DNA from: a virus
Virus record (IMG/VR): IMGVR_UViG_3300022700_000179
Span: 41,714 to 105,713 of that record
Length of the DNA stretch: 64,000 bases
Direction: 5' to 3' (one strand)
The position numbers and the translations under genes are program-made. The notes under the pieces were generated by a model that had not been told where the DNA came from, did no database searches, and worked only from the letters and a program-made list of their open reading frames with translations. Of the stretch, positions 1 to 64,000 are shown piece by piece; the first letter of the stretch is position 1; every line of letters starts with the position of its first letter.

Positions 1-2
1 TC

Positions 3-452
3 CAGCTCGTCAGCTTTTCTGAAGCGAATTCTGTCATGGCAATCGTCAACCAGCTTAAGGATGCAGGAATCCAGGTCGGCCATGCTACTCACGCACATTT
101 AGGCCTTGTGTGGGCGTTGGGGAAGTATACCGGCTTCAACGCGGAGGAATTTGATCGAGTTATCATCGTAAGTGACATGAACTGCTATTCAGAGAACTTT
201 TTACGGAACGGTACTGATTTGGTAAGCCTTTTGGCAGAATATCGTCATACGGTCAATCCGGATGTGTTTTTCTACAGCTTGAACATTTCTGGAGGTAACC
301 AATCCCAGATGGATCCAAAAAACGACAGAACACTTTTGATGAGCGGATGGTCCGAGAAGGTCTTCCATCTGATCGCACAGTTCGAGAATCCGGGCACATT
401 GCCCACAATCGACGCGTTACGTGATAGGTTTAGCTATTCTACAGCTAGCTAA
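3..452 (+). CDS. TROVE/Ro60-like RNA-binding protein, C-terminal vWA part (5' truncated by window edge)
   Basis: Frame is open back to the window start. DRVIIVSDMNCY, YRHTVNPD..YSLNISG and LMSGWSEKVF match the C-terminal vWA domain pattern of bacterial/phage TROVE proteins. Confidence 0.7.
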   Translation, partial: QLVSFSEANSVMAIVNQLKDAGIQVGHATHAHLGLVWALGKYTGFNAEEFDRVIIVSDMNCYSENFLRNGTDLVSLLAEYRHTVNPDVFFYSLNISGGNQSQMDPKNDRTLLMSGWSEKVFHLIAQFENPGTLPTIDALRDRFSYSTAS

Positions 453-465
453 CTTTGTTGATTTG

Positions 466-819
466 CTACTTCTGTCTCTTCTTCGTAGTTATCTTGTGTT
501 TTGTCTTCCAGAAGTTGTACAGTTCCTTAATCAGTTTATCCTCCGGGATTTCCTTCTTACGTACTCTCCGATAAAAAGCAACTACAATTAAGGCCCGCAT
601 GTCTTCAACTGAACGGATGCCTTGTTGTTCCAGGTGCATACGGAGTGGGGCCCCTTCTTTGAGCCACACTTTTTCTACGAATGACCCTACAGTTCTATAG
701 CATTTCCATAGTTCTGCGGGCTTGTAGTTGGCGACTATTTCCACATAAGCTTTAGGCGTTCTCCGATCCAGTTCCTTCAGCCCTTCCTGAATGTTTCTCG
801 GTTGGCTTTCGTAATACAT
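466..819 (-). CDS. DUF6794-like protein, divergent paralog of 57921..58298
   Basis: PRNIQEGL..L / W.KEG.PL...L.Q.GI...EDM..LIV / Y.FWK aligns by eye with the 57921 ORF. Confidence 0.5.
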   Translation of the reverse strand: MYYESQPRNIQEGLKELDRRTPKAYVEIVANYKPAELWKCYRTVGSFVEKVWLKEGAPLRMHLEQQGIRSVEDMRALIVVAFYRRVRKKEIPEDKLIKELYNFWKTKHKITTKKRQK

Positions 820-845
820 GCGGCTCCTTCTGTGTGTACTCTTCT

Positions 846-874
846 AGTGTGATTCCAACTTGCTTCCTTGTCAA
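846..874 (-). promoter_or_regulatory. Candidate sigma70-type promoter for 466..819
   Basis: Minus strand TTGACA-17 nt-CACACT; the -10 box is weak. Confidence 0.4.
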
Positions 875-912
875 GCCGAGTATAGTTGGGTTGGTTGAAC
901 TACCGTGAACTT

Positions 913-930
913 GGTTATTCTATAGTGTGG
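913..930 (+). promoter_or_regulatory. Candidate phage late promoter motif, copy 1
   Basis: GGTTATTCTATAGTGTGG is 16/18 identical to 6084-6101; both are intergenic and upstream of + strand genes. Confidence 0.5.
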
Positions 931-991
931 AGTACCCAGTCTCTTAACGGGTACAGTTCTGTCAACAAACTTGTTTAGAGGGAGTTCCGAA

Positions 992-1423
992 ATGGCAACC
1001 GTAACTGTAGAAACCAGTGCAGTTTATCTCACAGTACAGAATCTCAGCAGCTGGTCCATTGTAGCGATGAACCGCAAGCTTGGACCTGGAGCCTCTGCTG
1101 ACGTTCCTCGTCGGTATATTAATTACTGGCGTGCCAAAGATCTAGCCGAGCTAGTTAACAAGGGGTATATCTCTATCACCATCGATAACCAGGTCTACTC
1201 GCTGTCGGGTTACGGTCCGTTGAGCGTAGAGTTCATCCAGGGACTGGCAGAGCCTACGGCAGCACCTTTTTCTGGGCTGCTCACTTTTGCCAACGCTGAC
1301 CGTCCTGGGGTTGGTGGGATGCCTGATGGGACGATGATCTGGAATACAGATACTCTGATTCCTAATTGGGCTGATGCAACCTCGGGTACTGGGTGGGTCG
1401 ACGCTACTGGTGCAGACGTCTAA
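992..1423 (+). CDS. Putative virion structural protein (fibre/decoration-like C-terminus)
   Basis: SD GGGAG before ATG 992. The C-terminal RP..G.MIWNTDT..P.W.....WVDATG pattern recalls phage fibre modules. Followed by a hairpin. Confidence 0.4.
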   Translation: MATVTVETSAVYLTVQNLSSWSIVAMNRKLGPGASADVPRRYINYWRAKDLAELVNKGYISITIDNQVYSLSGYGPLSVEFIQGLAEPTAAPFSGLLTFANADRPGVGGMPDGTMIWNTDTLIPNWADATSGTGWVDATGADV

Positions 1424-1459
1424 TCCAGTTCTGCAGTTCGGCTGCCTTTTACTATATAT

Positions 1460-1510
1460 GCGCTGCTAGGCGGGGGGTCTAGTGTCTTCCCCGCCTAGCA
1501 GCGCACTTTT
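1460..1510 (+). terminator. Hairpin/intrinsic terminator
   Basis: GCGCTGCTAGGCGGGG...CCCCGCCTAGCAGCGC followed by ACTTTT. Confidence 0.6.
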
Positions 1511-1522
1511 GAGGTATAAAAC

Positions 1523-2530
1523 ATGAGGGTTTCTACACTTTATCCTGTACGTAAGGCACCTAGGTATGCGATGAGCATATCGACCACTACTGCTGCGGAA
1601 GGCGAGCCGAAGATAAGTAAAGAATTGCATGAACTTATTGGTAAATTTCTACTTCGTATAGTTGAGTCTGTGGGTCCACAGAGTAGGAATCCAGTAGAAG
1701 AAATACAAGATGAACTTGCGCTTGCTCGAGTGAACTACTATTCAGATGTCGACTTCTTGCTAGATCTGTTTTCTCAAAATCCGATTATAGGTCGGACACC
1801 GTTATCCAGCATCCTACCCGACCCAATGCCAGATGACATCTCTCTGCTAAAAGTGATCGGATCAGCCGTAGACCGTCTTTTGCTCCGGGTTGCATCCAGA
1901 TGGTACAAGCATGAGTTTGGTGACGCAAAAGACAAAAAAGCGGCAGCGACCGATTTTTACGTTTATTACGACGACATACCTTATTACGTTTTTGGTTTGG
2001 TGAAAGCTGAAGATGTGGCGCAGCTTCCTTACAGTTCGCAGGATGTACTGATACTAACGAGAAATTATTTGGACACCTTGTCCGAACTAACGAAGGAGCA
2101 TCCGGAAGCGGACGCCGCTGCTTTGCTTAAACAGTACCCACCGAGTAATAAAGATGTCAACCCAAAAGAATTGGCTGACGTAATTGGTAATGAGCCCTCT
2201 TTAGCTTTCGCAAATATCGGTCCGATTTTGAAGGAATACAAGCATGGGGATGTGTATGCAGCTGCCAGAGCTGCGTTGGACTCTGCTGTGTTTGTAAACG
2301 CTAAAGAGATAATAGAATCTGGTACTTGGAGACCCCAAGCTGTAGACCATGACACTGAGGTAGACATTCACCCCCCTGAGGGGATAGATGACGTAACAGA
2401 CGAGGAGGAAGGTGCGGAACGACCTAGTGCAGAAGAGGGTACAAAAGTAGAAAAACCCAAAAGTCCTAGTCAGAGTCCCTCTGGTCCCATGCCACCTCAT
2501 AAGTTAGATCAGAGTTCAAGGCCAGTCTAG
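1523..2530 (+). CDS. Hypothetical protein
   Basis: 335-aa ORF with GAGG upstream; stop overlaps the next start. Confidence 0.6.
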   Translation: MRVSTLYPVRKAPRYAMSISTTTAAEGEPKISKELHELIGKFLLRIVESVGPQSRNPVEEIQDELALARVNYYSDVDFLLDLFSQNPIIGRTPLSSILPDPMPDDISLLKVIGSAVDRLLLRVASRWYKHEFGDAKDKKAAATDFYVYYDDIPYYVFGLVKAEDVAQLPYSSQDVLILTRNYLDTLSELTKEHPEADAAALLKQYPPSNKDVNPKELADVIGNEPSLAFANIGPILKEYKHGDVYAAARAALDSAVFVNAKEIIESGTWRPQAVDHDTEVDIHPPEGIDDVTDEEEGAERPSAEEGTKVEKPKSPSQSPSGPMPPHKLDQSSRPV

Positions 2531-3633
2531 TGCCTATTTACGATTATCATTATCGGACTTTGAGTCCAGACATTTGGAAGTCCGATGAGCTGACTTTGAA
2601 CGCTAACACTCAGCGTTTTTTACAGGAACAGCTTTCTCGTAGGTTTAGTGAGAACAAAGGTATTTACTTGGTTGGAGATCTCACGGGCCATTATTACTCA
2701 CCAACTTCCGATTTGGACTTACTAATTGTGGCACCTAGGAGTAAGGTAAAAGATTACTTACACGAAGCCGAGATGGTCAGTGGTTTTTACTTGGACAATA
2801 CAGACCATCTGGTGAATTTTCATATTGTTGGGGAGGAAACCGTACCAGAAGCATTGGCGGAAAAGTTCGGACCTCTATTCAATGTAACCGCGAATACTTG
2901 GGTCGGGCGCCGCGTGTTGGGTCTTACTGAGATGACTAATGTCGATTCACTAATGCGTACTGTAAACTGGAAATTGTATAAGAAACGTAACTCGCTCGAA
3001 CTCTATCCGTATAAATGGAGAATTATATCTGAAGCTTTTTCTCAGTTAGCTAAAGACGACCGTGAGCAAGTACTTTCTACCATGAAGTATACTGCACGCA
3101 AGGTAGAAAAAAATATACGGAAAGTGCTAAAAGGCTTTAATGATGCTGCTGTTTGGAAAAATTCTTCAGTCTTTGCTTCTTCTTTACGGGACGGCGGCCA
3201 AGACGTCGTAGACGACTTTGCTTTGTCCGGCGAACTCCCTGCCAAAGTTATGGCTGCTATTATACATCATTATAGGTATGAAGATGTGGTCGATAAGTTG
3301 GAAGATCTCCATAGTAAAATACAGAGAAGCGAAGAAGACTTTTTACGTACCACTGCACCCTCTTACAACCCTACCCCACATAATCCCGATCCTGTAGGTA
3401 TCGACGCTAGTGTGCATACTGCGGATACCGCCACGCAAAAATATATGTGGCAGCGCCTTGATTTTGTTGCCGATATGATTATTAGGCACTACGGGGGGTA
3501 TGGGCAGGCGCTAGACACCGTTTTCAAAATATGTTCTTACATTTTAGAGAAGAGTCGTTACGTTGGTACTGATTCGCGGAGACGTAGGATAGTCTATCGT
3601 CTATATCGCAAGTATTACTTGCGTATTGACTAG
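2530..3633 (+). CDS. Nucleotidyltransferase-like protein (Pol-beta superfamily)
   Basis: IYLVGDLTGHYYSPTSDLDLLIV fits hG[S]x(9-13)DhD, with GS changed to GD. Confidence 0.6.
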   Translation: MPIYDYHYRTLSPDIWKSDELTLNANTQRFLQEQLSRRFSENKGIYLVGDLTGHYYSPTSDLDLLIVAPRSKVKDYLHEAEMVSGFYLDNTDHLVNFHIVGEETVPEALAEKFGPLFNVTANTWVGRRVLGLTEMTNVDSLMRTVNWKLYKKRNSLELYPYKWRIISEAFSQLAKDDREQVLSTMKYTARKVEKNIRKVLKGFNDAAVWKNSSVFASSLRDGGQDVVDDFALSGELPAKVMAAIIHHYRYEDVVDKLEDLHSKIQRSEEDFLRTTAPSYNPTPHNPDPVGIDASVHTADTATQKYMWQRLDFVADMIIRHYGGYGQALDTVFKICSYILEKSRYVGTDSRRRRIVYRLYRKYYLRID

Positions 3634-3646
3634 TTGGAGGTTCAGT

Positions 3647-4267
3647 ATGCCGTCAAGTGAGTGGAAGACGAGCCAAGTTAACGGTTACGCAGCAGTAGTA
3701 CTGAGTGGCGACACAAACGCTGTAAAGACAGCAAAGGCCGTTTACAAGGCTCTAGGTATGGCAATTCAAGATTCATCTCCAACTAGCCTTATTTTGCAGG
3801 ATGTCAAAGAACCTGATATACAGGAAGTATCAGATATTGCTGAGAGCAACGGCTTGTATATAGCAAGCAAAAATGGTCCGAGGAAATATCTGGTACGATC
3901 AAGAAAACAAGTTCGTAAAGCTCTGCGGCTCAGTCTGCAAACAGGTAAATGGTATTTTGCGGAGTATGCTGAGGATTCTTATCCTTTGGTATACATACGC
4001 AATATGAGCATTGAAAACATCAGAAATGGTGATGCGGCGGAAGAAGCACAAATGTTCGAAGTAGAACTACTTGGGACAAATGATTCTACACCTGTGTCTC
4101 TTACCTATAACGCACGAGATCTAGCACGTTTAGGGCTGCGTCCGGCTACCACCGAAGATTTCGCAGCGTACAGCATGATTTCACCCCCTTTAGAGCAATT
4201 AGTTCCGGCATTTGCTCGGCAGGCTCCAAACTTGGCTCACTTGGCCAATTTTAACAGAGAGTGCTAA
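3647..4267 (+). CDS. Hypothetical protein
   Basis: GGAGG SD before ATG 3647; operon context. Confidence 0.55.
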   Translation: MPSSEWKTSQVNGYAAVVLSGDTNAVKTAKAVYKALGMAIQDSSPTSLILQDVKEPDIQEVSDIAESNGLYIASKNGPRKYLVRSRKQVRKALRLSLQTGKWYFAEYAEDSYPLVYIRNMSIENIRNGDAAEEAQMFEVELLGTNDSTPVSLTYNARDLARLGLRPATTEDFAAYSMISPPLEQLVPAFARQAPNLAHLANFNREC

Positions 4268-4273
4268 AAACTC

Positions 4274-4918
4274 ATGGCTTGTGACTTCTGCGAGAGTATC
4301 CCCCGTAGCTTGGTTGCGGAGTTGAACGATGATCTACGCGAAGGGGATGATTCTGCTGCTGTTCTAGCAGAGAGATATGATACAACTGTTGAGGCTATCG
4401 AAGTTCACGAACGGAATTGCCTATACGCTGACAATGACGGGTACGACGAACTAGATCGTATGATAAAGCAGCTAGATATTGCAGCATCTCGTAGCATGCG
4501 TACTTATAAGGAGAATAGTAAAAATTTCGAGGCTATGGACCATTTCATAGCTCTTACTAAAGAAAAACGTGCTGCTATTGTGGCCAAAGAGCGTTTACGG
4601 CCATCTGACGAGTTTGTCAAGGAGATAGCTACTAAGATTCTGTCACCTCTGATAAAGCGAATAATAATAGTCAACACGGAGGAGGTTGAACGTCTTAGAA
4701 CCGCATTGTTCTCTATTACAGACGCTCGGATACACAAGAAGATCGATCGAGCACTGAAGGACTCATTGCGCAATTCAGGTAGGAGATTAGCGTTGGAGTG
4801 TGACGCACTGCTTCCAACCCTCCAGAAGATATTCAATGCGCAAGAGTCTACTGTAAAGGATTTGGGGCTCGATGGTGAGGCAAGTCAAGAAGACACAGCG
4901 GATCCAAAACTAAACTAG
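4274..4918 (+). CDS. CxxC/HTH protein, terminase small subunit candidate
   Basis: N-terminal CDFC, HTH-like LAERYDTTVEAIEVH..C, helical remainder; about 2 kb upstream of TerL. Function is inferred. Confidence 0.35.
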   Translation: MACDFCESIPRSLVAELNDDLREGDDSAAVLAERYDTTVEAIEVHERNCLYADNDGYDELDRMIKQLDIAASRSMRTYKENSKNFEAMDHFIALTKEKRAAIVAKERLRPSDEFVKEIATKILSPLIKRIIIVNTEEVERLRTALFSITDARIHKKIDRALKDSLRNSGRRLALECDALLPTLQKIFNAQESTVKDLGLDGEASQEDTADPKLN

Positions 4919-5032
4919 CAACAGTTCCCTCCATTTAACCGCGCCGACCCGAAACTCACAGGGAAAACATAGTTGTATATGCTGTAAACTGGGTTGCAGA
5001 CACCCTTTAGTTTGCAGGAAAGGAGCACACCT

Positions 5033-6010
5033 ATGAAAAAATCAGTGTTCAGCTTGTTGGCTTTTTACTTAATCTCTTTTTTAGGCCTGTCTGGTGTACT
5101 TGCGGATAGGGCTTCCCAGAAAAGTAGTAACTACAGTAAACTACATAAGTCGTTTTATGTAGAATCGGGTCGTACTTTGTCTTTACCCGATCCGTTGCTG
5201 AACCTGAAAAAGAAGATCCCGGAAGACGTAGTCTCTTCAGAAGAATACAAAGAGACTCGAAAAGCCCGAATTGCAGACCTAGTCGTTTCTCTTAAAGCAA
5301 TCGAGGACCGTGGTGTACGGTTGCGCGATAAAGATCGTATTAAAATAGCGGACGCTGCTCTGCATGCTGAGGAGAGGACCGGGGTTGACGCTGTGGTGAT
5401 GCTGGCGGTTGGGCGTATGGAGTCTGACTTCCGGGGTCTGATGTTGCTAAATACCAGGTGTAAAGCAGGATTGCAGTTTAAGGGGTGCTTTGCTGATTGC
5501 GGTATGACGCAGCACCACGTACGCGGGGATAGGGGTAAGGTTATTCGTTATTGCAAAAAACTGAATCGTAATCCCAGACTCTCATTCTTGAAGAGCGCAC
5601 AAGAAATAGCCCGGCATGTAAAGTGGTGTCTGGCCCGAAAACACCAAAAATGGCATCTGCCCCTGCGACGGTGTGTGCTAAATCGCTACAACCAAGGGTA
5701 TCGCTATAAGACTATTAGGCGTTGCCGTAAGCGGGTGTGGGATTACTACCATACCTCTAGAGCTTTAGGTGATTCTTGGAAAGAGCGTCGATTCCCATGC
5801 AAGTACTTACGCAGAGTACGCAACCAGAGCAAACCCGATTGGTACTCAGAGACTAAGAAATGCACTCGTACCCTTCGTAGATGTGTTTCTAGGGCCGCCT
5901 ATTGGAAGAAGCTCACTTGTTTCGAGTATGGTGCACGTAATAAGGCACGGTTAAAAAAAAGCTGCCGTCGTTGCTATAGTATTCCCAAAATAAGTACGGA
6001 TTACTACTAG
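5033..6010 (+). CDS. Lytic transglycosylase (SLT-like) with N-terminal signal/anchor; endolysin candidate
   Basis: AGGAG SD. MKKSVFSLLAFYLISFLGLSGVLA is a hydrophobic leader. AVGRMESDF (catalytic Glu) and DCGMTQ fit SLT motifs I/II, plus RYN. Basic, Cys-rich C-terminus. Confidence 0.65.
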   Translation: MKKSVFSLLAFYLISFLGLSGVLADRASQKSSNYSKLHKSFYVESGRTLSLPDPLLNLKKKIPEDVVSSEEYKETRKARIADLVVSLKAIEDRGVRLRDKDRIKIADAALHAEERTGVDAVVMLAVGRMESDFRGLMLLNTRCKAGLQFKGCFADCGMTQHHVRGDRGKVIRYCKKLNRNPRLSFLKSAQEIARHVKWCLARKHQKWHLPLRRCVLNRYNQGYRYKTIRRCRKRVWDYYHTSRALGDSWKERRFPCKYLRRVRNQSKPDWYSETKKCTRTLRRCVSRAAYWKKLTCFEYGARNKARLKKSCRRCYSIPKISTDYY

Positions 6011-6083
6011 CTGTCGTAGACGGTCCTCTGTTAGGTACCCACCCACCTTTTCCTCTTTTTCTTTCTTCAAATCGGATAATTAA

Positions 6084-6101
6084 GGTTACTTTATAGTGTG
6101 G
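6084..6101 (+). promoter_or_regulatory. Candidate phage late promoter motif, copy 2 (upstream of the terminase/portal operon)
   Basis: GGTTACTTTATAGTGTGG, 16/18 identical to 913-930. Confidence 0.5.
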
Positions 6102-6188
6102 TGCCATTCTCACCACCTGGTGTAGTAGTTTGTTGTATTAAACCGGGTATTCGTGGTCGTAGCCTTGTTGTACCACTTCTTCATAACA

Positions 6189-6557
6189 ATGGCTAAGTCG
6201 ATCCCTCAGCCAATAGACTGGGGAATTGGTCTAAGTCTGCTCAGTTTACTTGTTTCGGTAATTGTGACCTTTATAATACTGATCCTTAAGAAGAAAAGTA
6301 GAGTAGAAGAGGAGCTGAGAAAGGCACAATTTAGCGCGTTAGAGAAGGACATATCTAATGTACTCCATACCTGTGCACGGCTGGAGGATCAACTGAAATC
6401 TGTCGAGAGCGAGTTTAAAAGTCATTATGGCGGCTGCTCGAAGAAATTCGTATTGAAGGACGTCTATTCTGAGGTTCTACGCGCACAACGTGAAGAAGTG
6501 CAAGATATAAAGAAGATGTTGACCCAGCAATCGGATGTAATCGAAAAGTTAAGGTAA
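6189..6557 (+). CDS. Single-TM coiled-coil protein, holin candidate
   Basis: WGIGLSLLSLLVSVIVTFIILILKKK TM segment followed by a coiled coil; adjacent to the SLT gene. Confidence 0.4.
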   Translation: MAKSIPQPIDWGIGLSLLSLLVSVIVTFIILILKKKSRVEEELRKAQFSALEKDISNVLHTCARLEDQLKSVESEFKSHYGGCSKKFVLKDVYSEVLRAQREEVQDIKKMLTQQSDVIEKLR

Positions 6558-6570
6558 GGAGAATGGTGCA

Positions 6571-7080
6571 ATGGATGAGGCTAGAAACACTGGGAACTCT
6601 ACATTTCCCGCGGCAGTTGACTTGTCTGAGCTAGATGAACTGGTAGATGATGAGTTGGGGCTGGAGCCATCATCCACAGCGGATATTTTAGAAGATTCTG
6701 CGGATAAACCATTACCGCGACCGCGTTCTTCCACGGAGTACAGTAAACATTTTGGTACGCAAACCTCTTTAGACCTATGTGAGCATTGCGATGACTTATG
6801 TGATGAGAGCTGTGCTGACGTTAGTAATATTGTCGAAGCAGAATTAGTACATCCATATGACAAAATAATAAAAGAAGAAAAACGCAATCATACTACAACA
6901 GGCGTTATCCGTATTATGCGCGCAAACGGGGACGACGAAGCAGCAGATTTACTAGAGGAAATACGTGGTCTAACTAATGATGTATCAAACGTGCTGGATG
7001 GGCTCTCTGAATTGCACAAACGGCGTACTGGTAGCTACCCCCGTCTGAGCACTCAAACTAATGATAAAGAATCTAAGTAA
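6571..7080 (+). CDS. Hypothetical acidic protein
   Basis: AAGGAG SD, operon context. Confidence 0.55.
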   Translation: MDEARNTGNSTFPAAVDLSELDELVDDELGLEPSSTADILEDSADKPLPRPRSSTEYSKHFGTQTSLDLCEHCDDLCDESCADVSNIVEAELVHPYDKIIKEEKRNHTTTGVIRIMRANGDDEAADLLEEIRGLTNDVSNVLDGLSELHKRRTGSYPRLSTQTNDKESK

Positions 7081-7085
7081 AAGTC

Positions 7086-9578
7086 ATGCCTAAGTCTGGC
7101 AAGAAAGGTAGACAGCCTAGCATCGCTTCGTCGAGTAAGCCTAAGGCTAAGAAGAGAAAGCTAACGGAGTTCGGCTTTTCTCTCGGTGATAACGATGATG
7201 TTAAAATTGCAAAATCTAACCGTACACGTAAAGAGAGCAGCGGTTCTAAACCGAGAAAAGCAGATCAGGAAGAATACCGTAAGCTTGGGTCTGAGCTAGA
7301 CAACCTGCTAAATGGTTCGGAGGATAAAACAAGTATTGATACGGTAGAGTCTGGGGGGCTTTTACCTATTCCTGATAAGGAAAATGAGTCCCCTGATCAA
7401 GACAGCAGTAAAAATAGTAGCAATAACGCCGTGTCAACTAACTATTTCGAGTTACTTGGGGATGTCGCTGATGAAGATGACTCAGACGAGCTTCTGCCAG
7501 ATGTAAAGGGCTTAGTTGAGCGCGCTATTTCTGCCGACCTAGACCCCTCCGTATTCTCCGGTTCCAGTTTTCCCGTTGCTTCTAATGTCATAGAGTTTTG
7601 TAGGGATCCAGACTTTTTAGGCTTTTCCGGAGATTTGTACCCACGGCAGGTAGAGATACTAGCGCATTATTTTAAAGATGTTTGCTATTTTTGCAGTGAC
7701 CTTGATTATATCCATAAGGTTCCCGTAAACGACCCAGTTGGCGACGTTTTAGACCGATTTGCACTTCTGCGCTTTGGCGTTTGCCCCAAATGTAAACGTA
7801 ATCGGACGGAAATACTTTCTGACTGGATAAATGACCCAAGATTCGGAGAATACAACGATCTTGATCCTAACGTTGCTGCTAGCTTGCGCCCAGTACCTCC
7901 GAATGAGTTTGTTGGGGTGTGGGGACAGCGATCTGGCAAGAGTTATACCGTTGGTACGTTCGCTTTTCCCTATATCTTACATAGGTATTTGGCTCTTCCC
8001 AATCCTACCAAATATTTTATGGTTCCATCGAATCAAGTACTAGAGGCCACATTTGTAGCCCCTACCCTGCATCAGATTACAAAATATGTGTGGACGCCGT
8101 TCAGAGAAGCTTTTGCTGCTTCTCCTTGGTTTAAGGAAGTAAGGGAATCACTCCTTTCTGAGGGTAAACGATTAGGTACTACGCTTTACCGTGAGGGAGA
8201 GCGCTTCATTATATTTCCTGCTAAAAATTTGGCCATTCACATACTAGCTGCGTCCAGTACCGGTCTACGTGGGGCAACGCGGCTGTTCTGTTCACTAGAT
8301 GAGCTTGGTTGGTTTAACAGCGACGAGGATGGTAAGAAGCGTGCTGGAATCAAAGATGGGAATGCGGTCTTTGACGCCCTGGACAACAGCCTTAATACCG
8401 TGCGTTCTCATGCAGACATACGGCGTGAGGACTTGCGTGATTACGACGTACTAGATGGGCATATGTTTAATATATCCAGTCCGTGTACAGTTGGCGATCC
8501 AATTATGACCAGAGCTGCGCTCGCCCCCAGAGCGCCGAGGATGTTCTATACGCATTATGCCACGTGGGAAGTGAATCCTAAAGAAAAGGAAGAACGTATC
8601 AAAGAACGTATGGCCGGTGACATGGATCGGTTCATGCGGAACTGGGCGGCCATACCTCCACGTGCATTAAGTCCGTTTTTCTCTGATTCTAATTTAGTGG
8701 CGAGCCTGTCAAGACCATCAGATAAGGATGAAGCACTATTCAACTATTATGTGGAAAATTATGAAATGGAGGGGGAGTCTATTATAAGGTTACGTCCGCA
8801 CCTGGCGAATGTGCGCGCTGACCCATACGGTGCCCGGATTTTAGCCGTAGATAATGGTGAAGTGCAGAACTCTTTTGCTTTGTGTGTCGCAAAATATGAC
8901 GCGACATTGGACAATTACTATTTTGAAGAGTTTGTAGAAGTGGCTCCGTACCGGGGCCATGTAGTGGATCTTAATTGGTGTTATGAGAATTTCATTGTTC
9001 CATTGGTTAACACTTTCAATTTTCTGCATGTGGCTTTTGACCGGTGGAATTCTTCGCATGCCTACCATGATCTTAAGACGAACCAGGGTTTCAATGCCAC
9101 TACTGGAAAAGACGCGGAAATATACACGTTAAAGTGGCCAGATTTTGATGCATTCCGTGAGGATTTGCGAGGAATGCGCTTGTCGTTCCCGTCTACGGAA
9201 ACAGTGCCAGATGAGTTACTTTCCATTAAAGATCTGTCGCGTAGGGCTGCAACCCCACGCGCACATATGCTATTGCAACTCACAACTGTAGAGCAATTTG
9301 GTCGAAAAGTGCTGAAACCTAATCAAGGGCAGGATGACCTTTTCCGGGTAGCCGTTTTAGCGCATCGATTCATGCGGAAGTACAAGAAGCTTTATGCAGA
9401 ACACAGTATTTCCGCGCGACGTAGAGGCGACTTCCGTTCGGTTGCTATCTTCAGAGGAGCCAGTCGGCCCAATAGTGGCGGCTATACTAGCGGCGGTCCT
9501 AAATCGGGCAGGTCTGTCGGTGTTACACGACAGCGTAGTGCGGCAATGCCCAGGAGATCGTCTGGAGGAAAATTGTGA
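7086..9578 (+). CDS. terL: Terminase large subunit
   Basis: Walker A WGQRSGKS, Walker B CSLDELGWF, coupling motif ISSP, RNase H-like nuclease motifs LAVDNG..NSFA, FDRWNS and QDDLFR; CxxC..CxxC insert; long low-complexity N-terminus. Confidence 0.9.
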   Translation: MPKSGKKGRQPSIASSSKPKAKKRKLTEFGFSLGDNDDVKIAKSNRTRKESSGSKPRKADQEEYRKLGSELDNLLNGSEDKTSIDTVESGGLLPIPDKENESPDQDSSKNSSNNAVSTNYFELLGDVADEDDSDELLPDVKGLVERAISADLDPSVFSGSSFPVASNVIEFCRDPDFLGFSGDLYPRQVEILAHYFKDVCYFCSDLDYIHKVPVNDPVGDVLDRFALLRFGVCPKCKRNRTEILSDWINDPRFGEYNDLDPNVAASLRPVPPNEFVGVWGQRSGKSYTVGTFAFPYILHRYLALPNPTKYFMVPSNQVLEATFVAPTLHQITKYVWTPFREAFAASPWFKEVRESLLSEGKRLGTTLYREGERFIIFPAKNLAIHILAASSTGLRGATRLFCSLDELGWFNSDEDGKKRAGIKDGNAVFDALDNSLNTVRSHADIRREDLRDYDVLDGHMFNISSPCTVGDPIMTRAALAPRAPRMFYTHYATWEVNPKEKEERIKERMAGDMDRFMRNWAAIPPRALSPFFSDSNLVASLSRPSDKDEALFNYYVENYEMEGESIIRLRPHLANVRADPYGARILAVDNGEVQNSFALCVAKYDATLDNYYFEEFVEVAPYRGHVVDLNWCYENFIVPLVNTFNFLHVAFDRWNSSHAYHDLKTNQGFNATTGKDAEIYTLKWPDFDAFREDLRGMRLSFPSTETVPDELLSIKDLSRRAATPRAHMLLQLTTVEQFGRKVLKPNQGQDDLFRVAVLAHRFMRKYKKLYAEHSISARRRGDFRSVAIFRGASRPNSGGYTSGGPKSGRSVGVTRQRSAAMPRRSSGGKL

Positions 9579-9994
9579 TGACTAGCTATGATTTAGTGAG
9601 GGGATTGTTAAAGGAAGCCTCTCAACCATTTGGTATAAACAGCGTCAATCGGCTTGTGGGCAATCTCCGAGTGGCGGGTATACCTGACACTTTGGATCCT
9701 AAAAGTGAGAGAGTAGCTCGGCGTATACTTTCAGAAGCTATTAGTAGACAACAAAAGAAGCTAAGGACTGCAGACGCTGGCAGCACAAACAGTGCCACAG
9801 TAGTCCAATCTTCCAATACTGACGACCATTTTATAGAGATAGACGCCCTTATATCAGAGGGTAAATGCCCACGCTGTAAAACGCATATGGTAGATGTAAA
9901 ATTGGGTGGTTACAACCCTGACACGCGAGCGTACGAGCGTGGTATGTATTGCAAAGCCTGCCGCACGACACTGCCGATGAATTGGGGTAAGTAG
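9575..9994 (+). CDS. Zn-ribbon protein between terminase and portal
   Basis: CPRC...YCKACR. Confidence 0.6.
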   Translation: MMTSYDLVRGLLKEASQPFGINSVNRLVGNLRVAGIPDTLDPKSERVARRILSEAISRQQKKLRTADAGSTNSATVVQSSNTDDHFIEIDALISEGKCPRCKTHMVDVKLGGYNPDTRAYERGMYCKACRTTLPMNWGK

Positions 9995-10033
9995 CTCCTG
10001 CTCTCTACCTAACCAGTGCGCCGAGGTTGCTGA

Positions 10034-12373
10034 ATGTCTATGTTCCGAATTCGATATGATATGACCGAGGGTAGACGGCTGCGCCGAATACAAAATCGAC
10101 ATGCCGGATTTATGCGATCACACAGTGGTTCGCCTAAATCGAAAATGCGTCATGGGGCGGCTATGACCAACCTGACAGCACCCATGCTGGCAGGAGGTGG
10201 ATTACATCAGAGATACTCCCCAGTATGGGAACGTGCAGAGGATCCAACTCTAGCTGAAGATTTTCTGCCTGCCGATAGTCAAACTCAAAATAAAATATTT
10301 CGTAACTTAATAATGTTTGACGCCATTGCTGGACCAGCAACAGAGTATTGGAAAGATCTGGCGTTTTCACCGAATGTTATATTGAGCGGGCTGGATGATG
10401 ATAAGGTACTGCAATTTTACCAAGATGCGTTAGCTGCTAGTGGCATCTTGCCTATGATGCCTTCTTTGCTTTCTGACTACCTTACGTTTGGTAAGTTTGT
10501 GTTTCACATGCTTATGGATGAGAGCAAAGGTTATTGGTATGAGACCATTCCACATGATCTAGATTATGTGAGTATCAAAGTATCCCCAATACCTAGTATG
10601 CCTCCATTAATTGATTACCAGCCTAGCGAGGACCAGCGTGAGTGGGCAACCAGTTCCGATAATCGAGTGGTGGAACAGCGGCGGGATATGGACCCGGTTT
10701 TGGTAAACCTTCTCGCGTCTGGGCAGCCGATTCCTTTGGCCCCTGAGAATACCATGTTCCTCCCTAGGATGGTATTTGCAAATGATTACTACGGAACGTC
10801 TTATCTTACTCGTGTAATGCCTTTCAAGATATATGAGAAAGCTGTTTTAGACGCGTCCATTGCTGGAGCCCGTCGCCGGGCCGGGCCACTTTGGCATATT
10901 ACGGTATGGCCAGATGCATCAGACGATGAAATGTCTGAAATTTTAGATATGTTTTTTGCGGCGGAAGAAGACCCAATTGGGGGCAAGGTGGTGACCCGTG
11001 AAGGAGTTATAGTAAACTCATTAGGCGGAGGTTCTGGAGAATATTGGAAGCTTTCTGACGAGTGGTCTTTTTTATCAGAAGCAAAAATGCGGGCGTTGGG
11101 AATTTCTGAAACGTTTCTTACAGGCGAAGCAAACTGGAACTCGATGGAGGTTATCCTATCGACGTTCCTCGAGAAGGTTCGTGCTGTACGCAACTATTTC
11201 ACTCAGAAAATTATTCTAGAGAAGATTATATACCAGTTAGCTCAGATGCATGATATCCGTCACCGTTCCGAGGCGGAGTTAGCCCATCGTATCCGTACTG
11301 GTAAAAAGAGCCGGATTGATAGCCAGCCCGAGTTCAAGCTTCCATCCATTGAATGGGATAAGGCGCTTTCTCCAGTTGCAGATCAAGATTATATGGCGAT
11401 CCTGAACGAGTTGGAAGAGAAGGGATTACCAATTCCGATTCGGATGCGTGCTCAAGTGGCGGGGTTTGATATCGACAAAGCTATGAATTCGTTTGAGTCC
11501 GATTTGGAGACGCACAAAGAAATATACGAGCATAAAGTTGCGCTTGCTGAACTCAAAAAGCAGTACGGCTTTGATGATTCAGGTCAGTACACTGGCGGAG
11601 GCGGGGAGCTAGGCGGTGGTTTAGGTGAGCTAGGAGGTGGGTTGGGTGAGGGACTTGGTGGACTTGGTGGGGGTGAACTGGGAGGTGGAGAACTTGGGGG
11701 TGGGGGCGAACTTGGTGGAGGTGAACTGGGAGGTGGGGGAGGAGTTGAAGAGGTACCCCCATCGGCACCAGAGGGTGGACTTGAAGGTTTTGGGGCAGGA
11801 ACTGAGAAATCTAGATTCCCAGTTAAAAACCAGCACAAGAGGTTTGTTGGTAATACCAGACCACATGTGGTGAACAGCCTACTCGATCGAATTGCTTCAG
11901 TTCCTATTTGGGACGATCGTAAAGAGCTTTTTGGATTGACGCAGCGTAAGATTGCTAAGATATTAGACCGAATTGATAAAAGTGCTCCAGATATAGACCA
12001 CAGAAAACAGTTCGCCAGAAAAGTGTTTTCGAAGCTGAAGAGGAACGAGGGCTTAGATCGTAGGCAAGCACAGGTTGTGCAATATCTGGCATTTCGTTTG
12101 GGATTGGTACCCCCTGTCCCAATTCCAGAAGATGATTTTGAGCCTCTGAATAAGTACTTACTCGACAAGGTCCGTGAGGACGGATTGAGTAAAGAAATTA
12201 CAAAAGAGCTGAACTACGTCTCCCGTATTTCAGAGGCATGTGGTAGGGAGCACCCGTATCAAATCAAACATTCGGATTTCAATCCTGTGCTCACTCGGTT
12301 TGACCGGGCCCTTTCCGATAAACAAATTCTCACGGGTCTTACAACCAGTGTTTCTCCTTTTATTAAAGGATAG
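10034..12373 (+). CDS. Portal protein
   Basis: Follows TerL. Portal-like core (YYGTSYL..V, RALGISETFLTGEANW); Gly-rich linker and extra C-terminal domain. Confidence 0.75.
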   Translation: MSMFRIRYDMTEGRRLRRIQNRHAGFMRSHSGSPKSKMRHGAAMTNLTAPMLAGGGLHQRYSPVWERAEDPTLAEDFLPADSQTQNKIFRNLIMFDAIAGPATEYWKDLAFSPNVILSGLDDDKVLQFYQDALAASGILPMMPSLLSDYLTFGKFVFHMLMDESKGYWYETIPHDLDYVSIKVSPIPSMPPLIDYQPSEDQREWATSSDNRVVEQRRDMDPVLVNLLASGQPIPLAPENTMFLPRMVFANDYYGTSYLTRVMPFKIYEKAVLDASIAGARRRAGPLWHITVWPDASDDEMSEILDMFFAAEEDPIGGKVVTREGVIVNSLGGGSGEYWKLSDEWSFLSEAKMRALGISETFLTGEANWNSMEVILSTFLEKVRAVRNYFTQKIILEKIIYQLAQMHDIRHRSEAELAHRIRTGKKSRIDSQPEFKLPSIEWDKALSPVADQDYMAILNELEEKGLPIPIRMRAQVAGFDIDKAMNSFESDLETHKEIYEHKVALAELKKQYGFDDSGQYTGGGGELGGGLGELGGGLGEGLGGLGGGELGGGELGGGGELGGGELGGGGGVEEVPPSAPEGGLEGFGAGTEKSRFPVKNQHKRFVGNTRPHVVNSLLDRIASVPIWDDRKELFGLTQRKIAKILDRIDKSAPDIDHRKQFARKVFSKLKRNEGLDRRQAQVVQYLAFRLGLVPPVPIPEDDFEPLNKYLLDKVREDGLSKEITKELNYVSRISEACGREHPYQIKHSDFNPVLTRFDRALSDKQILTGLTTSVSPFIKG
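11594..11744 (+). repeat. Gly-rich (GGEL/GGGL)n coding repeat in portal
   Basis: GGGGELGGGLGELGGGLGEGLGGLGGGELGGGELGGGGELGGGELGGGGG. Confidence 0.85.
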
Positions 12374-12378
12374 CTAAG

Positions 12379-12822
12379 ATGCAGAAGAGAATAGCCCAAG
12401 ATCCTTTGGAAGAATTAGGAGATGCAGGACTAGCAGAATTAGAAGACATCGCTAAGGAGCAAGAGGTACCAGGTGAGCCGGTGCCTGCTCCCGACGAATC
12501 AGAGATGGTCAAGGAAATCTCTGAGCATCCGAGTACAAAATGGCGGGAATATTTACAACCAATTATTCGTGCAATAAAGGCACAGTTAGGTGGTGTACCT
12601 GTATCTTTGGTGGACCCGGACATCTCTAACGACTACGTCTCCCCCCAGTTTGGTTTTAATATTACAGGGTATATCAATTTCCCTAAAGGTAGACCCGATG
12701 ATGTAAGGTCGGAGTTTGGGGACTCCCCTATCCGGTTTGAGGTTTATATCGGGCCGCCAGATTACGACATCCATTATCCAGTAGAACTCTATAGTGCAGA
12801 AGATGTAGTTAACTCTATATAA
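12379..12822 (+). CDS. Hypothetical head-module protein
   Basis: SD AAGGA, operon context. Confidence 0.55.
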   Translation: MQKRIAQDPLEELGDAGLAELEDIAKEQEVPGEPVPAPDESEMVKEISEHPSTKWREYLQPIIRAIKAQLGGVPVSLVDPDISNDYVSPQFGFNITGYINFPKGRPDDVRSEFGDSPIRFEVYIGPPDYDIHYPVELYSAEDVVNSI

Positions 12823-12855
12823 GAGTCTTTTACAAGAGACGGGGATCAGGTTCAA

Positions 12856-13254
12856 ATGCCTAAATGGAATCGTGTATGGCGCAATGTCAATGATCAGTGT
12901 CCACAATCTTGTATAAATTTTACTAATCCGGCTTTACGGCAGCAGTCCGTAGTACTAGATCAGTTTCCGTCTACTGTAGACAATATGTCGCAAGCTATGC
13001 GGATTGTAGCTGAGGGGATTGCTGAACGTGTTGGTGGAAAATCTATTGTTGTTAAGTCCGAATCTGAGCGTATACATGACGTTAGCATGCGTCTATCGAG
13101 GGATGTAGCTAGTTTGGTTTCTATAAATTTTAGTTTTGGTGCCCAAGCAAACTATCCAGTAGAGGTTACTTATAACTATAGGGATGACTCTGGTACCGCT
13201 AAATTCGGTGATATAGCTGAGGTGGTAGAATGGCTGGCCGTCCGCTTAAGGTAA
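12856..13254 (+). CDS. Hypothetical head-module protein
   Basis: Operon context; TAATG overlap with the next gene. Confidence 0.55.
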   Translation: MPKWNRVWRNVNDQCPQSCINFTNPALRQQSVVLDQFPSTVDNMSQAMRIVAEGIAERVGGKSIVVKSESERIHDVSMRLSRDVASLVSINFSFGAQANYPVEVTYNYRDDSGTAKFGDIAEVVEWLAVRLR

Positions 13255-13481
13255 TGGAAGTCTTGTCCAATTCACCACCAAAAAAGTTAGTATATAAAGG
13301 GCGTACTTACGTTCTTGCTAAGACACGAGAAGACTTAATGTGGGAACAGGTAGAGAGACTTTTGTCTCAAATGTTAAACACGGTCAAGTCGGATCGTCCT
13401 TCGATTAGCAAAAAGAGCGGAGTCGCCGGTACATATCAAGAGCTTAAGGTCTTCCTCAAAGATCTAGGCGTCACGCTCTAG
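13254..13481 (+). CDS. Small protein carrying the YKG motif
   Basis: TAATG-coupled start; PPKKLVYKGRTYVLA at 13275-13319. Confidence 0.6.
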   Translation: MEVLSNSPPKKLVYKGRTYVLAKTREDLMWEQVERLLSQMLNTVKSDRPSISKKSGVAGTYQELKVFLKDLGVTL

Positions 13482-13564
13482 CTTCAACTCACACACCTCT
13501 CTGCCGCGACATTATCTGAATTACCAGACTGGTGTGTTGTATACCTGCAACATCAGGAGGTCTC

Positions 13565-15874
13565 ATGGCAACAGAGGGTAAAACGAGAGATGGACCGTCA
13601 ATGACTCCAGAGGAGAAATACGCCTCTGAGTTGCTTGATACGGCGGCAAAGAAAAAGAATAAAAAACCCAAAAAGAAAAAGAAGACTGACCACGAAACCA
13701 ACGTCCAGAAGTTTTTGCGTGACTTCTTCGAATTAGGGAAACCTAAGAAGAAGACCAAGAAAACTAGTCCCGGACTACCTGGTTTGTATTGGAGAGGGGT
13801 CGAAGATTCACCCTTCTCTTATCAACCCGGTGGTGATGGTGGAGGGGATGGTGGGGGCGGTGGAAATGGTGGGTCGGCTGCGAGTGTTGCCGAGACCGAG
13901 GAGGAATTGATGCGCCAGCTCCGAAAGAAGATGGATCTAAAGGGCAAAAAGGCGGGTGGAGAGAACCCCTATGTTGGTTGGGATAATCTTCCTAAGGGAT
14001 GGACCAAAGAGTCCGTAGAGAAGTTCTGGGGTTCCCTGACTGGTGATCATGAGCACAAGTTCACAGAGTGCAGGAAGAAAATGGAAGGGAACGTAGACGA
14101 TCCCGATGCTTTCTGTGCGTCGTTAAAGGATATGATGAAGGGTACTGAAGAGTGGCGGGGTAAAGGCAAAGGCGCTGCTAGTACCTCTTCACGACCGTAT
14201 AGTGCTGATTCACTCGATGAAATGGGCTTCGATCCTGGACGTGCTCAAAACGAGTTCCGCCAAGAAACTGGACCGGTAGAAGAAGCCATCCAAATCGAAG
14301 AAACCCCACCTACTGAAGTCGATCCCGAAGAAGTTGAGCCCGTTGACATGGAGGACGTATCTGCGAATCCTCCCCAAAGGGCAGATATGGCATCAGGAGA
14401 AGAGACACAGAACGTGCCCGACGGGCCAGAAGCAATGGAGGATCCGCAGATGCAAATCCACAAGGGAACCGAAGAAATTTTTGAAGTAGATCCAAGTATG
14501 GTTGAGGAGCTAAACGTAGCCGTTGACCTGGAAGTTGGCGAGGACGATGAGGATGATTACGCGTCGCCTGTCCCGAGTGAAGGGGATGAGATGGAAGCCG
14601 TAGAGGACGAGGAGGATGACCTGCTCGGTGACGAAGAAATTCCAGAGGTAAGCGACGAGGAAGTCGAGTACGAGCTGGAGATGGAGGCTCCTGAGGAAGA
14701 TTTGGGCGAGATGGAGGAGGAAGATGAGCTGGAGGAGGCGTGCGGATCGAGAGGGGATCGCGCGAAGCTGTATAATTCTGAGCAGCCTGTCCTTGTAAAG
14801 GAAGATGATGTTGAAGTTGTTGATGAGGGACGTGGACACGCCGGTGCAACCCCTGATTCCCCGCCGACTACCTTAGAGCCCGAAGATGCGGAGGCTCCTA
14901 CACTCCCACAAAGCGACATCAAGGTACCTGCGATCGATCCTGCGGAAAAAGAGAGCACTGACGTGGTGTATGAGGTCGTAGTGCCTGCGTCGTCTTTAAC
15001 GGACGAGTCGATCGATCGTATCGAGTTGGCACGCTACGGCGAGAACTCAGACGATCCAATGTATATCGTCCTCTTGGACGGCGATCCCGTTGCTAAGATT
15101 GCACTTTCAGACCAAAACCTCCCCGATGAGCACCGAGAGACCTTCCTCGATGACAACTATCCCAACTTTGTCCTTGAGGGCATGGAGCAGTTTGGTGTCC
15201 AGGCGACTTTGAAGACGGTTAACGCCCGTTTCTACGCGGCCCGTGCAAATGAGGGTGAAGTAGCCGAGTCGGTTAAGGCCCGTGTCGCCTCTGAGATGCA
15301 CGAGGCGCGGCAGGTAGAGATCGGTCGGTTGAAAGACGATCTGCTGAATGTGGCCTCGGTAGTTCTGCAGGGAACTATGAAAAATTACCTGTTGGACAAC
15401 CCCCTGCGTGATGCACTGATCTCACGGTTCCATCGTGCCGGTGTGGATCCCAGTGCTGCGGTTGACGAAATTGACGATGCCTTCCGTTCAGCTGGCCAGG
15501 ATTTCTTCAACACAGTTCTTGAAACAGCTGACGAGTGGCTCGGCCTCCCCAAGGAAGCCCTTGAGCACCATGTCCAGAAAATTCAGGAAATGTCGCATAG
15601 ACATCCTGGATACGACATGGTTCAGGGTTACAACGAGGACGACATCCCCGAAGCAGTCGAGCCCACCCCGGAACCTCGTCAGTATGCTGCACAGGCGGCT
15701 GCACCTGCCCCAAGTGTGCCCAAGAACGTTCCCTTGCGCAGCGCGGCCCCACGAGCACCCTCCGGTGGTGGATTCAAGCAGGATAAAGAGTATTGGAAGC
15801 GTCAGCTGAACCTCAGCGGTCGTGTAGCGAACGCTTCTTTGGCTCAGTATCAGCTCCGTAACCCCAAACAGTAG
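13565..15874 (+). CDS. Acidic scaffold/prohead core-like protein
   Basis: AGGAGG SD, very D/E-rich centre, helical C-terminus, located between portal and protease, followed by a strong hairpin. Confidence 0.55.
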   Translation: MATEGKTRDGPSMTPEEKYASELLDTAAKKKNKKPKKKKKTDHETNVQKFLRDFFELGKPKKKTKKTSPGLPGLYWRGVEDSPFSYQPGGDGGGDGGGGGNGGSAASVAETEEELMRQLRKKMDLKGKKAGGENPYVGWDNLPKGWTKESVEKFWGSLTGDHEHKFTECRKKMEGNVDDPDAFCASLKDMMKGTEEWRGKGKGAASTSSRPYSADSLDEMGFDPGRAQNEFRQETGPVEEAIQIEETPPTEVDPEEVEPVDMEDVSANPPQRADMASGEETQNVPDGPEAMEDPQMQIHKGTEEIFEVDPSMVEELNVAVDLEVGEDDEDDYASPVPSEGDEMEAVEDEEDDLLGDEEIPEVSDEEVEYELEMEAPEEDLGEMEEEDELEEACGSRGDRAKLYNSEQPVLVKEDDVEVVDEGRGHAGATPDSPPTTLEPEDAEAPTLPQSDIKVPAIDPAEKESTDVVYEVVVPASSLTDESIDRIELARYGENSDDPMYIVLLDGDPVAKIALSDQNLPDEHRETFLDDNYPNFVLEGMEQFGVQATLKTVNARFYAARANEGEVAESVKARVASEMHEARQVEIGRLKDDLLNVASVVLQGTMKNYLLDNPLRDALISRFHRAGVDPSAAVDEIDDAFRSAGQDFFNTVLETADEWLGLPKEALEHHVQKIQEMSHRHPGYDMVQGYNEDDIPEAVEPTPEPRQYAAQAAAPAPSVPKNVPLRSAAPRAPSGGGFKQDKEYWKRQLNLSGRVANASLAQYQLRNPKQ

Positions 15875-15903
15875 TCTTTGATTTTTAGTCGTGCTCTGCA
15901 CGC

Positions 15904-15937
15904 GGAGGCAGGGTTGAATCCAACCCTGCCTCCTTTG
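15904..15937 (+). terminator. Hairpin/terminator after the scaffold-like gene
   Basis: GGAGGCAGGGTTG-AATC-CAACCCTGCCTCC-TTT, a 13-bp perfect stem. Confidence 0.7.
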
Positions 15938-15966
15938 GAGGGCGCGAGCCACAAGGAGCAGTTTGG

Positions 15967-16797
15967 ATGTTGACTCTTCCCAATATATATACAAGCTCTC
16001 ACAGAATAGTTTCTAGCGGTCGCGGGATACATGTTGGTGACACTTTCTTTTCCCAAACACAGAATGGGGACATATATTACGATGAGCCTAATTTTATAGA
16101 GGGCCATCGGCTAGAAACGCTTCGCGCAAACGGCGGTTCTAGCATACGTATAGCTGGAACAGAACTAGGCAAAGTATCACAAAACTGTGCTTGCGGTTTT
16201 TTGGACGTGTCATGGTTACCTTTGGCCGCGAAAGCGTACAAGATAAGTCCCGATATTAAAGATTATGTCTTGGTAGACATCCCAATTGTACTGGCGAACG
16301 TACCTAATAGAAACGGCGACTGCTTTACTTACAAAGAACTCACTACCTTCCGTCCAATTATTGGCATGCCGGCGTTCAAGACGTTCTATGGCAAGCCCGC
16401 ACACCAGGATCACGATAATATGGATCCGACGCGTGCAAAGGGGGTTATTTTCGATGCAACACTTACCCCCTTCCGCGGCGTTTGGCATGTAAAAATACTA
16501 AAAGGCTTCGACCGTACCAAGGATCCGCGTCTTGCAAAACTGGTTCGCCAGAAATCACGCATTGGCCATTCAATGGGTGCGTTGGTTGAGCGGACTGAAT
16601 GCGGGTTACCATGGTGTAACTTCCATTCAGATGGGCGTATAACTTGTGACCATATTAATGGAGGTCAGGGTAAGGGGGATATTATTAAGGGACATCTAGT
16701 CTATGAGAACATGATGGACTACTATTTTGTGGAATGTAGTTCAGTAGAAGATCCAGCATATCCGATCGCTCTTTCTCGAGAAATATGGGGAGTGTAA
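15967..16797 (+). CDS. Prohead maturation protease (HK97/herpes-type fold, putative)
   Basis: PNRNGDCF, KTFYGKP..QDH (His), HSMGA (Ser), ECSSVEDPA; head-module position. Confidence 0.7.
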   Translation: MLTLPNIYTSSHRIVSSGRGIHVGDTFFSQTQNGDIYYDEPNFIEGHRLETLRANGGSSIRIAGTELGKVSQNCACGFLDVSWLPLAAKAYKISPDIKDYVLVDIPIVLANVPNRNGDCFTYKELTTFRPIIGMPAFKTFYGKPAHQDHDNMDPTRAKGVIFDATLTPFRGVWHVKILKGFDRTKDPRLAKLVRQKSRIGHSMGALVERTECGLPWCNFHSDGRITCDHINGGQGKGDIIKGHLVYENMMDYYFVECSSVEDPAYPIALSREIWGV

Positions 16798-16801
16798 CGA
16801 A

Positions 16802-17689
16802 ATGAATCCTCCGTCCCAGATAAAGTATAAGGGCACCATTTACAAGCTTAGATCTGCAGGGGATGTTCAGGTCTCTCCGGGCAGTCCAGTGGGACCGGAG
16901 GGGGTATTATTGATTGAACGTCAATACCCTACGGAATCTCGGGCATTGTATATCGACAACGATGGTGATTTCTTTGCCAAAATAAAGCTCAATTGGCACA
17001 AGAGTAATGTGTTTGACGAGTTAACATTTGATCTTTCTCCGGCAGGAGCGAAAGAGTTTTTTGATAGCCTCAAAACAGAAAGTGACGGTAAGCTGAGCGC
17101 TAAGATACCGGACGAGCAAGTTAGGCAATTGTGGGGGCCAGCTGTGCCAAAAACGCCGGAGGGTGTGGATCCCAAAAAAGTCATAGATGTAAGTGGGCAC
17201 TACATAAAGGTATCTGATCTTCCGGCTGACATAAAGCGGGAAGCTGCATACACATTTGAGGGTCTTCTTCGGGAAGAATTGGCAAGTATAAGTAAAATAG
17301 AAGGTCGATTCTGCTCCGATCCTTTTAGCGTAATGGGCTTGCGCTACAATGTTCCAGAACATGTAGTTCAGCTGTTTGCAGAGACGCTTACAAACGCTAT
17401 GAACGAGTATTTAAGAGAGCAATTCAACACACAGGCTACGGTAGACATAAATGTAGCGGACTCCTGTGGTCCTGTAGACGGGCATGGGGGTATATACGTA
17501 TTCGGTAATGGTAGAGAGGAACTTAATAACTTACGTGTACATTTAGAGGGGAACGTTTTGTTACCTGTATGGCGGGAAGTGTGGAATAGGTATCAGCAGG
17601 GAGAGATACCTGTTGGAGAAAAGCAAAGAGCGTTGGCTTCTTTCAAAGTCAAAGTACTAGCTGCAGTTCGTCCGGAGAACGGTCAGTAG
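16802..17689 (+). CDS. Hypothetical protein with N-terminal YKG motif
   Basis: MNPPSQIKYKGTIYKLRSA. Confidence 0.6.
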   Translation: MNPPSQIKYKGTIYKLRSAGDVQVSPGSPVGPEGVLLIERQYPTESRALYIDNDGDFFAKIKLNWHKSNVFDELTFDLSPAGAKEFFDSLKTESDGKLSAKIPDEQVRQLWGPAVPKTPEGVDPKKVIDVSGHYIKVSDLPADIKREAAYTFEGLLREELASISKIEGRFCSDPFSVMGLRYNVPEHVVQLFAETLTNAMNEYLREQFNTQATVDINVADSCGPVDGHGGIYVFGNGREELNNLRVHLEGNVLLPVWREVWNRYQQGEIPVGEKQRALASFKVKVLAAVRPENGQ

Positions 17690-17702
17690 GAGATACAGAA
17701 TC

Positions 17703-18446
17703 ATGACACAAAAGACAAAAAATAGTGATTTGTCATTTAGCGAGCTTCTAAACCTGACTTCCGTTTCTGCGGCTAAAGGTGACAAGAAAAATAAGGTTAA
17801 GGACGAGCGGCAACCTGGATCAATTCCGGACGACATACGCCGTAGAATGAGTGATCCACTAGCCGATATTTTTTCAGAAAAGGGAATGGATCTCTACGGA
17901 AAAGCCGTTTCTGCTATACAGAAAGAGTTAAAACAAATATTCGACGAGGGTATTTCAGACCTCAGCTCTGTTATCCACAAAAAGCTTGGTGAGTTTGGGT
18001 ACGAGGAGTCGGTAGATCATTTCCGTCCCTGGATGTCTTCGATAATCGATGATGTCAAGGAAAAGGGAATGGGAGAGGTAACTGGTGCCCTTGAGGATAT
18101 GCTGAGTCAGATGTCAACGGATTACGCAGAGGGCGAAGAAGAAACCGAGGGTGATGCACTACTGAGTGTAGATACCCCTGAAGTTGGCGACGAAGAGGTA
18201 GAGGTCGTTGAAGAGGAGAAGGTGGAAGAACCGGAAGAACCGGAAGCAGCTCCAGAGGGTGGCGAGGAGTTGGACTTAGGTTCCCTTCTAGGTGGAGAGG
18301 AGACCCCTGCAGCTGAAGCGTCCAGCAGTGGTGAGCGTAGATATAAACCCACGCCAGTTGTCAAGGAAGTTTTTGCGTCTTCTCGTAGGCGCCATCGCCT
18401 TTTGGAAGCGGCTTCTAATTGCCTTGATGAGTTGGACCGCGACTAA
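17703..18446 (+). CDS. Hypothetical acidic protein
   Basis: AGGAG SD; E-rich tract. Confidence 0.6.
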   Translation: MTQKTKNSDLSFSELLNLTSVSAAKGDKKNKVKDERQPGSIPDDIRRRMSDPLADIFSEKGMDLYGKAVSAIQKELKQIFDEGISDLSSVIHKKLGEFGYEESVDHFRPWMSSIIDDVKEKGMGEVTGALEDMLSQMSTDYAEGEEETEGDALLSVDTPEVGDEEVEVVEEEKVEEPEEPEAAPEGGEELDLGSLLGGEETPAAEASSSGERRYKPTPVVKEVFASSRRRHRLLEAASNCLDELDRD

Positions 18447-18458
18447 TCCAGGAGGCAA

Positions 18459-18935
18459 GTGATGCCCAAGATTCCAGAGGAGATACAGTATAAAGGGTGC
18501 CGCTACGTATTAGCTGGGCGTAAACGTGGGCGCAAATCTGCTACTATTAAGGACAGTGGCTACCGACACGATGGCATCTTGTTTTACATAAATGTTCTCT
18601 GCCGAAGTAAGACAGGGAACGACTTGCCGTCTAGATTTGCAACTAGAGTAAATACAATCCCGGAAGGTATCTCACTTAATGAGCAGGAAACCGTAGCTGC
18701 GAAAAAAGCCATTGGAGATAGTGGCAAAAAGAAAGACAGCAATCTGTGGCACATACTAGTACGAGATGAGGGTTGGTTTTGGGCGGATGATCCTAAGAGT
18801 GTACAAAACGCTGTACCGATCCAGCAGACGTTGGATCTCGTTGAAAAGTATCGCGAGTGGGACCGCCCAGGAACCAATCCTTTAATCTATGCGGAGATCG
18901 TCACAAAAGTTGTTGGCGGCCGTAAAAGGGATTAG
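18459..18935 (+). CDS. Hypothetical protein with N-terminal YKG motif
   Basis: AGGAGG SD; IPEEIQYKGCRYVLA. Confidence 0.6.
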   Translation: MMPKIPEEIQYKGCRYVLAGRKRGRKSATIKDSGYRHDGILFYINVLCRSKTGNDLPSRFATRVNTIPEGISLNEQETVAAKKAIGDSGKKKDSNLWHILVRDEGWFWADDPKSVQNAVPIQQTLDLVEKYREWDRPGTNPLIYAEIVTKVVGGRKRD

Positions 18936-18938
18936 TAC

Positions 18939-19994
18939 GTGTTAGTAGTCTCCTCTGACAATTTCTCTGACTACGTCAAGGAATACGATCGCCGTGTTCT
19001 TGAGGGAATCAGTAAGAAAAATGAGGGAGAATATGGTGGTATAGACTTGATTGTTGAGGATTGGGGTGGGTCTCCCACTTTCCCAGGTATCGCACTCCTC
19101 ATTAAAAGATTCGACTTGAATCTGCCTAGTACGGTAGAGGAACTGCAAGAAGATTTTGATGATGTGGCCGATCTGATTAGCTCGTTAGAGTTTAAGGTAA
19201 TGAATAAAGTAGTTCGGCCTATTAACAATCTCAGTGAGGTAACAAGGGTAGGGGGCGTTTACTCCGTTGGATGGGATGGAAGAAAACTAGCTCTTATGTT
19301 CAATGCCGGCCCATCTGAGGTAGAAGATCTAATGTCGGTGAAGGATAGGATAAACGTTGCTACTACACAGCAAGAAAATGCTGAGCTGCTCCGATGTGTA
19401 CGTTCAGCGGTAGACCACATTAAGTCCGCGGACCTCGGCAGAGCTTCAGAGGTAGATGCTCAGCACCTCAATGAGGCAATAGACATACTCGAAATATGTG
19501 GACTTTCAGACAAAACTAAGGACGTACGGTTGGCGCTCAAGAGTTTTGACAGCAACATAGAATCCGCTAGAGAGTATATTTATGGCCCTACTGGCCATGG
19601 CACAAACCGTGGCGCCCTGTACGATTTAATCACTTTCGCTGAGTCCCTCGAGAAAAATGTTGAGTCCGGACCGTTAGAGCAAGGTAATTCCAGGAGTCTT
19701 CTAATGCACCCGATTTCGCCTTACATCGTCTATCAAGGTTCGGTATACAAGAAGGTAGCTTACGACCTCCCTAAGGATATGAAAGGCGTAGAAAAATGTA
19801 AGCCCGAGGATTTTGATCCTAAGCGTGATCCTGCCGACCAAGAATGGTGTACGTACAGTTACGACGGTAAACTGCGCGGTCGTTTTAGAAAGAAGAAGGA
19901 CGCGTTACAGCACAAAGTATTTTTGATTAACATGTATTGGCAGAAGGGAAAGGGCAAGAATAAACCTAAGGGTAAATATTGGCGTAAGAAGTAG
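18939..19994 (+). CDS. Modular protein with internal YQG motif and C-terminal EKC..WC..YDG module
   Basis: PYIVYQGSVYKKVA at 19719-19760; C-terminal module shared with the 27441 ORF. Confidence 0.6.
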   Translation: MLVVSSDNFSDYVKEYDRRVLEGISKKNEGEYGGIDLIVEDWGGSPTFPGIALLIKRFDLNLPSTVEELQEDFDDVADLISSLEFKVMNKVVRPINNLSEVTRVGGVYSVGWDGRKLALMFNAGPSEVEDLMSVKDRINVATTQQENAELLRCVRSAVDHIKSADLGRASEVDAQHLNEAIDILEICGLSDKTKDVRLALKSFDSNIESAREYIYGPTGHGTNRGALYDLITFAESLEKNVESGPLEQGNSRSLLMHPISPYIVYQGSVYKKVAYDLPKDMKGVEKCKPEDFDPKRDPADQEWCTYSYDGKLRGRFRKKKDALQHKVFLINMYWQKGKGKNKPKGKYWRKK

Positions 19995-20032
19995 CTGGCT
20001 ACTTCACTTCATCCATCCGACAAAGTATATAC

Positions 20033-20311
20033 TTACATTATAGTAGTCACGTAGAAGCCAGCGACATTACCCTGCAACATCATCACGGCTTCACCTCGCA
20101 ACATCAGACGGAAGCAACATTAATCGAGACGGACACTGTTGGTCTGTCCGGACTCTGCGGTCAGCAACATCATTTCAGAGCGCAGGTTTCGTCCAGGTCG
20201 ACAGCTAACTGGGAGGCAAGATTAACATTGCTTAGTACCTCTCCACGTCCTGAAAGCAATTGACCTGGTTTCAGGTCGTATCTGTTTAACCTGTTTTTGG
20301 AGGAAAGCCAA
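20033..20311 (+). promoter_or_regulatory. Capsid-operon leader: late-promoter-like site, GCAACAT repeats and hairpins
   Basis: TTACATTATAGTAG at 20033; GCAACAT at 20074, 20098, 20114 and 20164; hairpins GGACA..TGTCC (20131-20149) and GACCTG-GTTT-CAGGTC (about 20262-20277). Confidence 0.5.
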
Positions 20312-21067
20312 ATGGCACTGCTTCCCAACGCGTCTGTGAAGACGAAGGTAGACTTCACTCGCAGCCGGTTTGAATGGAAGCGCCAGTTTGAGGTTGCCGC
20401 TACCGCGAATATCGTGGAAGAGGGGTCTCTGCTGCAGCGCATTCCTGACGCCGCCGGTCTGAAAGAGGTGGTCGATCTCAGCACGAATGCAGGTTCCCTG
20501 CGTCCGGCTGGTATTTCCCTGCAATCTCGAATCTCTGCTACCACTTTCGCGTGGGTAGAGGAGGTCGTGGTTCCTAGTGGTGCGCCATACACGGTGCAGC
20601 TCAGCAAGACCAACATCATCGATTCTGGTGGTGGCATCGCTGAGGCCGCTGCGTGGGACTACAACGCATCTGCGTACCTGAATGTAGTAGCGGGTGCTCC
20701 TCTTGGTACTCAGTTTGAGGTTGTCCCTCTAACTGGTCTTACCACATTCAACGTGGCCGAAGCGGGTCACAGCGTTCGTATGATCTACCGCTACAACTTG
20801 ACTGCTATTGAGCGGGATGAGTTGCTGCGGCAGTCGCACGTAAACCGCGGAGCCGAGGATCAGTTCGGTCTCATGACCGTCGCTCAGGGGCACTGCGTGG
20901 TTTACACGACCATGTATGATGCACAAGAGAAGTACCTAGTAGGGGACCAGCTGACTCTCGATAACAACGGTCTGTTCTCTAAGTCTGGGGCTACGAATTT
21001 TGGAGTGGTCATTTCGGTTCCGACCGCTTCCGATCCGTACCTGGGCGTTGAATACGACGCTGCTTAA
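20312..21067 (+). CDS. Head decoration/cement-like structural protein
   Basis: GGAGG SD, immediately upstream of MCP, beta-rich, C-terminal G.V.SVPT..DPYLGVEY; codon style like the MCP. Confidence 0.6.
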   Translation: MALLPNASVKTKVDFTRSRFEWKRQFEVAATANIVEEGSLLQRIPDAAGLKEVVDLSTNAGSLRPAGISLQSRISATTFAWVEEVVVPSGAPYTVQLSKTNIIDSGGGIAEAAAWDYNASAYLNVVAGAPLGTQFEVVPLTGLTTFNVAEAGHSVRMIYRYNLTAIERDELLRQSHVNRGAEDQFGLMTVAQGHCVVYTTMYDAQEKYLVGDQLTLDNNGLFSKSGATNFGVVISVPTASDPYLGVEYDAA

Positions 21068-21092
21068 TAGCTGATCCAAAGGAGACTTTCTA

Positions 21093-22238
21093 ATGAAGAC
21101 TTTCTCACGGAAACCATCTCTTCGGGATCGGCAGGGAAACGATATCGCCCATGGTAAGGCCTTCAAGGCTAACCCCCGTACGGGTAGTATGTCGTTTTCT
21201 GACAGCACGCCGCTGGTCGGATCCAATGGAGAGTACAATGCAGGTAGTGACCGTCAGCTGGCCGAGGTTGTTGACGGTATCGTAAAATTGGCTCGTCGTG
21301 GTGAGATTCACTACGAGGCGGGCACTGAAACCACTGCACAGGATGTGTCAGCCTGGAATCAGGAAGGCCATCTCGTGCAGGCAGCCCTGGCAGAGCGCGT
21401 GCCTTCGCAGGAAGGTCCGTTCCAGGTGCTTGGTGAAGTTTTCACCGACTCCGTTTCTGAAACCATGGGCCGCATGGGCTTCACCAACAAGGTGGTAGCC
21501 CAGCAGGACGTGGCTGAGGGTGGAACGGCACGTGTGCGCATCCGCCAGAAGGATGTCACTTCCTGGCTGATGCTGACCGACGGTCACACCGTTGAGTCCC
21601 TCATCCGTCAGAAGTACATCTATCCACGTGGCTACAACATCGAAACCCTCGTTATGATGGGTGAGGATGAGATCCACGAGGCTGGTGCACAGATCATCGA
21701 GGAAAAGTACAACGATGCGTTGGAAGCCACGATGGTCCGTGACGACAACATTACTAAGTTCCTGCTGGACCAGGCGGCAGACACACAGAATGACGTGATT
21801 GCTTTTAACGCATTCACTCCGAATGTGTTTGTTACCCTGCGTAACCAGATCTGGCAGTGGAGCCTCCCCGTCCCGCATTGCCTTATGGCTATCGACTTGT
21901 GGGACGACTTGTTCGCTGACCAGGACTGGGCACGTTGGTATTCGCCAATCGAGAAGCACGAACTGGCAGTCGAGGGTAAACTCGGTCGGCTTGCTGACAT
22001 CGAGATTATTACCGACGGCTTCCGTTATGACACCTTGCAGGTCCTCGACCCTGGCGAGGTTTACTTCTTGAGTTCTCCAGCAACTCTGGGTGTGAAGGCC
22101 AACATGATCGCGCTGAATAGCACGGTTGTTGACCAGCGCATGCTCGGACGCGCTGCTCGCGGGTGGTTCATCTTCCTGCGGCAGGCAACCATCATCGGTA
22201 ACGCTAATGGCGTTTCCAAGGGTATCCGTCTCTCCTAG
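21093..22238 (+). CDS. Major capsid protein (HK97 fold)
   Basis: AAGGAG SD, 381 aa, C-ending codon bias, EGKLGRL...ITDGFRYDTLQVLDPGEVYFL (recalls RSL1-like MCPs), followed by a terminator. Confidence 0.85.
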   Translation: MKTFSRKPSLRDRQGNDIAHGKAFKANPRTGSMSFSDSTPLVGSNGEYNAGSDRQLAEVVDGIVKLARRGEIHYEAGTETTAQDVSAWNQEGHLVQAALAERVPSQEGPFQVLGEVFTDSVSETMGRMGFTNKVVAQQDVAEGGTARVRIRQKDVTSWLMLTDGHTVESLIRQKYIYPRGYNIETLVMMGEDEIHEAGAQIIEEKYNDALEATMVRDDNITKFLLDQAADTQNDVIAFNAFTPNVFVTLRNQIWQWSLPVPHCLMAIDLWDDLFADQDWARWYSPIEKHELAVEGKLGRLADIEIITDGFRYDTLQVLDPGEVYFLSSPATLGVKANMIALNSTVVDQRMLGRAARGWFIFLRQATIIGNANGVSKGIRLS

Positions 22239-22254
22239 TTCGGAAACCTGATTC

Positions 22255-22291
22255 GTTCCCGGGGGAGCCACAACTCCCCCGGGAACTTTTC
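22255..22291 (+). terminator. Intrinsic terminator after MCP
   Basis: GTTCCCGGGGGAG-CCACAA-CTCCCCCGGGAAC-TTTT. Confidence 0.85.
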
Positions 22292-22384
22292 CTCCCTAGT
22301 TTAGGCTGTTTAATGAGATTCTCCGTGGGATCTGATTAAACGGTCCGAACTCAAAAAGTTCATTCACGATAGTAGGAGTCGCTG

Positions 22385-22567
22385 ATGTCGAATATGCCCC
22401 CCACCAAAATTAAGCATAAAGGCTATACTTACGTGCGTGCCGGTTTGTATAGAACTGCAGATTTAAGTTCTGCTCTACAGTCTGATGTGCTTTTGATAAA
22501 TCAGGTTATGAAGGCTCTGCAGGCCGGTAATCTGGACGAAATAGAGCCAATCTTGAGTCAGCCGTAA
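22385..22567 (+). CDS. Small protein with motif variant
   Basis: AGGAG SD; PPTKIKHKGYTYVRA. Confidence 0.55.
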   Translation: MSNMPPTKIKHKGYTYVRAGLYRTADLSSALQSDVLLINQVMKALQAGNLDEIEPILSQP

Positions 22568-22609
22568 TCAGCCTTAAGAGGTATAAGAATCAACCTTAAG
22601 AGGTGTAAA
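22566..22609 (+). repeat. 22-bp tandem duplication containing an RBS
   Basis: AATCAGCCTTAAGAGGTATAAG / AATCAACCTTAAGAGGTGTAAA, then ATG at 22610. Confidence 0.8.
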
Positions 22610-23269
22610 ATGGGAAATACTCAACAAAAGATAAAGTACAGAGGCGCAACCTACGTCTTGGTAGACAGCGCTCCCCCAAAAGAGATCACCTATAAAGGCG
22701 CCAAATATGTACTGGCAGCCAAGGTACAGTTCACGGAAGAAGAGCGCCGTGAAGCAGAAAAGCAAGTAGTAGAGAAATATGAGCATGGGCAACAACTACT
22801 TGACTTGTGGCCGCGTGTAACGGGGATACTTGATTCTGCTAGGCAGGCATTGGATAATTACGAAAATGCTTTGGCGCAGTCTGCAGAAGCTGCTAGAAAG
22901 GCGTTTTTTGATACTGAGGGTGGACTCAAAGCTATTACGAGGGGCAACTATGACCAACACATCAGTGATCTACTTACCGATCCTGACTATGTCCAAACTA
23001 TTCTCAATAATGTGAGTGATAGGATTGCTAAATCTAGAGCTTTACTGCAGAAGGCCCTCGAATTCAGGCGACTGTTCGAGACAGCCGTTTACACAGAGAC
23101 GAGCAACATGATTGATCCTGACATTGTAGAAGACGTAACTAAACACAAGAAGACAGAAATAGACAAAAATACCCGCAAAAATTTAGAGTATATAATTAAA
23201 CATTGGCCTGAAGACGCCGCGAATAAACTACCGAACGAACTGCGCGAACTGTACAGGAAACTGCACTAG
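22610..23269 (+). CDS. Helical protein with two N-terminal YKG motifs
   Basis: QQKIKYRGATYVLV-DSA-PPKEITYKGAKYVLAA. Confidence 0.65.
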   Translation: MGNTQQKIKYRGATYVLVDSAPPKEITYKGAKYVLAAKVQFTEEERREAEKQVVEKYEHGQQLLDLWPRVTGILDSARQALDNYENALAQSAEAARKAFFDTEGGLKAITRGNYDQHISDLLTDPDYVQTILNNVSDRIAKSRALLQKALEFRRLFETAVYTETSNMIDPDIVEDVTKHKKTEIDKNTRKNLEYIIKHWPEDAANKLPNELRELYRKLH

Positions 23270-23280
23270 GTAGCTGTTTC

Positions 23281-24546
23281 ATGCGACTTTGGCTGGACGA
23301 CGACCCCAATCGTGCCGTACCTTCAGGGGTCGACGTAATAGTACGTACGGCCGACGAAGCAATAAAGTGGATTGCTTCTGGTCAGATAACAGCAGTTTCT
23401 CTGGATCACGATTTGGGTAAATCTTCTGCTAGCTCTCCTGTAGATCCTGGCACCGGTTATGACGTAGCTCGGTGGATTGAGGAAAAAGCGTACACAGGTG
23501 AGTTGCCTCGTATTCAATGGTCAGTGCATAGCGCAAACCCAGTTGGTGCCAAGAGAATGGAGGACGCGCTGAACAACGCAAACCATTTTTGGTCCCAACA
23601 CGAAGATACAGTAAAAGAAGCTGACGGCCGCAATATCTATGAACTTGTTCGTACTATGCCGCCTACCGAGGACGGTGTGATGATCGATACTCTCAATTTG
23701 GCAGGACAAGAGGATGCCATGTTTTCCAAAGATGACGCGTTAAAAGCCGCTGAAGAGCTAGAGATTGACTGGGATGCTGTAGATTTTACACCAGAAGCTC
23801 TCATGAAAGGAATGAACGTAGAGTTGGAGCATGGCACTCGGTATGACGACGCTAACGTGACCGACGACGAGATGCTGCCTACGGCAAAAATTGCTTTGGC
23901 ACATTTGTACGAGTTTGCTGACTACTACGAAAGACTAGAGCGTATGGAGCAGGAGGCTATGAAAGAAACTAGTATTTTACCTGCACATGTAAAATATAAG
24001 GGAGCTGACTACTATTTAGCAGGTAAAGGTCGCATGCCTAAGGAAATGCGGCAGGGATGGGAGTCCGGTGACTGGGCTGAGTTTACCATTCCGGAGACAG
24101 GCGAGCATGGGATGGGAAGGATCATTTGGTTTGTGAAGTATGGTGATAAGGGCGCGGCGGTAATTCCAGTCAAGGCGATAAAAGACGATAGAGGCGAATG
24201 GTGGCCTGTTCCGGGACAGCAGGAGTATCTGCTACAATTAGAAGATTTGAAGCGAATTGATTATCCCGGTGAGCTATTACAGAATATCAAACCTAAGTTC
24301 AAGGAACTATCCCAAGATACAGCCGACATTGCAGGGGACCAACCTACTCTGTTTCTCCATAGAGATCCGGCGACAAAGCACCACTACGTGGAGCATCCTA
24401 GTATTCCTACCGCATCTTCTCTGCCTAGAGTCATTACTTTCGGGGGTGCCAAATACGAACGCTACGTAGAATTTCCAAAATACATACATTTTAATGGTAC
24501 CAAGTACGTCCTAGCAGGTTGCCAAGGTGAACGAGGAGCGATGTAA
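23281..24546 (+). CDS. Fusion: cyclic-phosphate-processing receiver domain (cREC) + DUF5661-like domain + three YKG motifs
   Basis: MRLWLDD..R, SLDHDLG, TGYDVA.W and HSANPVG (cREC); GMNVELEHG..NVT.D..TAKIALAHL.E..DYYERL..ME (DUF5661-like). Confidence 0.75.
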   Translation: MRLWLDDDPNRAVPSGVDVIVRTADEAIKWIASGQITAVSLDHDLGKSSASSPVDPGTGYDVARWIEEKAYTGELPRIQWSVHSANPVGAKRMEDALNNANHFWSQHEDTVKEADGRNIYELVRTMPPTEDGVMIDTLNLAGQEDAMFSKDDALKAAEELEIDWDAVDFTPEALMKGMNVELEHGTRYDDANVTDDEMLPTAKIALAHLYEFADYYERLERMEQEAMKETSILPAHVKYKGADYYLAGKGRMPKEMRQGWESGDWAEFTIPETGEHGMGRIIWFVKYGDKGAAVIPVKAIKDDRGEWWPVPGQQEYLLQLEDLKRIDYPGELLQNIKPKFKELSQDTADIAGDQPTLFLHRDPATKHHYVEHPSIPTASSLPRVITFGGAKYERYVEFPKYIHFNGTKYVLAGCQGERGAM

Positions 24547-25271
24547 TGCCTAGTCAGCGTATAATGTACAAAGGTCAAGTTTACAGACTGGCTGATACCA
24601 GTAACATTAACGTAGAGCAGAAAATTCAAGAAGTTATTCCTATAGTTAAAAAGTATATGCAGTCTGCGGGTATTGGAACTGGGGAGCCTGAATTTGACGA
24701 TTATGATGCTATGGCTATGGCAGACATACTTGTTCATGCTATTTTGCACGCTGAGCTGTTCAACGAGGGACCGTACGAACATAAAGGATTCATCGAATGG
24801 CGTGAGCAGAACTATCCAAAGTCGAAGGTGGGGGCCGGGGTTTACGACGTTGTAATGTATATGGGTATGAATGCTCCTGGGCTCCTAGACAAAGCTGTGG
24901 ACGTATTGAAAGGACCCACAAAGTTTGATGAGGAATCTGCGGCTCCAGATCAAATTAGTTACAAAGGTGCAGTATACAAGCAAGCTGTGCAAGGACAGGA
25001 ACTGAACCCGAGACAGCTAGCGGACAAAATTATTATCCAAGCAGAGAACACGCAAAAAGAACTGAACGAAAAGTTAGCAGTTGCTAAACAGTCACTAGAG
25101 AATGCTGTTTCTAGCGAGGAAAGCGAGACTGCAACCGAACGACTAAGCAACATCTTGAAGGAAGCAGAGTCTGCTTACAACCAAGTTTGGCGGCTGCTGT
25201 ACGCAATGGAAAACTTTGCTACTACAAAGACAACTAACACTGAGGAAAAGAAAGAAGACGAAGAAGAGTAA
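24546..25271 (+). CDS. Two-module protein, each module preceded by a YKG motif
   Basis: PSQRIMYKGQVYRLA and APDQISYKGAVYKQA. Confidence 0.65.
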   Translation: MPSQRIMYKGQVYRLADTSNINVEQKIQEVIPIVKKYMQSAGIGTGEPEFDDYDAMAMADILVHAILHAELFNEGPYEHKGFIEWREQNYPKSKVGAGVYDVVMYMGMNAPGLLDKAVDVLKGPTKFDEESAAPDQISYKGAVYKQAVQGQELNPRQLADKIIIQAENTQKELNEKLAVAKQSLENAVSSEESETATERLSNILKEAESAYNQVWRLLYAMENFATTKTTNTEEKKEDEEE

Positions 25272-27526
25272 TGTCTGTCTTCTCTCTGGACAATAAATCC
25301 TTTTCCGAGTGGCTGGAATCCAATCCAGATTATGATTATGTGCTAGAGTCTCTTCGCAAAGGGGTAGAAGAATTCTATAAAGAGTTTGTGAACGAGGGTA
25401 AGTACTCGGATTGGGTGTTTAATACCGATAACGGTATCAAGTCGACAGTCGGTGATGAATCCCGCCGTCTTTACGACGAATCGAAAGAAATTATCTATTC
25501 TGCGGATCCAAACCAACTACCTAAATTAGCTGGAAACGTGGAGGAAGCCCTCAACTACCTAAAAGATTCTATTGATGGTCGTAACTACATGCATGGCGTT
25601 CCAGCTCGTCTGAAAAGACTTCGACACAGGATTCATGAAATTGTGGACAGGTTTTCACAACCTACAAAGGTGCAAGCAATGCCTTACGACCAGGAGTTAG
25701 GTCCTGAGTACCGATACGAAATTGAGATGACTGGACCGGAGATGGCTCTGTTATCTACTTGGACTTCTGGTATGGGACCTCTATACGCTTTGGTTAGTCG
25801 TTTATACCGTGACCAAGGTCGTGCAACAGCGTCTGAACGTGAGCTAGATGAAGTATTGGATGCGGCAGGAATGACTATATCCGATGCGGTAGAGGGCATT
25901 ACAGAAGATGATAAAGTTGTGGCCCGAGGGATCATCAAGAAACTGAGTAAGGTACTCGATGTTCCTGAGAACGAGTTGCTAGAGATCTCTGCCGCAGCCG
26001 ACTCACCTATCGAATACTACAGGCAGGTTTTTGTAAACACGTTCGACGATTTATATAAGAACCTTTTTGGTCCATATGCTACGTATTTGGTGGAAGACAC
26101 GGGTACGCTAGAATCGGCGGCCCGTCGAGTAAGATACAGGCTGGGGGATCTACGCGAAAATCCTTCAAACAAGCTAGTTGATCAGTTAGAGAGGGATTTA
26201 ACTTCTTTCTATAACGCTTTGGATGCAGGGTTTGCAGCTTCTGGCGATAAACTCAGCTACAAACACCGTGGTTATAGGGAAGTTTTTCGCAGAATACTAG
26301 AAACCATACGAAGGATATTAGGAACAAAAGAGTATGCTGAAGGGGAAGAGCCAGAGCCGCCCCTGCGCTATCCCAACAGACCACCATTTCGTGATATGGG
26401 ACCTTTTAATAGAAAATCCAGCCGCAGTGAAAAGGGAGAGACAAAGATGGAATTACCCAAGGAAATCAAATATAACGGGTTGAAGTATGTACGTGCTGAG
26501 AATCCTGCACGTCCAGAGAAGAGTGCTCTTGATGAGGGGAAGATTCGTAAAGAGCTGGAATCGCAGTTTGGAGGCAATGTCCCCGCGCAGGAGTATAAAT
26601 ACCTCGACACCGTCAGCGGACCGAGCGGTAACCAATCAGACGCAGTAACGGACACTAAAGAAATGAACAAACGCCGTGAGGATGCCCTTAAAGGGAAGGG
26701 CTCAAACGACCAATCTGACCTGAACTCCAATACACCAAACAAGATCAAGTATGCGGGTTTGGTGTACGTGAAGGCAGAACCAGAAAAGCAATCTGCAGCT
26801 ACAACTTTACCTCCGCGAATTAAATACGCAGGTCGTGAGTATGTACGAGTTGGGTACGAGGATGCCGGTGAGTACAAATCGGATGACATGACGACTTGGA
26901 AGCCGGGTGAGGAAAAGGGCAAAAGTAAAAAGCTTGATGACTATTTTAGTCCCAGCGATTCCGGCAAAGCCGACTATTCTGAAAGGATGCCCAACAGCGA
27001 AGTGGATTTCGATAAAGCATCCGAAGGTATCGATCCGGCTTCCAGTGAACCCGGTCCAGAAAAGGGCGGCGGCGAGAACATGCCTAACGAGGAGCAGTCA
27101 AAAGAGACGGCCAAGGGTATGCCACGCCTAGACGGTGATGAGGACCGCATACCGACCGCAGCGAGTTCTCAGCCGCAGAGCATCAACTACGCTGGACATC
27201 GCTACGTTAAGGTAAGCGAGGCAGAGGCACGTAGAATTCTGGCAGCCAAGAAGAAGGAAAAGAAAACGGATCTGCCCAAAGGTTGGTCTAATAAATCTGC
27301 TAAAAAATTCTACGAAGATGCAGGTGCTACTGTTACCAAATGTGCCCGTGAAGTGAAAAAGCTCAAAAAGGAGGGTGACAAGAAATGCAAGGATGTTGAT
27401 GATCCTAAGGCGTTTTGTACTACCCTGGAGGGGCTTTACGATGAAGATGGCGACGAAAAATCCAAGAGCACGAAGTCTAAAGGCAAGAAAGATAACGGGT
27501 CCAAAGACAAAAAATCCAAAAAGTAG
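25271..27526 (+). CDS. Large modular protein with four YxG motifs and an LPKGW..DDP.AFC module
   Basis: Motifs at 26456, 26735, 26810 and 27173; Lys-rich tail. Confidence 0.65.
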   Translation: MSVFSLDNKSFSEWLESNPDYDYVLESLRKGVEEFYKEFVNEGKYSDWVFNTDNGIKSTVGDESRRLYDESKEIIYSADPNQLPKLAGNVEEALNYLKDSIDGRNYMHGVPARLKRLRHRIHEIVDRFSQPTKVQAMPYDQELGPEYRYEIEMTGPEMALLSTWTSGMGPLYALVSRLYRDQGRATASERELDEVLDAAGMTISDAVEGITEDDKVVARGIIKKLSKVLDVPENELLEISAAADSPIEYYRQVFVNTFDDLYKNLFGPYATYLVEDTGTLESAARRVRYRLGDLRENPSNKLVDQLERDLTSFYNALDAGFAASGDKLSYKHRGYREVFRRILETIRRILGTKEYAEGEEPEPPLRYPNRPPFRDMGPFNRKSSRSEKGETKMELPKEIKYNGLKYVRAENPARPEKSALDEGKIRKELESQFGGNVPAQEYKYLDTVSGPSGNQSDAVTDTKEMNKRREDALKGKGSNDQSDLNSNTPNKIKYAGLVYVKAEPEKQSAATTLPPRIKYAGREYVRVGYEDAGEYKSDDMTTWKPGEEKGKSKKLDDYFSPSDSGKADYSERMPNSEVDFDKASEGIDPASSEPGPEKGGGENMPNEEQSKETAKGMPRLDGDEDRIPTAASSQPQSINYAGHRYVKVSEAEARRILAAKKKEKKTDLPKGWSNKSAKKFYEDAGATVTKCAREVKKLKKEGDKKCKDVDDPKAFCTTLEGLYDEDGDEKSKSTKSKGKKDNGSKDKKSKK

Positions 27527-28382
27527 CTCTGTTCAAAGGCGGGCGGTCATAGAAAAATGTGACAAGAAGGATCTTGATCCTGATGAGCCGAAGAGCGAGC
27601 AGAAGTGGTGTTTGTATACTCATGATGGGGATAAGCTTTTAGGTAGGCATCCTACTAAGGAAGACGCTGTGGATCAAGAAAAAGCAATTCATGCAGGGTC
27701 TGCCAATAGACGTATTATGTATAAGGGAGCTACGTACGTCTTGGCAGCGGCGCCTCTTGTTAAAAGTACTAGCGGCTTTCTTGCAGTAGAAATAGGCCCC
27801 ACTACTGCAACGGGCGACATAGTAGAAGCTATACGCATGTTCTTGCAGGACACTAAGCGTGACTATGCAACTATCCAACTTGGTAAGTATCTGGTAGAGA
27901 ACGCTCCCGGCTCAGACTTTGTTGGGGTACGTGGCTTGTACTACAACAGTTTTAACAAGTCTTGGCAGGAAAGCCCCATTCCCTCAGCGCAGTATACGAC
28001 GGGTAAAGAAGACACTGCTGAGCAGATTGTGCAAGATTGGCTAGATGACCGTTGGTCAGCTGGTATGAACGCTACGGGTTCGGTGGCACCTAGGTCGATT
28101 CGTTACAAAGGTGTCAAATATGTCTTAGCTGCCAATCCTGCTATTATGTGGTCGCCCCAAGAAGCGACAGCCATGTTCTTCGAGCAACTTGTATCAGAGA
28201 TGGACAAGCTCAATTCTATGATTGCTGACGCTACGAAAAAGGATCCTAAATCTGGTAACGACTACGTTGTAGTGTGGGCCCAGCCCCTCAATCAGCAGCT
28301 GAAAAAGATAGATACTTACCTGTCTCAAGTGCACAAATCGTTGAAGCAGAATCTTCCAAAGCAGCAGTCGCCTTCTGATTAA
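27441..28382 (+). CDS. Modular protein with EKC..WC module and two YKG motifs
   Basis: GGAGG 9 nt before ATG 27441; NRRIMYKGATYVLAA and PRSIRYKGVKYVLAA. Confidence 0.6.
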   Translation: MKMATKNPRARSLKARKITGPKTKNPKSSSVQRRAVIEKCDKKDLDPDEPKSEQKWCLYTHDGDKLLGRHPTKEDAVDQEKAIHAGSANRRIMYKGATYVLAAAPLVKSTSGFLAVEIGPTTATGDIVEAIRMFLQDTKRDYATIQLGKYLVENAPGSDFVGVRGLYYNSFNKSWQESPIPSAQYTTGKEDTAEQIVQDWLDDRWSAGMNATGSVAPRSIRYKGVKYVLAANPAIMWSPQEATAMFFEQLVSEMDKLNSMIADATKKDPKSGNDYVVVWAQPLNQQLKKIDTYLSQVHKSLKQNLPKQQSPSD

Positions 28383-28408
28383 CCACAGCTTATGGTAGCC
28401 TTACTACT

Positions 28409-28726
28409 ATGGAACGTGTATCCGATATAAAAAAGACACTCTCAGACTTAGATATTTCTGAACCAGAGTCTGTGGGGCGCTTTTACGTCGTAGCCTTAGT
28501 TACAGGTCTCTCCCTTTCCTTGTCTAAGGTCGATTTTAAGTACATGCCCTCTATAAAACAAACTTGTGTGCATATATTGTATGGCCATATACCTACAATA
28601 TTTACTGTAGTCCAGGAACACAAAAAGGAACTAATGCTTGAACTCGGTGTTCTTCTACGAAAGGGGCCGAGGATGTATAGAAAATCGGCTCTACGGGAGC
28701 TAGCAACCTACGGTAAAGATAAATGA
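28409..28726 (+). CDS. Hypothetical protein
   Basis: Operon context; ATGA overlap with the next gene. Confidence 0.45.
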   Translation: MERVSDIKKTLSDLDISEPESVGRFYVVALVTGLSLSLSKVDFKYMPSIKQTCVHILYGHIPTIFTVVQEHKKELMLELGVLLRKGPRMYRKSALRELATYGKDK

Positions 28727-29007
28727 GCAGTCCAACAAAGATAATTTATAGGGGTGCTACTTACGTTCTCGCCGACGCCGCGTTAGAAAAATTCTCCGAG
28801 AAGGCCCGTGTGGTTATACCAAAGCTGTTTGAACTTTGGGTAGGTGACGAATCTAATTTCAAGAACCTGAAAGCTGTTTTCGGCGGTCAACCAGCAGACA
28901 TTATAACAGATCGGCTCCGTGACAAGTTCAGCACAGATCTGGCAGACATTGCTACATTGATTGTGGACTTTGGTCCTGCAGCAGAAAGACTCTCGAGCGA
29001 TGACTAA
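28723..29007 (+). CDS. Small protein with N-terminal YRG motif
   Basis: SPTKIIYRGATYVLAD. Confidence 0.6.
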   Translation: MSSPTKIIYRGATYVLADAALEKFSEKARVVIPKLFELWVGDESNFKNLKAVFGGQPADIITDRLRDKFSTDLADIATLIVDFGPAAERLSSDD

Positions 29008-30388
29008 TCACGAAGCTGGAAACGATGTAGATGTTGCTGCGGATGGTGTTATGCCTTTGTTGGAGGTCGGGCAACAGGTAGAGACTCCTTTAGGCCACGG
29101 CCGTATTAGTGATATTAGTCTTGTGGCTTCAGACTATGGGACCCAGGTTGAGATGGAGCCTAAGATTATGGTTGATCTCGACGATCCTGAGGAAGGTATT
29201 CCTAATACTATACAAGTTTGTATGTGTAAGCTTGGACTTGGCGACGAGAAAAAAGAAGCTATAATTCGAAAAGAATTCAGTAGGCTTTGGCCACCGATCA
29301 CGGATGAGATACCCCAAGATTCCAGAATGATCGTAGATGTCCAAAACGAATTTGCGGAGACATCCAACATGACTACTCCCAGAGACACCGAAATTAAACA
29401 GTTTCATAAATTGTATCTAGGTGCCCTACAGTCAGATTCGCTGGACCCTTCAATTCTCCGGGATATCCAGTTAGTTGCTTACAAAAAATATGTTGATCTT
29501 TCTAGAGGATCTAAGAAAATAAGGGGCCGTATCGGGGATAGCGAAGAAGGCATGGTGGTCGATGTAGGGGCAGACGGCGGCAATGAATCTGCGGTCATCT
29601 TAAAAAAGAAGAAGGGCGACGAGGGGTTTACTCGCCTACTACTTTTCCTACCCGACAGCGATTCGCTAAAATGGGTCGCAGTTCCCGAGGACGTAGAGTT
29701 TGATGGATATGATGGCAGGGATGATCTGGGGGTAGAGCCACACGTCTACGATGACATGCGTTTAAACAGTCCTGAGTTGCATACGATCCGTAGACTTCCG
29801 GAAACCTATCTACCGCATGACCCGAATTACCCTTCCAGCATAACCACTACATTATGGAGGCCAACGATTCGTATGACACCGATCCGCTATTATAACACCC
29901 GTGAGGGGGCACTGGAAGTTAAACCTGAACATGCTCCCGAAAATGAAGAAAACTTGGAAGCAAACCAACAGGATTTGGTTAACTATCCTACTCCGGACTT
30001 TGTGCCACATGAGCATCACATGGCGCCATATGAGTCGGGGCAGCCAGTGTATGAGTATAGGGAAGACAAACGTCATCCGCATGCGCCAGAATTTATAGAA
30101 CCCACAGACGAATTGGTGCAATCCGCGGCCGATTTCTGGAGAGAGTACACGTTGGCACGTCAACGTTACAATCCGGCTTTTGGTTCCCACTTGAACAAAG
30201 ACGTACACCAGTTTGTAAAGGATTTTATGTCTCTGAAGGACATGTCCAGAGATGACGCTTTGGATTTACTCCGTTACATGGTGCAAGTAGGGTATTTTCC
30301 TCCAAGTGTATACGATTCAACTGTAGACACCTTCGCAGCAGATGACGTTGGTATGACCACTCGGACGCACTACACCAACGATGCGTAG
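29000..30388 (+). CDS. Hypothetical protein (SH3-like start LEVGQQVETPLGHGRI)
   Basis: Long ORF with overlapping start/stop on both sides. Confidence 0.55.
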   Translation: MTNHEAGNDVDVAADGVMPLLEVGQQVETPLGHGRISDISLVASDYGTQVEMEPKIMVDLDDPEEGIPNTIQVCMCKLGLGDEKKEAIIRKEFSRLWPPITDEIPQDSRMIVDVQNEFAETSNMTTPRDTEIKQFHKLYLGALQSDSLDPSILRDIQLVAYKKYVDLSRGSKKIRGRIGDSEEGMVVDVGADGGNESAVILKKKKGDEGFTRLLLFLPDSDSLKWVAVPEDVEFDGYDGRDDLGVEPHVYDDMRLNSPELHTIRRLPETYLPHDPNYPSSITTTLWRPTIRMTPIRYYNTREGALEVKPEHAPENEENLEANQQDLVNYPTPDFVPHEHHMAPYESGQPVYEYREDKRHPHAPEFIEPTDELVQSAADFWREYTLARQRYNPAFGSHLNKDVHQFVKDFMSLKDMSRDDALDLLRYMVQVGYFPPSVYDSTVDTFAADDVGMTTRTHYTNDA

Positions 30389-31727
30389 TCCCACACCGAC
30401 CATAATAGAATTCCGTGGTGCATTTTATTGTATTGCGGATTCTGATGATGAGTTCGTTCAAGAGGTCGTCCTTAAGAAACTAAAGGAAAAGGGGCTGGAC
30501 CTGCCTGAAGAGATCCTTAGGGGTCCAGAAGAAACCGGCGAGCAGTATATCCCTGAGCTTACACCAAAAGATATAGAAGAAACAACGGAAGAAGTCACTG
30601 CGGTAACCCAAGCTGCCAGAGCACATGCTGAAGGCCTACTTCAAACGAATGGCATAGATTACGACCCAGATATTATCTACTCTGTCAATTTTCCTGAACT
30701 TTCCGAGGATAGGGGTTTTGTGGTTGAAGGTGAAGAGGGAGTGGAGGTAAGGTTCAAAGTTAACAAGGGTAATCTGTCACATTTTGATGGCAGCGCTTGT
30801 ATTTTTGATTACCGCTTTCCAGAGAGTATCTGGAGTCAGGTAAGGGATCGACTTCTAGGTCGAGGACGGATCACGCCCGGTGGACATGAGCTGGTCGAAT
30901 TTATTTTCCAGTTTTGCAATCATAACTTTGGTGTGTCCGCGCAAAAGGGTGCGTTGTTCGACGAACTGATTGCAGCCATTGGTTTTGTACAAGATCCGTC
31001 AAAAGTAAAAACTGATGCTTCTCGAAGACTGGAGCCGGTAGGCGGTACCCTTGAGGAGAGGCAAGAGCAAGTACTTGACTGGCTGAAAGAAATTATTCAA
31101 GAGGAAAACCAGCGCGGTAAAGGTGAGAGAACCAATTGGAATAATGAGGGTAGTGTACTAAGTACACTTAAATTTTATAGAGGCGAAAAGTTTATAAGCA
31201 AAGAACAGTATGACGAGATACTGAATTGGTTGGACACCGATTTTAGATCAATAATGGATGCCGCTGTAGCCAGGGCTCAGGGTAGTGGTGGTGGAGCGGC
31301 GGAGTCTGGTGGAGGACTAGTTAAGACCGTCGAAGAGTATGTCAAAGATCTAGCTGGTCAAGCTGGATACAATGGTCCAATACATTCGTACATTGATAAG
31401 AATACTGGTTTAATTGCATCTCAAATCGAAGCCCCCTACCGATTTGTGTACTTCCTTGAGAGGCAGGCCGGCGGAAACGTCAAGCTGGTTAGGGCATCAA
31501 TGCGTTTTTGTGACTATGACTACAGCGTAGATGACCCAGCTGACGCAGTAGAGCTACTAAAGCACGATGTCACTTTCGGAATGGCGTATAAAAATGCAGT
31601 GAATCCCAAAAAGTCTAAGCGTTACAGGAAGAAGTCCTTCGAGGATCACGTCCGGGACTACGTTTCGCAACAGGCCAAGCAGATGCAAGAGCAAGCCGGC
31701 GGCGAAGTCGAGGAGCCCATAGTGTAG
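30381..31727 (+). CDS. Hypothetical protein with N-terminal motif variant
   Basis: PTIIEFRGAFYCIAD; last gene of the late block. Confidence 0.6.
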   Translation: MRSPTPTIIEFRGAFYCIADSDDEFVQEVVLKKLKEKGLDLPEEILRGPEETGEQYIPELTPKDIEETTEEVTAVTQAARAHAEGLLQTNGIDYDPDIIYSVNFPELSEDRGFVVEGEEGVEVRFKVNKGNLSHFDGSACIFDYRFPESIWSQVRDRLLGRGRITPGGHELVEFIFQFCNHNFGVSAQKGALFDELIAAIGFVQDPSKVKTDASRRLEPVGGTLEERQEQVLDWLKEIIQEENQRGKGERTNWNNEGSVLSTLKFYRGEKFISKEQYDEILNWLDTDFRSIMDAAVARAQGSGGGAAESGGGLVKTVEEYVKDLAGQAGYNGPIHSYIDKNTGLIASQIEAPYRFVYFLERQAGGNVKLVRASMRFCDYDYSVDDPADAVELLKHDVTFGMAYKNAVNPKKSKRYRKKSFEDHVRDYVSQQAKQMQEQAGGEVEEPIV

Positions 31728-31833
31728 CTTCGCCCACATTTCGAGATCGTATATCTGCGGTCACCCTCCAAACTTTTCTCACCCCGTTATCTTAACGTGT
31801 TGTTTTTGTTAAGGATCTATTTTAGATAAATCC

Positions 31834-31861
31834 TTGACAATGTCGCACCCTTTCGTACAAT
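31834..31861 (+). promoter_or_regulatory. Sigma70-type promoter for the sigma-like gene
   Basis: TTGACA-16 nt-TACAAT with an AT-rich upstream tract. Confidence 0.65.
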
Positions 31862-31998
31862 CGGATCTACCTTGCGAACAAATCTACGCATAGACTGGCG
31901 CGATACCAGGACTACTCTTTTCCTAGTCGTATAGGAACACTGGGCTGAACTGGGACGAGTAGTATCTCGTCCCCAACATCACTTGACGGGGGTTCCCT

Positions 31999-33339
31999 AT
32001 GACAGAAGGGCTGCGGGCTTGCGTTCTGCAGGCGACGAATGGGTTTACTGTACCTGACCTCACCAAAAAACGGATCTTGAGATTAATAGCTCTATATTCG
32101 TGCAGGCTTATCTCATCAAAAGATTATCGTAAAGCTGTTAAGCGGGTCTTCCCCAAAAATACTTGTATGCAAGCTAAACTTCTGTATTTAAAGGACTACT
32201 TGGAACATTCTACTATTAGAAATGACCTTTTCCGTGCAATCTACGAGCTTGTTCAGCATACCAAATTGCACGATAAGTTTATCCTTACTACGGCGCTCGA
32301 GTATGGGCTAGAGCCAGAGGAACTGTTGGCCTTTTACCGGATACTGAATGCCGGTGAGCACACTAAAATTCGCGATTTGGAAGTACCGCCAAGTGAGTGG
32401 GACTTAAATCGAATTGCAGATCTGATGATGTATTTGGACCGCATCATCACTAATTTTGCACGTAGATACCTAACCTACGTCCTTACCCATGATAGATCCA
32501 AAGAGAACATTGCAGACCTGGCGGGGGATCTTCGTACGCAGGCCATGAAAGTGATACGTGAGTATGAAGTGGCTAACCTTACCGAAGACCATATGACTAA
32601 AATGGTAGTCAGAAGCGTTCGCCATTTTGCAGCGAACCAGGCAGAGTCATATGGCAGGGAAAAACGAGCAGCTGTAAAACGTGTCAAGCACAAAGATCTT
32701 TACCGAATTGCTTGGTACTTGAATATTCAGGACATGACTATTACTCCGGTACGTGTTCGACCGGATATTGAGGATCGAGTACGCATACATGGCAATATGT
32801 GCGTGAAGGTTTCCATGCCCAGCAAGGATAAACAACTAATACACCTGAAACGGCTTTACGAGACTGAGGAGGAAGCATACAGCGCTTTAGAACTGCGACG
32901 TCTTGGTAAATACAGTAAACGTCACCACTACATCGACTTGTCTCCCCGTCAACGTGATGAATTTCGGAAGACGTCCACATCTATTTACAAAACTGTCGAG
33001 GGAGAGGATGGTGAATCCCTACCATTGGTCGAACGCCTTCCAGATGAGTCTAGCGAATTTAGCGTAGAGCCAGATGATTCCTTTGAGCATCTGCTACGTA
33101 CCGCCGACGTGACTGTTCGGGAATTCGCGACATTAGTCAGTGACCCACATGATCCCTTCTTTCTGTCCTATGCTGCTTCCGTTGGTGTTGATCCCGGTAC
33201 GTGTAGTTGCAAGAAGTTAGGTAAACTGGTTTGTTCTTTTTTGGGAACTACAAAAGACAAAGTGCGCAGTGGCCTATTAGACACCCCATGCTCAATTTGG
33301 ACGCAGGAACAAATAGGGCAGTTGACGCAGCAAACGTAG
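31999..33339 (+). CDS. Divergent sigma70-like transcription factor (putative late sigma)
   Basis: Region-2-like ADLAGDLRTQAMKVIREYE...VVRSVRHFAANQAESYGREKR; region-3.2-like TSIYKTVEGEDGESLPLVERLPD; HTH-like C-terminus. Confidence 0.5.
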   Translation: MTEGLRACVLQATNGFTVPDLTKKRILRLIALYSCRLISSKDYRKAVKRVFPKNTCMQAKLLYLKDYLEHSTIRNDLFRAIYELVQHTKLHDKFILTTALEYGLEPEELLAFYRILNAGEHTKIRDLEVPPSEWDLNRIADLMMYLDRIITNFARRYLTYVLTHDRSKENIADLAGDLRTQAMKVIREYEVANLTEDHMTKMVVRSVRHFAANQAESYGREKRAAVKRVKHKDLYRIAWYLNIQDMTITPVRVRPDIEDRVRIHGNMCVKVSMPSKDKQLIHLKRLYETEEEAYSALELRRLGKYSKRHHYIDLSPRQRDEFRKTSTSIYKTVEGEDGESLPLVERLPDESSEFSVEPDDSFEHLLRTADVTVREFATLVSDPHDPFFLSYAASVGVDPGTCSCKKLGKLVCSFLGTTKDKVRSGLLDTPCSIWTQEQIGQLTQQT

Positions 33340-33348
33340 GAGTAGTCA

Positions 33349-34056
33349 ATGTCTCAGCTAAACCACCTGATTTTTCACATTGCTAGCGTAACACCAGACT
33401 ATGCGGGCGACGGGTTTCCTCCAGTGTCTGCCCACAGAATTGTCAGCGTAGCGTCTTGTCTATTAACACAAGAAGGGCCTGCTAATAGTGCAAACGTACA
33501 TTTTGACGCCAACACACTAGTACCAAAGAAGGTCAAGGAGCGGGATCTCGTCAGATCGTTCTTCGCTAGTGTGACAGAAGGACGAAAACTGGTGTCTGCT
33601 TTTAGTTCTATCTATTCAATTCCGGTGCTGATTTACCGTGCCCTATACCACGCTGTTCCAGAGGCAAGCAACTTTTTCCGACAGCGTGCTTTTTACGATA
33701 ACCCGTTTGAGGGGCATATAGATCTTGCCTTCATTCTGTCCAATGGTGGGGCAGTAAACGGTCCTAATTTTAACGAGCTGGCCCAGACTATGGCCCTTCC
33801 GCCCTTCAAACGTTCTGATGTATCGGAATCATTCCGAAAAGGAGAACTAGCGCCCATAGAAGCCCAGCTTGGTTTGGACGTTTTGGTCCTTACCTTGTCC
33901 TTCTTGCGATTTAGCTACGTATCAGGTGATCTACCGCTGGATTCTTACCAGGAGGTAGGCAAGAAAGTTTTGAAGGAGTTTGCAGGCGATATCGCTCTTT
34001 GCCGAGATTATCTGAATCGAATGAGTCCAAAGAAATTTTTCTGCGTAGGGAGCTGA
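33349..34056 (+). CDS. PolB-related 3'-5' exonuclease family protein, catalytically degenerate
   Basis: FPP..HRIVSV, IPVLIYRAL, HIDL, DVL..L.FLRF retained; ExoI DIET reads HIAS and ExoII NG..FD reads AFSSIYS. Confidence 0.6.
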   Translation: MSQLNHLIFHIASVTPDYAGDGFPPVSAHRIVSVASCLLTQEGPANSANVHFDANTLVPKKVKERDLVRSFFASVTEGRKLVSAFSSIYSIPVLIYRALYHAVPEASNFFRQRAFYDNPFEGHIDLAFILSNGGAVNGPNFNELAQTMALPPFKRSDVSESFRKGELAPIEAQLGLDVLVLTLSFLRFSYVSGDLPLDSYQEVGKKVLKEFAGDIALCRDYLNRMSPKKFFCVGS

Positions 34057-34506
34057 CTACCACATTTGTGCTTTGGGATCGTCGCCTAGCCGCAAAGCCT
34101 TGACCAACCTTTGAATATCATTCTCATACGTCTGTGCCCTGTTCCATCTTTCCCCACATACTAAGCAAGTTACCTTACCTTCCTCCCCCTTGAAGTGCCG
34201 CGTTCCGCAGGATGGACACACTTGACAGGTTTGGCACACGTGAGGGGCCCTGTCCAGGTGGTGCCAGGGACTGTCAGCTCGGTGGCTAACCTCTCCAGTA
34301 CATACCTGACAGATAGTTCTGGCTTCATGCTTTCTGTGGTGGTACAGGGCCAGCTCGATTTCGAATGCGTCCATCGAATGCCAGATATTCCCACATTCTG
34401 TGCACAGGATACGCTCCCCGACCCCTTTGCTCTTGGTGTTGATATAGTTCCCGTGTTGCAGGGAGTGTCGGTGTTCACAAATGGGACATGTTTTTAGGTC
34501 AGGCAT
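34057..34506 (-). CDS. Multi-CxxC Zn-finger protein
   Basis: Six CxxC pairs; GGAGG SD; own promoter. Confidence 0.6.
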   Translation of the reverse strand: MPDLKTCPICEHRHSLQHGNYINTKSKGVGERILCTECGNIWHSMDAFEIELALYHHRKHEARTICQVCTGEVSHRADSPWHHLDRAPHVCQTCQVCPSCGTRHFKGEEGKVTCLVCGERWNRAQTYENDIQRLVKALRLGDDPKAQMW

Positions 34507-34534
34507 GATTACCTCCGTTCGTTGGTGTACTACG

Positions 34535-34563
34535 AAGGTAACCTCTTATTCGGTGTGTGTCAA
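34535..34563 (-). promoter_or_regulatory. Sigma70-type promoter
   Basis: TTGACA-17 nt-TACCTT on the minus strand. Confidence 0.6.
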
Positions 34564-34569
34564 GGTGTG

Positions 34570-35360
34570 TTAGTGTAGGGGACTGTAAGATTGCTGAATC
34601 TTTGTGAAGTTGCTGACGACGTCTACATGCCTGGGTTCGCTGTCCAGGATTACCTCGTTGTCTGCGGTGTCAATGTGGAATACTCTTGCTATACCGTATT
34701 GACCTGCTACAAGATATAACTGCAAGGACCATACTTTAAGCGCATTGCTCCTGACCCACTCCGGGTAGTAATCCAGCCGGAATTTACCTAGACCTTGGCA
34801 AGAAGGACTGAATCGAACCTCCAAACATGTCTCGTTGCTACTCACATCCGGTCTTATTTGGATATATTGGGGTGACACTTTTTGTATAAATTTTTCTGCC
34901 TGTCGTGTAGATGGTAATACAACAGATGCGGTAGGAACCTCCGGCATTTCCCATCCGTATACATCGAACACTACACTGGACATGATGCACTTACAGTCCA
35001 AGCGGAGCGTGAGTTCTTGCATTAGTTCACCATGTTTCCGCTATTAGACTCAGCGCTGGGGAAGGATAAATTTATCCCCCACCCAATATCGAGTGTATCT
35101 GCCAGCTCGTTGATGAAGTCAGGATCATTTGCCTCTTTCAAACATTGAAGAAAAACAGGTACAACCTGCCGCATTGCTAAGTCCATGGCATACTTGAATA
35201 TAATGCTGCATACGTCCATTCTATTTAGATCTTTATAATTATTTAGTCTATCCAATACTTCTTCCAGGCCGGTGTTTCCTTCTAAGTTCTCTTTCAGCGC
35301 CTCTTTGAAGGCTACGATAAAGTCGAGGTGCCTGGAAATGTTTTCATTGTTGACCATCAT
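34570..35360 (-). CDS. Two hypothetical proteins (34570..35022, 35022..35360)
   Basis: Coupled ORFs in the minus-strand operon. Confidence 0.5.
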
Positions 35361-35371
35361 ACGAACCTCTC

Positions 35372-35926
35372 CTATTGCAGTTTTTCTTGCCGTGGGCGAT
35401 CTTGTGGGACGGCTTCATGCAGCCACTCAATCCAGAATCGCCACTGTTCAGGAACTTGATTTTTGTTTATGGCTTCTACCAGTAGCGTAGGCATCCAGTT
35501 AGGCCGTGCAGGTTTGTGTAGTAAAGGCATGCCTGCTTCTTTAGGGGTCCTATTGTTTTTCTTTTGATTGCAAGGTTCGCACGCAGTTACGATATTGCCC
35601 CATGTAGTTTTTCCACCCCTCGATCGGGGCACAACGTGGTCGTAGGTAAGCAGTTTTTCTTTGAACCGTTTTCCGCAGTATTGGCATCGCCATTGATCTC
35701 TGGCATATATATGCCATCGATCCATAGGAACCTTTTGTAGGAACTTATGATTGTTACACGTCAACCGTATAACAGCCGGCATCTTTGCATCTATGTACTT
35801 AGAGCGTAGAGGGATATCGTAACATGCAACAACCTCGACCTTTTCTAGTATCCAAGCCGTTACTGCATCTCGCCAGCGAACGAGACGTATGGGTTCATAT
35901 CCTCGATTTAACAAAAGCGTCTGCAT
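35372..35926 (-). CDS. HNH endonuclease (McrA-like)
   Basis: LLLNRGYEP, RDQWRCQYCG, DHVVPRSRGG..WGNIVTACEPCNQKK. Confidence 0.9.
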   Translation of the reverse strand: MQTLLLNRGYEPIRLVRWRDAVTAWILEKVEVVACYDIPLRSKYIDAKMPAVIRLTCNNHKFLQKVPMDRWHIYARDQWRCQYCGKRFKEKLLTYDHVVPRSRGGKTTWGNIVTACEPCNQKKNNRTPKEAGMPLLHKPARPNWMPTLLVEAINKNQVPEQWRFWIEWLHEAVPQDRPRQEKLQ

Positions 35927-35937
35927 TTTACATAACC

Positions 35938-36717
35938 TTAGTATTTTTGTTCCATCGTTTCATCGTGTAAAAGTTTTCTAGTATAGTAGTGATCTCTAGC
36001 CCATACGCTCTTCCAGTATATAGCACTTATGCCTGTGGGTGTAAAGGAGCTGTTGTGAGATTCGACATTCAGCAAGTCATTGTGCTCTTTAACGCATTCC
36101 ATTACAGACTGTGCTAATATCAATACTTCATCGGCGATTTTTTCAATTGGTAGCGTTGCGTCCAAAACAGCAGTACAGACTGTACTAGTACGTAAATGAC
36201 GCGCGAGCTTTAGATACTCACCAGCTATTTTCTTCTGGAACTCTATCTTTTCGTATATCTCTTTTGTTCCGCCCCTAGCATCAACTCTGTTCATAGCCTC
36301 CTCTTCCTTTCCAGCCATGTCCAACAGTATGGTAAGGTGAGGAGGTGCAGCTGCTAGGTAACGGTATATACCGGCCAACCATTCTTTTGTAAGGCTTTGT
36401 CCTTGATATACTTCCCAAGATAAATGATAGCGGTCACATACCACTATTTTCTCCTCCTCTATCCAGGGAACGATCTTTCCCCAGTAGTGCTCGTATCGGT
36501 CCAGTAAGAATTGCGCGGCTAGTGTTTCCGGTTGTGTGCACACGAATTCGCCAGATAGGCACTTCCGGATCAACTTCCCGATTGGGGAGTCAGTAGGTTC
36601 AAAAGTGAACTCAGCCTTTTTACCTAACTTGATTAATCTCTCGGTTAGCAACTTGGCCTGAGTGGTATGACCGGAACCATCTATACCTTCAAAAACAACG
36701 AAAATTGGGGTTGTCAT
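35938..36717 (-). CDS. tmk: Thymidylate kinase-like protein (P-loop Lys replaced by His)
   Basis: FVVFEGIDGSGHTTQ, TFEPT..IG..IR, DRYEH, VCDRY. Confidence 0.85.
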   Translation of the reverse strand: MTTPIFVVFEGIDGSGHTTQAKLLTERLIKLGKKAEFTFEPTDSPIGKLIRKCLSGEFVCTQPETLAAQFLLDRYEHYWGKIVPWIEEEKIVVCDRYHLSWEVYQGQSLTKEWLAGIYRYLAAAPPHLTILLDMAGKEEEAMNRVDARGGTKEIYEKIEFQKKIAGEYLKLARHLRTSTVCTAVLDATLPIEKIADEVLILAQSVMECVKEHNDLLNVESHNSSFTPTGISAIYWKSVWARDHYYTRKLLHDETMEQKY

Positions 36718-36729
36718 TGTTTGTCCCTT

Positions 36730-36939
36730 CTAAACAAACAGGGTTGTTAGTATAGCTACTATTACGGTCAGTACTGTCCCTATAAGGAATCCACGCCAAA
36801 AACTATAATAGGCTACCGCATCTAGTAGATTGAAGAATAGCGATTCGCCGACTTCTCCGTGGTGTTTGTTTATTAAACTCCGTAGTTGGTCCGATGTGTT
36901 CTCAATAAATTCCTGGTCTTTCTTGTAATCGTCAGTCAT
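36730..36939 (-). CDS. Small membrane protein
   Basis: C-terminal TM segment. Confidence 0.5.
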   Translation of the reverse strand: MTDDYKKDQEFIENTSDQLRSLINKHHGEVGESLFFNLLDAVAYYSFWRGFLIGTVLTVIVAILTTLFV

Positions 36940-37568
36940 TTCGTTTTGTTGTCCGCAACTATGATGTATTCAATAGCCGAGTTTACGTAGTTTTCTCCTG
37001 CTTTAATCACAGAAATGGCTTTCTCTAGGATCTTCAACGTTCGAGCAGTTACATACCCTTCTGCCGACAACTCAGTGTCTGTAGTGTAGTTTTGTAATCT
37101 GACTTGGACCCTGAAAGCAGCGTCGGCTGTCAATGCATCATTATAAGCTAACAGCTCCGCAACCTTGTGTTCATCCCATGTAATTGGCTTGCCTTCGATT
37201 GGCATACGTAGTCGATTTAATCTCGTTGCGCATTTCTCCAAAGAATAACCATCTTCGGTGCGCCACTTTTCTATTAATTTAGTGATTTCCTTTCTAGGCA
37301 GAGGTTCAGCTGCTTGGTACGTGTTGGATCTGTCTTCTGCATTCCTGTGTTTTTGTAAGTAACCGGCATAGAAATTTCTTACGCCCTTTCCTGTGCAGTA
37401 TGCACGTCCTGGTTTTAAAGAATAACCGCACCAGTTCAGGTGTCTGGCTATTTTTGTCCACTCTTTTTTGGTTAAGTCTCCTGAAAGGGGTAGTCGCAAC
37501 TGGTTTAGCTGTTTTTGTATTTCCTCAAATATTAATGTGTTGTGTTCTTTTGTATAACTGTAGCCCAT
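36936..37568 (-). CDS. DNA-binding protein with two recombinase-domain-like HTH repeats
   Basis: WTKIARHLNWCGY and YSLEKCATRLNRLRMP...W. Confidence 0.45.
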   Translation of the reverse strand: MGYSYTKEHNTLIFEEIQKQLNQLRLPLSGDLTKKEWTKIARHLNWCGYSLKPGRAYCTGKGVRNFYAGYLQKHRNAEDRSNTYQAAEPLPRKEITKLIEKWRTEDGYSLEKCATRLNRLRMPIEGKPITWDEHKVAELLAYNDALTADAAFRVQVRLQNYTTDTELSAEGYVTARTLKILEKAISVIKAGENYVNSAIEYIIVADNKTK

Positions 37569-37593
37569 CTGGCGTAGTCTCCCTAACTGTTAG

Positions 37594-37956
37594 CTAGTGT
37601 AGTTTGTCGGTTGTGGTAATAATTCGGCTTTGTCCTTCTAGAAGAAACTTGCACATCATGTAGTTCAGCGTGTTTAGTCTATTATTTAGTGCCTGTGCTG
37701 TAGTAAGGTCATTTTGCTGCGCTGCTTTGTTCGCGGTACTGATGATACTTATAGTTGATGTGGCCCCCGCTAAGAATCCGGCAATAAATTCCTTATTTAC
37801 TCCTTCCAGTGCGTTCTGAATGTGCTCGGGTGCTTTAGCCGCCCCTTCAACAAGGACAGGATCCTGTTCCAGTGCAGTTTTTAGTCCTTCTAGTTGTTCC
37901 TCTGTCAACGGGGCTAGTGGGTTGATTCTCTTCGGCTCTTCTTTGTTTCCGTCCAT
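37594..37956 (-). CDS. Hypothetical protein
   Basis: AGGAG SD. Confidence 0.5.
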   Translation of the reverse strand: MDGNKEEPKRINPLAPLTEEQLEGLKTALEQDPVLVEGAAKAPEHIQNALEGVNKEFIAGFLAGATSTISIISTANKAAQQNDLTTAQALNNRLNTLNYMMCKFLLEGQSRIITTTDKLH

Positions 37957-37979
37957 TTTGTTCTCCTTTTACAGTTTCG

Positions 37980-38780
37980 TTAGCTGCTCCATCCATCCAT
38001 AGCTTCTGAATCATTTTCTAGTTCGTCCAACTCCTTTTTCATATTTGATAGTACTTTGTGGCTGTTCTCTATCGTAGCTTTTGTTCTTTTTATAGCATAG
38101 TGTGCGCTACCTGATCTTAGTACGTACCTTACTGCTTTACCCAGTCTTTCGCCATTATATGTCTCGATTTTGACTCCACTTGTAAGCTCGAACTTATTGA
38201 CAGCTCTATTTAGTCTTTCGTAGTTGTATTTAAACTCATTTTCTCCTGTCCTTGCTTTTTTACCCTTTTCGTATGCTTTGGTTAACTCATTTTTTATCTC
38301 GTTTTTTGGTATGTAGTTTCTAAACTTCTGTTCGGTTTGTTCGTGTGCCCGACGTAGGATTGCAGCGACAAAGTTTCTATCTAATGGAATAGGGTCCAGT
38401 GATTTTGCCTTCTTGACTACGCTAAGACGTCCCTTTTTTGGCGATAGCATTCCCCATGTCTCCGGTAATTCACCCTCCTTGACGTAGGCTGGATCCGAAA
38501 TCACAAGCCACCAATAGTCACAGTACTGTGCTATCTCCTCAGCTTTCTCTGGAGTCCTGCGTTCCTTTAGCCAGTCATTTCGGCTAACCTTTATTTCAAA
38601 TCCGTGTAACTCTAGACCACGACTTGGCCATAGCCCCAATACAATTGCATCGGCCGCCCGCGTATGAGCTGTGCCTGTGGTATTGTGTACGTTGGAGAAA
38701 AGTGCATACTGACCTTTCGGATACCTTTTTTCCAGCAGTTCGATCAGACGAAACTCCGTCCACACACTATCAACACTCAT
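37980..38780 (-). CDS. PD-(D/E)XK nuclease, MmcB-like
   Basis: ADAIVLGLWPSRG..LHGFEIKVSRNDWLKE..PEKAE...YCDYWWLV..ELPETWG. Confidence 0.75.
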   Translation of the reverse strand: MSVDSVWTEFRLIELLEKRYPKGQYALFSNVHNTTGTAHTRAADAIVLGLWPSRGLELHGFEIKVSRNDWLKERRTPEKAEEIAQYCDYWWLVISDPAYVKEGELPETWGMLSPKKGRLSVVKKAKSLDPIPLDRNFVAAILRRAHEQTEQKFRNYIPKNEIKNELTKAYEKGKKARTGENEFKYNYERLNRAVNKFELTSGVKIETYNGERLGKAVRYVLRSGSAHYAIKRTKATIENSHKVLSNMKKELDELENDSEAMDGWSS

Positions 38781-39072
38781 CTGTTCTCCCTCTTACTTTA
38801 CATGCGACAAAGTCTACAGTAGGAAAGTCTACAGTAGGCGGGTTGTTTGTTGGACGGTACTTGTACATCGTTAGGAGTTTATCTGCGCCGTGATCTACAT
38901 AACTATAATAAACGTACACCCCCGGAGGATATACAAATCCTACGTCAACACTGTTTGTAGGTTTTTCGGGTTCACGTAGGTTTCCGTCTTCTATGAATCC
39001 TTCATTCATAATTAGCTGGACGCGTTGTTTGAAGTGATCCATAAATTCAAACTTCCTTGTACTTTATACTAA

Positions 39073-39110
39073 GAGGGCCGTGCTACCCACAAAATAAAAG
39101 CACGGCCCTC
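39073..39110 (-). terminator. Hairpin downstream of 39131..40261
   Basis: GAGGGCCGTGCT...AGCACGGCCCTC, 12-bp inverted repeat. Confidence 0.6.
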
Positions 39111-39130
39111 CTAGTGCGTAGTATTAGGTG

Positions 39131-40261
39131 CTAGGCTGCCACTTTCTCATCCTTTTGTCGTACCCTAAAGCGTAAAGCCAGTCCATCTCGCATGGGCATT
39201 CTGGCCCATAGCTTCTGCTTAGACTTGCTCTCCTTCCAACCAGTTTCCCAGGTTTTATCCTTGACCCAAGATGCCTTGAGCGGTTCACCTGGCTCGTTCC
39301 CGGATAGCCAATCCAGCAGTTTTTTCTCGGGGACATTCTTTTGGAGAGCGTGCTTGAAGAAAGCCCAGTGAGTGGCACGGTATTGGAAACGAATTGCTTT
39401 TTGGAGGAACCGTAGTCTTTTATCTAGAGATACTGCCTGGTCATGGCCTTCCTGGCTGGTCTCAAATGGGGCGTACTCCCCGGTCAGCTCGAATCCATCC
39501 AGTGCTGTTTCCATAGCCCATACAGAGATCTTTTTCTCTTTCCCTACCTTGTGTCGTTTGGGGTATGGAGCTGATTCAATTTCTAACGTATCTCTGAGCC
39601 GTTTGATTTCCTTTCGAAGGAAGCTCATCTGATCTTTTAGACGTGCGTCTGCTGCCAGGGCGAGAAGATGGGGCGATCCGTAAAAGCTGGGCCACCTGTT
39701 GGGGTTGATGAAATGCTGGAACTTAATCGTATTCGTAGCATTCGCCAACTTTTTGAGCAGCTCCGGCTCGATACCGGTCTGTACCAGCTCGAGACTGTGC
39801 CAGCCTTCATACCATTCTCCTGTAACGTCTTGAATCATGAAATATCGAGGAGCACCAATAGTGCCGTCAGATTTCATGATGTTCATGTCTTCGATGAGGA
39901 TTGAGAAGGAAAACACTTCCTGATTAGCGGATAAGCCCATCGCCCGTCCGTGCCGATTGTCCTTGCTGGGGATGTACTCTCCTTCGGTTAGTGTAGCTGC
40001 GCGCCGCGTCTTGTACTCCGGGATGTTCAGGACTACTCGGTGTTCAACGAGTCGAGATAGCAGACAGGCGAGATCCAGGTTTGTGACGGGGTCGCCAGCG
40101 GGGTCTACGTAGGCAATGCCTGGCTTTCGGCTGTCTAGATCGAACGACCATGAATCAAGAAGTCGATTTGCGACTGCACGTACATCTTGCGTTCGATCAC
40201 TTAGTTTCTGTAGTTCTTCTTTGAAAGTCCTTCTGATTTTACGTGTCTTGTCTTTGCTCAT
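39131..40261 (-). CDS. Hypothetical protein, apparently monocistronic
   Basis: 376 aa, AAGGAG SD, own downstream hairpin. Confidence 0.65.
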   Translation of the reverse strand: MSKDKTRKIRRTFKEELQKLSDRTQDVRAVANRLLDSWSFDLDSRKPGIAYVDPAGDPVTNLDLACLLSRLVEHRVVLNIPEYKTRRAATLTEGEYIPSKDNRHGRAMGLSANQEVFSFSILIEDMNIMKSDGTIGAPRYFMIQDVTGEWYEGWHSLELVQTGIEPELLKKLANATNTIKFQHFINPNRWPSFYGSPHLLALAADARLKDQMSFLRKEIKRLRDTLEIESAPYPKRHKVGKEKKISVWAMETALDGFELTGEYAPFETSQEGHDQAVSLDKRLRFLQKAIRFQYRATHWAFFKHALQKNVPEKKLLDWLSGNEPGEPLKASWVKDKTWETGWKESKSKQKLWARMPMRDGLALRFRVRQKDEKVAA

Positions 40262-40353
40262 CTTGGTACTCCTTGTCCAGCGAGCGGGTTTATGCGTTCT
40301 CGGGAACGTTGATGCTATACTTGTAAGTACTATTTGCTTTTGCGCAAGGTCTA

Positions 40354-41820
40354 CTACGAAATTAAGCAGTCTTTTTTCGTCTTTACCTTATGTCGTTGCA
40401 GTGTGGCTGCACGTTTATACACACCAGCTTTCTTAATACTTTCCCACAGATCACCTACGTACTCTCCAATTTTTTTGTACGGTGTTAGGCCTACATAAAT
40501 CATCTCTGAGCCCTGTCGAGATATCTCTAGGGTATTTTTTCTCAAACCAATAATTCGAACTATTACACCAATATCAAAAGGACTTTTTTCCTGGAGCTGC
40601 CTAGCTAGGGGGTCTTTCTTGAAATTTTGTACTGAGGTTGGGTGAATAGACGTAACTACGTATCTTTTGTAGTCTCTCTCGTAATCCCAGTCTTTAGAGA
40701 ACGCAACAATATCTCCTACTTGCAACGGGGATAACGTAGCAGCTAGTTTGTACTCGTAGCGTTGCTGCTCTTCTTCCGACTCTTTGATCCGTTTACTTAG
40801 TCCTTTTATTCGCCGCTGGACCATATGTATATGATCTTGGTACACTCGTGCTTCGTTGCTCTCTACGTTTATCAATTCGCCAGTATCTAGTTTTCCTGGC
40901 GGGACAACCATCTTACCGGTCATTTTTACGATTATCCTGTTTGGTACGTTTATGTCCGCGGCCTATCCTTATACAAGCGATCCCAAGTAGAATAAGCCCC
41001 AGCCCAGATAGAAAATAGATTAAATCCTGTTTGTCTACCATGGAAGTTATCACTGCTCTATTTGATACCTTTTGCCTTTTCCAGGCTAGCCTCCAGTGCT
41101 TTTCTGACACGGCTCTTTTGTATCATATTGTTTAATGTTATGTAGACCAGTGCGAGCCGCGCTGCCTCTTCATTATCTCCAAAAGCTACGGTTCCGTTAA
41201 TGCTTATCGCTTGCCAACTCCCGTCTTCTTTTTCTTCACAGTGGCACATTCTACGTACTAGCCCGCCTGCTTCCATCGTTGCCTTTACTCGTGCTATTTC
41301 CGGCAACCTATGCTGCAGACGGATGTCCTCAGCGATAGCTCTAACATTGTCTTTTATTTGCGTGAGACCTTCATCTTCGTTAGTAGCCCATACGGTATTG
41401 TTGAACCTGTACGGTTTTTGCAGTCCCTCGATTTTAATTACATAGGCTGCACAGTACAAATCTCCATGTTCGAGGAGTTGGAACTTTAGCGAATCCCGGG
41501 TAGCTTCTTTTTTCTTAGCTATCCAGTTTTTCTTTTTACTCATTTTTGTCGACCACTACTTGTTTAAATTCCTGATAGTACGCCAGTACCTTGTTTACGG
41601 TGGATTCAAAGCTGTTGTTTTCGGTAGTCTTGTGCAGTCTGGTAGCTAGACCTGTCAACTCTACTGCTGCCTTGTGGTTTAGGTACGTTTCTATTACCCG
41701 GATCCCATAAAGTAGTACGGTTAATTTTTTATTCTCTTCTGTGTATCTTCCTAGCATATTGCTTATGGAGTGCCGTAAAGCATTCATAGAGGTTAGCTTT
41801 AGTTGCGGAGTGCTTGACAT
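40354..41820 (-). CDS. Cluster of four hypothetical ORFs (40354..40923, 40913..41110, 41058..41543, 41536..41820)
   Basis: Tightly overlapping minus-strand ORFs; one has a TM segment. Confidence 0.45.
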
Positions 41821-41883
41821 TGTTATTCCTCCCTACAATGTTTACAGTTTACTCCTCTGCGGTCCCAGTTAACCAGATTATAG

Positions 41884-42504
41884 TCAGACGACATTGTTTA
41901 TCTCGTCGACCAACTTATATCGTAGACACTGTTTTGCTGTCCAGTTTACGTCGTGCTTGAGTATTTCATCCAGTTTCTCCGGAGGTACTCTTGTGTGTTC
42001 AACATATGCTTTTTTGATAAGGTTCATATCAGTACGTACGTCCTTTATAAAATCCTCGGCTTCACTGGCTTTGCCCCAAAACCCCGTTTTCAATTGGTGG
42101 ATCATCATCGTTGCATGGGGCCTTATAATTCTACGATCGCCACCAATAACAGGGAAAGTAGCGGCACTTGCTACCCTGCCGCTTACCACTGTGATTACAG
42201 GTGCCTCTGTTTGTAATACCGCGTCCAGCATTGATAACCCTGCTGATAGGTATCCACCTTGGCTCTCTACATGTAAATAGATTGGGATAGGATCTTGCAG
42301 TCCGTAACGAATCCGCTTTGCTGCAAGTACGGCGTCTAGTTCGTGTAATGCTCTTTCTACCCTAAGAGACGCCTCGAACGATATGTCGGCGCACAGATAT
42401 ATTCTATTATCAACGGTTTCAACTCCACCGTCACTGCTTGGAAAAGACTCGTCATTACTAGTGTCGTGTTTGGTGTCTGCGTTGCTCAAGTTAGTATCCC
42501 TCAT
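41884..42504 (-). CDS. clpP: ClpP-family protease
   Basis: IYLHVESQGG, GRVASAAT (Ser), MMIHQ (His), HDVNWTA (Asp), YKLVDEI. Confidence 0.85.
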   Translation of the reverse strand: MRDTNLSNADTKHDTSNDESFPSSDGGVETVDNRIYLCADISFEASLRVERALHELDAVLAAKRIRYGLQDPIPIYLHVESQGGYLSAGLSMLDAVLQTEAPVITVVSGRVASAATFPVIGGDRRIIRPHATMMIHQLKTGFWGKASEAEDFIKDVRTDMNLIKKAYVEHTRVPPEKLDEILKHDVNWTAKQCLRYKLVDEINNVV

Positions 42505-42528
42505 CGCGCTGCATTTTGGGTCTTCAGA

Positions 42529-43536
42529 TTACACTATACGGTTTATCCGTGCTATCCAGCTCTGTTCGTACTGTCGAACTGCTAAGTCGTCTACTGTACA
42601 ATCCCACCCCTCTTTAGTTCCGAAGAAACCTTCTTTTTGTACAGGGTACCAGTGATACAGACTGCGATTGGCCTCGTACCAGAATGGGTACTCATTACAA
42701 CACGGGCATTTTTCTACTAGTGGTGCTTGAACCAGCTCTTCATCTTTGTCACTAAAGCGGTCGTCTTTTACGATGAGTGGTTTACCGAATACTTTGTGGT
42801 GCTCCAATTGCGCGCGGGTAAGCATCTTCAGTATATTCATTACATCTGGTGGGTATGAAAGTGGCAAGCCTACCTCTTTGCCATGCTCACCATGCATAGC
42901 GGTATCGTAGCTATGCTTTTTGATTAGGTTATGCAGCCATATCCAGTATGTATCCAGTATGCGTGTAGGTACTCCAGTAGAACCAAGGTAGTAACAAGAG
43001 TGTGCAACCATCCTGCTGCGACTACCAACCGGTAACGTAGCTGTGCCAAAAGCTGTGGCAAACCCGTAGCTATATACATATAAACGTAGCCCAGTTGGGT
43101 AGTCATTTACGGCTGTTGGCCTGATTTTACAGAATGGACATCGTGGTAGTGGTCGTTCCGTTTTACCTTGTTGCTCTTCACTGGATTCACTGTTGTTACT
43201 ATCATCTAGTGCAGGCTCTACTACAGATTCTATAGAGCCTATATAACGACTGGGTAGCGTAATGATGGTACCAGTACGGACATATTTTGCTGCTTCTATT
43301 GCCCTTGCCATTTCCAACTTTGATTCGTATCCCTTTAACGGATCTACTCTCATTTTTGTGTCTAATTGTAGCCTAGCCTCTATTTCCCATTCTTGTACTG
43401 TGCCCCGAAATGTCCGTATTCCGTAAGGGTTTTTTGTGCACTTATGGTATAGTCTGCCATCACCGCGTTTGGACCATTTTTGTGACGGGTGTTTGCCACA
43501 CCAAGGGCATTTAGTATTTACAGTTCTGTTAAACAT
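42529..43536 (-). CDS. Protein with three CP.C...H Zn-ribbon-like repeats
   Basis: CPWC..LYHKC, CPFC..HSC, CPCC..LYHW. Confidence 0.5.
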   Translation of the reverse strand: MFNRTVNTKCPWCGKHPSQKWSKRGDGRLYHKCTKNPYGIRTFRGTVQEWEIEARLQLDTKMRVDPLKGYESKLEMARAIEAAKYVRTGTIITLPSRYIGSIESVVEPALDDSNNSESSEEQQGKTERPLPRCPFCKIRPTAVNDYPTGLRLYVYSYGFATAFGTATLPVGSRSRMVAHSCYYLGSTGVPTRILDTYWIWLHNLIKKHSYDTAMHGEHGKEVGLPLSYPPDVMNILKMLTRAQLEHHKVFGKPLIVKDDRFSDKDEELVQAPLVEKCPCCNEYPFWYEANRSLYHWYPVQKEGFFGTKEGWDCTVDDLAVRQYEQSWIARINRIV

Positions 43537-44442
43537 GCTTTATGGAGTATCCGGTACCCTGTTTTCTGAATGTCCATTCTCCATAGAACTTATCTTCTAA
43601 TACTAGAGCTTTTTTAAGCGTATCTTGCAGTTCAGAGAGAAACATACAGTAGGTACATCTTTCATGGCAATCTTTGAACAGTAGTCGTGGTAAAGACCTT
43701 CCATGTTTCTTAAAACCTATGTATTGGAGGGTTGCGTGGAATTTGTAGTTGTCACGCCACTCTATGCTGGTTACAGTACGTTTCTGCGACGGTAGTAAAT
43801 TTCCGTCTTTGTCAAAGGGTATCCTCCAGGTCTTAGCTGCGCCGGCAGGGGCCAACCTCTACATCCCCTCTGCTTTTTCAAGGCTTCTTAGTTTTGCGTA
43901 GTAGTCGTTCATCCATTTATTGACGTCTTCTCTTGGGCGTCTTGGGTAGAACAGTTGATTGCGTTTGTAGTCAATGTTCTCACCCGGTAGCTTCATCGAC
44001 CGTATTTTTTCCCTTTCTTCGTTAGTAATACCCCCAACTCCAGCTTCAGGCAAATCCTGAAAATCAGCTAGGCTCATTTATCTCTCCTCAGATGCGTGCG
44101 CCACTTAGTTCCCATTTTATGGACGCATGTGCTCAAGAAGGGGATTAGCTCCTCCTCTACAAACACGGCTTCACCGCTGTCTGCATCGTAGCGCTCCCTA
44201 GCTTGTTTTACAGCATCGTCGTAGTCCATCAATGGTAGAAGATACATTATCCCTGGGTCTACAACAGGCAACTCCATAATCTCGTCCCACATAGGGTGGT
44301 CGGGATCATACCGTCCTAAAATCACGCCGGGCAGTTCCATGCAATACTCGCACCCGGGATATAATTCTAATACATACCAACTGCCATCTGGCCCTGCGAT
44401 TCTGGCACCTATATTACCTCCGATACAGCCGCATGCCCCCAT
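43529..44442 (-). CDS. Three hypothetical ORFs (43529..43855, 43859..44077, 44074..44442)
   Basis: Coupled ORFs. Confidence 0.45.
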
Positions 44443-44727
44443 CGGTTAGCTCCTGTGCTCTGCGTGTACTGGTATGTACATATCTAGAAATACTTTACGG
44501 TCTAGTACAAGTTCCTTTCCTCCTCCTTCTATTGGATAAAAGCAGACGTCTTTCTTGCGTAGTCTACTTACTCTTACTTTGTTGTCCTGTTTGTCTTTCC
44601 AAATGCTACGTTTCTTAATCTTCACTGCTGCTTTCCTCGTTTAGTGGCTTCTGTTGTATACACAGCCAGTGCTAGACCTAACGGGTGTAATACTAGTCGG
44701 TTTACCTCAAAAAGCAAGCCCCATCTT

Positions 44728-45441
44728 TTACTTTTCTACGGCGATGTACTTACAGCCTTCCACGCTACCGTATATTTGAATGTCTACACTTATTTGCGCT
44801 TCTACTTCTACTGAGGTCTCTGTTTTACGTAGTTCGCTGTAGTCAGCATTAATCTTGTGGTTAAGCTCTAGCTCATGTGGAAGTACTATTATGTTGTTCT
44901 CTGGTACCACCCGTAGTGTATCGTAACGAAAACAATCTGTCAAAATATTTACAGCCCGATCTTTGTCTGTGTGCCGGTTTTCTAGAAGCGTACCGGCGTA
45001 GCCTTCTTCCAACATTCCTCTTTCTACCACTGGTGAATAGACCATCCCAATTGCCGACAACTGCCGTAGATCATTTAGAATGCTGGCTGGTACAATAATA
45101 TTATGATCGAGCAGTGAGCCGCCTAGCATGCTCCTTAGCGTCTCTAGCGAGAACCCATCCATCGTGCTTCTATCAAAACTTTCATAGGCAAAGTCAAAAA
45201 AGGCACGTTCAGCGTAATTTGAAATAGTACCAACCAGGTTGTTGATAATGTACTCATGGTATATACTATTGATCTCTCCATTTGGTAGTTCAGAGTATTC
45301 CATCCATTGAAATGGTCCTAGTATGCGAAATATTGGTTTTTTGTTTACGTCGTTTTTTGCGACTCGGATGGCTTTTGGTAGGAGTTCTACCTTTTTAAAT
45401 TCGTCTAGTGCATCCTGTATAAGTTGTTCGCTCTGCATCAC
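44728..45441 (-). CDS. Truncated paralog of the major capsid protein
   Basis: YSPVVERGMLEEGYAGTL..ILTDCFRYDTLRVV aligns with MCP YSPIEKHELAVEGKLGRL..IITDGFRYDTLQVL. Confidence 0.7.
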   Translation of the reverse strand: MMQSEQLIQDALDEFKKVELLPKAIRVAKNDVNKKPIFRILGPFQWMEYSELPNGEINSIYHEYIINNLVGTISNYAERAFFDFAYESFDRSTMDGFSLETLRSMLGGSLLDHNIIVPASILNDLRQLSAIGMVYSPVVERGMLEEGYAGTLLENRHTDKDRAVNILTDCFRYDTLRVVPENNIIVLPHELELNHKINADYSELRKTETSVEVEAQISVDIQIYGSVEGCKYIAVEK

Positions 45442-45526
45442 TTGCCTCTTATCGTGTTACTCTTCACGGACGTTAACTAGTTCTGTCGTTTGCTGTCTCT
45501 CAAGTTGATGGTCTATAAACTGGTTA

Positions 45527-46201
45527 TCACTTTAGTTTTCCTTTCTGCAACGCTTTCGAGTTAATCACACAGACTCCATCAGATCTCTCACGTAAGTAGA
45601 CCGGACCGTCTACGTCCGCAAAATAGTTTTTGTAGTCTGTCTTAGGTTGATAGGTAGCGTTCGGATGCAGTAATACATTCGCACCGCAATCTGAACACGT
45701 AAGTCGGTACCCGTGATTAGGATCTTCGGGACTTGTATATATCTCCCCCTTTGGCTTGTACTCTTGTTTTACATACATGGGTCCAGAACAGGCAGTGCAC
45801 GTATAATCGCACTGAACGCTAATATCGTAAGGGATGCCTCTTAAAATAACTCTCCGGTGTTTGAGTGGATCGTCTTTGAGTGGATCGTCATAGCACACAT
45901 ATACGCACCCAAAGTGTACACTATAATAAAATTCCTTCTTGCAGTCATTACATACGTAGACAGCAAATGTAGTATTCGGATTACCTGGGCAGTCAGGAAC
46001 ATCATCCTCCGGTACTCGCGGAAACCAGCCCATGCAGGTAGAGATTACCCCCTCCGATTTATCCAGGTCGACACTGCCACAAAACGGGCACTCGGGATTA
46101 TTCCAGTCCAGATCTGGGTCTGGTCGTTCTTGTACGTAGTCAATTAGGTTACCTTTGTTGAATTGCATTGTCGTATTACTTCTCCTTGGTATCGCCACCA
46201 T
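45527..46201 (-). CDS. Zn-ribbon protein
   Basis: CPFCGS, CNDC, CTAC, CSDC; 15-nt tandem repeat encoding DDPLK twice. Confidence 0.55.
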   Translation of the reverse strand: MVAIPRRSNTTMQFNKGNLIDYVQERPDPDLDWNNPECPFCGSVDLDKSEGVISTCMGWFPRVPEDDVPDCPGNPNTTFAVYVCNDCKKEFYYSVHFGCVYVCYDDPLKDDPLKHRRVILRGIPYDISVQCDYTCTACSGPMYVKQEYKPKGEIYTSPEDPNHGYRLTCSDCGANVLLHPNATYQPKTDYKNYFADVDGPVYLRERSDGVCVINSKALQKGKLK

Positions 46202-46386
46202 CTTTTACGTAACGTTCAGCATCCTGTTTCGCAGGTCCTCAGTTTCTACCAACGTTTTCTCCTTAATGGGGATCAACCGCTAGTAGGTGTTCCATGATAA
46301 AGTCATACTTACCGCAGTTGGGGCACGGAAGGTATCGCTTGGTTTTAAGTTCAATCGTCATTGTTATTTCTCCTAGCAACAAAAAA

Positions 46387-46467
46387 CAGATCGGGTGGGA
46401 TTCGAACCCACACCTCTGGACACTGGCCCAGCGTTCCTACCTGAAGCAGTTTCACGAACGGTACCTG
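46387..46467 (-). ncRNA. tRNA-like element/pseudo-tRNA
   Basis: T-arm GTGGG-TTCGAAT-CCCAC, closing stem CAGGT/ATCTG, D-like stem CGTTC/GAACG, anticodon-like stem CTGGGC/GTCCAG with a 4-6 nt loop; no CCA. Confidence 0.55.
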
Positions 46468-46588
46468 TTTCGATTCACTACTTCTAAACTACCGACCTGG
46501 GTGCTATTTGGATCCGCTACACCAAGGCGGCTTGTGGTGGGATGCGCAGTGCCGTCGCACATGAACATCATCCACCAATCTCTATAGC

Positions 46589-47332
46589 TCACGAACTTGT
46601 CTCTTTAGCTTGCTCCGAAGACTTAATTGTTTCTATCGAAGTGCCGCAAAATGGACACGAGACCACAAGAGCGTAAACCGGATCTGGATAACCACAGTGG
46701 AGTGATATGTAATAGCCGTCCGTGTCATTGTCTGCATCTTTAGCGGTCATCCACCGAATGAAATATTCTGCATCCGAACAACAACCCTTAAAACCGTCTG
46801 GGTGTGGCATAATTTACTCTGGATTTTCTGGATTTACATCATGAATCTCGATATAATAATCGGCTGTTACTATTGATGTCAATCTGTATGGATGGTTTTC
46901 GTCATCGTATTTGTGCACCGGAACGCCGTCGTTTCCATCAGCGTTACGTTTACGGCAGTAACTTTTCGCCAACTCAATGTCATCGAAGACAGCTTTAATT
47001 CGGTAGTCTGAGTAATCACCAGATACAACAATATAAATGCTACTCATCCTCTCACTCCTTTTATCATACTCCCCAGATGCTACCAGATCTCCGTATTTCT
47101 GCCAACGGCGAATCATCTCTTCAGCGATCTCTAGCCTTTCTGCTGGTGTGAAAAACTCTTCCGGTCTAAAATCAGGCAACATACCTTCTCTAAATCTGGT
47201 GGCATCTTCTCTTCGTTCAAGCATATCGTCGAACCCACCAGTTAAATCGAGGTCAGGTGACAATCCAACTACACCAAAATATGTGTTAACAATCTTGCCG
47301 CTTTGGAGTCTCCATTTATCTCGACTATTCAT
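46589..47332 (-). CDS. Two hypothetical ORFs (46589..46810 with CPFCG; 46814..47332)
   Basis: Coupled ORFs. The second shares YIVVSG.Y.....F....A..YC with 54822..55370. Confidence 0.5.
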
Positions 47333-47688
47333 TTTCGTGCGTCCTCGTTCTCATCCCAACCGTGCTTCCCACCCGATAGTTTTTCGCGGTTCATCTGTGC
47401 AAGATCTTCAAGCGAGAGTCCAACCAGGTGGGTCATGATGGACAGATAGTAAAGACAGTCCCCAAGTTCGGCGATCAGCTTGTCCTTGTTCGGTTCGTGC
47501 CCCGGTTTCCACAATACCTTTTTGATATGGTCGAGGGTCTCACCAGCTTCACCTGCAAGTCCCATTGATGCGTGGAGTAGTTGTTCGCCTGGAAGCTCGT
47601 CAACGCTTTGCCATGTCTTCAACGCCCGAGACTGGAATTCATCGGGTAAATGTGGATAACAAAAACGATTAAGGTTGTTCGTATTCAT
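47329..47688 (-). CDS. MazG-like nucleotide pyrophosphohydrolase
   Basis: GLAGEAGE..D..KK, ELGDCLYY, L.D.A.MN.EKL. Confidence 0.85.
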   Translation of the reverse strand: MNTNNLNRFCYPHLPDEFQSRALKTWQSVDELPGEQLLHASMGLAGEAGETLDHIKKVLWKPGHEPNKDKLIAELGDCLYYLSIMTHLVGLSLEDLAQMNREKLSGGKHGWDENEDARK

Positions 47689-49465
47689 TCGTTTTCCTCC
47701 AATCTACAGAACCCTAGATCGCACAGTTCAAGAATCACTTTTTCAGCATCAGCCTTCATGCAGTCCGATTTATCTGCAACCCTTTCCAGAAAGTCGTGCT
47801 CGATCACCCAGAGGCCATGATCGCTCGTATCACGCGGAACGGGTTTGGCGCTCTGACCGTGACCGCATTCTTCTCGTTGACCTGTCGTATGAACAGGGAA
47901 GGGGCCAAGCAGCTCGAACGGCGTGTTCGCAAGACGGATGACACCCTCTTTCGTGTCTGTTACGTAGATACGCTTTTCGCCCCAACTCTCCCGCGCGATC
48001 CAAACCTCTTGTGTTTGTGCAATGGGTGGACTCACTGCACTACCCGTAAAAGGCGGTTTACCTGCAGGCTCGGAATTTGTCTTGGGTGTGTATCCTTGAT
48101 TTGTCATAGTTTCCTCCGTTTCGTGTTGGGTTTGATGGGTGTACTTACACTCAACAATTTTGTCGCTAGCGATACGAGCGATGCGCTTTCGCTCGCTGTC
48201 AAAGCAATCACTGCAAATATCACAGTGTGTATGCTCCCGGCACCACTTACACTCGACAACATGGTCGCAACAATCATCCAGAAGTTCGTCGCGTTCTTTA
48301 CGTAGGCGTTCAATTTCGTATATAACGCGTTTATTTTCTTCTTCGATGTCGCGGGGGCGCTCGACTAGTTCTCCGCAAGCGCACACAGTAGGTTTGCTGG
48401 GCTGTTGGTTAGAGTCTTTTTGATCATCCTGCTGCGAGTCAATAATGTCGCGGACGTACCTGCGTAGGTCCTCTAGCATCACCGCTACGTCAGTGTTCGC
48501 CTCCAAAGGGGCCTGGTCCTCATTCCGCGCACAAACAGTCTCCAGTTTAGATAGGATGGATTCCAAGTCAGGAATAGACACCATCTGTGTTTCCGCCGCA
48601 GGCTTATCAGACATCTTTTCTGTACCCTCCTTTGTTGAATACTTGTTCAGCCAGTCTACGTATTGTTCGGCCAACTCAGGATTGGACACGAACGAGTCCC
48701 ATGCTTCTTCTGTGTCAATTTCGATCGGCTGAGGCAGGGGTTGGCCAGGATCGACTTTGCCTATGCACACCCAAATTGGTTCCAGGTTTTGCCTCACGTC
48801 AAACCACCTTTTAATCTCAGCGTCCCATTCAAGAGCCTCGCCGATATTATCAAACTGGTGAATGAGTTTCATGATTTTTATCTCTCCGCTCTTACCTTCT
48901 TCAATTGGTGCAACGTCGCCGAGCACATATCTCTTTGTTCATTTACAGTCGCATCATATGCAGGACGCCACCAATCCAACGGACTGTCCAACGCAAACTC
49001 CAAGAAGTCAATGGCGCCATCTAACCAGTCTGGCTTAATATCAATTGGCACATTCATAATACGACTATATTTTTCACACACTGGATAGAATCCCACTTTT
49101 CCGTCACCTTTTGTAGCTCGTTCGTGTAGGAATTCTTCCTGAGCTTTTCGTTTCAGAATATCCCATTGCTGCGGATCGTCAGGCAATGCAGAGTCGCCTT
49201 TTTCTTGTCTATCCGATAATTGTTCTAGTACCATAACGTCGGTAGTTACAAAGTAAAACCTTCCGCCTAGAGCACGATAAAGGTACTGCCGCCAGGATAT
49301 TCTTTTTTCTGTACACCCCTCTACCAATTCCCCATCCTTCCACTTGTAGCCATTACCTACGGTGAAGAACAGGTGGTCCATAACTCGGTAGCGGTCGAGT
49401 TCATCGAATCCGAACAGGTTGGGGTAACTCCACAGGGACTCAAATATGGTGTCTTCAAACGTCAT
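47685..49465 (-). CDS. Two hypothetical proteins (47685..48926 mosaic; 48878..49465)
   Basis: Long ORFs; the first shares a CxWC..CxxCF..ERKR module with 50674..51375. Confidence 0.5.
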
Positions 49466-49478
49466 GTGCTCACTCCCG

Positions 49479-50255
49479 TTATAGCTTATCTACACAGTAT
49501 TTACAGCGCGTCGGTCCACCAGAGATAAGAACACCACAATCAAGGCACGCGCGAACCGTGGTCCATGGACCAATGTGCATGGTATCCTCACCGAACTGCC
49601 GTACGACGGGATCCTCTGTGACGCCGTTACAGCACATATCCATGTAAGCTGTAATAACAGCGCGCCTGCCGCGATCGGCGCTGCGTTCTGTTTCGGTTTG
49701 GTCAGGACTAGGCACAACTCCTAGAAACTGGTCCTTGTCTTCATTTGGCGGTTGCCTAACTACTGCTTCTCTTCCACCAACATTTATTTTAGATCCTTCA
49801 CCAATACAATCATTCTCCTGCGGTGGGATAGGTTCTGGCTTTTCTACGCCTGCACGGTGCCATGGAACCACATAAACAGCATCAAATTCTATTTGATCAT
49901 CCTCCCATTTCACCGTCCAACAGTCTTTGATGTTCAATATGTAACCAGCATTATGAGGTGGACTAAAAGCGTGTACGGTTATATCGAATGGCCTGGTTTG
50001 TTGAGGCGCGTCGACCGCCTTCCCACTTAGTATCTTGTCTACGGCTGCTCCCCAAAGTATGCCGTGAACCCTCACAGCTCCGGTTTCCACTGCTGAATGG
50101 CACCCAATTCCATGTACTTCTACGTAGTCTTGGATTACCTCAACAACTACATTGTCTGCCACTCCAAAAGAGTAAAGTACACGACAGCCAATATGCTCAA
50201 AAGATGAAAAAGCGAACAGTGCTCGTGTTCTCATGTGCTCACTCCTCGATGCCAA
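49479..50255 (-). CDS. Hypothetical protein with tail-tube-like N-terminal motifs and a C-terminal Zn finger
   Basis: VEVHGIG, QTRPFDI, IKDCW; C-terminal CLDCG...RCKYC. Confidence 0.35.
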   Translation of the reverse strand: MASRSEHMRTRALFAFSSFEHIGCRVLYSFGVADNVVVEVIQDYVEVHGIGCHSAVETGAVRVHGILWGAAVDKILSGKAVDAPQQTRPFDITVHAFSPPHNAGYILNIKDCWTVKWEDDQIEFDAVYVVPWHRAGVEKPEPIPPQENDCIGEGSKINVGGREAVVRQPPNEDKDQFLGVVPSPDQTETERSADRGRRAVITAYMDMCCNGVTEDPVVRQFGEDTMHIGPWTTVRACLDCGVLISGGPTRCKYCVDKL

Positions 50256-52160
50256 TGATTTCCCAACAAGGTAGTTCGTCTTCGTGGCTCTTTAATCCTT
50301 CTGGAGTAGCTGTCAGGTTGGAGAACTTCACGTAGAAGTCTCCAGCTTTGGAATATATTACCAAGTTGTTTATGATTCCTCTCATAAGTCCCATACAAGT
50401 TTTAAGCGTTACCTCGCCATTGCGCACGTGTGGGATTAGCCTTGGAAGCAGTTTATTCACTTTCTTGCTCCTTCATGACAGCCTATTCATACAATTCAGA
50501 TAGCTTATTGATCAACTCATTGTACTTCGCTATCTTGGTCTCGTTGCGCTTTATGTACACATCATAACTTGGAGGGACCGTAGCTAACATTTTCCCACAG
50601 AAATTCTTTTCTGTTCGCAAGGTGAATAATATCATATTCAACTCTTCGGGCGCCAGATTTACTTGCATAGTACTCACTCCTCATTATTCTCGTCTTTACT
50701 GCCTGCCAGTGTTGCAACACGTTTTCGCTCGTCCTCAAAACAATTTAAGCACACTTCAACATGGCCCGTCTGACCACACCACCTACATGGGATCCCGCGG
50801 TAGTCGAAATCTTGTGCTTCTTCTAGGTCATCCTTTACTTGCTCAAACATCTTACGATGAACTAGCCCGCTTGGGTGTTCTTTGACAACGGCTGGGCGTG
50901 GACGCGCCTTTAGGCCATCAGGGCCACCAATATAAGCATCACAATCTAGACAGACAAAAGCGTCACACCTAGTTTCGATTAGATCACTGCCACATCTCGG
51001 GCAGTTTATAGTGACCAGTTTTGGTCCTCTTGCAGCCGATTCTCTTTCCATTTCTCTAGTAGTGTCTTGCATAGCGTTTGCTTCTTCGTGCTCATCCAAG
51101 TAAGCTTCACAGTTAGAGCACACCAGGTAAGTAGTAGTTCCTTTCACTTCAGAGTGCATAGGTGGATCAATGCGTCCACAACTATGGCATTGCCACTTTT
51201 TGTAGGGATTCATATTTTTGTAGTCGATCTTGTACGTTCGTTCTGGAACACTTTTGTCTACGTGTGAATAAGTTTTCTGGTTGTTTAGTTCCCACGAAGA
51301 GATCTCGCCTACCGGGAACGAGTCGTTATTTTTGTTTGCCATCGACGTACACCTTAAGTAGTGGTGGTTGGGCATCTCTCGAACCTAGTATCCACATTGA
51401 ATCTACGGGAAGCTGGATCCGAGCTGCTCGGAGCATCCACCGAAGTGGCGGACCGTTTTCAGAAGGAAGTAGCATACCTTGGCATAGGTCAACATACACC
51501 TCGACTAGTGGTTCTGGTCCATCCTCTGCGATACTGATTTCCTTCTTTCGCAGAAAGATTTGCCCGTCGTAATCAGGATGATTATTTGCGCGGAACGGAA
51601 GCTCGTTCGAGTCTATCATGGATGGCTCCTCTGGCATGGTCCTGAGTTCTTAACGTGCCCACACCACGTACATTTATTTGTGTCAGTCTGACTCTGGTTC
51701 GTGGCCTGTGCCTTCTGGTTAGTAGGCTGTGTTCGTAACTCCCGAGATACATCGGCCATAGTCAAGGAGTGCATTTGTTCTGCCAACGAAGATAGTTTAT
51801 CAAGACGACTGCGAAGCGCTTGCACTGTTTCTATCGAGCCTACTTCGTGGAGTAGATCAGCTTCCTCTTCCAACGCCTGTATCTCCTGTTCGCGGTCAGC
51901 GACCAGGGTACGCAACCGCTCTACTTCGGCCTCGCTTGCTTGCAATGCCATGCGGGAACGCGCGGAATCGTCATTAGCAATTCGGCTCTTCTGGATCAAT
52001 TCCTGATGTGACTGCTCTAAGTCCTGGTATGCTTGTACTAGAGAATCAAAGTTCATTCCCTGCCACTGTGGTTCATACTCACCACAACGACCACAACGTG
52101 AGGGCTTACCAATGTACTGGTGAGGTACGCACTGTACAATGAATTGCTCTGGTTCGCTGC

Positions 52161-52703
52161 TCATAGCTTATCGTCCTCTACCGCCTTGGTTAGCAGGCTG
52201 TCTATCTCGGCTTGTGCTTCTGGTCTACTCAATCCTAATGGGGGTACGTCGATCTCCTGCCAGGCAACTGTTACCATCAATTGTGGTGGGTTCGGGTGAA
52301 ATAACGCGCGTACTAACTGAGTGATTTCTGTGTAGGTAATAGATACTTTACCGCGACAAAAAAGACGGAGCCAGTCTACGTCTAGCCCACCGCGCTCTGC
52401 CAAGTCTTCTACGGTTTTGTTGGGGTCGTACGCCAACGCATACAAAACATTGATCCGCATTTGTTCCACGGCATAGCGCTGGTCTAGAGTAAACTCGTAG
52501 ATCTTTTCTGCGGTATGTCGATGAAAGTCTTTTTGGTTTTCTTTACTCATGGTACTTGCTCTCCAATGCGCGAACCCAGCTATTCCAATCCTCAATACAT
52601 GCTTGCTTCGTGTGCTGATGTGATTCCAGATGGAACATTGCCGGACACAAAGTTGGTTTGGGGTGTTTGAGCACAAACTCGAAGTACCCACTTTGTGGTT
52701 CAA
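52161..52703 (-). CDS. XRE-like HTH protein (true start probably MSKENQ, near 52550)
   Basis: TVEDLAERGGLDVDWLRLFCRGKVSITYTEITQLVRALF. Confidence 0.5.
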   Translation of the reverse strand: MNHKVGTSSLCSNTPNQLCVRQCSIWNHISTRSKHVLRIGIAGFAHWRASTMSKENQKDFHRHTAEKIYEFTLDQRYAVEQMRINVLYALAYDPNKTVEDLAERGGLDVDWLRLFCRGKVSITYTEITQLVRALFHPNPPQLMVTVAWQEIDVPPLGLSRPEAQAEIDSLLTKAVEDDKL

Positions 52704-53601
52704 CGACAGGCCGTTCGCGGCAGTTTACACAAGGAAGCGGTTTAGGAATCTTTTTTGTCAGGATGCTTTTTCGTGTATTCGTGTATCAGATTGTTCCATC
52801 TTTTCCACCACACACTAAGCGCCATTCGACGATCTTGAGTAGATGTAACGGAAAAATAAATTAAATAGTCTTCACACTTACGTGGACATTGTACTGCCAA
52901 CAGGCCCTCCTCTGGGAATATTGCAACAGGCAAGCTGCCGCAGTCTGGGCACGGCAGTGGTTCTGGGAAAGCCAACTGGGTCGATTCTTTTACGTCACTG
53001 ATCTCTTGTCCAAGTTTCGTAAGGTGATTTAAGATATGGTCACAAGATTTCCAAACCTCAGTTGCAACATTGAACTCCGCCTGGCCCATGTGACTCGGTT
53101 TTTCGTTCTCTTTAAGTTTGGTGGAGTCGTGAAACCGTGATATAGCTGTCCTGATGTTTCCAGCTACCGAGGTCTTGTGCTCGTCGGGAGTATCTTCAGA
53201 CCAGCAGATACTTGCAATGTACCGCTCTACCCATTCTCTAACTTGATCGTCAGTCATGAGGTCTTCTCCTTTGATTCTACTAAGTAGTCAAACCAACCAG
53301 TCACGTCCACACCACGATCAACCAACCGCACCCAGGGCCTAGTCGAGTTGTGAGAATAGGTGAAGTGTTCGATAAAATCACCCCTCGACATAGTTCCCAG
53401 CTTACCGTCGTCGGGAAGCACCATGTCTGGTTTGTTTTCGCTGTACGAAGGCGGTGTGCCACTGACCCACCACACACGATCTGATTCAACCTTCACCACA
53501 ATTGCTCGGTACGTGAACATTTCAGTGAAGTAGTCCCCTACTTGGGGATCGAGTAGGGCTTGGTAAGTCTCTTCTTTGGTGTAATTGGACATAGCGTTGT
53601 C

Positions 53602-53703
53602 TCAGTCTCTGGAACGTGGTTGTCCGTACCAAACATACCACCATCCCACGTGGAGTGCGGCCACCACTACAATTGCTACGAGTAGAATTAGTGTGTTCTT
53701 CAT
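53602..53703 (-). CDS. 33-aa membrane peptide not in the ORF track
   Basis: MKNTLILLVAIVVVAALHVGWWYVWYGQPRSRD; duplicate of the C-terminus of 53715..54044. Confidence 0.6.
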   Translation of the reverse strand: MKNTLILLVAIVVVAALHVGWWYVWYGQPRSRD

Positions 53704-53806
53704 GCGCAATCCCTTTAGCTTCCAGAGCAAGGCCACCCATACCAAACATACCACCAACCTGCGTGGAGCGCAGCCGCCACTCCAGTAACCGCCAGTAAAA
53801 TTAGTG
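53627..53806. repeat. Diverged direct repeat of about 67 bp (53627-53693, 53740-53806)
   Basis: TACCAAACATACCACCA...CGTGGAG.GC.GCC.CCACT...AGTA.AATTAGTG occurs twice. Confidence 0.8.
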
Positions 53807-55376
53807 GATATTTAACGCACCTTTTTCTAAGTAACATTGTTGTCCAAGTGTACAAATCCAATTCGGCATCGGGCCCAACTATCACCCAAGCCAAAAACCA
53901 GAGTACAGTAAATAGGACTAACGCATACTTAATCCCGGAATAGAGTTCGAATAATCTGCACGCGGCTTCTTCAGTCATGACAGCACCCCCAAAATAAATC
54001 CAATGAGTCCGCACATTGAGCTTATAGCAATCAATAACAGCCAAGTAGGACGAGAGTCAAGTTTTTCTATAACGGCAATATCGACTTTTGCTTGGTTTAC
54101 GTCGTAGTAAACAAGTGCTTTCCTAGCGTAGGGTGGCATGTCTACAGGCTGTTCGGCATCTATATCAACTACTTGATTACTCATCGGTGCTATTCCTTTC
54201 GGTAACGTAACCCGCACTTCCTACAATGTTAGGTGTGAGTGGGCGTGTTACGTACCATCCACAGTTCTGGCACTCTACTAAGTGATAATCGGCTCGCTCC
54301 TGCTTAGTCACGTTTCGGTACCCTGGTCGGGCGCCGCAACAGACAACTTCATCGGCGTTGACTAACTGCTTGCTCTCGACGTACAAATAAGTGAAGCAAT
54401 TAGCATCTGACTGTATGTTAGGGCTACCGCATTTTTCACAAACAGGAGAAGCAATATGAACGGATGGAGATGGGCGCATGCTATTACTACTTATTCCGTT
54501 TTCTGTTGCCGTCTCTGAACATGTACATAAAATTACCAAGTCGGCGCTCGTCTTCATCTACGCCGTTTGTTCGAGTTGGCACCGGCACCCGTTTATCGTT
54601 TTCACCGCACCCATCTCCCCACGTGTTACAATCCGGCACCTTGAACGATACGCCTATTACTAGAGACGCCAAGATCAAAACATGGACGTACAAAATACTG
54701 CTCCTAGCTCTATCGCTCAACTTCAAACTATTTTTGGTTGTGAGATACCACATTGTGAAGAAAACTACAACCACAGAAAATATGATCACCCAAAATGTTA
54801 AAATAGGCCACAGCATCGAATCTACTCCTCTTCTAAGTCTAGGACGGCCATCCCGTCTTCATCGTATTCAGTTGGCCATTTATTGTCTTCCAACAAGAGG
54901 AGACGCGTTTCGTTGGCCAATTGAACAGCATGCTGTTCGTCTTTTGCGAACACATCAACCTGCATATTATGTTGCCTAAGTAACTGCTCAATACACAGCT
55001 CTTCAGGTGATGCCAGAGCTTTTTCACTACCTACTAGGACACCATTTTGTGGGCCGCTCAATAAAATGGTGTTGTCTCCATTCCACACAGAGTTGATACT
55101 AATTGGGCGTACGTAGTTTACGCTTCCATCCTGGGAGATAGTTACCTCGTATCCACGTTCTTCTGGTACGTCGGGTACTTCCGGATCTAGCTCATGTTCC
55201 CCGACCCAATACTCTGGCCGGTACGGGTATTCTTGATATTTCTCCTCGCCTGATTCTTTGTTCGGATTGTGGATAAGGCAATAGTCCAGCGCTTTTTCTT
55301 TAGACGAAAATATGTTGTCTACGTTTGGCTCATACACACTTCCACTATACACTACGTACACTTTATCCATAAGCGG

Positions 55377-55799
55377 TTATCTCCAAGTAGTGATACAGGT
55401 AACACCCACTTCCAGGCTGCGGCTAATACCTGTAATCATTTGCTGCAACTCTACGCATTTACTACTGTGCCGTTCGACCTCCACGCCCTTGCGCTCGTTG
55501 TCCTTGGCCTTCCAATTGCCAGCGTAGTAGTCGCAGTGTACGTTAGCTGTCTTGTCTTTGTCAAGCGGGTTGTGGAGGCACACACGCGCTACTAACGTAT
55601 AGTCGCAACCAGACGTGTTGCAGCCACTACCCATGCTCAGTTTGGTCTTGTCGGTGTAGGGCTCGGTTGCGGTTTTGTCGCCAAAATAATCTTTAGTTTT
55701 GGTTTCTCGCGTACCACCAATGCAGTCAATGCGACTACACTGCGTGAGCATGGTTAGACTGCCGAAAAATAGCGCATTTACGAATGCTTGCCATTTCAT
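55377..55799 (-). CDS. Secreted/lipoprotein-like Cys-rich protein
   Basis: Hydrophobic N-terminus ending LTQC; beta-rich with several Cys; AAGGAG SD. Confidence 0.45.
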   Translation of the reverse strand: MKWQAFVNALFFGSLTMLTQCSRIDCIGGTRETKTKDYFGDKTATEPYTDKTKLSMGSGCNTSGCDYTLVARVCLHNPLDKDKTANVHCDYYAGNWKAKDNERKGVEVERHSSKCVELQQMITGISRSLEVGVTCITTWR

Positions 55800-57132
55800 G
55801 ATCGTTACTCCTTTTCACTAGCCGGGTAGTACTCCACCCCGAAACTCTTCATGGTCTCTTTGCACTTTTCAACACCAAATACTACCGAAAATTGACGGCA
55901 CAAAATCAACAAAAACTTCCTAAACTGTTCTAGGTTAGTTCTCCATTTATAACGATCAGATCGTTGGTGTCCAGGTCACGAGCTGTAAAATGAACGTCAT
56001 CCAGCTTTTGTTCTTCGCATAACTTACTCGATTTTGGTTGCCGCTCTACCTTCTTTGGCGCATCTGTTTCATCTTCTAAGTCCCAGAAGTGGTCTTCGCA
56101 GAGTCGAGCGTATTCCGGATCTATATCTTTCATGCGGTTTGCCGATACTCCAAGCGCCCTGCCGTCGAATAAAGTGTTTTTGCCGTTCTTGCTCATTTTG
56201 TTTCCATCCTCTTAGGCTATAGCTAAGATGTTGTAAACGTCCAGCACCCAAACAAATGTTCATTCCACAATCTCCAATTGTCCAAAAACTTTTTAAGTTT
56301 GGTTTTTCGATGCTGTTCTGGATCCCAGTTTATAACGAGTGGTCCGTCGTTTTGGATATTGCCATTCGTATTTACTATTATGCTTCTATGATATGTACAT
56401 ACGTACAACGAATCCCCAGATTCAACTACATAAAAGTGAGATTCTGTTGCCTTATGTATAAAGTAGTGATGGTCTACTAAATCATCTATCCAAACTCTAT
56501 GCCCAACCAAAACATGAAAAGATACAGGTTCTCTATTTTCGACTTCTCTGGCCATTATCATGCCTCCATTTTCTTTAACAACGCATTGACAAATGATTGC
56601 CACTTCATTTTCGCTCACTCCTTTGCTCAATATTGCCATCACAATCATCGAGCATATCCCGTACCAGGTACACTTCGTTTGGTAGCGGCACTCCAACTTC
56701 TTTCTTGGCTTCTATTTCGTGGACAGTTAACATGGCCCAACCACGACAGTTTGGTGCGCCGCAATCACAAGAACAAACGTAAAAGTTGTGCTCAGCTAAG
56801 GTAGTTAAGCTTAGATTGCTTCGTGCCGCGTAACGGTGTAAAAATTCTTCTTTCCTCATAACCCACCGCTGTTCGAGTTCGTAGTTAGCCATCCATGGTG
56901 CTAGCGCAGTGCGTGATCGGAATAGTAATTGTTCGTCCGCTACTGGTACTGGTTTTCTTCCCTTCGTCCTCTTTCTCTAGCACCCCTTCATAGGCATTGG
57001 TTACGTCGGCTATCAATACCTTGATATCCTCCACCGTAATCGGTTCCCTGTTTTGCGCCTTTTTCTGTAAGCGGACCATGTGGTCTATGGCCACACGAGC
57101 CGGTGCGTCGAAATCATCGGGTGTCCATTTAC

Positions 57133-57717
57133 TCATTTTCTCTTTCCTTTGTACTCACGCACTCGCGATGATGAAGTCCAATGCTCGCTCCACAAGTACC
57201 GCCAATCTACATGGGCACTTTTCTTTTTACTCACTTCGTAATATCCCAAATCACGAAGATCAGTGAGCGTGTTCCAAGGACGCTTTCCGCCCAGTTGCCG
57301 CGCCTGTTCGCACATGGCTTCGTTGACTGCTGCAGTCAGCGGTGAAAAGTTACTCAGGTCTTCATGCACCAAATCCAAAGTGAATTTGAAATCCTGCTCT
57401 GCGTAACGGACTACGTAGATGTGGTCGATGAAAAAGCCTAGATTGTTGTGCAGTAGGTGCAGCTTATCCACGAAGAATTCCCCAAAGCTCTGCACCAAAA
57501 ACTCTTTCCCGCTTTCAGTCAAATTCAAGCAGGCTCCCTCATGGGATTCGTAGAGATATCCCGCTCCTACTTGCTTGTCTAGTAAGAGCTGGAGCGCGGT
57601 ATCAGAGAAGTGCTTTGGTAGGGGCATGTCTACTCGCAAGGCTATGGAGAGCAGTGCTAGGCTCTTCCCCGTATCTAGTTTTGCTCGTGTTCGCATTATG
57701 GTCCGTCCTCTTACCAC
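57133..57717 (-). CDS. Hypothetical protein
   Basis: First gene after the promoter at 57780-57807. Confidence 0.5.
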   Translation of the reverse strand: MVRGRTIMRTRAKLDTGKSLALLSIALRVDMPLPKHFSDTALQLLLDKQVGAGYLYESHEGACLNLTESGKEFLVQSFGEFFVDKLHLLHNNLGFFIDHIYVVRYAEQDFKFTLDLVHEDLSNFSPLTAAVNEAMCEQARQLGGKRPWNTLTDLRDLGYYEVSKKKSAHVDWRYLWSEHWTSSSRVREYKGKRK

Positions 57718-57779
57718 TTCAAAGAGTGGTAGGCACGTCGTCCAGTTAGCTATCTTCGAACAGCGGGAACTACTATATA

Positions 57780-57807
57780 ATTATAGTATACCAGAAAAAT
57801 AAATCAA
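57780..57807 (-). promoter_or_regulatory. Sigma70-type early promoter
   Basis: TTGATT-16 nt-TATAAT. Confidence 0.6.
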
Positions 57808-57920
57808 GGCTTAATGATTTCCACCAAATTCGAGGCTCTCTTGACTCACCTTTCTAATATTCCATGGTCCAACAGCCCACGCAGTTACGGGCTCTCATGC
57901 CGGATAGACCGGGCTATTGA

Positions 57921-58298
57921 TCATAACTTTTCTTTCCAGAACGCTACATATTCTGCCACCTGGTTTATGATGTTCAGAGGTTTTCCATTAAGTTTGTTGT
58001 GTAGCGTCTGCAAAACGAGGCCGCTCATATCGTCTGGATGTTCTAGGCCTAGCTCAAGCATTTGCTTGTACAGTGGGCCTTCTTTAGTCCAGAACCCCCA
58101 CGAATTCCGGATTTGTTGTCCCATCACATGATGATATTTGCTAGGATCACTTTCCTTAAACTCCTCTACTCCTGGAAGAGACTCTAACTTATCCATAGCC
58201 TCTTCAAGGTTCTCAGGAATAGTATCAAAAATGCTCTCGGTAGAATCTACTTTTCCTTTTCCACTATCCATCCTTGTTCCTCCGCGGCTGTCAGCCAT
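57921..58298 (-). CDS. DUF6794-like protein
   Basis: IPENLEEA, HH.MGQQIRNSWGFW, GLEHPDDMSGLVL..LH.KLNG. Confidence 0.65.
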   Translation of the reverse strand: MADSRGGTRMDSGKGKVDSTESIFDTIPENLEEAMDKLESLPGVEEFKESDPSKYHHVMGQQIRNSWGFWTKEGPLYKQMLELGLEHPDDMSGLVLQTLHNKLNGKPLNIINQVAEYVAFWKEKL

Positions 58299-58935
58299 TT
58301 TACTAACATGTCGTCACTCTCCGCCATGCTAGCATAGGCAGTTAATTTCCACAGATTCTTATCGTAGTTATAAACGCACTTTAGAAAGGGCCCCAGGATA
58401 ATTCCGTCCGGGCCCTCCAATCGAAGTTCGCCGTGAGGCATCACGGTGGAAGGTATTATTAACTCTCTAGTTAGCTTAACTAAATTTGAGGAACCGTGAA
58501 CTCCTACAAAGCGGACGATCTCCAACCGATGGTGTTCTTTTGCGGTATAGGTAGTCATGCTATTGATCACTCCTTCTGTTTCTCTGCGGTGTCGGAACTA
58601 CTGTCCTCATAGGTGGTACTATAGGCGAGCCTGACGGGATGATCTTTCTTCGGTCGCTCTGAGCGGCCTTCTAGAAAAGCGATTCTCCTTTCCACCCGAA
58701 GAATCTTCTTCCGTAGAACAGACTCTTCCTTCAGCTGCCTATTCTCAAACTTTAGCAAGGAAAGGTATAAGAACCCAAGGTAACACACCGTAAAGAGAAG
58801 CGCATGTACTGCGGTGAATTCAGGAAGTCCTAGAGGTACCCGGAGGTAAAGGTATCCCAGCAACAAAATAAGAATACCATAGCTAAAAACGTCACGAGGC
58901 CTGAGGCACTCCCTAATTCGGGCCAAATGCTTCAC
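58247..58935 (-). CDS. Two hypothetical ORFs (58247..58570; 58567..58935 with two TM segments)
   Basis: Coupled ORFs. Confidence 0.45.
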
Positions 58936-59101
58936 TGAACACCTTCCTCATGGGTGCCATGGAGCCAATGCCATCGTAGCCGTACCCGCAGCAGCTCCCA
59001 ACCAACCATCGCCAGTTGAGAAGTAAACAGCAATACCTACAAATATAAACGAGGCTATATTAACGATTGCTGGTACAAAATTGTTCATGATCCATTTCCT
59101 T

Positions 59102-59785
59102 TTAGGAGGTAAGGTCGTCCCAGTTAGTTTTTGGTCGTACCGCCTTACTACCCTCTTTACAAAGAGGACAGCTTTTCTCTTTCCAAGTTGGAAGTCGTTC
59201 GGACACTAAACTTAAAACGGCCCTTCCACCTAGGGTGTTTTTACCAGATCGGTTAACGAAAACCCCAACAAAAGAGGCGACTGTAGCTCCGGTTTCCTTG
59301 ACTGCGTCTATAGTTAGTTGGGTCGTTTCTCCGGTGGTCAATACGTCTTCTACTACCAAAACGCGATCCTGTTTCGTAAGTTCGAACCGTTTCAGTTTCA
59401 TGCTTTTGGAACCACGTTTTGACTGCGGTTCTGTAAACATTGATTTAACGGTACGAGAACCGTCGTTGGTACCATATCCAAAAAGGCCGTGAATGTGTGA
59501 CGCCACAACGTGCGCTATGGCGACCGCTCCCATAGCACTACCAACCACAGCCGTTGGAGGACTACATACACCAAGCCGATCGGCAAGCACAGCGGTAACG
59601 AGATCGAAGCAAGCTTCATTAAGCAGCAAAGGGTGCTCCAGAAGCTTACTAGTATTGATGAAGCCGTTACTGTGCCTCCCACTAGTTAAAAGGGCGTGGG
59701 GCTTTTTTGGGTTCCCGCCGTGGATCCAGAGAGCCCCGACACGCTTCAGTTCATCTCTCCACTTAACCTCTAATTGAACACTCAT
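59102..59785 (-). CDS. pyrE: Orotate phosphoribosyltransferase-like PRTase
   Basis: LLTSGRHSNGFIN, G.AMGA, PRPP loop VLVVEDVLTTG, C-terminal CPLC. Confidence 0.8.
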   Translation of the reverse strand: MSVQLEVKWRDELKRVGALWIHGGNPKKPHALLTSGRHSNGFINTSKLLEHPLLLNEACFDLVTAVLADRLGVCSPPTAVVGSAMGAVAIAHVVASHIHGLFGYGTNDGSRTVKSMFTEPQSKRGSKSMKLKRFELTKQDRVLVVEDVLTTGETTQLTIDAVKETGATVASFVGVFVNRSGKNTLGGRAVLSLVSERLPTWKEKSCPLCKEGSKAVRPKTNWDDLTS

Positions 59786-59941
59786 GGGTGGTACTCCACA
59801 TTTTAGTTTGGTGTCGTTCTATGCTTTGGGCACTGCACTAACTTAGGTTTTACTTAAACCCAGTTTTTTCGAACCTTTGCGATAGTTCAATAACTGGAAG
59901 ACCTGTCATACGCATTGGCCACCTCGGTAGTCAGCCGCATC

Positions 59942-60524
59942 TCAATCAATGGTTTCTGGTTTCCACCTTTCTAGTACTTCGATCACAACATCTGCAATGG
60001 TTTTGTTGGTATCGTCTCTAGAATTGACTTCAATATACTCTGGACAGTTGATCTCCATCCACGCAGCAATGCGCTTAAACTGCTCTTCATAATAAGTCAG
60101 CAATTGAACTTGATCATCCATGTTAGGTTCTCCTGTAAGGTTAGGGCATACAATAATACCCATCTATCACTGTTATTGATCCAAAGTCTTCTTGGTTAGA
60201 TGGAAAAATGATTGAAAGCCCACAGGTACGATCTCCAAAGTGGTCTTCTAGTGATTTGAGATCTTCTAGGGTTTCTGCCGACACGATCCACGCGTACAGG
60301 TCACCGTCCCATGAACAATTTGGAGCTTCCGCGAATAACCTGTACTCACGGTAACCACAACCAGAGGGATTCCTCGGTCCCTGCAAATCCCGTTCGACGG
60401 ACTCTTTTGAGATGCGAGGGCAGTACGCACTATCGAGAATGAACTTCATGGCTTTGCGCTCCCTTCCTTCAATGATTGTTTCGACGCCAGACAAAACTCC
60501 GCTTCTGCCCTGTAACTTGCCCAA
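59942..60524 (-). CDS. Two small hypothetical ORFs
   Basis: Operon context. Confidence 0.4.
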
Positions 60525-60533
60525 GGTCTCCTT

Positions 60534-61445
60534 TTAAGATTCATCATCGAAGAATACATCCGGAGTAAACAAACTTCGGAATCCGCTGGCTCTCTTATGT
60601 CCCCCTCCACCGAACTTTTTGGCTATTTTGGAGACGTCACACTGCTCTGTGTCTGAACGTAGCTGGTACACGTACTTACCGCTTTTGTCTACGCTATATA
60701 TACATGCGAAGTCAATGTCTTCGTCCCGTATTAGTCTGTGCCCTATATCAGATGCAAACAACGGGGAGTTTACTAGAGCGACCCTTAATATTTTGTCGTC
60801 GGATAAGTAGGTACCTTTACGGTGCAGTGAGAGTAACCAATTTATATCCTGTTTCTGTCGCCGTAGTATAGCTTCGCCTTCTGTAATAATTTCGTCAAAG
60901 TCTGTAGTGCCCTGCACTGACTGATGTGGAAATCTCTGCGCAATTCTATACCAAGCATCGATAGTTTTAGGGAAGCTTCTAAGCCACGCGGTTACCTCTT
61001 CTGTATGCTCCAGTTCATTAGTCCAAAGATCTCTATCTTGTACGTAACGACTTAAAAGGTCTAATCGATCCATTAAATCCGGATCCTTGGATAGTGGTCC
61101 CACCATTTTTGCGTCTTGTGTCACGTAGTCAAACGCCATCCGTGCGCCGCTTCGCTGCATGTCGAAATGTGCGAATGGCAGTCCTTTACATGCCTGCTCC
61201 GCGCTTTTGTGATGGTCTAGTAGAACTAGTTTAGTAGCAAGATCATCTATCCTCTTCAGCACTTCGCGTGGGTAAGAAAAATCCACAATGAAAACTGCGC
61301 GGTTCTCAAATATTTCGTCCGGTGGCACAGCGTCACCATGTTCTGCTGGAATCAACTCGGCTTGCTTGTCAGTAGCAAGCCAGAAGGTCAAGGCCCCACA
61401 AATACCATCTTCGTCATCATGATGCACTATAAGTGGACTACGCAT
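60534..61445 (-). CDS. DHH/DHHA1 phosphoesterase (NrnB/oligoribonuclease-like)
   Basis: H..EDG, IVDFSY, LDHHKS, SGA, QDRDLW, LRS, GGGGH..ASGF. Confidence 0.85.
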   Translation of the reverse strand: MRSPLIVHHDDEDGICGALTFWLATDKQAELIPAEHGDAVPPDEIFENRAVFIVDFSYPREVLKRIDDLATKLVLLDHHKSAEQACKGLPFAHFDMQRSGARMAFDYVTQDAKMVGPLSKDPDLMDRLDLLSRYVQDRDLWTNELEHTEEVTAWLRSFPKTIDAWYRIAQRFPHQSVQGTTDFDEIITEGEAILRRQKQDINWLLSLHRKGTYLSDDKILRVALVNSPLFASDIGHRLIRDEDIDFACIYSVDKSGKYVYQLRSDTEQCDVSKIAKKFGGGGHKRASGFRSLFTPDVFFDDES

Positions 61446-63383
61446 TAGTTCTCTCCTTTAAGTCGAGGTTATTAAACACCCCGTTTCTATCCTTTACCAC
61501 TCTCAGCCTGCCTTTTTCTACTAGGTCTAATATTGCAGTGAACTCGGATGTATGAGTATAGCAAATTGGTCCAGTCCACAAAAGAGTGTCATTCGGTCTT
61601 TGTATAATGACTTTGGTATTGGGTAGCCTTTCAGCTGACGTGCTAGTAGGGAGTGCTACTGCAAAGTCTGCTCGTTCCAACTTTCCGTCAACCTTTTCTT
61701 TGTTGGCTGGGCTACTTAAGTTAATTACTTCCAAGTTTGTGGGCTTTACTCCCATCATTTTTTTTGTTTAGTCGCTCGTTGCGGTAGAGTAAATGTACTT
61801 TTTGATTATTGATCGCTTCAAGCGTCTTTATCCACTCTGGGTTGTTGCTTGGCGTACCCCAAACTAACATTTTCCCCTTTCTGGGTATTTTTGCCTTGTA
61901 AACAGTGATCCTTTTTGGTTGTAGGTTAGACACAGCAAGCGTTACATTAGACCCCCTACCATAGATGGCTGACTTGTCATTAGACGTATATACTTTACGT
62001 ACTACGGGGCGTGGTAGGTCAAGCTCGGCTAACACACCAAAGTCGTCGATCTGCACTTCTATACTTTGTCTTTTGTTGTCTGCCAAAATGTCTTCTACTG
62101 CCATAATAACGTTCTTGGTTAGTGTCCCTCCCAACGCTAAACGACCACCCGGTGCAACTTCAAGATCTGTCAATGGTCCCAACGTATTTATATAGCTGTT
62201 GCAGTCGTATCTTATAGGACCGGATGCGTTACGTAGAACTATGTGTGCTCTTGTATTTATTTGCGTCAGCTCCGTAGGATTACCACAAGAAAATTCGTCA
62301 TTATACGTTTGTATGTACGGTGCGTCTAATCTTCTGTCGAGTGCCTCGGTCTTTCCTTTAACAATAGCTAACTGGCATGTTTTTAGTGCATGACTTAGTC
62401 CATCTGGGTTGTAGTTACTGTAGAAGTATCCTCTTGGTGGTATTAACATATGGGCCAGTTCTATTGACCGACTTTTAGATGGGTTCCAGAATATAAAAGA
62501 ATAATCACCACCGTTTCTATGATCTAGGGTTTGCGTCACAAGAAAGCCCTTAGTTGTGCCGACTTCGGGTTTGTCACCGCTACAGTCTATTGGGGGATCG
62601 TTTTTACGTGTGGCTTTTACGACCGCTTTACTTTCACGCATCTGTACGCCGTCACTTTTGTTTTGTACCGGAATATTGTCTACAGTGGTACCTTCATTGT
62701 TTACGATAAATATTCTACCAGCTCGCACCTCCAGATGAATAGGTACAGTAGATTGCTGCATGGTAAACACATCGATCGTGACGACCAAAAAGTTTTTCGC
62801 ATTATTATTTGGAGGTGGGCCTAAAACTGTTACTGTACCGGGCAAGGTTACCCTCTCTTTACAAAAGTTCACGTACTGATTTTTATCAGACATATTCCAT
62901 TTTTGTAAAGAGTACGAGCAGCACTCAACTGTGTATTCGCGGTAGGTGGGATTGATGGAATGGTCTTGTGAATAGACTACCTTGACGATCATATTTTACC
63001 TGCCTTTCTTGGGGAGGGTATACACCACTCCCATGTCCGTTTGGGAGGGTATAAAACACCGCTCCCCGTATCAACCAACGTGTGGTTCCTTTTACGAGTT
63101 TACAGTTACCTCCTCAAAACATGGAACTTGTTCAGGGTTCGGTGTCAAAATGCACACCGGTAATCTCGTAGGGAAATCTACGGTTGAAGTCGGCGTAGTT
63201 TGTACGACGCGTTCTTACCATTGTTGTGTTACGTGCAATTAACTGAAAAGAAAGGGTCTTTTCCTGATTAATCTCCTCAGTTGGCCATATTGGTAAATAG
63301 TGTGCTGTGTCCCCCTCTACTCTAAATAGAAGAACTAACTCTTGATCGTCATTAGTATATAGCTTATATTTCTGGCTGGTCAA
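61438..63383 (-). CDS. Three hypothetical ORFs (61438..61758, 61721..62992, 63132..63383)
   Basis: Minus-strand ORFs; no recognisable motif. Confidence 0.45.
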
Positions 63384-63394
63384 AACTTTACTCC

Positions 63395-64000
63395 CTATGC
63401 AACGTGGTCTTCTACCTCATACAGAAATCTGGTGCCGGGCAACAGCGCCCTATTGACACTCGTACTTTGAATAAAAGCAGTAAATCCAGCAAGAGGTCCG
63501 GGCCTGAGCTTGACATTCGACCCTTTGTCCATTGGCGGAAGGCCAATCATAGTACGTGCGTCGTTTCCGGAGAACATAGCCCCCGTTTCGTTATCCAGCA
63601 GCACTACTTCTTTATAGGGCTGTACTTCTACTGTTTTGGTAAACTCGTAAAATCCACGACCCTTTGCGAACTTTAGCCCATTAGCCTCTGCGAACTTCTT
63701 TATTGGGGTTTTTTCAGCTACGCTTAGTACCTGAAACCTGCTTGGGTGTACTGGTTCGAGTTTACTGACATCTATATCTGATTTTGCGGACAGTGCCGTA
63801 TACACCCGCTTTGCCGCACTGGACGTGGACCAAGTTTTCCCAATGCTGCGGATCTCACGGGGCTTACGGCCGGCTAGTTTGTCGATGTTGTGGCCTACTA
63901 CATCAGTAAGTCTTCCCTTACGTTCAACCGTCTTCTCAAAAGTAAACAGGGCTTCATCGCTCTTTTGCTTGTAGCAAATAGCCATAATGAGGTCGACGAT
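63395..64000 (-). CDS. C-terminal part of a probable vWA-associated protein (5' end beyond the window)
   Basis: Frame is open to the window edge (IVDLIMAICY). GRGFYEFTK..Q.YKEVVL and FIQSTSVNRAL..GT.FLYEV are recalled as the C-domain of vWA proteins. Confidence 0.5.
   Translation of the reverse strand: MVDLIMAICYKQKSDEALFTFEKTVERKGRLTDVVGHNIDKLAGRKPREIRSIGKTWSTSSAAKRVYTALSAKSDIDVSKLEPVHPSRFQVLSVAEKTPIKKFAEANGLKFAKGRGFYEFTKTVEVQPYKEVVLLDNETGAMFSGNDARTMIGLPPMDKGSNVKLRPGPLAGFTAFIQSTSVNRALLPGTRFLYEVEDHVA

Follow-up and report, generated by a model that had tools for sequence, protein, structure and literature searches.

A group of uncultured phages attaches one 14-residue basic hairpin to about two dozen otherwise unrelated proteins, most of which are encoded among head genes. 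The window analyzed here is a stretch of 64,000 nucleotides within a source fragment of 105.7 kb, which derives from a phage of roughly 350 kb; all relatives are uncultured metagenomic contigs, and one of these, G001, is complete (349,793 bp). The hairpin is quite possibly, although this is put forward tentatively, a loading tag for virion cargo resembling the capsid-targeting sequence (CTS) of T4, with a putative binding partner and putative loading.

Copies of the motif in the window

The preliminary description had listed about 20 copies of P-x-x-I-x-Y-K-G-x-x-Y-V-L-A, with 20 positions. Using a six-frame regex scan and an HMM built from the motif copies, all 20 were recovered on the + strand, and the coordinates first given were identical to, or 3 nt upstream of, the recovered starts. 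In six frames of the 105.7-kb genome, the core pattern matched 31 times, while 50 codon-shuffled versions averaged 0.78 matches and never exceeded 3. The consensus was S-x-x-P-x-x-I-K-Y-K-G-x-x-Y-V-L-A, with a net charge of about +2.5 over 14 residues. Among 66 copies, the turn Gly and the second Tyr were invariant (the two tyrosines being invariant or near-invariant), and the last residue was Ala in 45 and Val in 15. Conservation was at the peptide level, as had been proposed: nucleotide identity between copies was 50% on average (at most 74% over 42 nt), and 64% of identical residue pairs differed in codon.

The copies were distributed over 12 ORFs, all features listed in this section being on the + strand. 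The terminase large subunit (7086-9578; phrog_17415, E 4e-93) and portal protein (10034-12373; phrog_16240, E 2e-85) were untagged. The first tag, PKKLVYKGRTYVLA (13278-13319; HMM score of 28.1 bits), was at residue 17 of an 83-aa protein (ORF 13230-13481); the position of this ORF upstream of the scaffold-like gene is kept in relatives, and tagged orthologues were found in L004, L007, L008, and L009. Within these orthologues, as counted from the sequences, the tag was 57-79% identical versus 36-43% overall, and thus outconserved its carrier. The scaffold-like protein (13532-15874; 780 aa), the C-terminal 310 aa of which are kept in relatives, and a prohead (head-maturation) protease of the jumbo-phage/T4 gp21 type (15967-16797; phrog_18299, E 5e-51; 35-39% identity to jumbo-phage prohead core proteases) were untagged. 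They were followed by PSQIKYKGTIYKLR (16811-16852; 24.5 bits) at residue 4 of ORF 16802-17689 (295 aa), PEEIQYKGCRYVLA (18474-18515; 26.8 bits) at residue 6 of ORF 18459-18935 (158 aa; orthologues in L001, L002, and L013), and an internal copy, PYIVYQGSVYKKVA (19719-19760; 14.3 bits), at residue 261 of ORF 18939-19994 (351 aa), which was one residue shorter than all others.

A virion structural protein encoded upstream of the major capsid protein (MCP) gene (20297-21067; phrog_16710, E 1e-12) and the MCP itself (21093-22238; phrog_2522, E 2e-43; about 30% identity to the MCPs of PaBG, Lu11, BcepSauron, and Vibrio GR11A) were also untagged. Directly 3' of the MCP gene, PTKIKHKGYTYVRA (22400-22441; 31.7 bits) was found at residue 6 of ORF 22385-22567 (60 aa), and the N-terminus of ORF 22610-23269 (219 aa) carried the tandem pair of QQKIKYRGATYVLV (22622-22663; 27.4 bits) and PKEITYKGAKYVLA (22676-22717; 30.4 bits). 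ORF 23281-24546 (421 aa) contained PAHVKYKGADYYLA (23980-24021; 24.0 bits) internally at residue 234, directly C-terminal to its cREC_REC and DUF5661 domains, and a second tandem pair at the C-terminus: PRVITFGGAKYERY (24424-24465; 19.0 bits) and PKYIHFNGTKYVLA (24475-24516; 25.1 bits). Two copies were present in ORF 24546-25271 (241 aa): SQRIMYKGQVYRLA (24552-24593; 25.4 bits) at residue 3, and PDQISYKGAVYKQA (24945-24986; 24.0 bits) at residue 134, where it heads a segment referred to as module B. The 751-aa protein of ORF 25271-27526 had four, at residues 396, 489, 514, and 635: PKEIKYNGLKYVRA (26456-26497; 25.6 bits), PNKIKYAGLVYVKA (26735-26776; 24.2 bits), PPRIKYAGREYVRV (26810-26851; 21.9 bits), and PQSINYAGHRYVKV (27173-27214; 21.7 bits). 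NRRIMYKGATYVLA (27705-27746; 27.0 bits) and PRSIRYKGVKYVLA (28089-28130; 24.8 bits) were internal in ORF 27375-28382, which probably starts later than the listed GTG because the latter overlaps the preceding ORF. The last two copies were PTKIIYRGATYVLA (28732-28773; 31.0 bits) at residue 4 of ORF 28723-29007 (94 aa) and PTIIEFRGAFYCIA (30396-30437; 20.8 bits) at residue 6 of ORF 30381-31727 (448 aa).

Placement, portability, and predicted structure

The tagged proteins were mostly ORFans, many of them acidic and helical. The claim that they are unrelated holds because an all-against-all BLASTP analysis of tagged and untagged head proteins, with tags masked, revealed only two other small shared modules. 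The motif had been described as sitting at N-termini or between modules, and strong enrichment was observed at both: 57 of 111 copies were no more than 25 residues from the first start codon, 44 (40%) were internal at module junctions, and 10 (9%) were within 12 residues of the stop; copies were often in tandem. Its proposed portability was borne out by a peptide-conserved unit carried by unrelated proteins. A topoisomerase IB, encoded in the fragment outside the window, has the tag at its N-terminus, and the unit consisting of the tag and module B occurred not only in ORF 24546 but also C-terminally in cREC-DUF5661 proteins (BLASTP E 1e-13 for ORF 24546-25271 against residues 205-319 of P0150). 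The cREC-DUF5661 enzyme also has remoter homologues, which were below the HMM threshold yet had a divergent tag copy in the alignment.

The suggested beta-hairpin-like pattern agreed with AlphaFold2, which predicted a beta-hairpin, and DSSP assigned strand-turn-strand to every tag in the models. The predicted layout comprises strand 1 (x-I-x-Y), a turn (K/R-G), and strand 2 (x-x-Y-V-L-A). In the tandem pair of ORF 22610-23269, two hairpins were predicted (strands 7-10/13-16 and 25-28/31-34) with pLDDT of 66-72; the confidence for tags was low to moderate, and pLDDT was below 50 inside the 421-aa protein.

Genomic distribution

The co-oriented head operon, from the portal gene to 31.7 kb, contained 20 of the approximately 34 copies and 12 of the approximately 23 tagged ORFs of the fragment. 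In the HMM scan, no tag copy was found in the terminase, portal, scaffold-like protein, protease, structural protein 20297, or MCP. Absence from the early region had been claimed, and positions 33-64 kb of the window were indeed without a copy above noise by HMM; none was found by the same scan in the minus-strand nucleotide-metabolism region of the window, which encodes thymidylate kinase, a DNA repair protein, and a DHH phosphoesterase. On the other hand, the confinement expected from a genome-wide HMM scan did not hold: about 14 more copies were located at genome positions 1-41713, outside the window. This extra set, about 40% of the fragment total, used both strands, its neighbours being tRNA genes and other genes of unknown timing, and confinement to late genes was, therefore, not supported.

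The tag is restricted to one clade: related head loci in which the MCP was at least 61% identical, 15 in all, had 2.5-13.4 copies per 10 kb, without exception on the MCP strand, and 44 head loci with MCP identity of 41% or less had zero copies. The complete relative G001 had 36 matches, nearly all in three blocks, the largest of which (259-293 kb) includes the terminase and MCP. Sister clades (32-40% MCP identity; L044, L066, and L035) had other shared N-terminal peptides on otherwise unrelated head-locus ORFs, and these end in hydrophobic-x-Ala (..ILAS, ..VTAS, and ..RVA).

Possible function of the tag

In the tentative loading model, the self-contained basic beta-hairpin of 14 residues would be a portable address tag of one clade of ~350-kb phages, heading a protein or a module and at times occurring in tandem or C-terminally. 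One common partner would read it whatever protein carries it, and the likeliest destination of the tagged proteins would be the interior of the assembling prohead, in which the hairpin may dock on a core/scaffold component or the inner shell face, probably by strand addition and charge. ORFan proteins and enzymes, including topoisomerase IB and the cREC-DUF5661 phosphoesterase-like protein, would be loaded into the capsid and ejected along with the DNA. The preliminary description had proposed such cargo loading, and the portability, placement, hairpin, concentration in the head operon, and absence from core assembly proteins were all consistent with it, whereas the confinement to the head region that it entailed was not observed.

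Several further observations were counted in this balance. The tag is basic (about +2.5), and the untagged scaffold-like protein, in which a 250-residue tract (residues 230-480) is 35% Asp+Glu, may be a candidate partner; sister-clade head loci have their own shared N-terminal peptides. Counted against loading were the ~14 copies that, on either strand, are not part of the head operon, and the 40% internal and 9% C-terminal copies, unlike the T4 CTS, as well as the inconsistency of Glu-type protease sites past the tag and the low to moderate AlphaFold2 confidence. A more elaborate version, high-capacity cargo loading in which one prohead-core receptor is used, tandem or multiple copies tune copy number via avidity, and each clade of this assemblage of huge phages has evolved a label of its own (L044, L066, and L035 having different ones), appears rather doubtful. 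If true, the set of proteins that uncultured huge phages inject, enzymes such as topoisomerase IB and cREC phosphoesterases among them, could be deduced directly from sequence.

Copies beside tRNA genes and on both strands, about 40% of those in the fragment, and a topoisomerase IB that could work in the cell instead of the virion would also fit a docking tag for a non-capsid hub, such as a phage chaperone/assembly factor, a replication/compartment component, or a host protein; enrichment in the head operon would then merely mark where fast-evolving accessory genes gather. This is unlikely in view of the very dense copies in the head operon, which were always on the MCP strand in the 15 relatives, the nucleotide-metabolism region of the window without copies, and the analogous N-terminal tags in sister-clade head loci. 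Even with a non-capsid destination, the sharing of one conserved peptide by some two dozen unrelated proteins would point to a putative hub protein in this clade. It seems quite improbable that the hairpin is a minimal nucleic-acid-binding, basic, and aromatic beta-ribbon that anchors its carriers on phage DNA or RNA, with packaging being passive co-packaging with DNA: strand 2 is hydrophobic on both faces (Y-V-L-A), which suggests burial against protein, not groove exposure, many carriers are acidic and helical with no other sign of nucleic-acid function, and no known DNA-binding family was matched in Pfam, NCBIfam, or PDB sequences. The charge and two (near-)invariant tyrosines of each copy, frequent tandem copies that would add avidity, and the copy on a DNA enzyme (topoisomerase IB) speak for such a ribbon, as does a weak likeness to the YRG-motif family DUF4278, the score of which was under the cut-off (17.0 versus 25.3 bits).

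T4 gp21/jumbo-phage type proteases are related to herpesvirus assemblin, the sites of which have small hydrophobic residues at P1/P2. The presence of such a protease in this phage, the motif exactly at module boundaries, the hydrophobic-x-Ala ends of sister-clade tags, and the T4 CTS, which terminates at its own cleavage site (PMC5694885), are compatible with a processing junction, at which the prohead protease would recognize the hairpin, cut at the ...Y-V-L-A end, free modules, and trim N-terminal leaders. We give this little credence: invariance is confined to the Gly of the turn and the second Tyr, the putative P1 being variable (Ala in 45/66 and Val in 15/66), and cleavage would be pointless for tags at the extreme C-terminus. 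Furthermore, relatives of the protease cut after Glu (A-x-E and L-x-E; PMC10052503 and PMC5694885), and Glu-type sites of T4 or giant-phage proteases did not occur consistently after the tag in 66 copies ([ASG]-x-E within 16 residues past the tag in 16, and Glu immediately after it in 13). A functionless motif, either all that can still be recognized of one paralogous domain family that diverges fast or a scar left by module-shuffling recombination, is the least credible: the tag accompanies known folds that are unrelated (topoisomerase IB, and cREC plus DUF5661, which it follows), is found N-terminally, C-terminally, and in tandem, is kept as a peptide while codons drift, and is conserved above its carriers, and homologous recombination would need more DNA identity than the copies share (mean of 50% and maximum of 74% over 42 nt). 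Nevertheless, tag-led modules are shuffled among proteins, and the carriers are mostly ORFans, for which deep paralogy is beyond BLASTP to exclude.

If the hairpin is a loading tag, sequence alone would reveal which proteins are brought into the cell by an uncultured huge phage, and this cargo would comprise first-strike counter-defence and DNA-handling enzymes. Capsid targeting, known for a few proteins in T4 and P1, would be scaled to dozens of cargoes by a repeatable, structurally different label, and the 14 residues may be usable for filling large capsids with proteins.

Comparison with known systems

No match to the tag was found among curated families, solved structures, or cultured phages (Pfam, NCBIfam, and PDB sequences). 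The only curated family with any signal on the tandem tag (E 0.0075) was DUF4278 (PF14105), the N-terminal domain of the cyanobacterial glutamine-synthetase inactivating factor IF17 (PMC6212724), which similarly has two hairpin-like h-x-Y-R/K-G-x-x-Y motifs near the N-terminus. Membership was rejected: the tandem tag scored 17.0 bits and the best of the genome 14.1 bits, against a gathering threshold of 25.3. Only one of 34 tag places in the genome responded, and the family is cellular (cyanobacteria), its molecular role being unknown; the likeness could be due to convergence.

Encapsulin cargo-loading peptides are extended, Gly/Ser/Leu-rich, and usually C-terminal, and bind a luminal pocket of the HK97-fold protomer, while the encapsulation peptides of bacterial microcompartments are amphipathic alpha-helices of about 18 residues. 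Both are, like the tag, short, portable, and terminal or interdomain, and they dock diverse cargo inside a protein shell, as the tag would in the loading model; however, the tag is a basic aromatic predicted hairpin with no sequence relation to them. The sequence pattern and predicted hairpin disagree with the former type, and strand-turn-strand (DSSP on AlphaFold2 models) with the latter.

The N-terminal 30 residues of phage P1 DarB have the same loading role as the T4 CTS (PMC9024508), and ejection proteins of the SPN3US/phiKZ type bear long N-terminal propeptides (PMC5694885 and PMC10052503), which in SPN3US are 80-130 residues and removed at A-x-E. In jumbo phages, cREC domains have been predicted to be counter-defence enzymes (PMC7824862), and the idea of anti-defence enzymes delivered ready-made is common to these systems and the tag. 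The DarB and SPN3US/phiKZ-type signals are N-terminal, direct either large enzymes or ejection proteins to the heads of myoviruses, and share the giant-phage context; however, they are limited to a single protein or paralogues, and are not one short motif on many unrelated proteins.

The T4 CTS of internal proteins reportedly goes back to Mullaney and Black in 1996. It brings internal and foreign proteins into the prohead core (IPI-III, Alt, and gp24; PMC5694885). Its consensus, MKTYQEFIAE, has no sequence similarity to the tag, a beta-hairpin has not been reported for it, and T4 has a handful of such proteins, versus some two dozen that carry the tag in 106 kb. Moreover, half of the tag copies are internal, tandem, or C-terminal, and the tag, with its putative function, does not close with a protease site (L/I-x-E or A-x-E). 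In both cases, a short peptide, mostly N-terminal, is shared by otherwise unrelated proteins encoded beside head genes (57/111 copies near the N-terminus, and 20/~34 among the head genes), a gp21-type prohead protease is encoded alongside a scaffold/core that is separate from it, and the predicted role is prohead loading for ejection with the DNA.

Genomic setting of the tagged proteins

The window belongs to a single viral contig (G000; 105,713 bp), of which it forms bases 41714-105713, and whose completeness was estimated by CheckV to be approximately 30%. Fourteen close relatives were found in IMG/VR (75-92% identity in the major capsid protein, MCP), and one of these, G001, was a complete genome of 349,793 bp with direct terminal repeats; thus, G000 represents part of the genome of an uncultured huge phage, which is about 350 kb in size. 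The window encoded a terminase large subunit (7086-9578), portal (10034-12373), scaffold-like protein of 780 aa (13532-15874), head-maturation protease (15967-16797), virion structural protein (20297-21067), and MCP (21093-22238). The MCP showed ~30% identity to its counterparts in four cultured jumbo phages (PaBG, Lu11, BcepSauron, and Vibrio GR11A), and the protease shared 35-39% of its residues with prohead core proteases of jumbo phages. On the minus strand, the 34-64 kb region coded for thymidylate kinase, a DNA-repair protein, and a DHH phosphoesterase. The Pfam model of the tail sheath had no match in G000 or G001, a megablast search of the 18-kb region against cultured phages gave no match, and no obvious promoter motif common to the upstream sequences of the genes, tagged and untagged, was seen on inspection.

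Sequence conservation of the tag

The preliminary description had reported about 20 copies of a 14-residue peptide (P-x-x-I-x-Y-K-G-x-x-Y-V-L-A) in 12 ORFs, and a six-frame pattern scan recovered all 20 of them in these ORFs, all on the plus strand, at coordinates identical or 3 nt off. Far more matches to the core pattern were found in the 105.7-kb genome (31) than in codon-shuffled genomes (mean of 0.78 and maximum of 3). Conservation at the peptide level was borne out: the copies shared 46% of their residues and only 50% of their nucleotides, and codons differed in 64% of the identical residue pairs; therefore, selection acts on the peptide. The carriers had also been called unrelated, and this agreed with an all-against-all BLASTP analysis of 24 tagged and 10 untagged proteins, in which, with the tags masked, only two other small modules proved to be shared.

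When 66 copies, taken from this phage and its relatives, were aligned, they gave the profile S/K-x-x-P-x-x-[IVL]-[KTR]-[YFV]-[KR]-G-x-x-Y-[VRK]-[LR]-[AV]-[DEAG], in which Gly and the second Tyr were invariant, and Pro, Ile, the first Tyr, Leu, and Ala were strongly conserved. The 14 residues of the tag included, on average, ~3 Lys/Arg and 0.4 Asp/Glu, and the position following it was acidic in 42% of the aligned copies. The carrier proteins have diverged more than the tag: when identities were counted for the 83-aa protein encoded upstream of the scaffold gene, the tag was 57-79% identical and the whole orthologues 36-43%.

Position, modular context, and predicted fold

Among 111 copies from G000 and 11 related loci, 57 lay no more than 25 residues from the first start codon and 10 no more than 12 residues from the stop codon, and the other 44 were internal, at module boundaries. 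For example, the 421-aa protein (23281-24546) consisted of cREC_REC (E 9e-25) and DUF5661 (E 5e-16), directly followed by a tag, an unassigned region of ~130 residues, and two further tags; cREC is predicted to be a counter-defence domain of jumbo phages that processes cyclic phosphate or ADP-ribose (PMC7824862). The second half of ORF 24546-25271, comprising a tag and the following region (module B), had a homologue (E 1e-13) at the C-terminus of P0150, a protein in which this unit came after cREC-DUF5661, so the tag moves together with the module that follows it. Multi-tag proteins thus look like fusions of tag-led modules. Distant cREC-DUF5661 homologues possessed a divergent form, P-x-L-I-K-V-W-G-G-x-Y-R-L-A, at the corresponding junction; therefore, the tag HMM under-counts. 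In the AlphaFold2 models, every tag formed two strands joined by a turn that contained the Gly, with moderate confidence for a tandem pair (pLDDT 66-72). In the model of the 421-aa protein, cREC and DUF5661 were confident, and the tags had low confidence and were not packed against either domain. These models, based on shallow alignments, would fit a tag that forms a unit outside the neighbouring folds.

Other modules and repeats were also observed. A ~55-residue module (L-P-K-G-W...C...D-D-P-x-A-F-C), with no Pfam family, was common to the scaffold-like protein (residues 152-201; 13985-14134) and the four-tag 751-aa protein of ORF 25271-27526 (residues 667-722; 27269-27436), with a BLASTP E value of 5.5e-5; it also matched ORFs that follow the MCP gene in two related loci (L003 and L010), and could be a core-anchoring domain. 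A ~41-residue Cys module (K-C-x-x-x-D-x-D-P...W-C-x-Y-x-x-D-G-x-x-L-G-R), weakly matching phrog_3684, was found in two tagged proteins with 46% identity (E 6e-8): residues 284-323 of ORF 18939-19994 (19788-19907) and residues 37-77 of ORF 27441-28382 (27549-27671). The latter ORF has another candidate start, a GTG at 27375 (ORF 27375-28382), which overlaps ORF 25271-27526 by 150 nt (27375-27526), and the ATG near 27441 is more likely to be used. ORFs with collagen-like Gly-X-Y repeats adjoined the MCP gene in three distant head loci (L028, L039, and L058), and an ankyrin-like repeat (G-N-T-P-I-H-Y-L-A) was present in four ORFs of a further locus (L073).

Placement in the genome

All copies described previously were in head-region ORFs. 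However, the HMM detected ~14 further copies on both strands of genome positions 1-41713; therefore, the tag also occurs outside the head operon. These included a copy at the C-terminus of a 282-aa protein, as well as a tandem pair at the N-terminus of each of two proteins of 91 and 199 aa. On the other hand, its reported absence from the early region was confirmed, since the HMM found none across the whole 34-64 kb of the window; nor was a copy found in the terminase, portal, scaffold-like protein, protease, structural protein (20297), or MCP. Among 36 tag matches in G001, almost all fell into three blocks (174-181, 217-220, and 259-293 kb), the last of which includes the terminase (270-272 kb) and MCP.

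A phage-encoded topoisomerase IB of 504 aa, located outside the window (genome 36191-37705; L018:16191-17705 in locus numbering), carried the tag at its N-terminus. The protein contained the topoisomerase I catalytic core (Pfam Topoisom_I, E 8e-15), and its N-terminal region of ~180 residues matched no family.

Distribution among phages and databases

When 65 head loci fetched by an MCP profile were scanned with the tag HMM (cut-off of at least 12 bits), 15 loci with at least 61% MCP identity contained 2.5-13.4 copies per 10 kb, each of them on the strand of the MCP gene, six loci with 43-50% identity contained 0-2 copies each, and 44 loci with 41% identity or less contained none. These 44 tag-free loci are a large negative control, and date the origin of the tag to a single clade. 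When 1.84 billion representative proteins were searched with a profile, 79 significant matches were obtained. Five of ten matches checked against Pfam were false positives (one sigma-70 protein, and otherwise MucBP or related surface proteins of Gram-positive type); most of the remainder were small proteins starting with M-S-x-P-x-x-I-K-Y-K-G-x-x-Y-V-L-A and possessing a second copy. All ten matches checked in the cluster table were unnamed metagenomic proteins from short contigs, and two look-ups in IMG/VR revealed no relatives. A tblastn search of cultured phages with a tandem tag gave no match, and a 219-aa tagged protein, used as a whole query, found only itself. When tagged proteins and isolated tag segments were scanned against Pfam, PHROGs, and NCBIfam, no family matched the tag itself, apart from DUF4278, the YRG-motif N-domain of cyanobacterial IF17 (PMC6212724), to which the tandem tag scored below threshold (17.0 bits; cut-off, 25.3). 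A separate profile search of PDB sequences found carbonic anhydrases at chance level only, and a structure search of the ESM Atlas with the tandem tag yielded nothing beyond generic beta-sheet matches.

Three sister clades (32-40% MCP identity) possessed different N-terminal peptides common to otherwise unrelated head-locus ORFs: M-(S)-K-Y-P-T-[VL]-E-K-[IV]-L-A-S in L044 (14257, 14688, and 16018), M-S-I-K-x-V-I-x-K-Y-x-x-T-A-S in L066 (2566, 3986, and 15051), and M-R-P-[ED]-L-x-x-R-x-L-[RK]-V-A in L035 (92, 11105, and 11364). Each set was clade-specific, and hydrophobic-x-Ala ended the tags of all four clades, including the present one. These comparisons suggest that clade-specific leader tags are general in this huge-phage assemblage.

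Possible function of the tag

These results establish a portable, selected peptide module common to approximately two dozen unrelated proteins, which implies that these proteins share either a reader or an intrinsic activity. A tag devoid of any function of its own is hardly credible. The role previously proposed, a label for capsid cargo, has a little under an even chance of being correct. It is favoured because the copies are dense in the head operon and, in all relatives, strictly co-oriented with the MCP gene, because shell-building proteins and nucleotide-metabolism genes lack the tag, and because the tagged enzymes resemble kinds whose delivery by phages is known or predicted (PMC7824862, PMC9024508); the precedents of T4 and P1 (PMC5694885, PMC9024508) and the separate N-terminal peptides in the head loci of three sister clades argue in the same direction. 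The untagged scaffold-like protein has a 250-residue acidic tract (35% Asp+Glu), suggesting, by its charge relative to the basic tag, that it may be one possible partner.

Against a capsid label, 40% of the copies in the fragment were outside the head operon. Docking on a hub other than the capsid is unlikely, and binding of the tag to nucleic acid quite unlikely. The capsid label is also weakened because the Glu-type sites of related proteases, A-x-E in SPN3US (PMC10052503) and L/I-x-E in T4 (PMC5694885), do not close the tag: such a site was looked for at its end and was not supported. The shared hydrophobic-x-Ala end leaves room for cleavage after Ala, as expected of a processing junction, but the residues with the highest invariance, the turn Gly and a Tyr, have a structural character, and the putative P1 residue is not among them. 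A role as a processing junction is very unlikely.

Comparison with the T4 CTS

Among the papers searched, none linked huge phages with capsid targeting. The tag differed from the T4 CTS in sequence, in the protease-site feature, and, for half of the copies, in position; therefore, it is not a member of the T4 CTS kind, which is nonetheless the closest known system by function.

Follow-up and report, generated by a model that had tools for sequence, protein, structure and literature searches.

Genomic context of the locus

The window analysed here, a stretch of 64,000 nucleotides, forms the end of an IMG/VR viral contig of 105.7 kb. CheckV estimates the contig to be approximately 30% complete, which corresponds to a phage of about 350 kb. 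On the plus strand, from position 1 to about 34 kb of the window, are the head and packaging genes of this phage, a block that is syntenic with 262.6–297 kb of G001, a complete relative of 349,793 bp with direct terminal repeats. The major capsid protein (MCP) of G001 is 80% identical to that of the contig. The following genes were identified in the head and packaging block:

7086-9578, plus strand: large terminase
10034-12373, plus strand: portal
15967-16797, plus strand: prohead protease
20297-21067, plus strand: virion protein
21093-22238, plus strand: major capsid protein, 381 aa, parent family of the ORF described below (phrog_2522, NF042927, PDB 6wkk)

Between 34 and 64 kb every gene is encoded on the minus strand, and G001 contains counterparts of only a few of them. 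The recognisable products of this block include a thymidylate kinase, an HNH endonuclease, MazG, a ClpP-like protease, a phosphoribosyltransferase, a DHH/DHHA1 phosphoesterase and several Lar-like zinc-ribbon proteins. The ORF that is the subject of this report encodes a shortened paralogue of the MCP and is found within these approximately 30 kb of minus-strand sequence, which are mostly unshared with G001. It is situated at 44.7–45.4 kb (minus), outside the head module formed by the terminase, portal, protease and MCP genes (7086–22238, plus), at a distance of about 22 kb from the MCP gene, as the first-pass annotation had recognised, and amid non-structural genes. Where that annotation spoke of an early region, the analysis shows only that the surrounding block of accessory genes, on the strand opposite to the head genes, is non-structural and poorly conserved. 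The features of the ORF are as follows:

44728..45438, minus strand: coding sequence of the short MCP paralogue, 236 aa, with the stop codon TAA at 44728-44730 (ORF list and sequence)
45445..45450, minus strand: Shine–Dalgarno-like AAGAGG, 6 nt before the ATG, read from the sequence
45319..45438, minus strand: N-terminal 40 residues, with two predicted helices and a short hairpin, aligning with the N-terminus of the G001 paralogue p4
44821..45318, minus strand: region homologous to MCP 179-344 (ORF residues 41-206), from the comparison of profiles A4 and A1
44851..45102, minus strand: best-conserved core (ORF residues 113-196), from BLASTP, hhalign and the alignment of short paralogues

The ATG at 45438 is the likelier start codon, whereas the first-pass annotation had begun the ORF at the GTG one codon upstream (45441). 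The same ATG is used by the gene call in the protein database (P0001, 236 aa), where the protein forms a one-member cluster from one contig.

Inspection of the neighbourhood genes revealed no satellite hallmarks, and the gene lies inside the phage's own genome. No shared promoter-like motif was apparent upstream of the ORF, and PADLOC returned 0 matches for the ORF and nine neighbours. The nearby ClpP-like protease was considered as the partner of the ORF in a second 'protease plus capsid' module, but this pairing was dropped because the two genes are in the wrong order and separated by five small, unrelated genes, and because no ClpP accompanies p4 in the relative.

Homology to the major capsid protein

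In PHROGs the MCP of the contig hits phrog_2522 ('major head protein', 1.6e-43); in NCBIfam it hits NF042927 ('HK97-fold major capsid protein', capsid_Caudo_2; 1.3e-45, 155.6 bits against a cut-off of 80), with residues 96–377 covering model positions 4–280. The profile of its family, termed A1, matches PDB 6wkk, the Gp27 major capsid protein of phage G, at 2.7e-20, and 63 homologues of the MCP were found. The ORF, on the other hand, has no match in Pfam, PHROGs or NCBIfam and falls below every curated capsid family model.

The ORF is a true homologue of the phage's own MCP, with an identity of about 23–33%. The alignment that had been proposed by eye was borne out by BLASTP, Smith–Waterman, hhalign and profile–profile comparison, each of which is significant. 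BLASTP aligns ORF residues 135–198 with MCP 283–337 (E 1e-6, 33% identity). The Smith–Waterman score of 81 compares with 33.8 +/- 5.0 for 2000 shuffles (Gumbel P ~3e-6), and the similarity remains at E 2.7e-4 when all ORFs of the contig are compared with one another. In hhalign, the single sequence places ORF residues 113–197 on positions 261–336 of the MCP profile (96.6%, E 5.6e-10). When five short paralogues, described below, were aligned to form profile A4, its comparison with A1 gave 99.2% and E 7.3e-20 over 164 columns, in which ORF 41–206 corresponds to MCP 179–344. Judged from this correspondence, ORF 41–206 probably comprises the spine helix with the strand that precedes it, the A-domain and the returning P-domain strands.

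The motifs YSP..EG..G and TDCFRYDTLRV of the core are common to the MCP family and all short paralogues. The sequence blocks that had originally drawn attention to the relationship (YSP..EG..G, TDxFRYDTLxV, HNIIV/HCLMA and DGFSLETLR/FTPNVFVTLR) all fall inside the computed alignments. Used alone in hhalign, neither the N-terminal 60 or 112 residues of the ORF nor its C-terminal 43 residues significantly match the MCP profile. A putative internal repeat in the ORF (DGFSLETLR and DCFRYDTLR) was rejected, since 249 of 1000 shuffles score as high.

Short paralogues in related huge phages

Searches of six-frame translations with the MCP profile revealed that the ORF, described in the first-pass annotation as a second MCP copy, is one of a larger number: the contig carries a third MCP-like gene, and G001 has four or more. 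The genes with defined coordinates are:

G001, 201946-203031: p2, 361 aa, aligning with MCP 62-377, near full length
G001, 232243-233226: p3, 327 aa
G001, 248007-248843: p4, 278 aa, the nearest relative of the ORF, with the same architecture
G000:C1:9166-9672: third MCP-like gene of the ORF's contig, 168 aa, outside the window; C-terminal half, p2 group

G001 also has scrambled MCP fragments, namely p5, p6 and a frame that contains a TGA stop. In a set of 19 huge-phage records that are more distantly related (150–424 kb), short paralogues were detected in G006 (238 aa) and in G011 (257 aa), the latter starting with an N-terminal zinc ribbon. The ORF matches the G006 copy at E 1.7e-4, and its identity to the other short paralogues is 14–25%. 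All short paralogues are 236–278 aa long and lie far from the MCP gene of their genome.

The short paralogues are a sporadic, optional accessory set in this huge-phage clade, being present in four of 25 related records and in two of the six complete genomes. The A4 profile detected the MCP in 24 of the 25 related records (E 1e-7 to 1e-20) and found no additional short member among them. Searches of 5.8 billion clusters and 1.84 billion representatives returned no homologue of the ORF save p4 and its copy, which were retrieved with a profile, and none of 50,697 phage records was matched in a tblastn search with the ORF. The four short-paralogue loci have no conserved neighbours, with the exception of one weakly linked 122-aa gene, and the tree does not distinguish one origin of the short paralogues from several (AU test p 0.21).

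The identity of 24% between the ORF and p4 is unexceptional for these two genomes, many of whose syntenic non-core genes are just 25–40% identical.

Elements lost relative to the major capsid protein

The paralogue p4 bridges the ORF and the N-terminal part of the MCP. Residues 15–72 of p4 align with MCP 97–154, after which p4 skips MCP 155–180. BLASTP aligns ORF 6–178 with p4 34–214 (E 4e-5, 24% identity, 185 residues including the N-terminus), and ORF 6–42 therefore corresponds by transitivity to MCP ~116–154. In this alignment through p4 the ORF has no counterpart to MCP 1–115, which represents the N-arm together with the N-terminal extension lying outside the 280-position core model, nor to MCP 155–180. 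The N-terminal shortfall of the ORF is about 110 residues, while the extension itself accounts for about 95. These results reproduce the earlier estimate, made from the sequence alone, of approximately 110 missing N-terminal residues and an internal gap of approximately 30.

The segment MCP 149–181, of which ~26 residues are absent from the ORF, is likely to be the E-loop, as its sequence suggests a strand, a turn (TDGH) and a second strand directly before the strand and spine helix. When near-invariant positions were scored across 44 MCPs, the ORF was found to retain only nine of the 27 positions of the shared region that are at least 90% conserved. The motifs ETMGRxGF and RGW have been lost from all short paralogues, while G298 and D308 are retained by all of them and P285, T307 and L315 by most. 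The ORF thus resembles its parent in homology, predicted fold and the two core motifs, and differs from it in length (236 against 381 aa), in the lack of the N-terminal extension, the N-arm and the ~26 presumed E-loop residues, and in being optional among relatives.

The ORF could encode a minor head protein, such as a specialised capsomer subunit, a special-vertex subunit or a capsid-bound accessory protein. A model for such a role is T4 gp24 (PDB 1yue), which is likewise a second HK97-fold paralogue of the MCP (gp23) in the same phage and appears among the VIA-align structural matches described below. These huge phages also have several MCP paralogues, some of which, such as p2 of G001, are near full length. 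However, gp24 forms the pentons, is almost full-length and conserved among relatives, and has its gene next to that of gp23. The ORF, by contrast, encodes a truncated protein, occurs sporadically and is located far from the MCP gene, on the other strand. Of the 25 related records 21 lack it, including four of the six complete genomes, and it has lost the presumed N-arm and E-loop segments along with two-thirds of the MCP-invariant residues. Moreover, the head-associated hairpin tag of this clade is absent from the ORF and from all MCP paralogues, while the positive control carries it. A minor head protein is therefore quite unlikely, in agreement with the doubt already expressed in the first-pass annotation about a gp24-like vertex role. 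The proposal, made in the same annotation, that the ORF chaperones tagged cargo gains nothing from these observations.

The combination of a retained A-domain and spine helix with an apparently lost E-loop and N-arm would also suit an assembly poison directed against related phages that infect the same cell, or a brake by which the phage times its own assembly. In either case the truncated subunit would join capsomers via its A-domain and be unable to make the links between them. A precedent is provided by Ccm of SaPIbov5, a satellite-encoded capsid-protein homologue with a complete fold that fills the pentamer positions of small capsids and diverts the assembly of the helper capsid (Hawkins et al. 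2021, PMC8569155). Ccm is comparable to the ORF in that it is a homologue of a capsid protein without being the main shell protein, and both would act via their likeness to the MCP, as is proposed here for the ORF; the ORF differs in being the phage's own gene and in lacking the linking elements. Such a poison would threaten the phage's own MCP too, which is its closest relative, and the interface residues are largely changed. We regard this mode of action as very unlikely.

Predicted fold

The fold of the ORF was assessed mainly from the ESM Atlas single-sequence model of the exact protein, which has a pTM of 0.82 and a pLDDT of 0.78. The structures nearest to this model are phage capsid clusters (PF25209, PF05065 and PF17236, corresponding to Phage_capsid_4, Phage_capsid and SU10_MCP), with TM scores of 0.61–0.70 normalised by the query and 0.55–0.65 by the 260–300-aa targets, and with 199–215 residues aligned across 2–237. 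The model thus predicts a compact HK97-type fold for the entire ORF and not merely for its C-terminal half. As no MCP alignment enters the ESM model, this evidence is independent of the sequence comparison presented above.

Other modelling runs were less informative. AlphaFold2 gave a pLDDT of 31 from the single sequence of the ORF and 50.8 when the MCP-based alignment was supplied, with solely residues 92–190 modelled at moderate confidence. A Foldseek search of the PDB with the latter model returned no match at E <= 0.001 and only weak capsid rows. When this low-confidence model was compared exhaustively by VIA-align, the 50 top-ranking chains were almost all HK97-fold capsids or encapsulins (Z up to 6.6), and model residues 70–232 were placed on HK97 gp5 233–383; since the model was built on the MCP alignment, this result is not independent and serves as an illustration rather than a proof. 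Given the poor AlphaFold2 runs, the fold claim rests mainly on the Atlas ESMFold model. The Atlas model of p4 is unconfident (pTM 0.23). Because the ESM alignments cover 215 residues of capsid proteins that are 260–270 aa long, a near-complete minimal HK97 fold that is still able to assemble is conceivable.

Coding integrity and selection

The ORF is a real gene and is not decaying, as indicated by its ribosome-binding site, its codon usage, its open frame and the selection observed on its sister gene p4. The log-odds codon-usage score of the ORF is 0.249, against a mean of 0.248 for the long genes of the genome, while the five other frames of the ORF all score negative. The GC content is 41.9%, compared with 55.3% for the MCP gene, and the ORF is therefore not a recent copy. 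In the family tree the branch of the ORF amounts to 3.35 changes per site, as opposed to 0.095 for the MCP, and the 236-codon frame is uninterrupted along it. Compared with the MCP the ORF has evolved fast, but its rate does not clearly stand out from that of the genome at large.

The selection estimate comes from p4, since the ORF itself is a singleton. Comparison of p4 with an 88%-identical copy in another contig yielded a dN of 0.064, a dS of 0.89 and a dN/dS of 0.07, with no indel. On this short time scale p4 is under strong purifying, not diversifying, selection.

A non-functional relic, i.e. a partial duplication of the MCP gene that has stayed open by chance, would be compatible with the singleton status of the ORF, which has no close homologue, and with the occurrence of scrambled MCP fragments in G001. 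Nevertheless, a composition-based estimate of about 6% stops per random codon gives a chance of ~4e-7 that a 236-codon frame would be open after roughly 75% divergence. Neutral decay, which the first-pass annotation had named as evidence against its interpretation, is likewise at odds with codon usage at the genome mean, a good ribosome-binding site, the confident and compact ESMFold model and the low dN/dS of the sister gene. A relic is therefore highly improbable.

Possible role of the retained capsid core

On balance, we favour the reading that the ORF encodes a functional, neofunctionalised and optional paralogue of the phage's HK97-fold MCP, which uses the capsid core as a binding module. 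Of the fold, the protein would have kept the core with its spine helix, A-domain and C-terminal P-domain strands. Its losses would comprise the N-arm, an N-terminal extension of ~95 residues, ~26 residues of the presumed E-loop and, among the near-invariant residues of the clade's shell-building MCPs, two out of every three. As inter-capsomer links need the N-arm and the E-loop, it would presumably be unable to form them. The retained core could then bind the partners of the MCP core, for which the candidates are MCP subunits, capsomers or a factor that binds either of these. The loss of the linking elements and of the MCP-invariant residues, together with the optional nature of the gene, argues against a shell subunit or an essential vertex protein, while the retention of the capsid core, the loss of links, the non-structural position, the optional distribution and the evidence of selection favour a binder that acts through the core. 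This reading builds on the homology, predicted fold, truncation, coding integrity, patchy distribution and purifying selection on p4 documented above; the binding role, the identity of the partner and the loss of shell-building ability are what it would add to them.

One form that such binding might take is that of a capsid decoy, as the first-pass annotation had suggested. A protein made before the MCP could occupy or desensitise a host capsid sensor (CapRel-, Lit- or Avs-like), so that late MCP synthesis proceeds without triggering abortive infection. The position of the ORF in a poorly conserved non-structural block with genes of the host-takeover type (Lar-like, MazG, DHH/DHHA1, phosphoribosyltransferase) accords with this idea, as do a patchy distribution typical of counter-defence genes and the retention of the HK97 core after loss of the assembly elements. 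However, the identity of just 23–33% between the ORF and an MCP that is itself 80% conserved between both phages implies that little surface is common to the two proteins outside one 12-residue motif, which makes the ORF a poor fit to a mimic. The lack of PADLOC matches for the ORF and its neighbours and the purifying, rather than diversifying, selection on p4 also speak against it. The decoy idea is weakened by these findings, and we consider it unlikely. The probability that is left by the alternatives discussed here would fall to a binder tied to the phage's own capsid, or to some other role.

In a broader and rather speculative extension, to which we would give only a limited chance, the huge phages of this clade may repeatedly keep miniaturised, assembly-disabled MCP copies as dedicated conflict proteins, which would act as MCP mimics that saturate host capsid sensors or cap the capsomers of competitors. 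If so, the HK97 fold would be a substrate for counter-defence evolution.

Relation to known HK97-fold derivatives

Extra paralogues with the HK97 fold have precedents: T4 gp24 is a vertex protein, Ccm a satellite-encoded redirector of capsids, and the encapsulins are cellular derivatives. Our search of the literature found no description of an optional, shortened phage MCP copy that lies outside the head module and is kept by selection. Should the core of the ORF indeed be a binding module, either for capsid protein or for factors that recognise capsids, genes of this kind may potentially offer natural access to the regulation or protection of huge capsids, a direct test of phage mimics against capsid-sensing immunity, and a minimal HK97 scaffold of ~236 aa. 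Even if its function proves trivial, the MCP genes of huge phages duplicate, shrink and disperse far beyond the picture of a single MCP.

Among the cellular derivatives, the Family 4 'A-domain encapsulins' (DUF1884/PF08967, PDB 2PK8) are proteins of ~100 aa that consist of the A-domain only and are encoded in enzyme operons of thermophilic archaea and Bacteroidetes (Andreas & Giessen 2021, PMC8346489). They share with the ORF the state of a truncated, stand-alone HK97-fold derivative with a probable binding or structural role. The ORF, in contrast, is phage-encoded, has 236 aa, keeps the spine helix and the P-domain strands and has no Pfam match. The short paralogues p4 and those of G006 and G011 resemble the ORF in size, in the region retained, in their motifs and in their location far from the MCP gene.

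Capsid protein paralogues in relatives and on the phage's own contig

The complete 350-kb relative G001 was found to carry at least three extra intact paralogues of the major capsid protein (MCP), together with scrambled fragments, at the following positions:

L029:1946-3031, MCP paralogue of 361 aa (p2)
L030:12243-13226, MCP paralogue of 327 aa (p3)
L031:8007-8843, MCP paralogue of 278 aa (p4)
G001:195508-195759 and 248855-249067, MCP-like fragments

Directly after p4, a 70-aa ORF contains MCP-like segments that are out of order. The p2-like paralogues form a supported clade (98/98), and it is only the C-terminal half of this clade that is matched by a third MCP-like gene on the contig holding the window:

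G000:C1:9166-9672 (locus L107:3167-3670), +, third MCP-like gene, 168 aa

The encoded protein is 30% identical to residues 198-360 of G001 p2, and its comparison with the MCP profile gave 93% by hhalign. The gene lies outside the window, approximately 32.5 kb before its start.

In the 388-kb relative G023, which was reached via locus L100, the MCP gene itself is present as three separated in-frame pieces (G023:C1:317799-320145) covering model positions 17-117, 118-203 and 199-375, an arrangement suggesting that the capsid gene is interrupted by introns, inteins or inserted homing elements.

Neighbours of the short capsid paralogue

The genes near the short MCP paralogue of the window include:

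44074-44442, -, 122-aa gene, two genes downstream of the paralogue
42529-43536, 45527-46201 and 34057-34506, -, Lar-like multi-zinc-ribbon proteins
41884-42504, -, ClpP-like protease (Pfam CLP_protease, 1.7e-23)

A homologue of the 122-aa gene, 40% identical, is found at L038:12818-13201, 6.5 kb downstream of a p4 copy on another contig, and no homologue was found in G001; this amounts to weak linkage with the short capsid paralogue. The Lar-like proteins surround the paralogue. In G011, a more distant huge-phage record, the short capsid paralogue (L105:4728-5498, -) starts with a zinc ribbon that is joined to the capsid core. The top NCBIfam match of the ClpP-like protease, 'ClpP-related head maturation protease', fell below the cut-off, and a counterpart is absent from G001. 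This protease comes on top of the prohead protease encoded at 15967-16797.

Other genes of the accessory block and a recurrent upstream motif

Further genes of the surrounding accessory block are:

46814-47332 and 54822-55370, -, DUF7336-like paralogous pair
47329-47688, -, MazG pyrophosphatase
59102-59785, -, phosphoribosyltransferase
60534-61445, -, DHH/DHHA1 phosphoesterase

Both members of the DUF7336-like pair match a single gene of G001 (318.6-319.2 kb). The other three genes are nucleotide-related and may play a role in host takeover or counter-defence.

The sequence TATAGTGTGG is repeated upstream of two genes, which start at 971 and 6153 (approximately 820-970 and 6060-6150), and its reverse complement is present in the region preceding the divergent gene 466-819. 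The motif may represent a promoter element.
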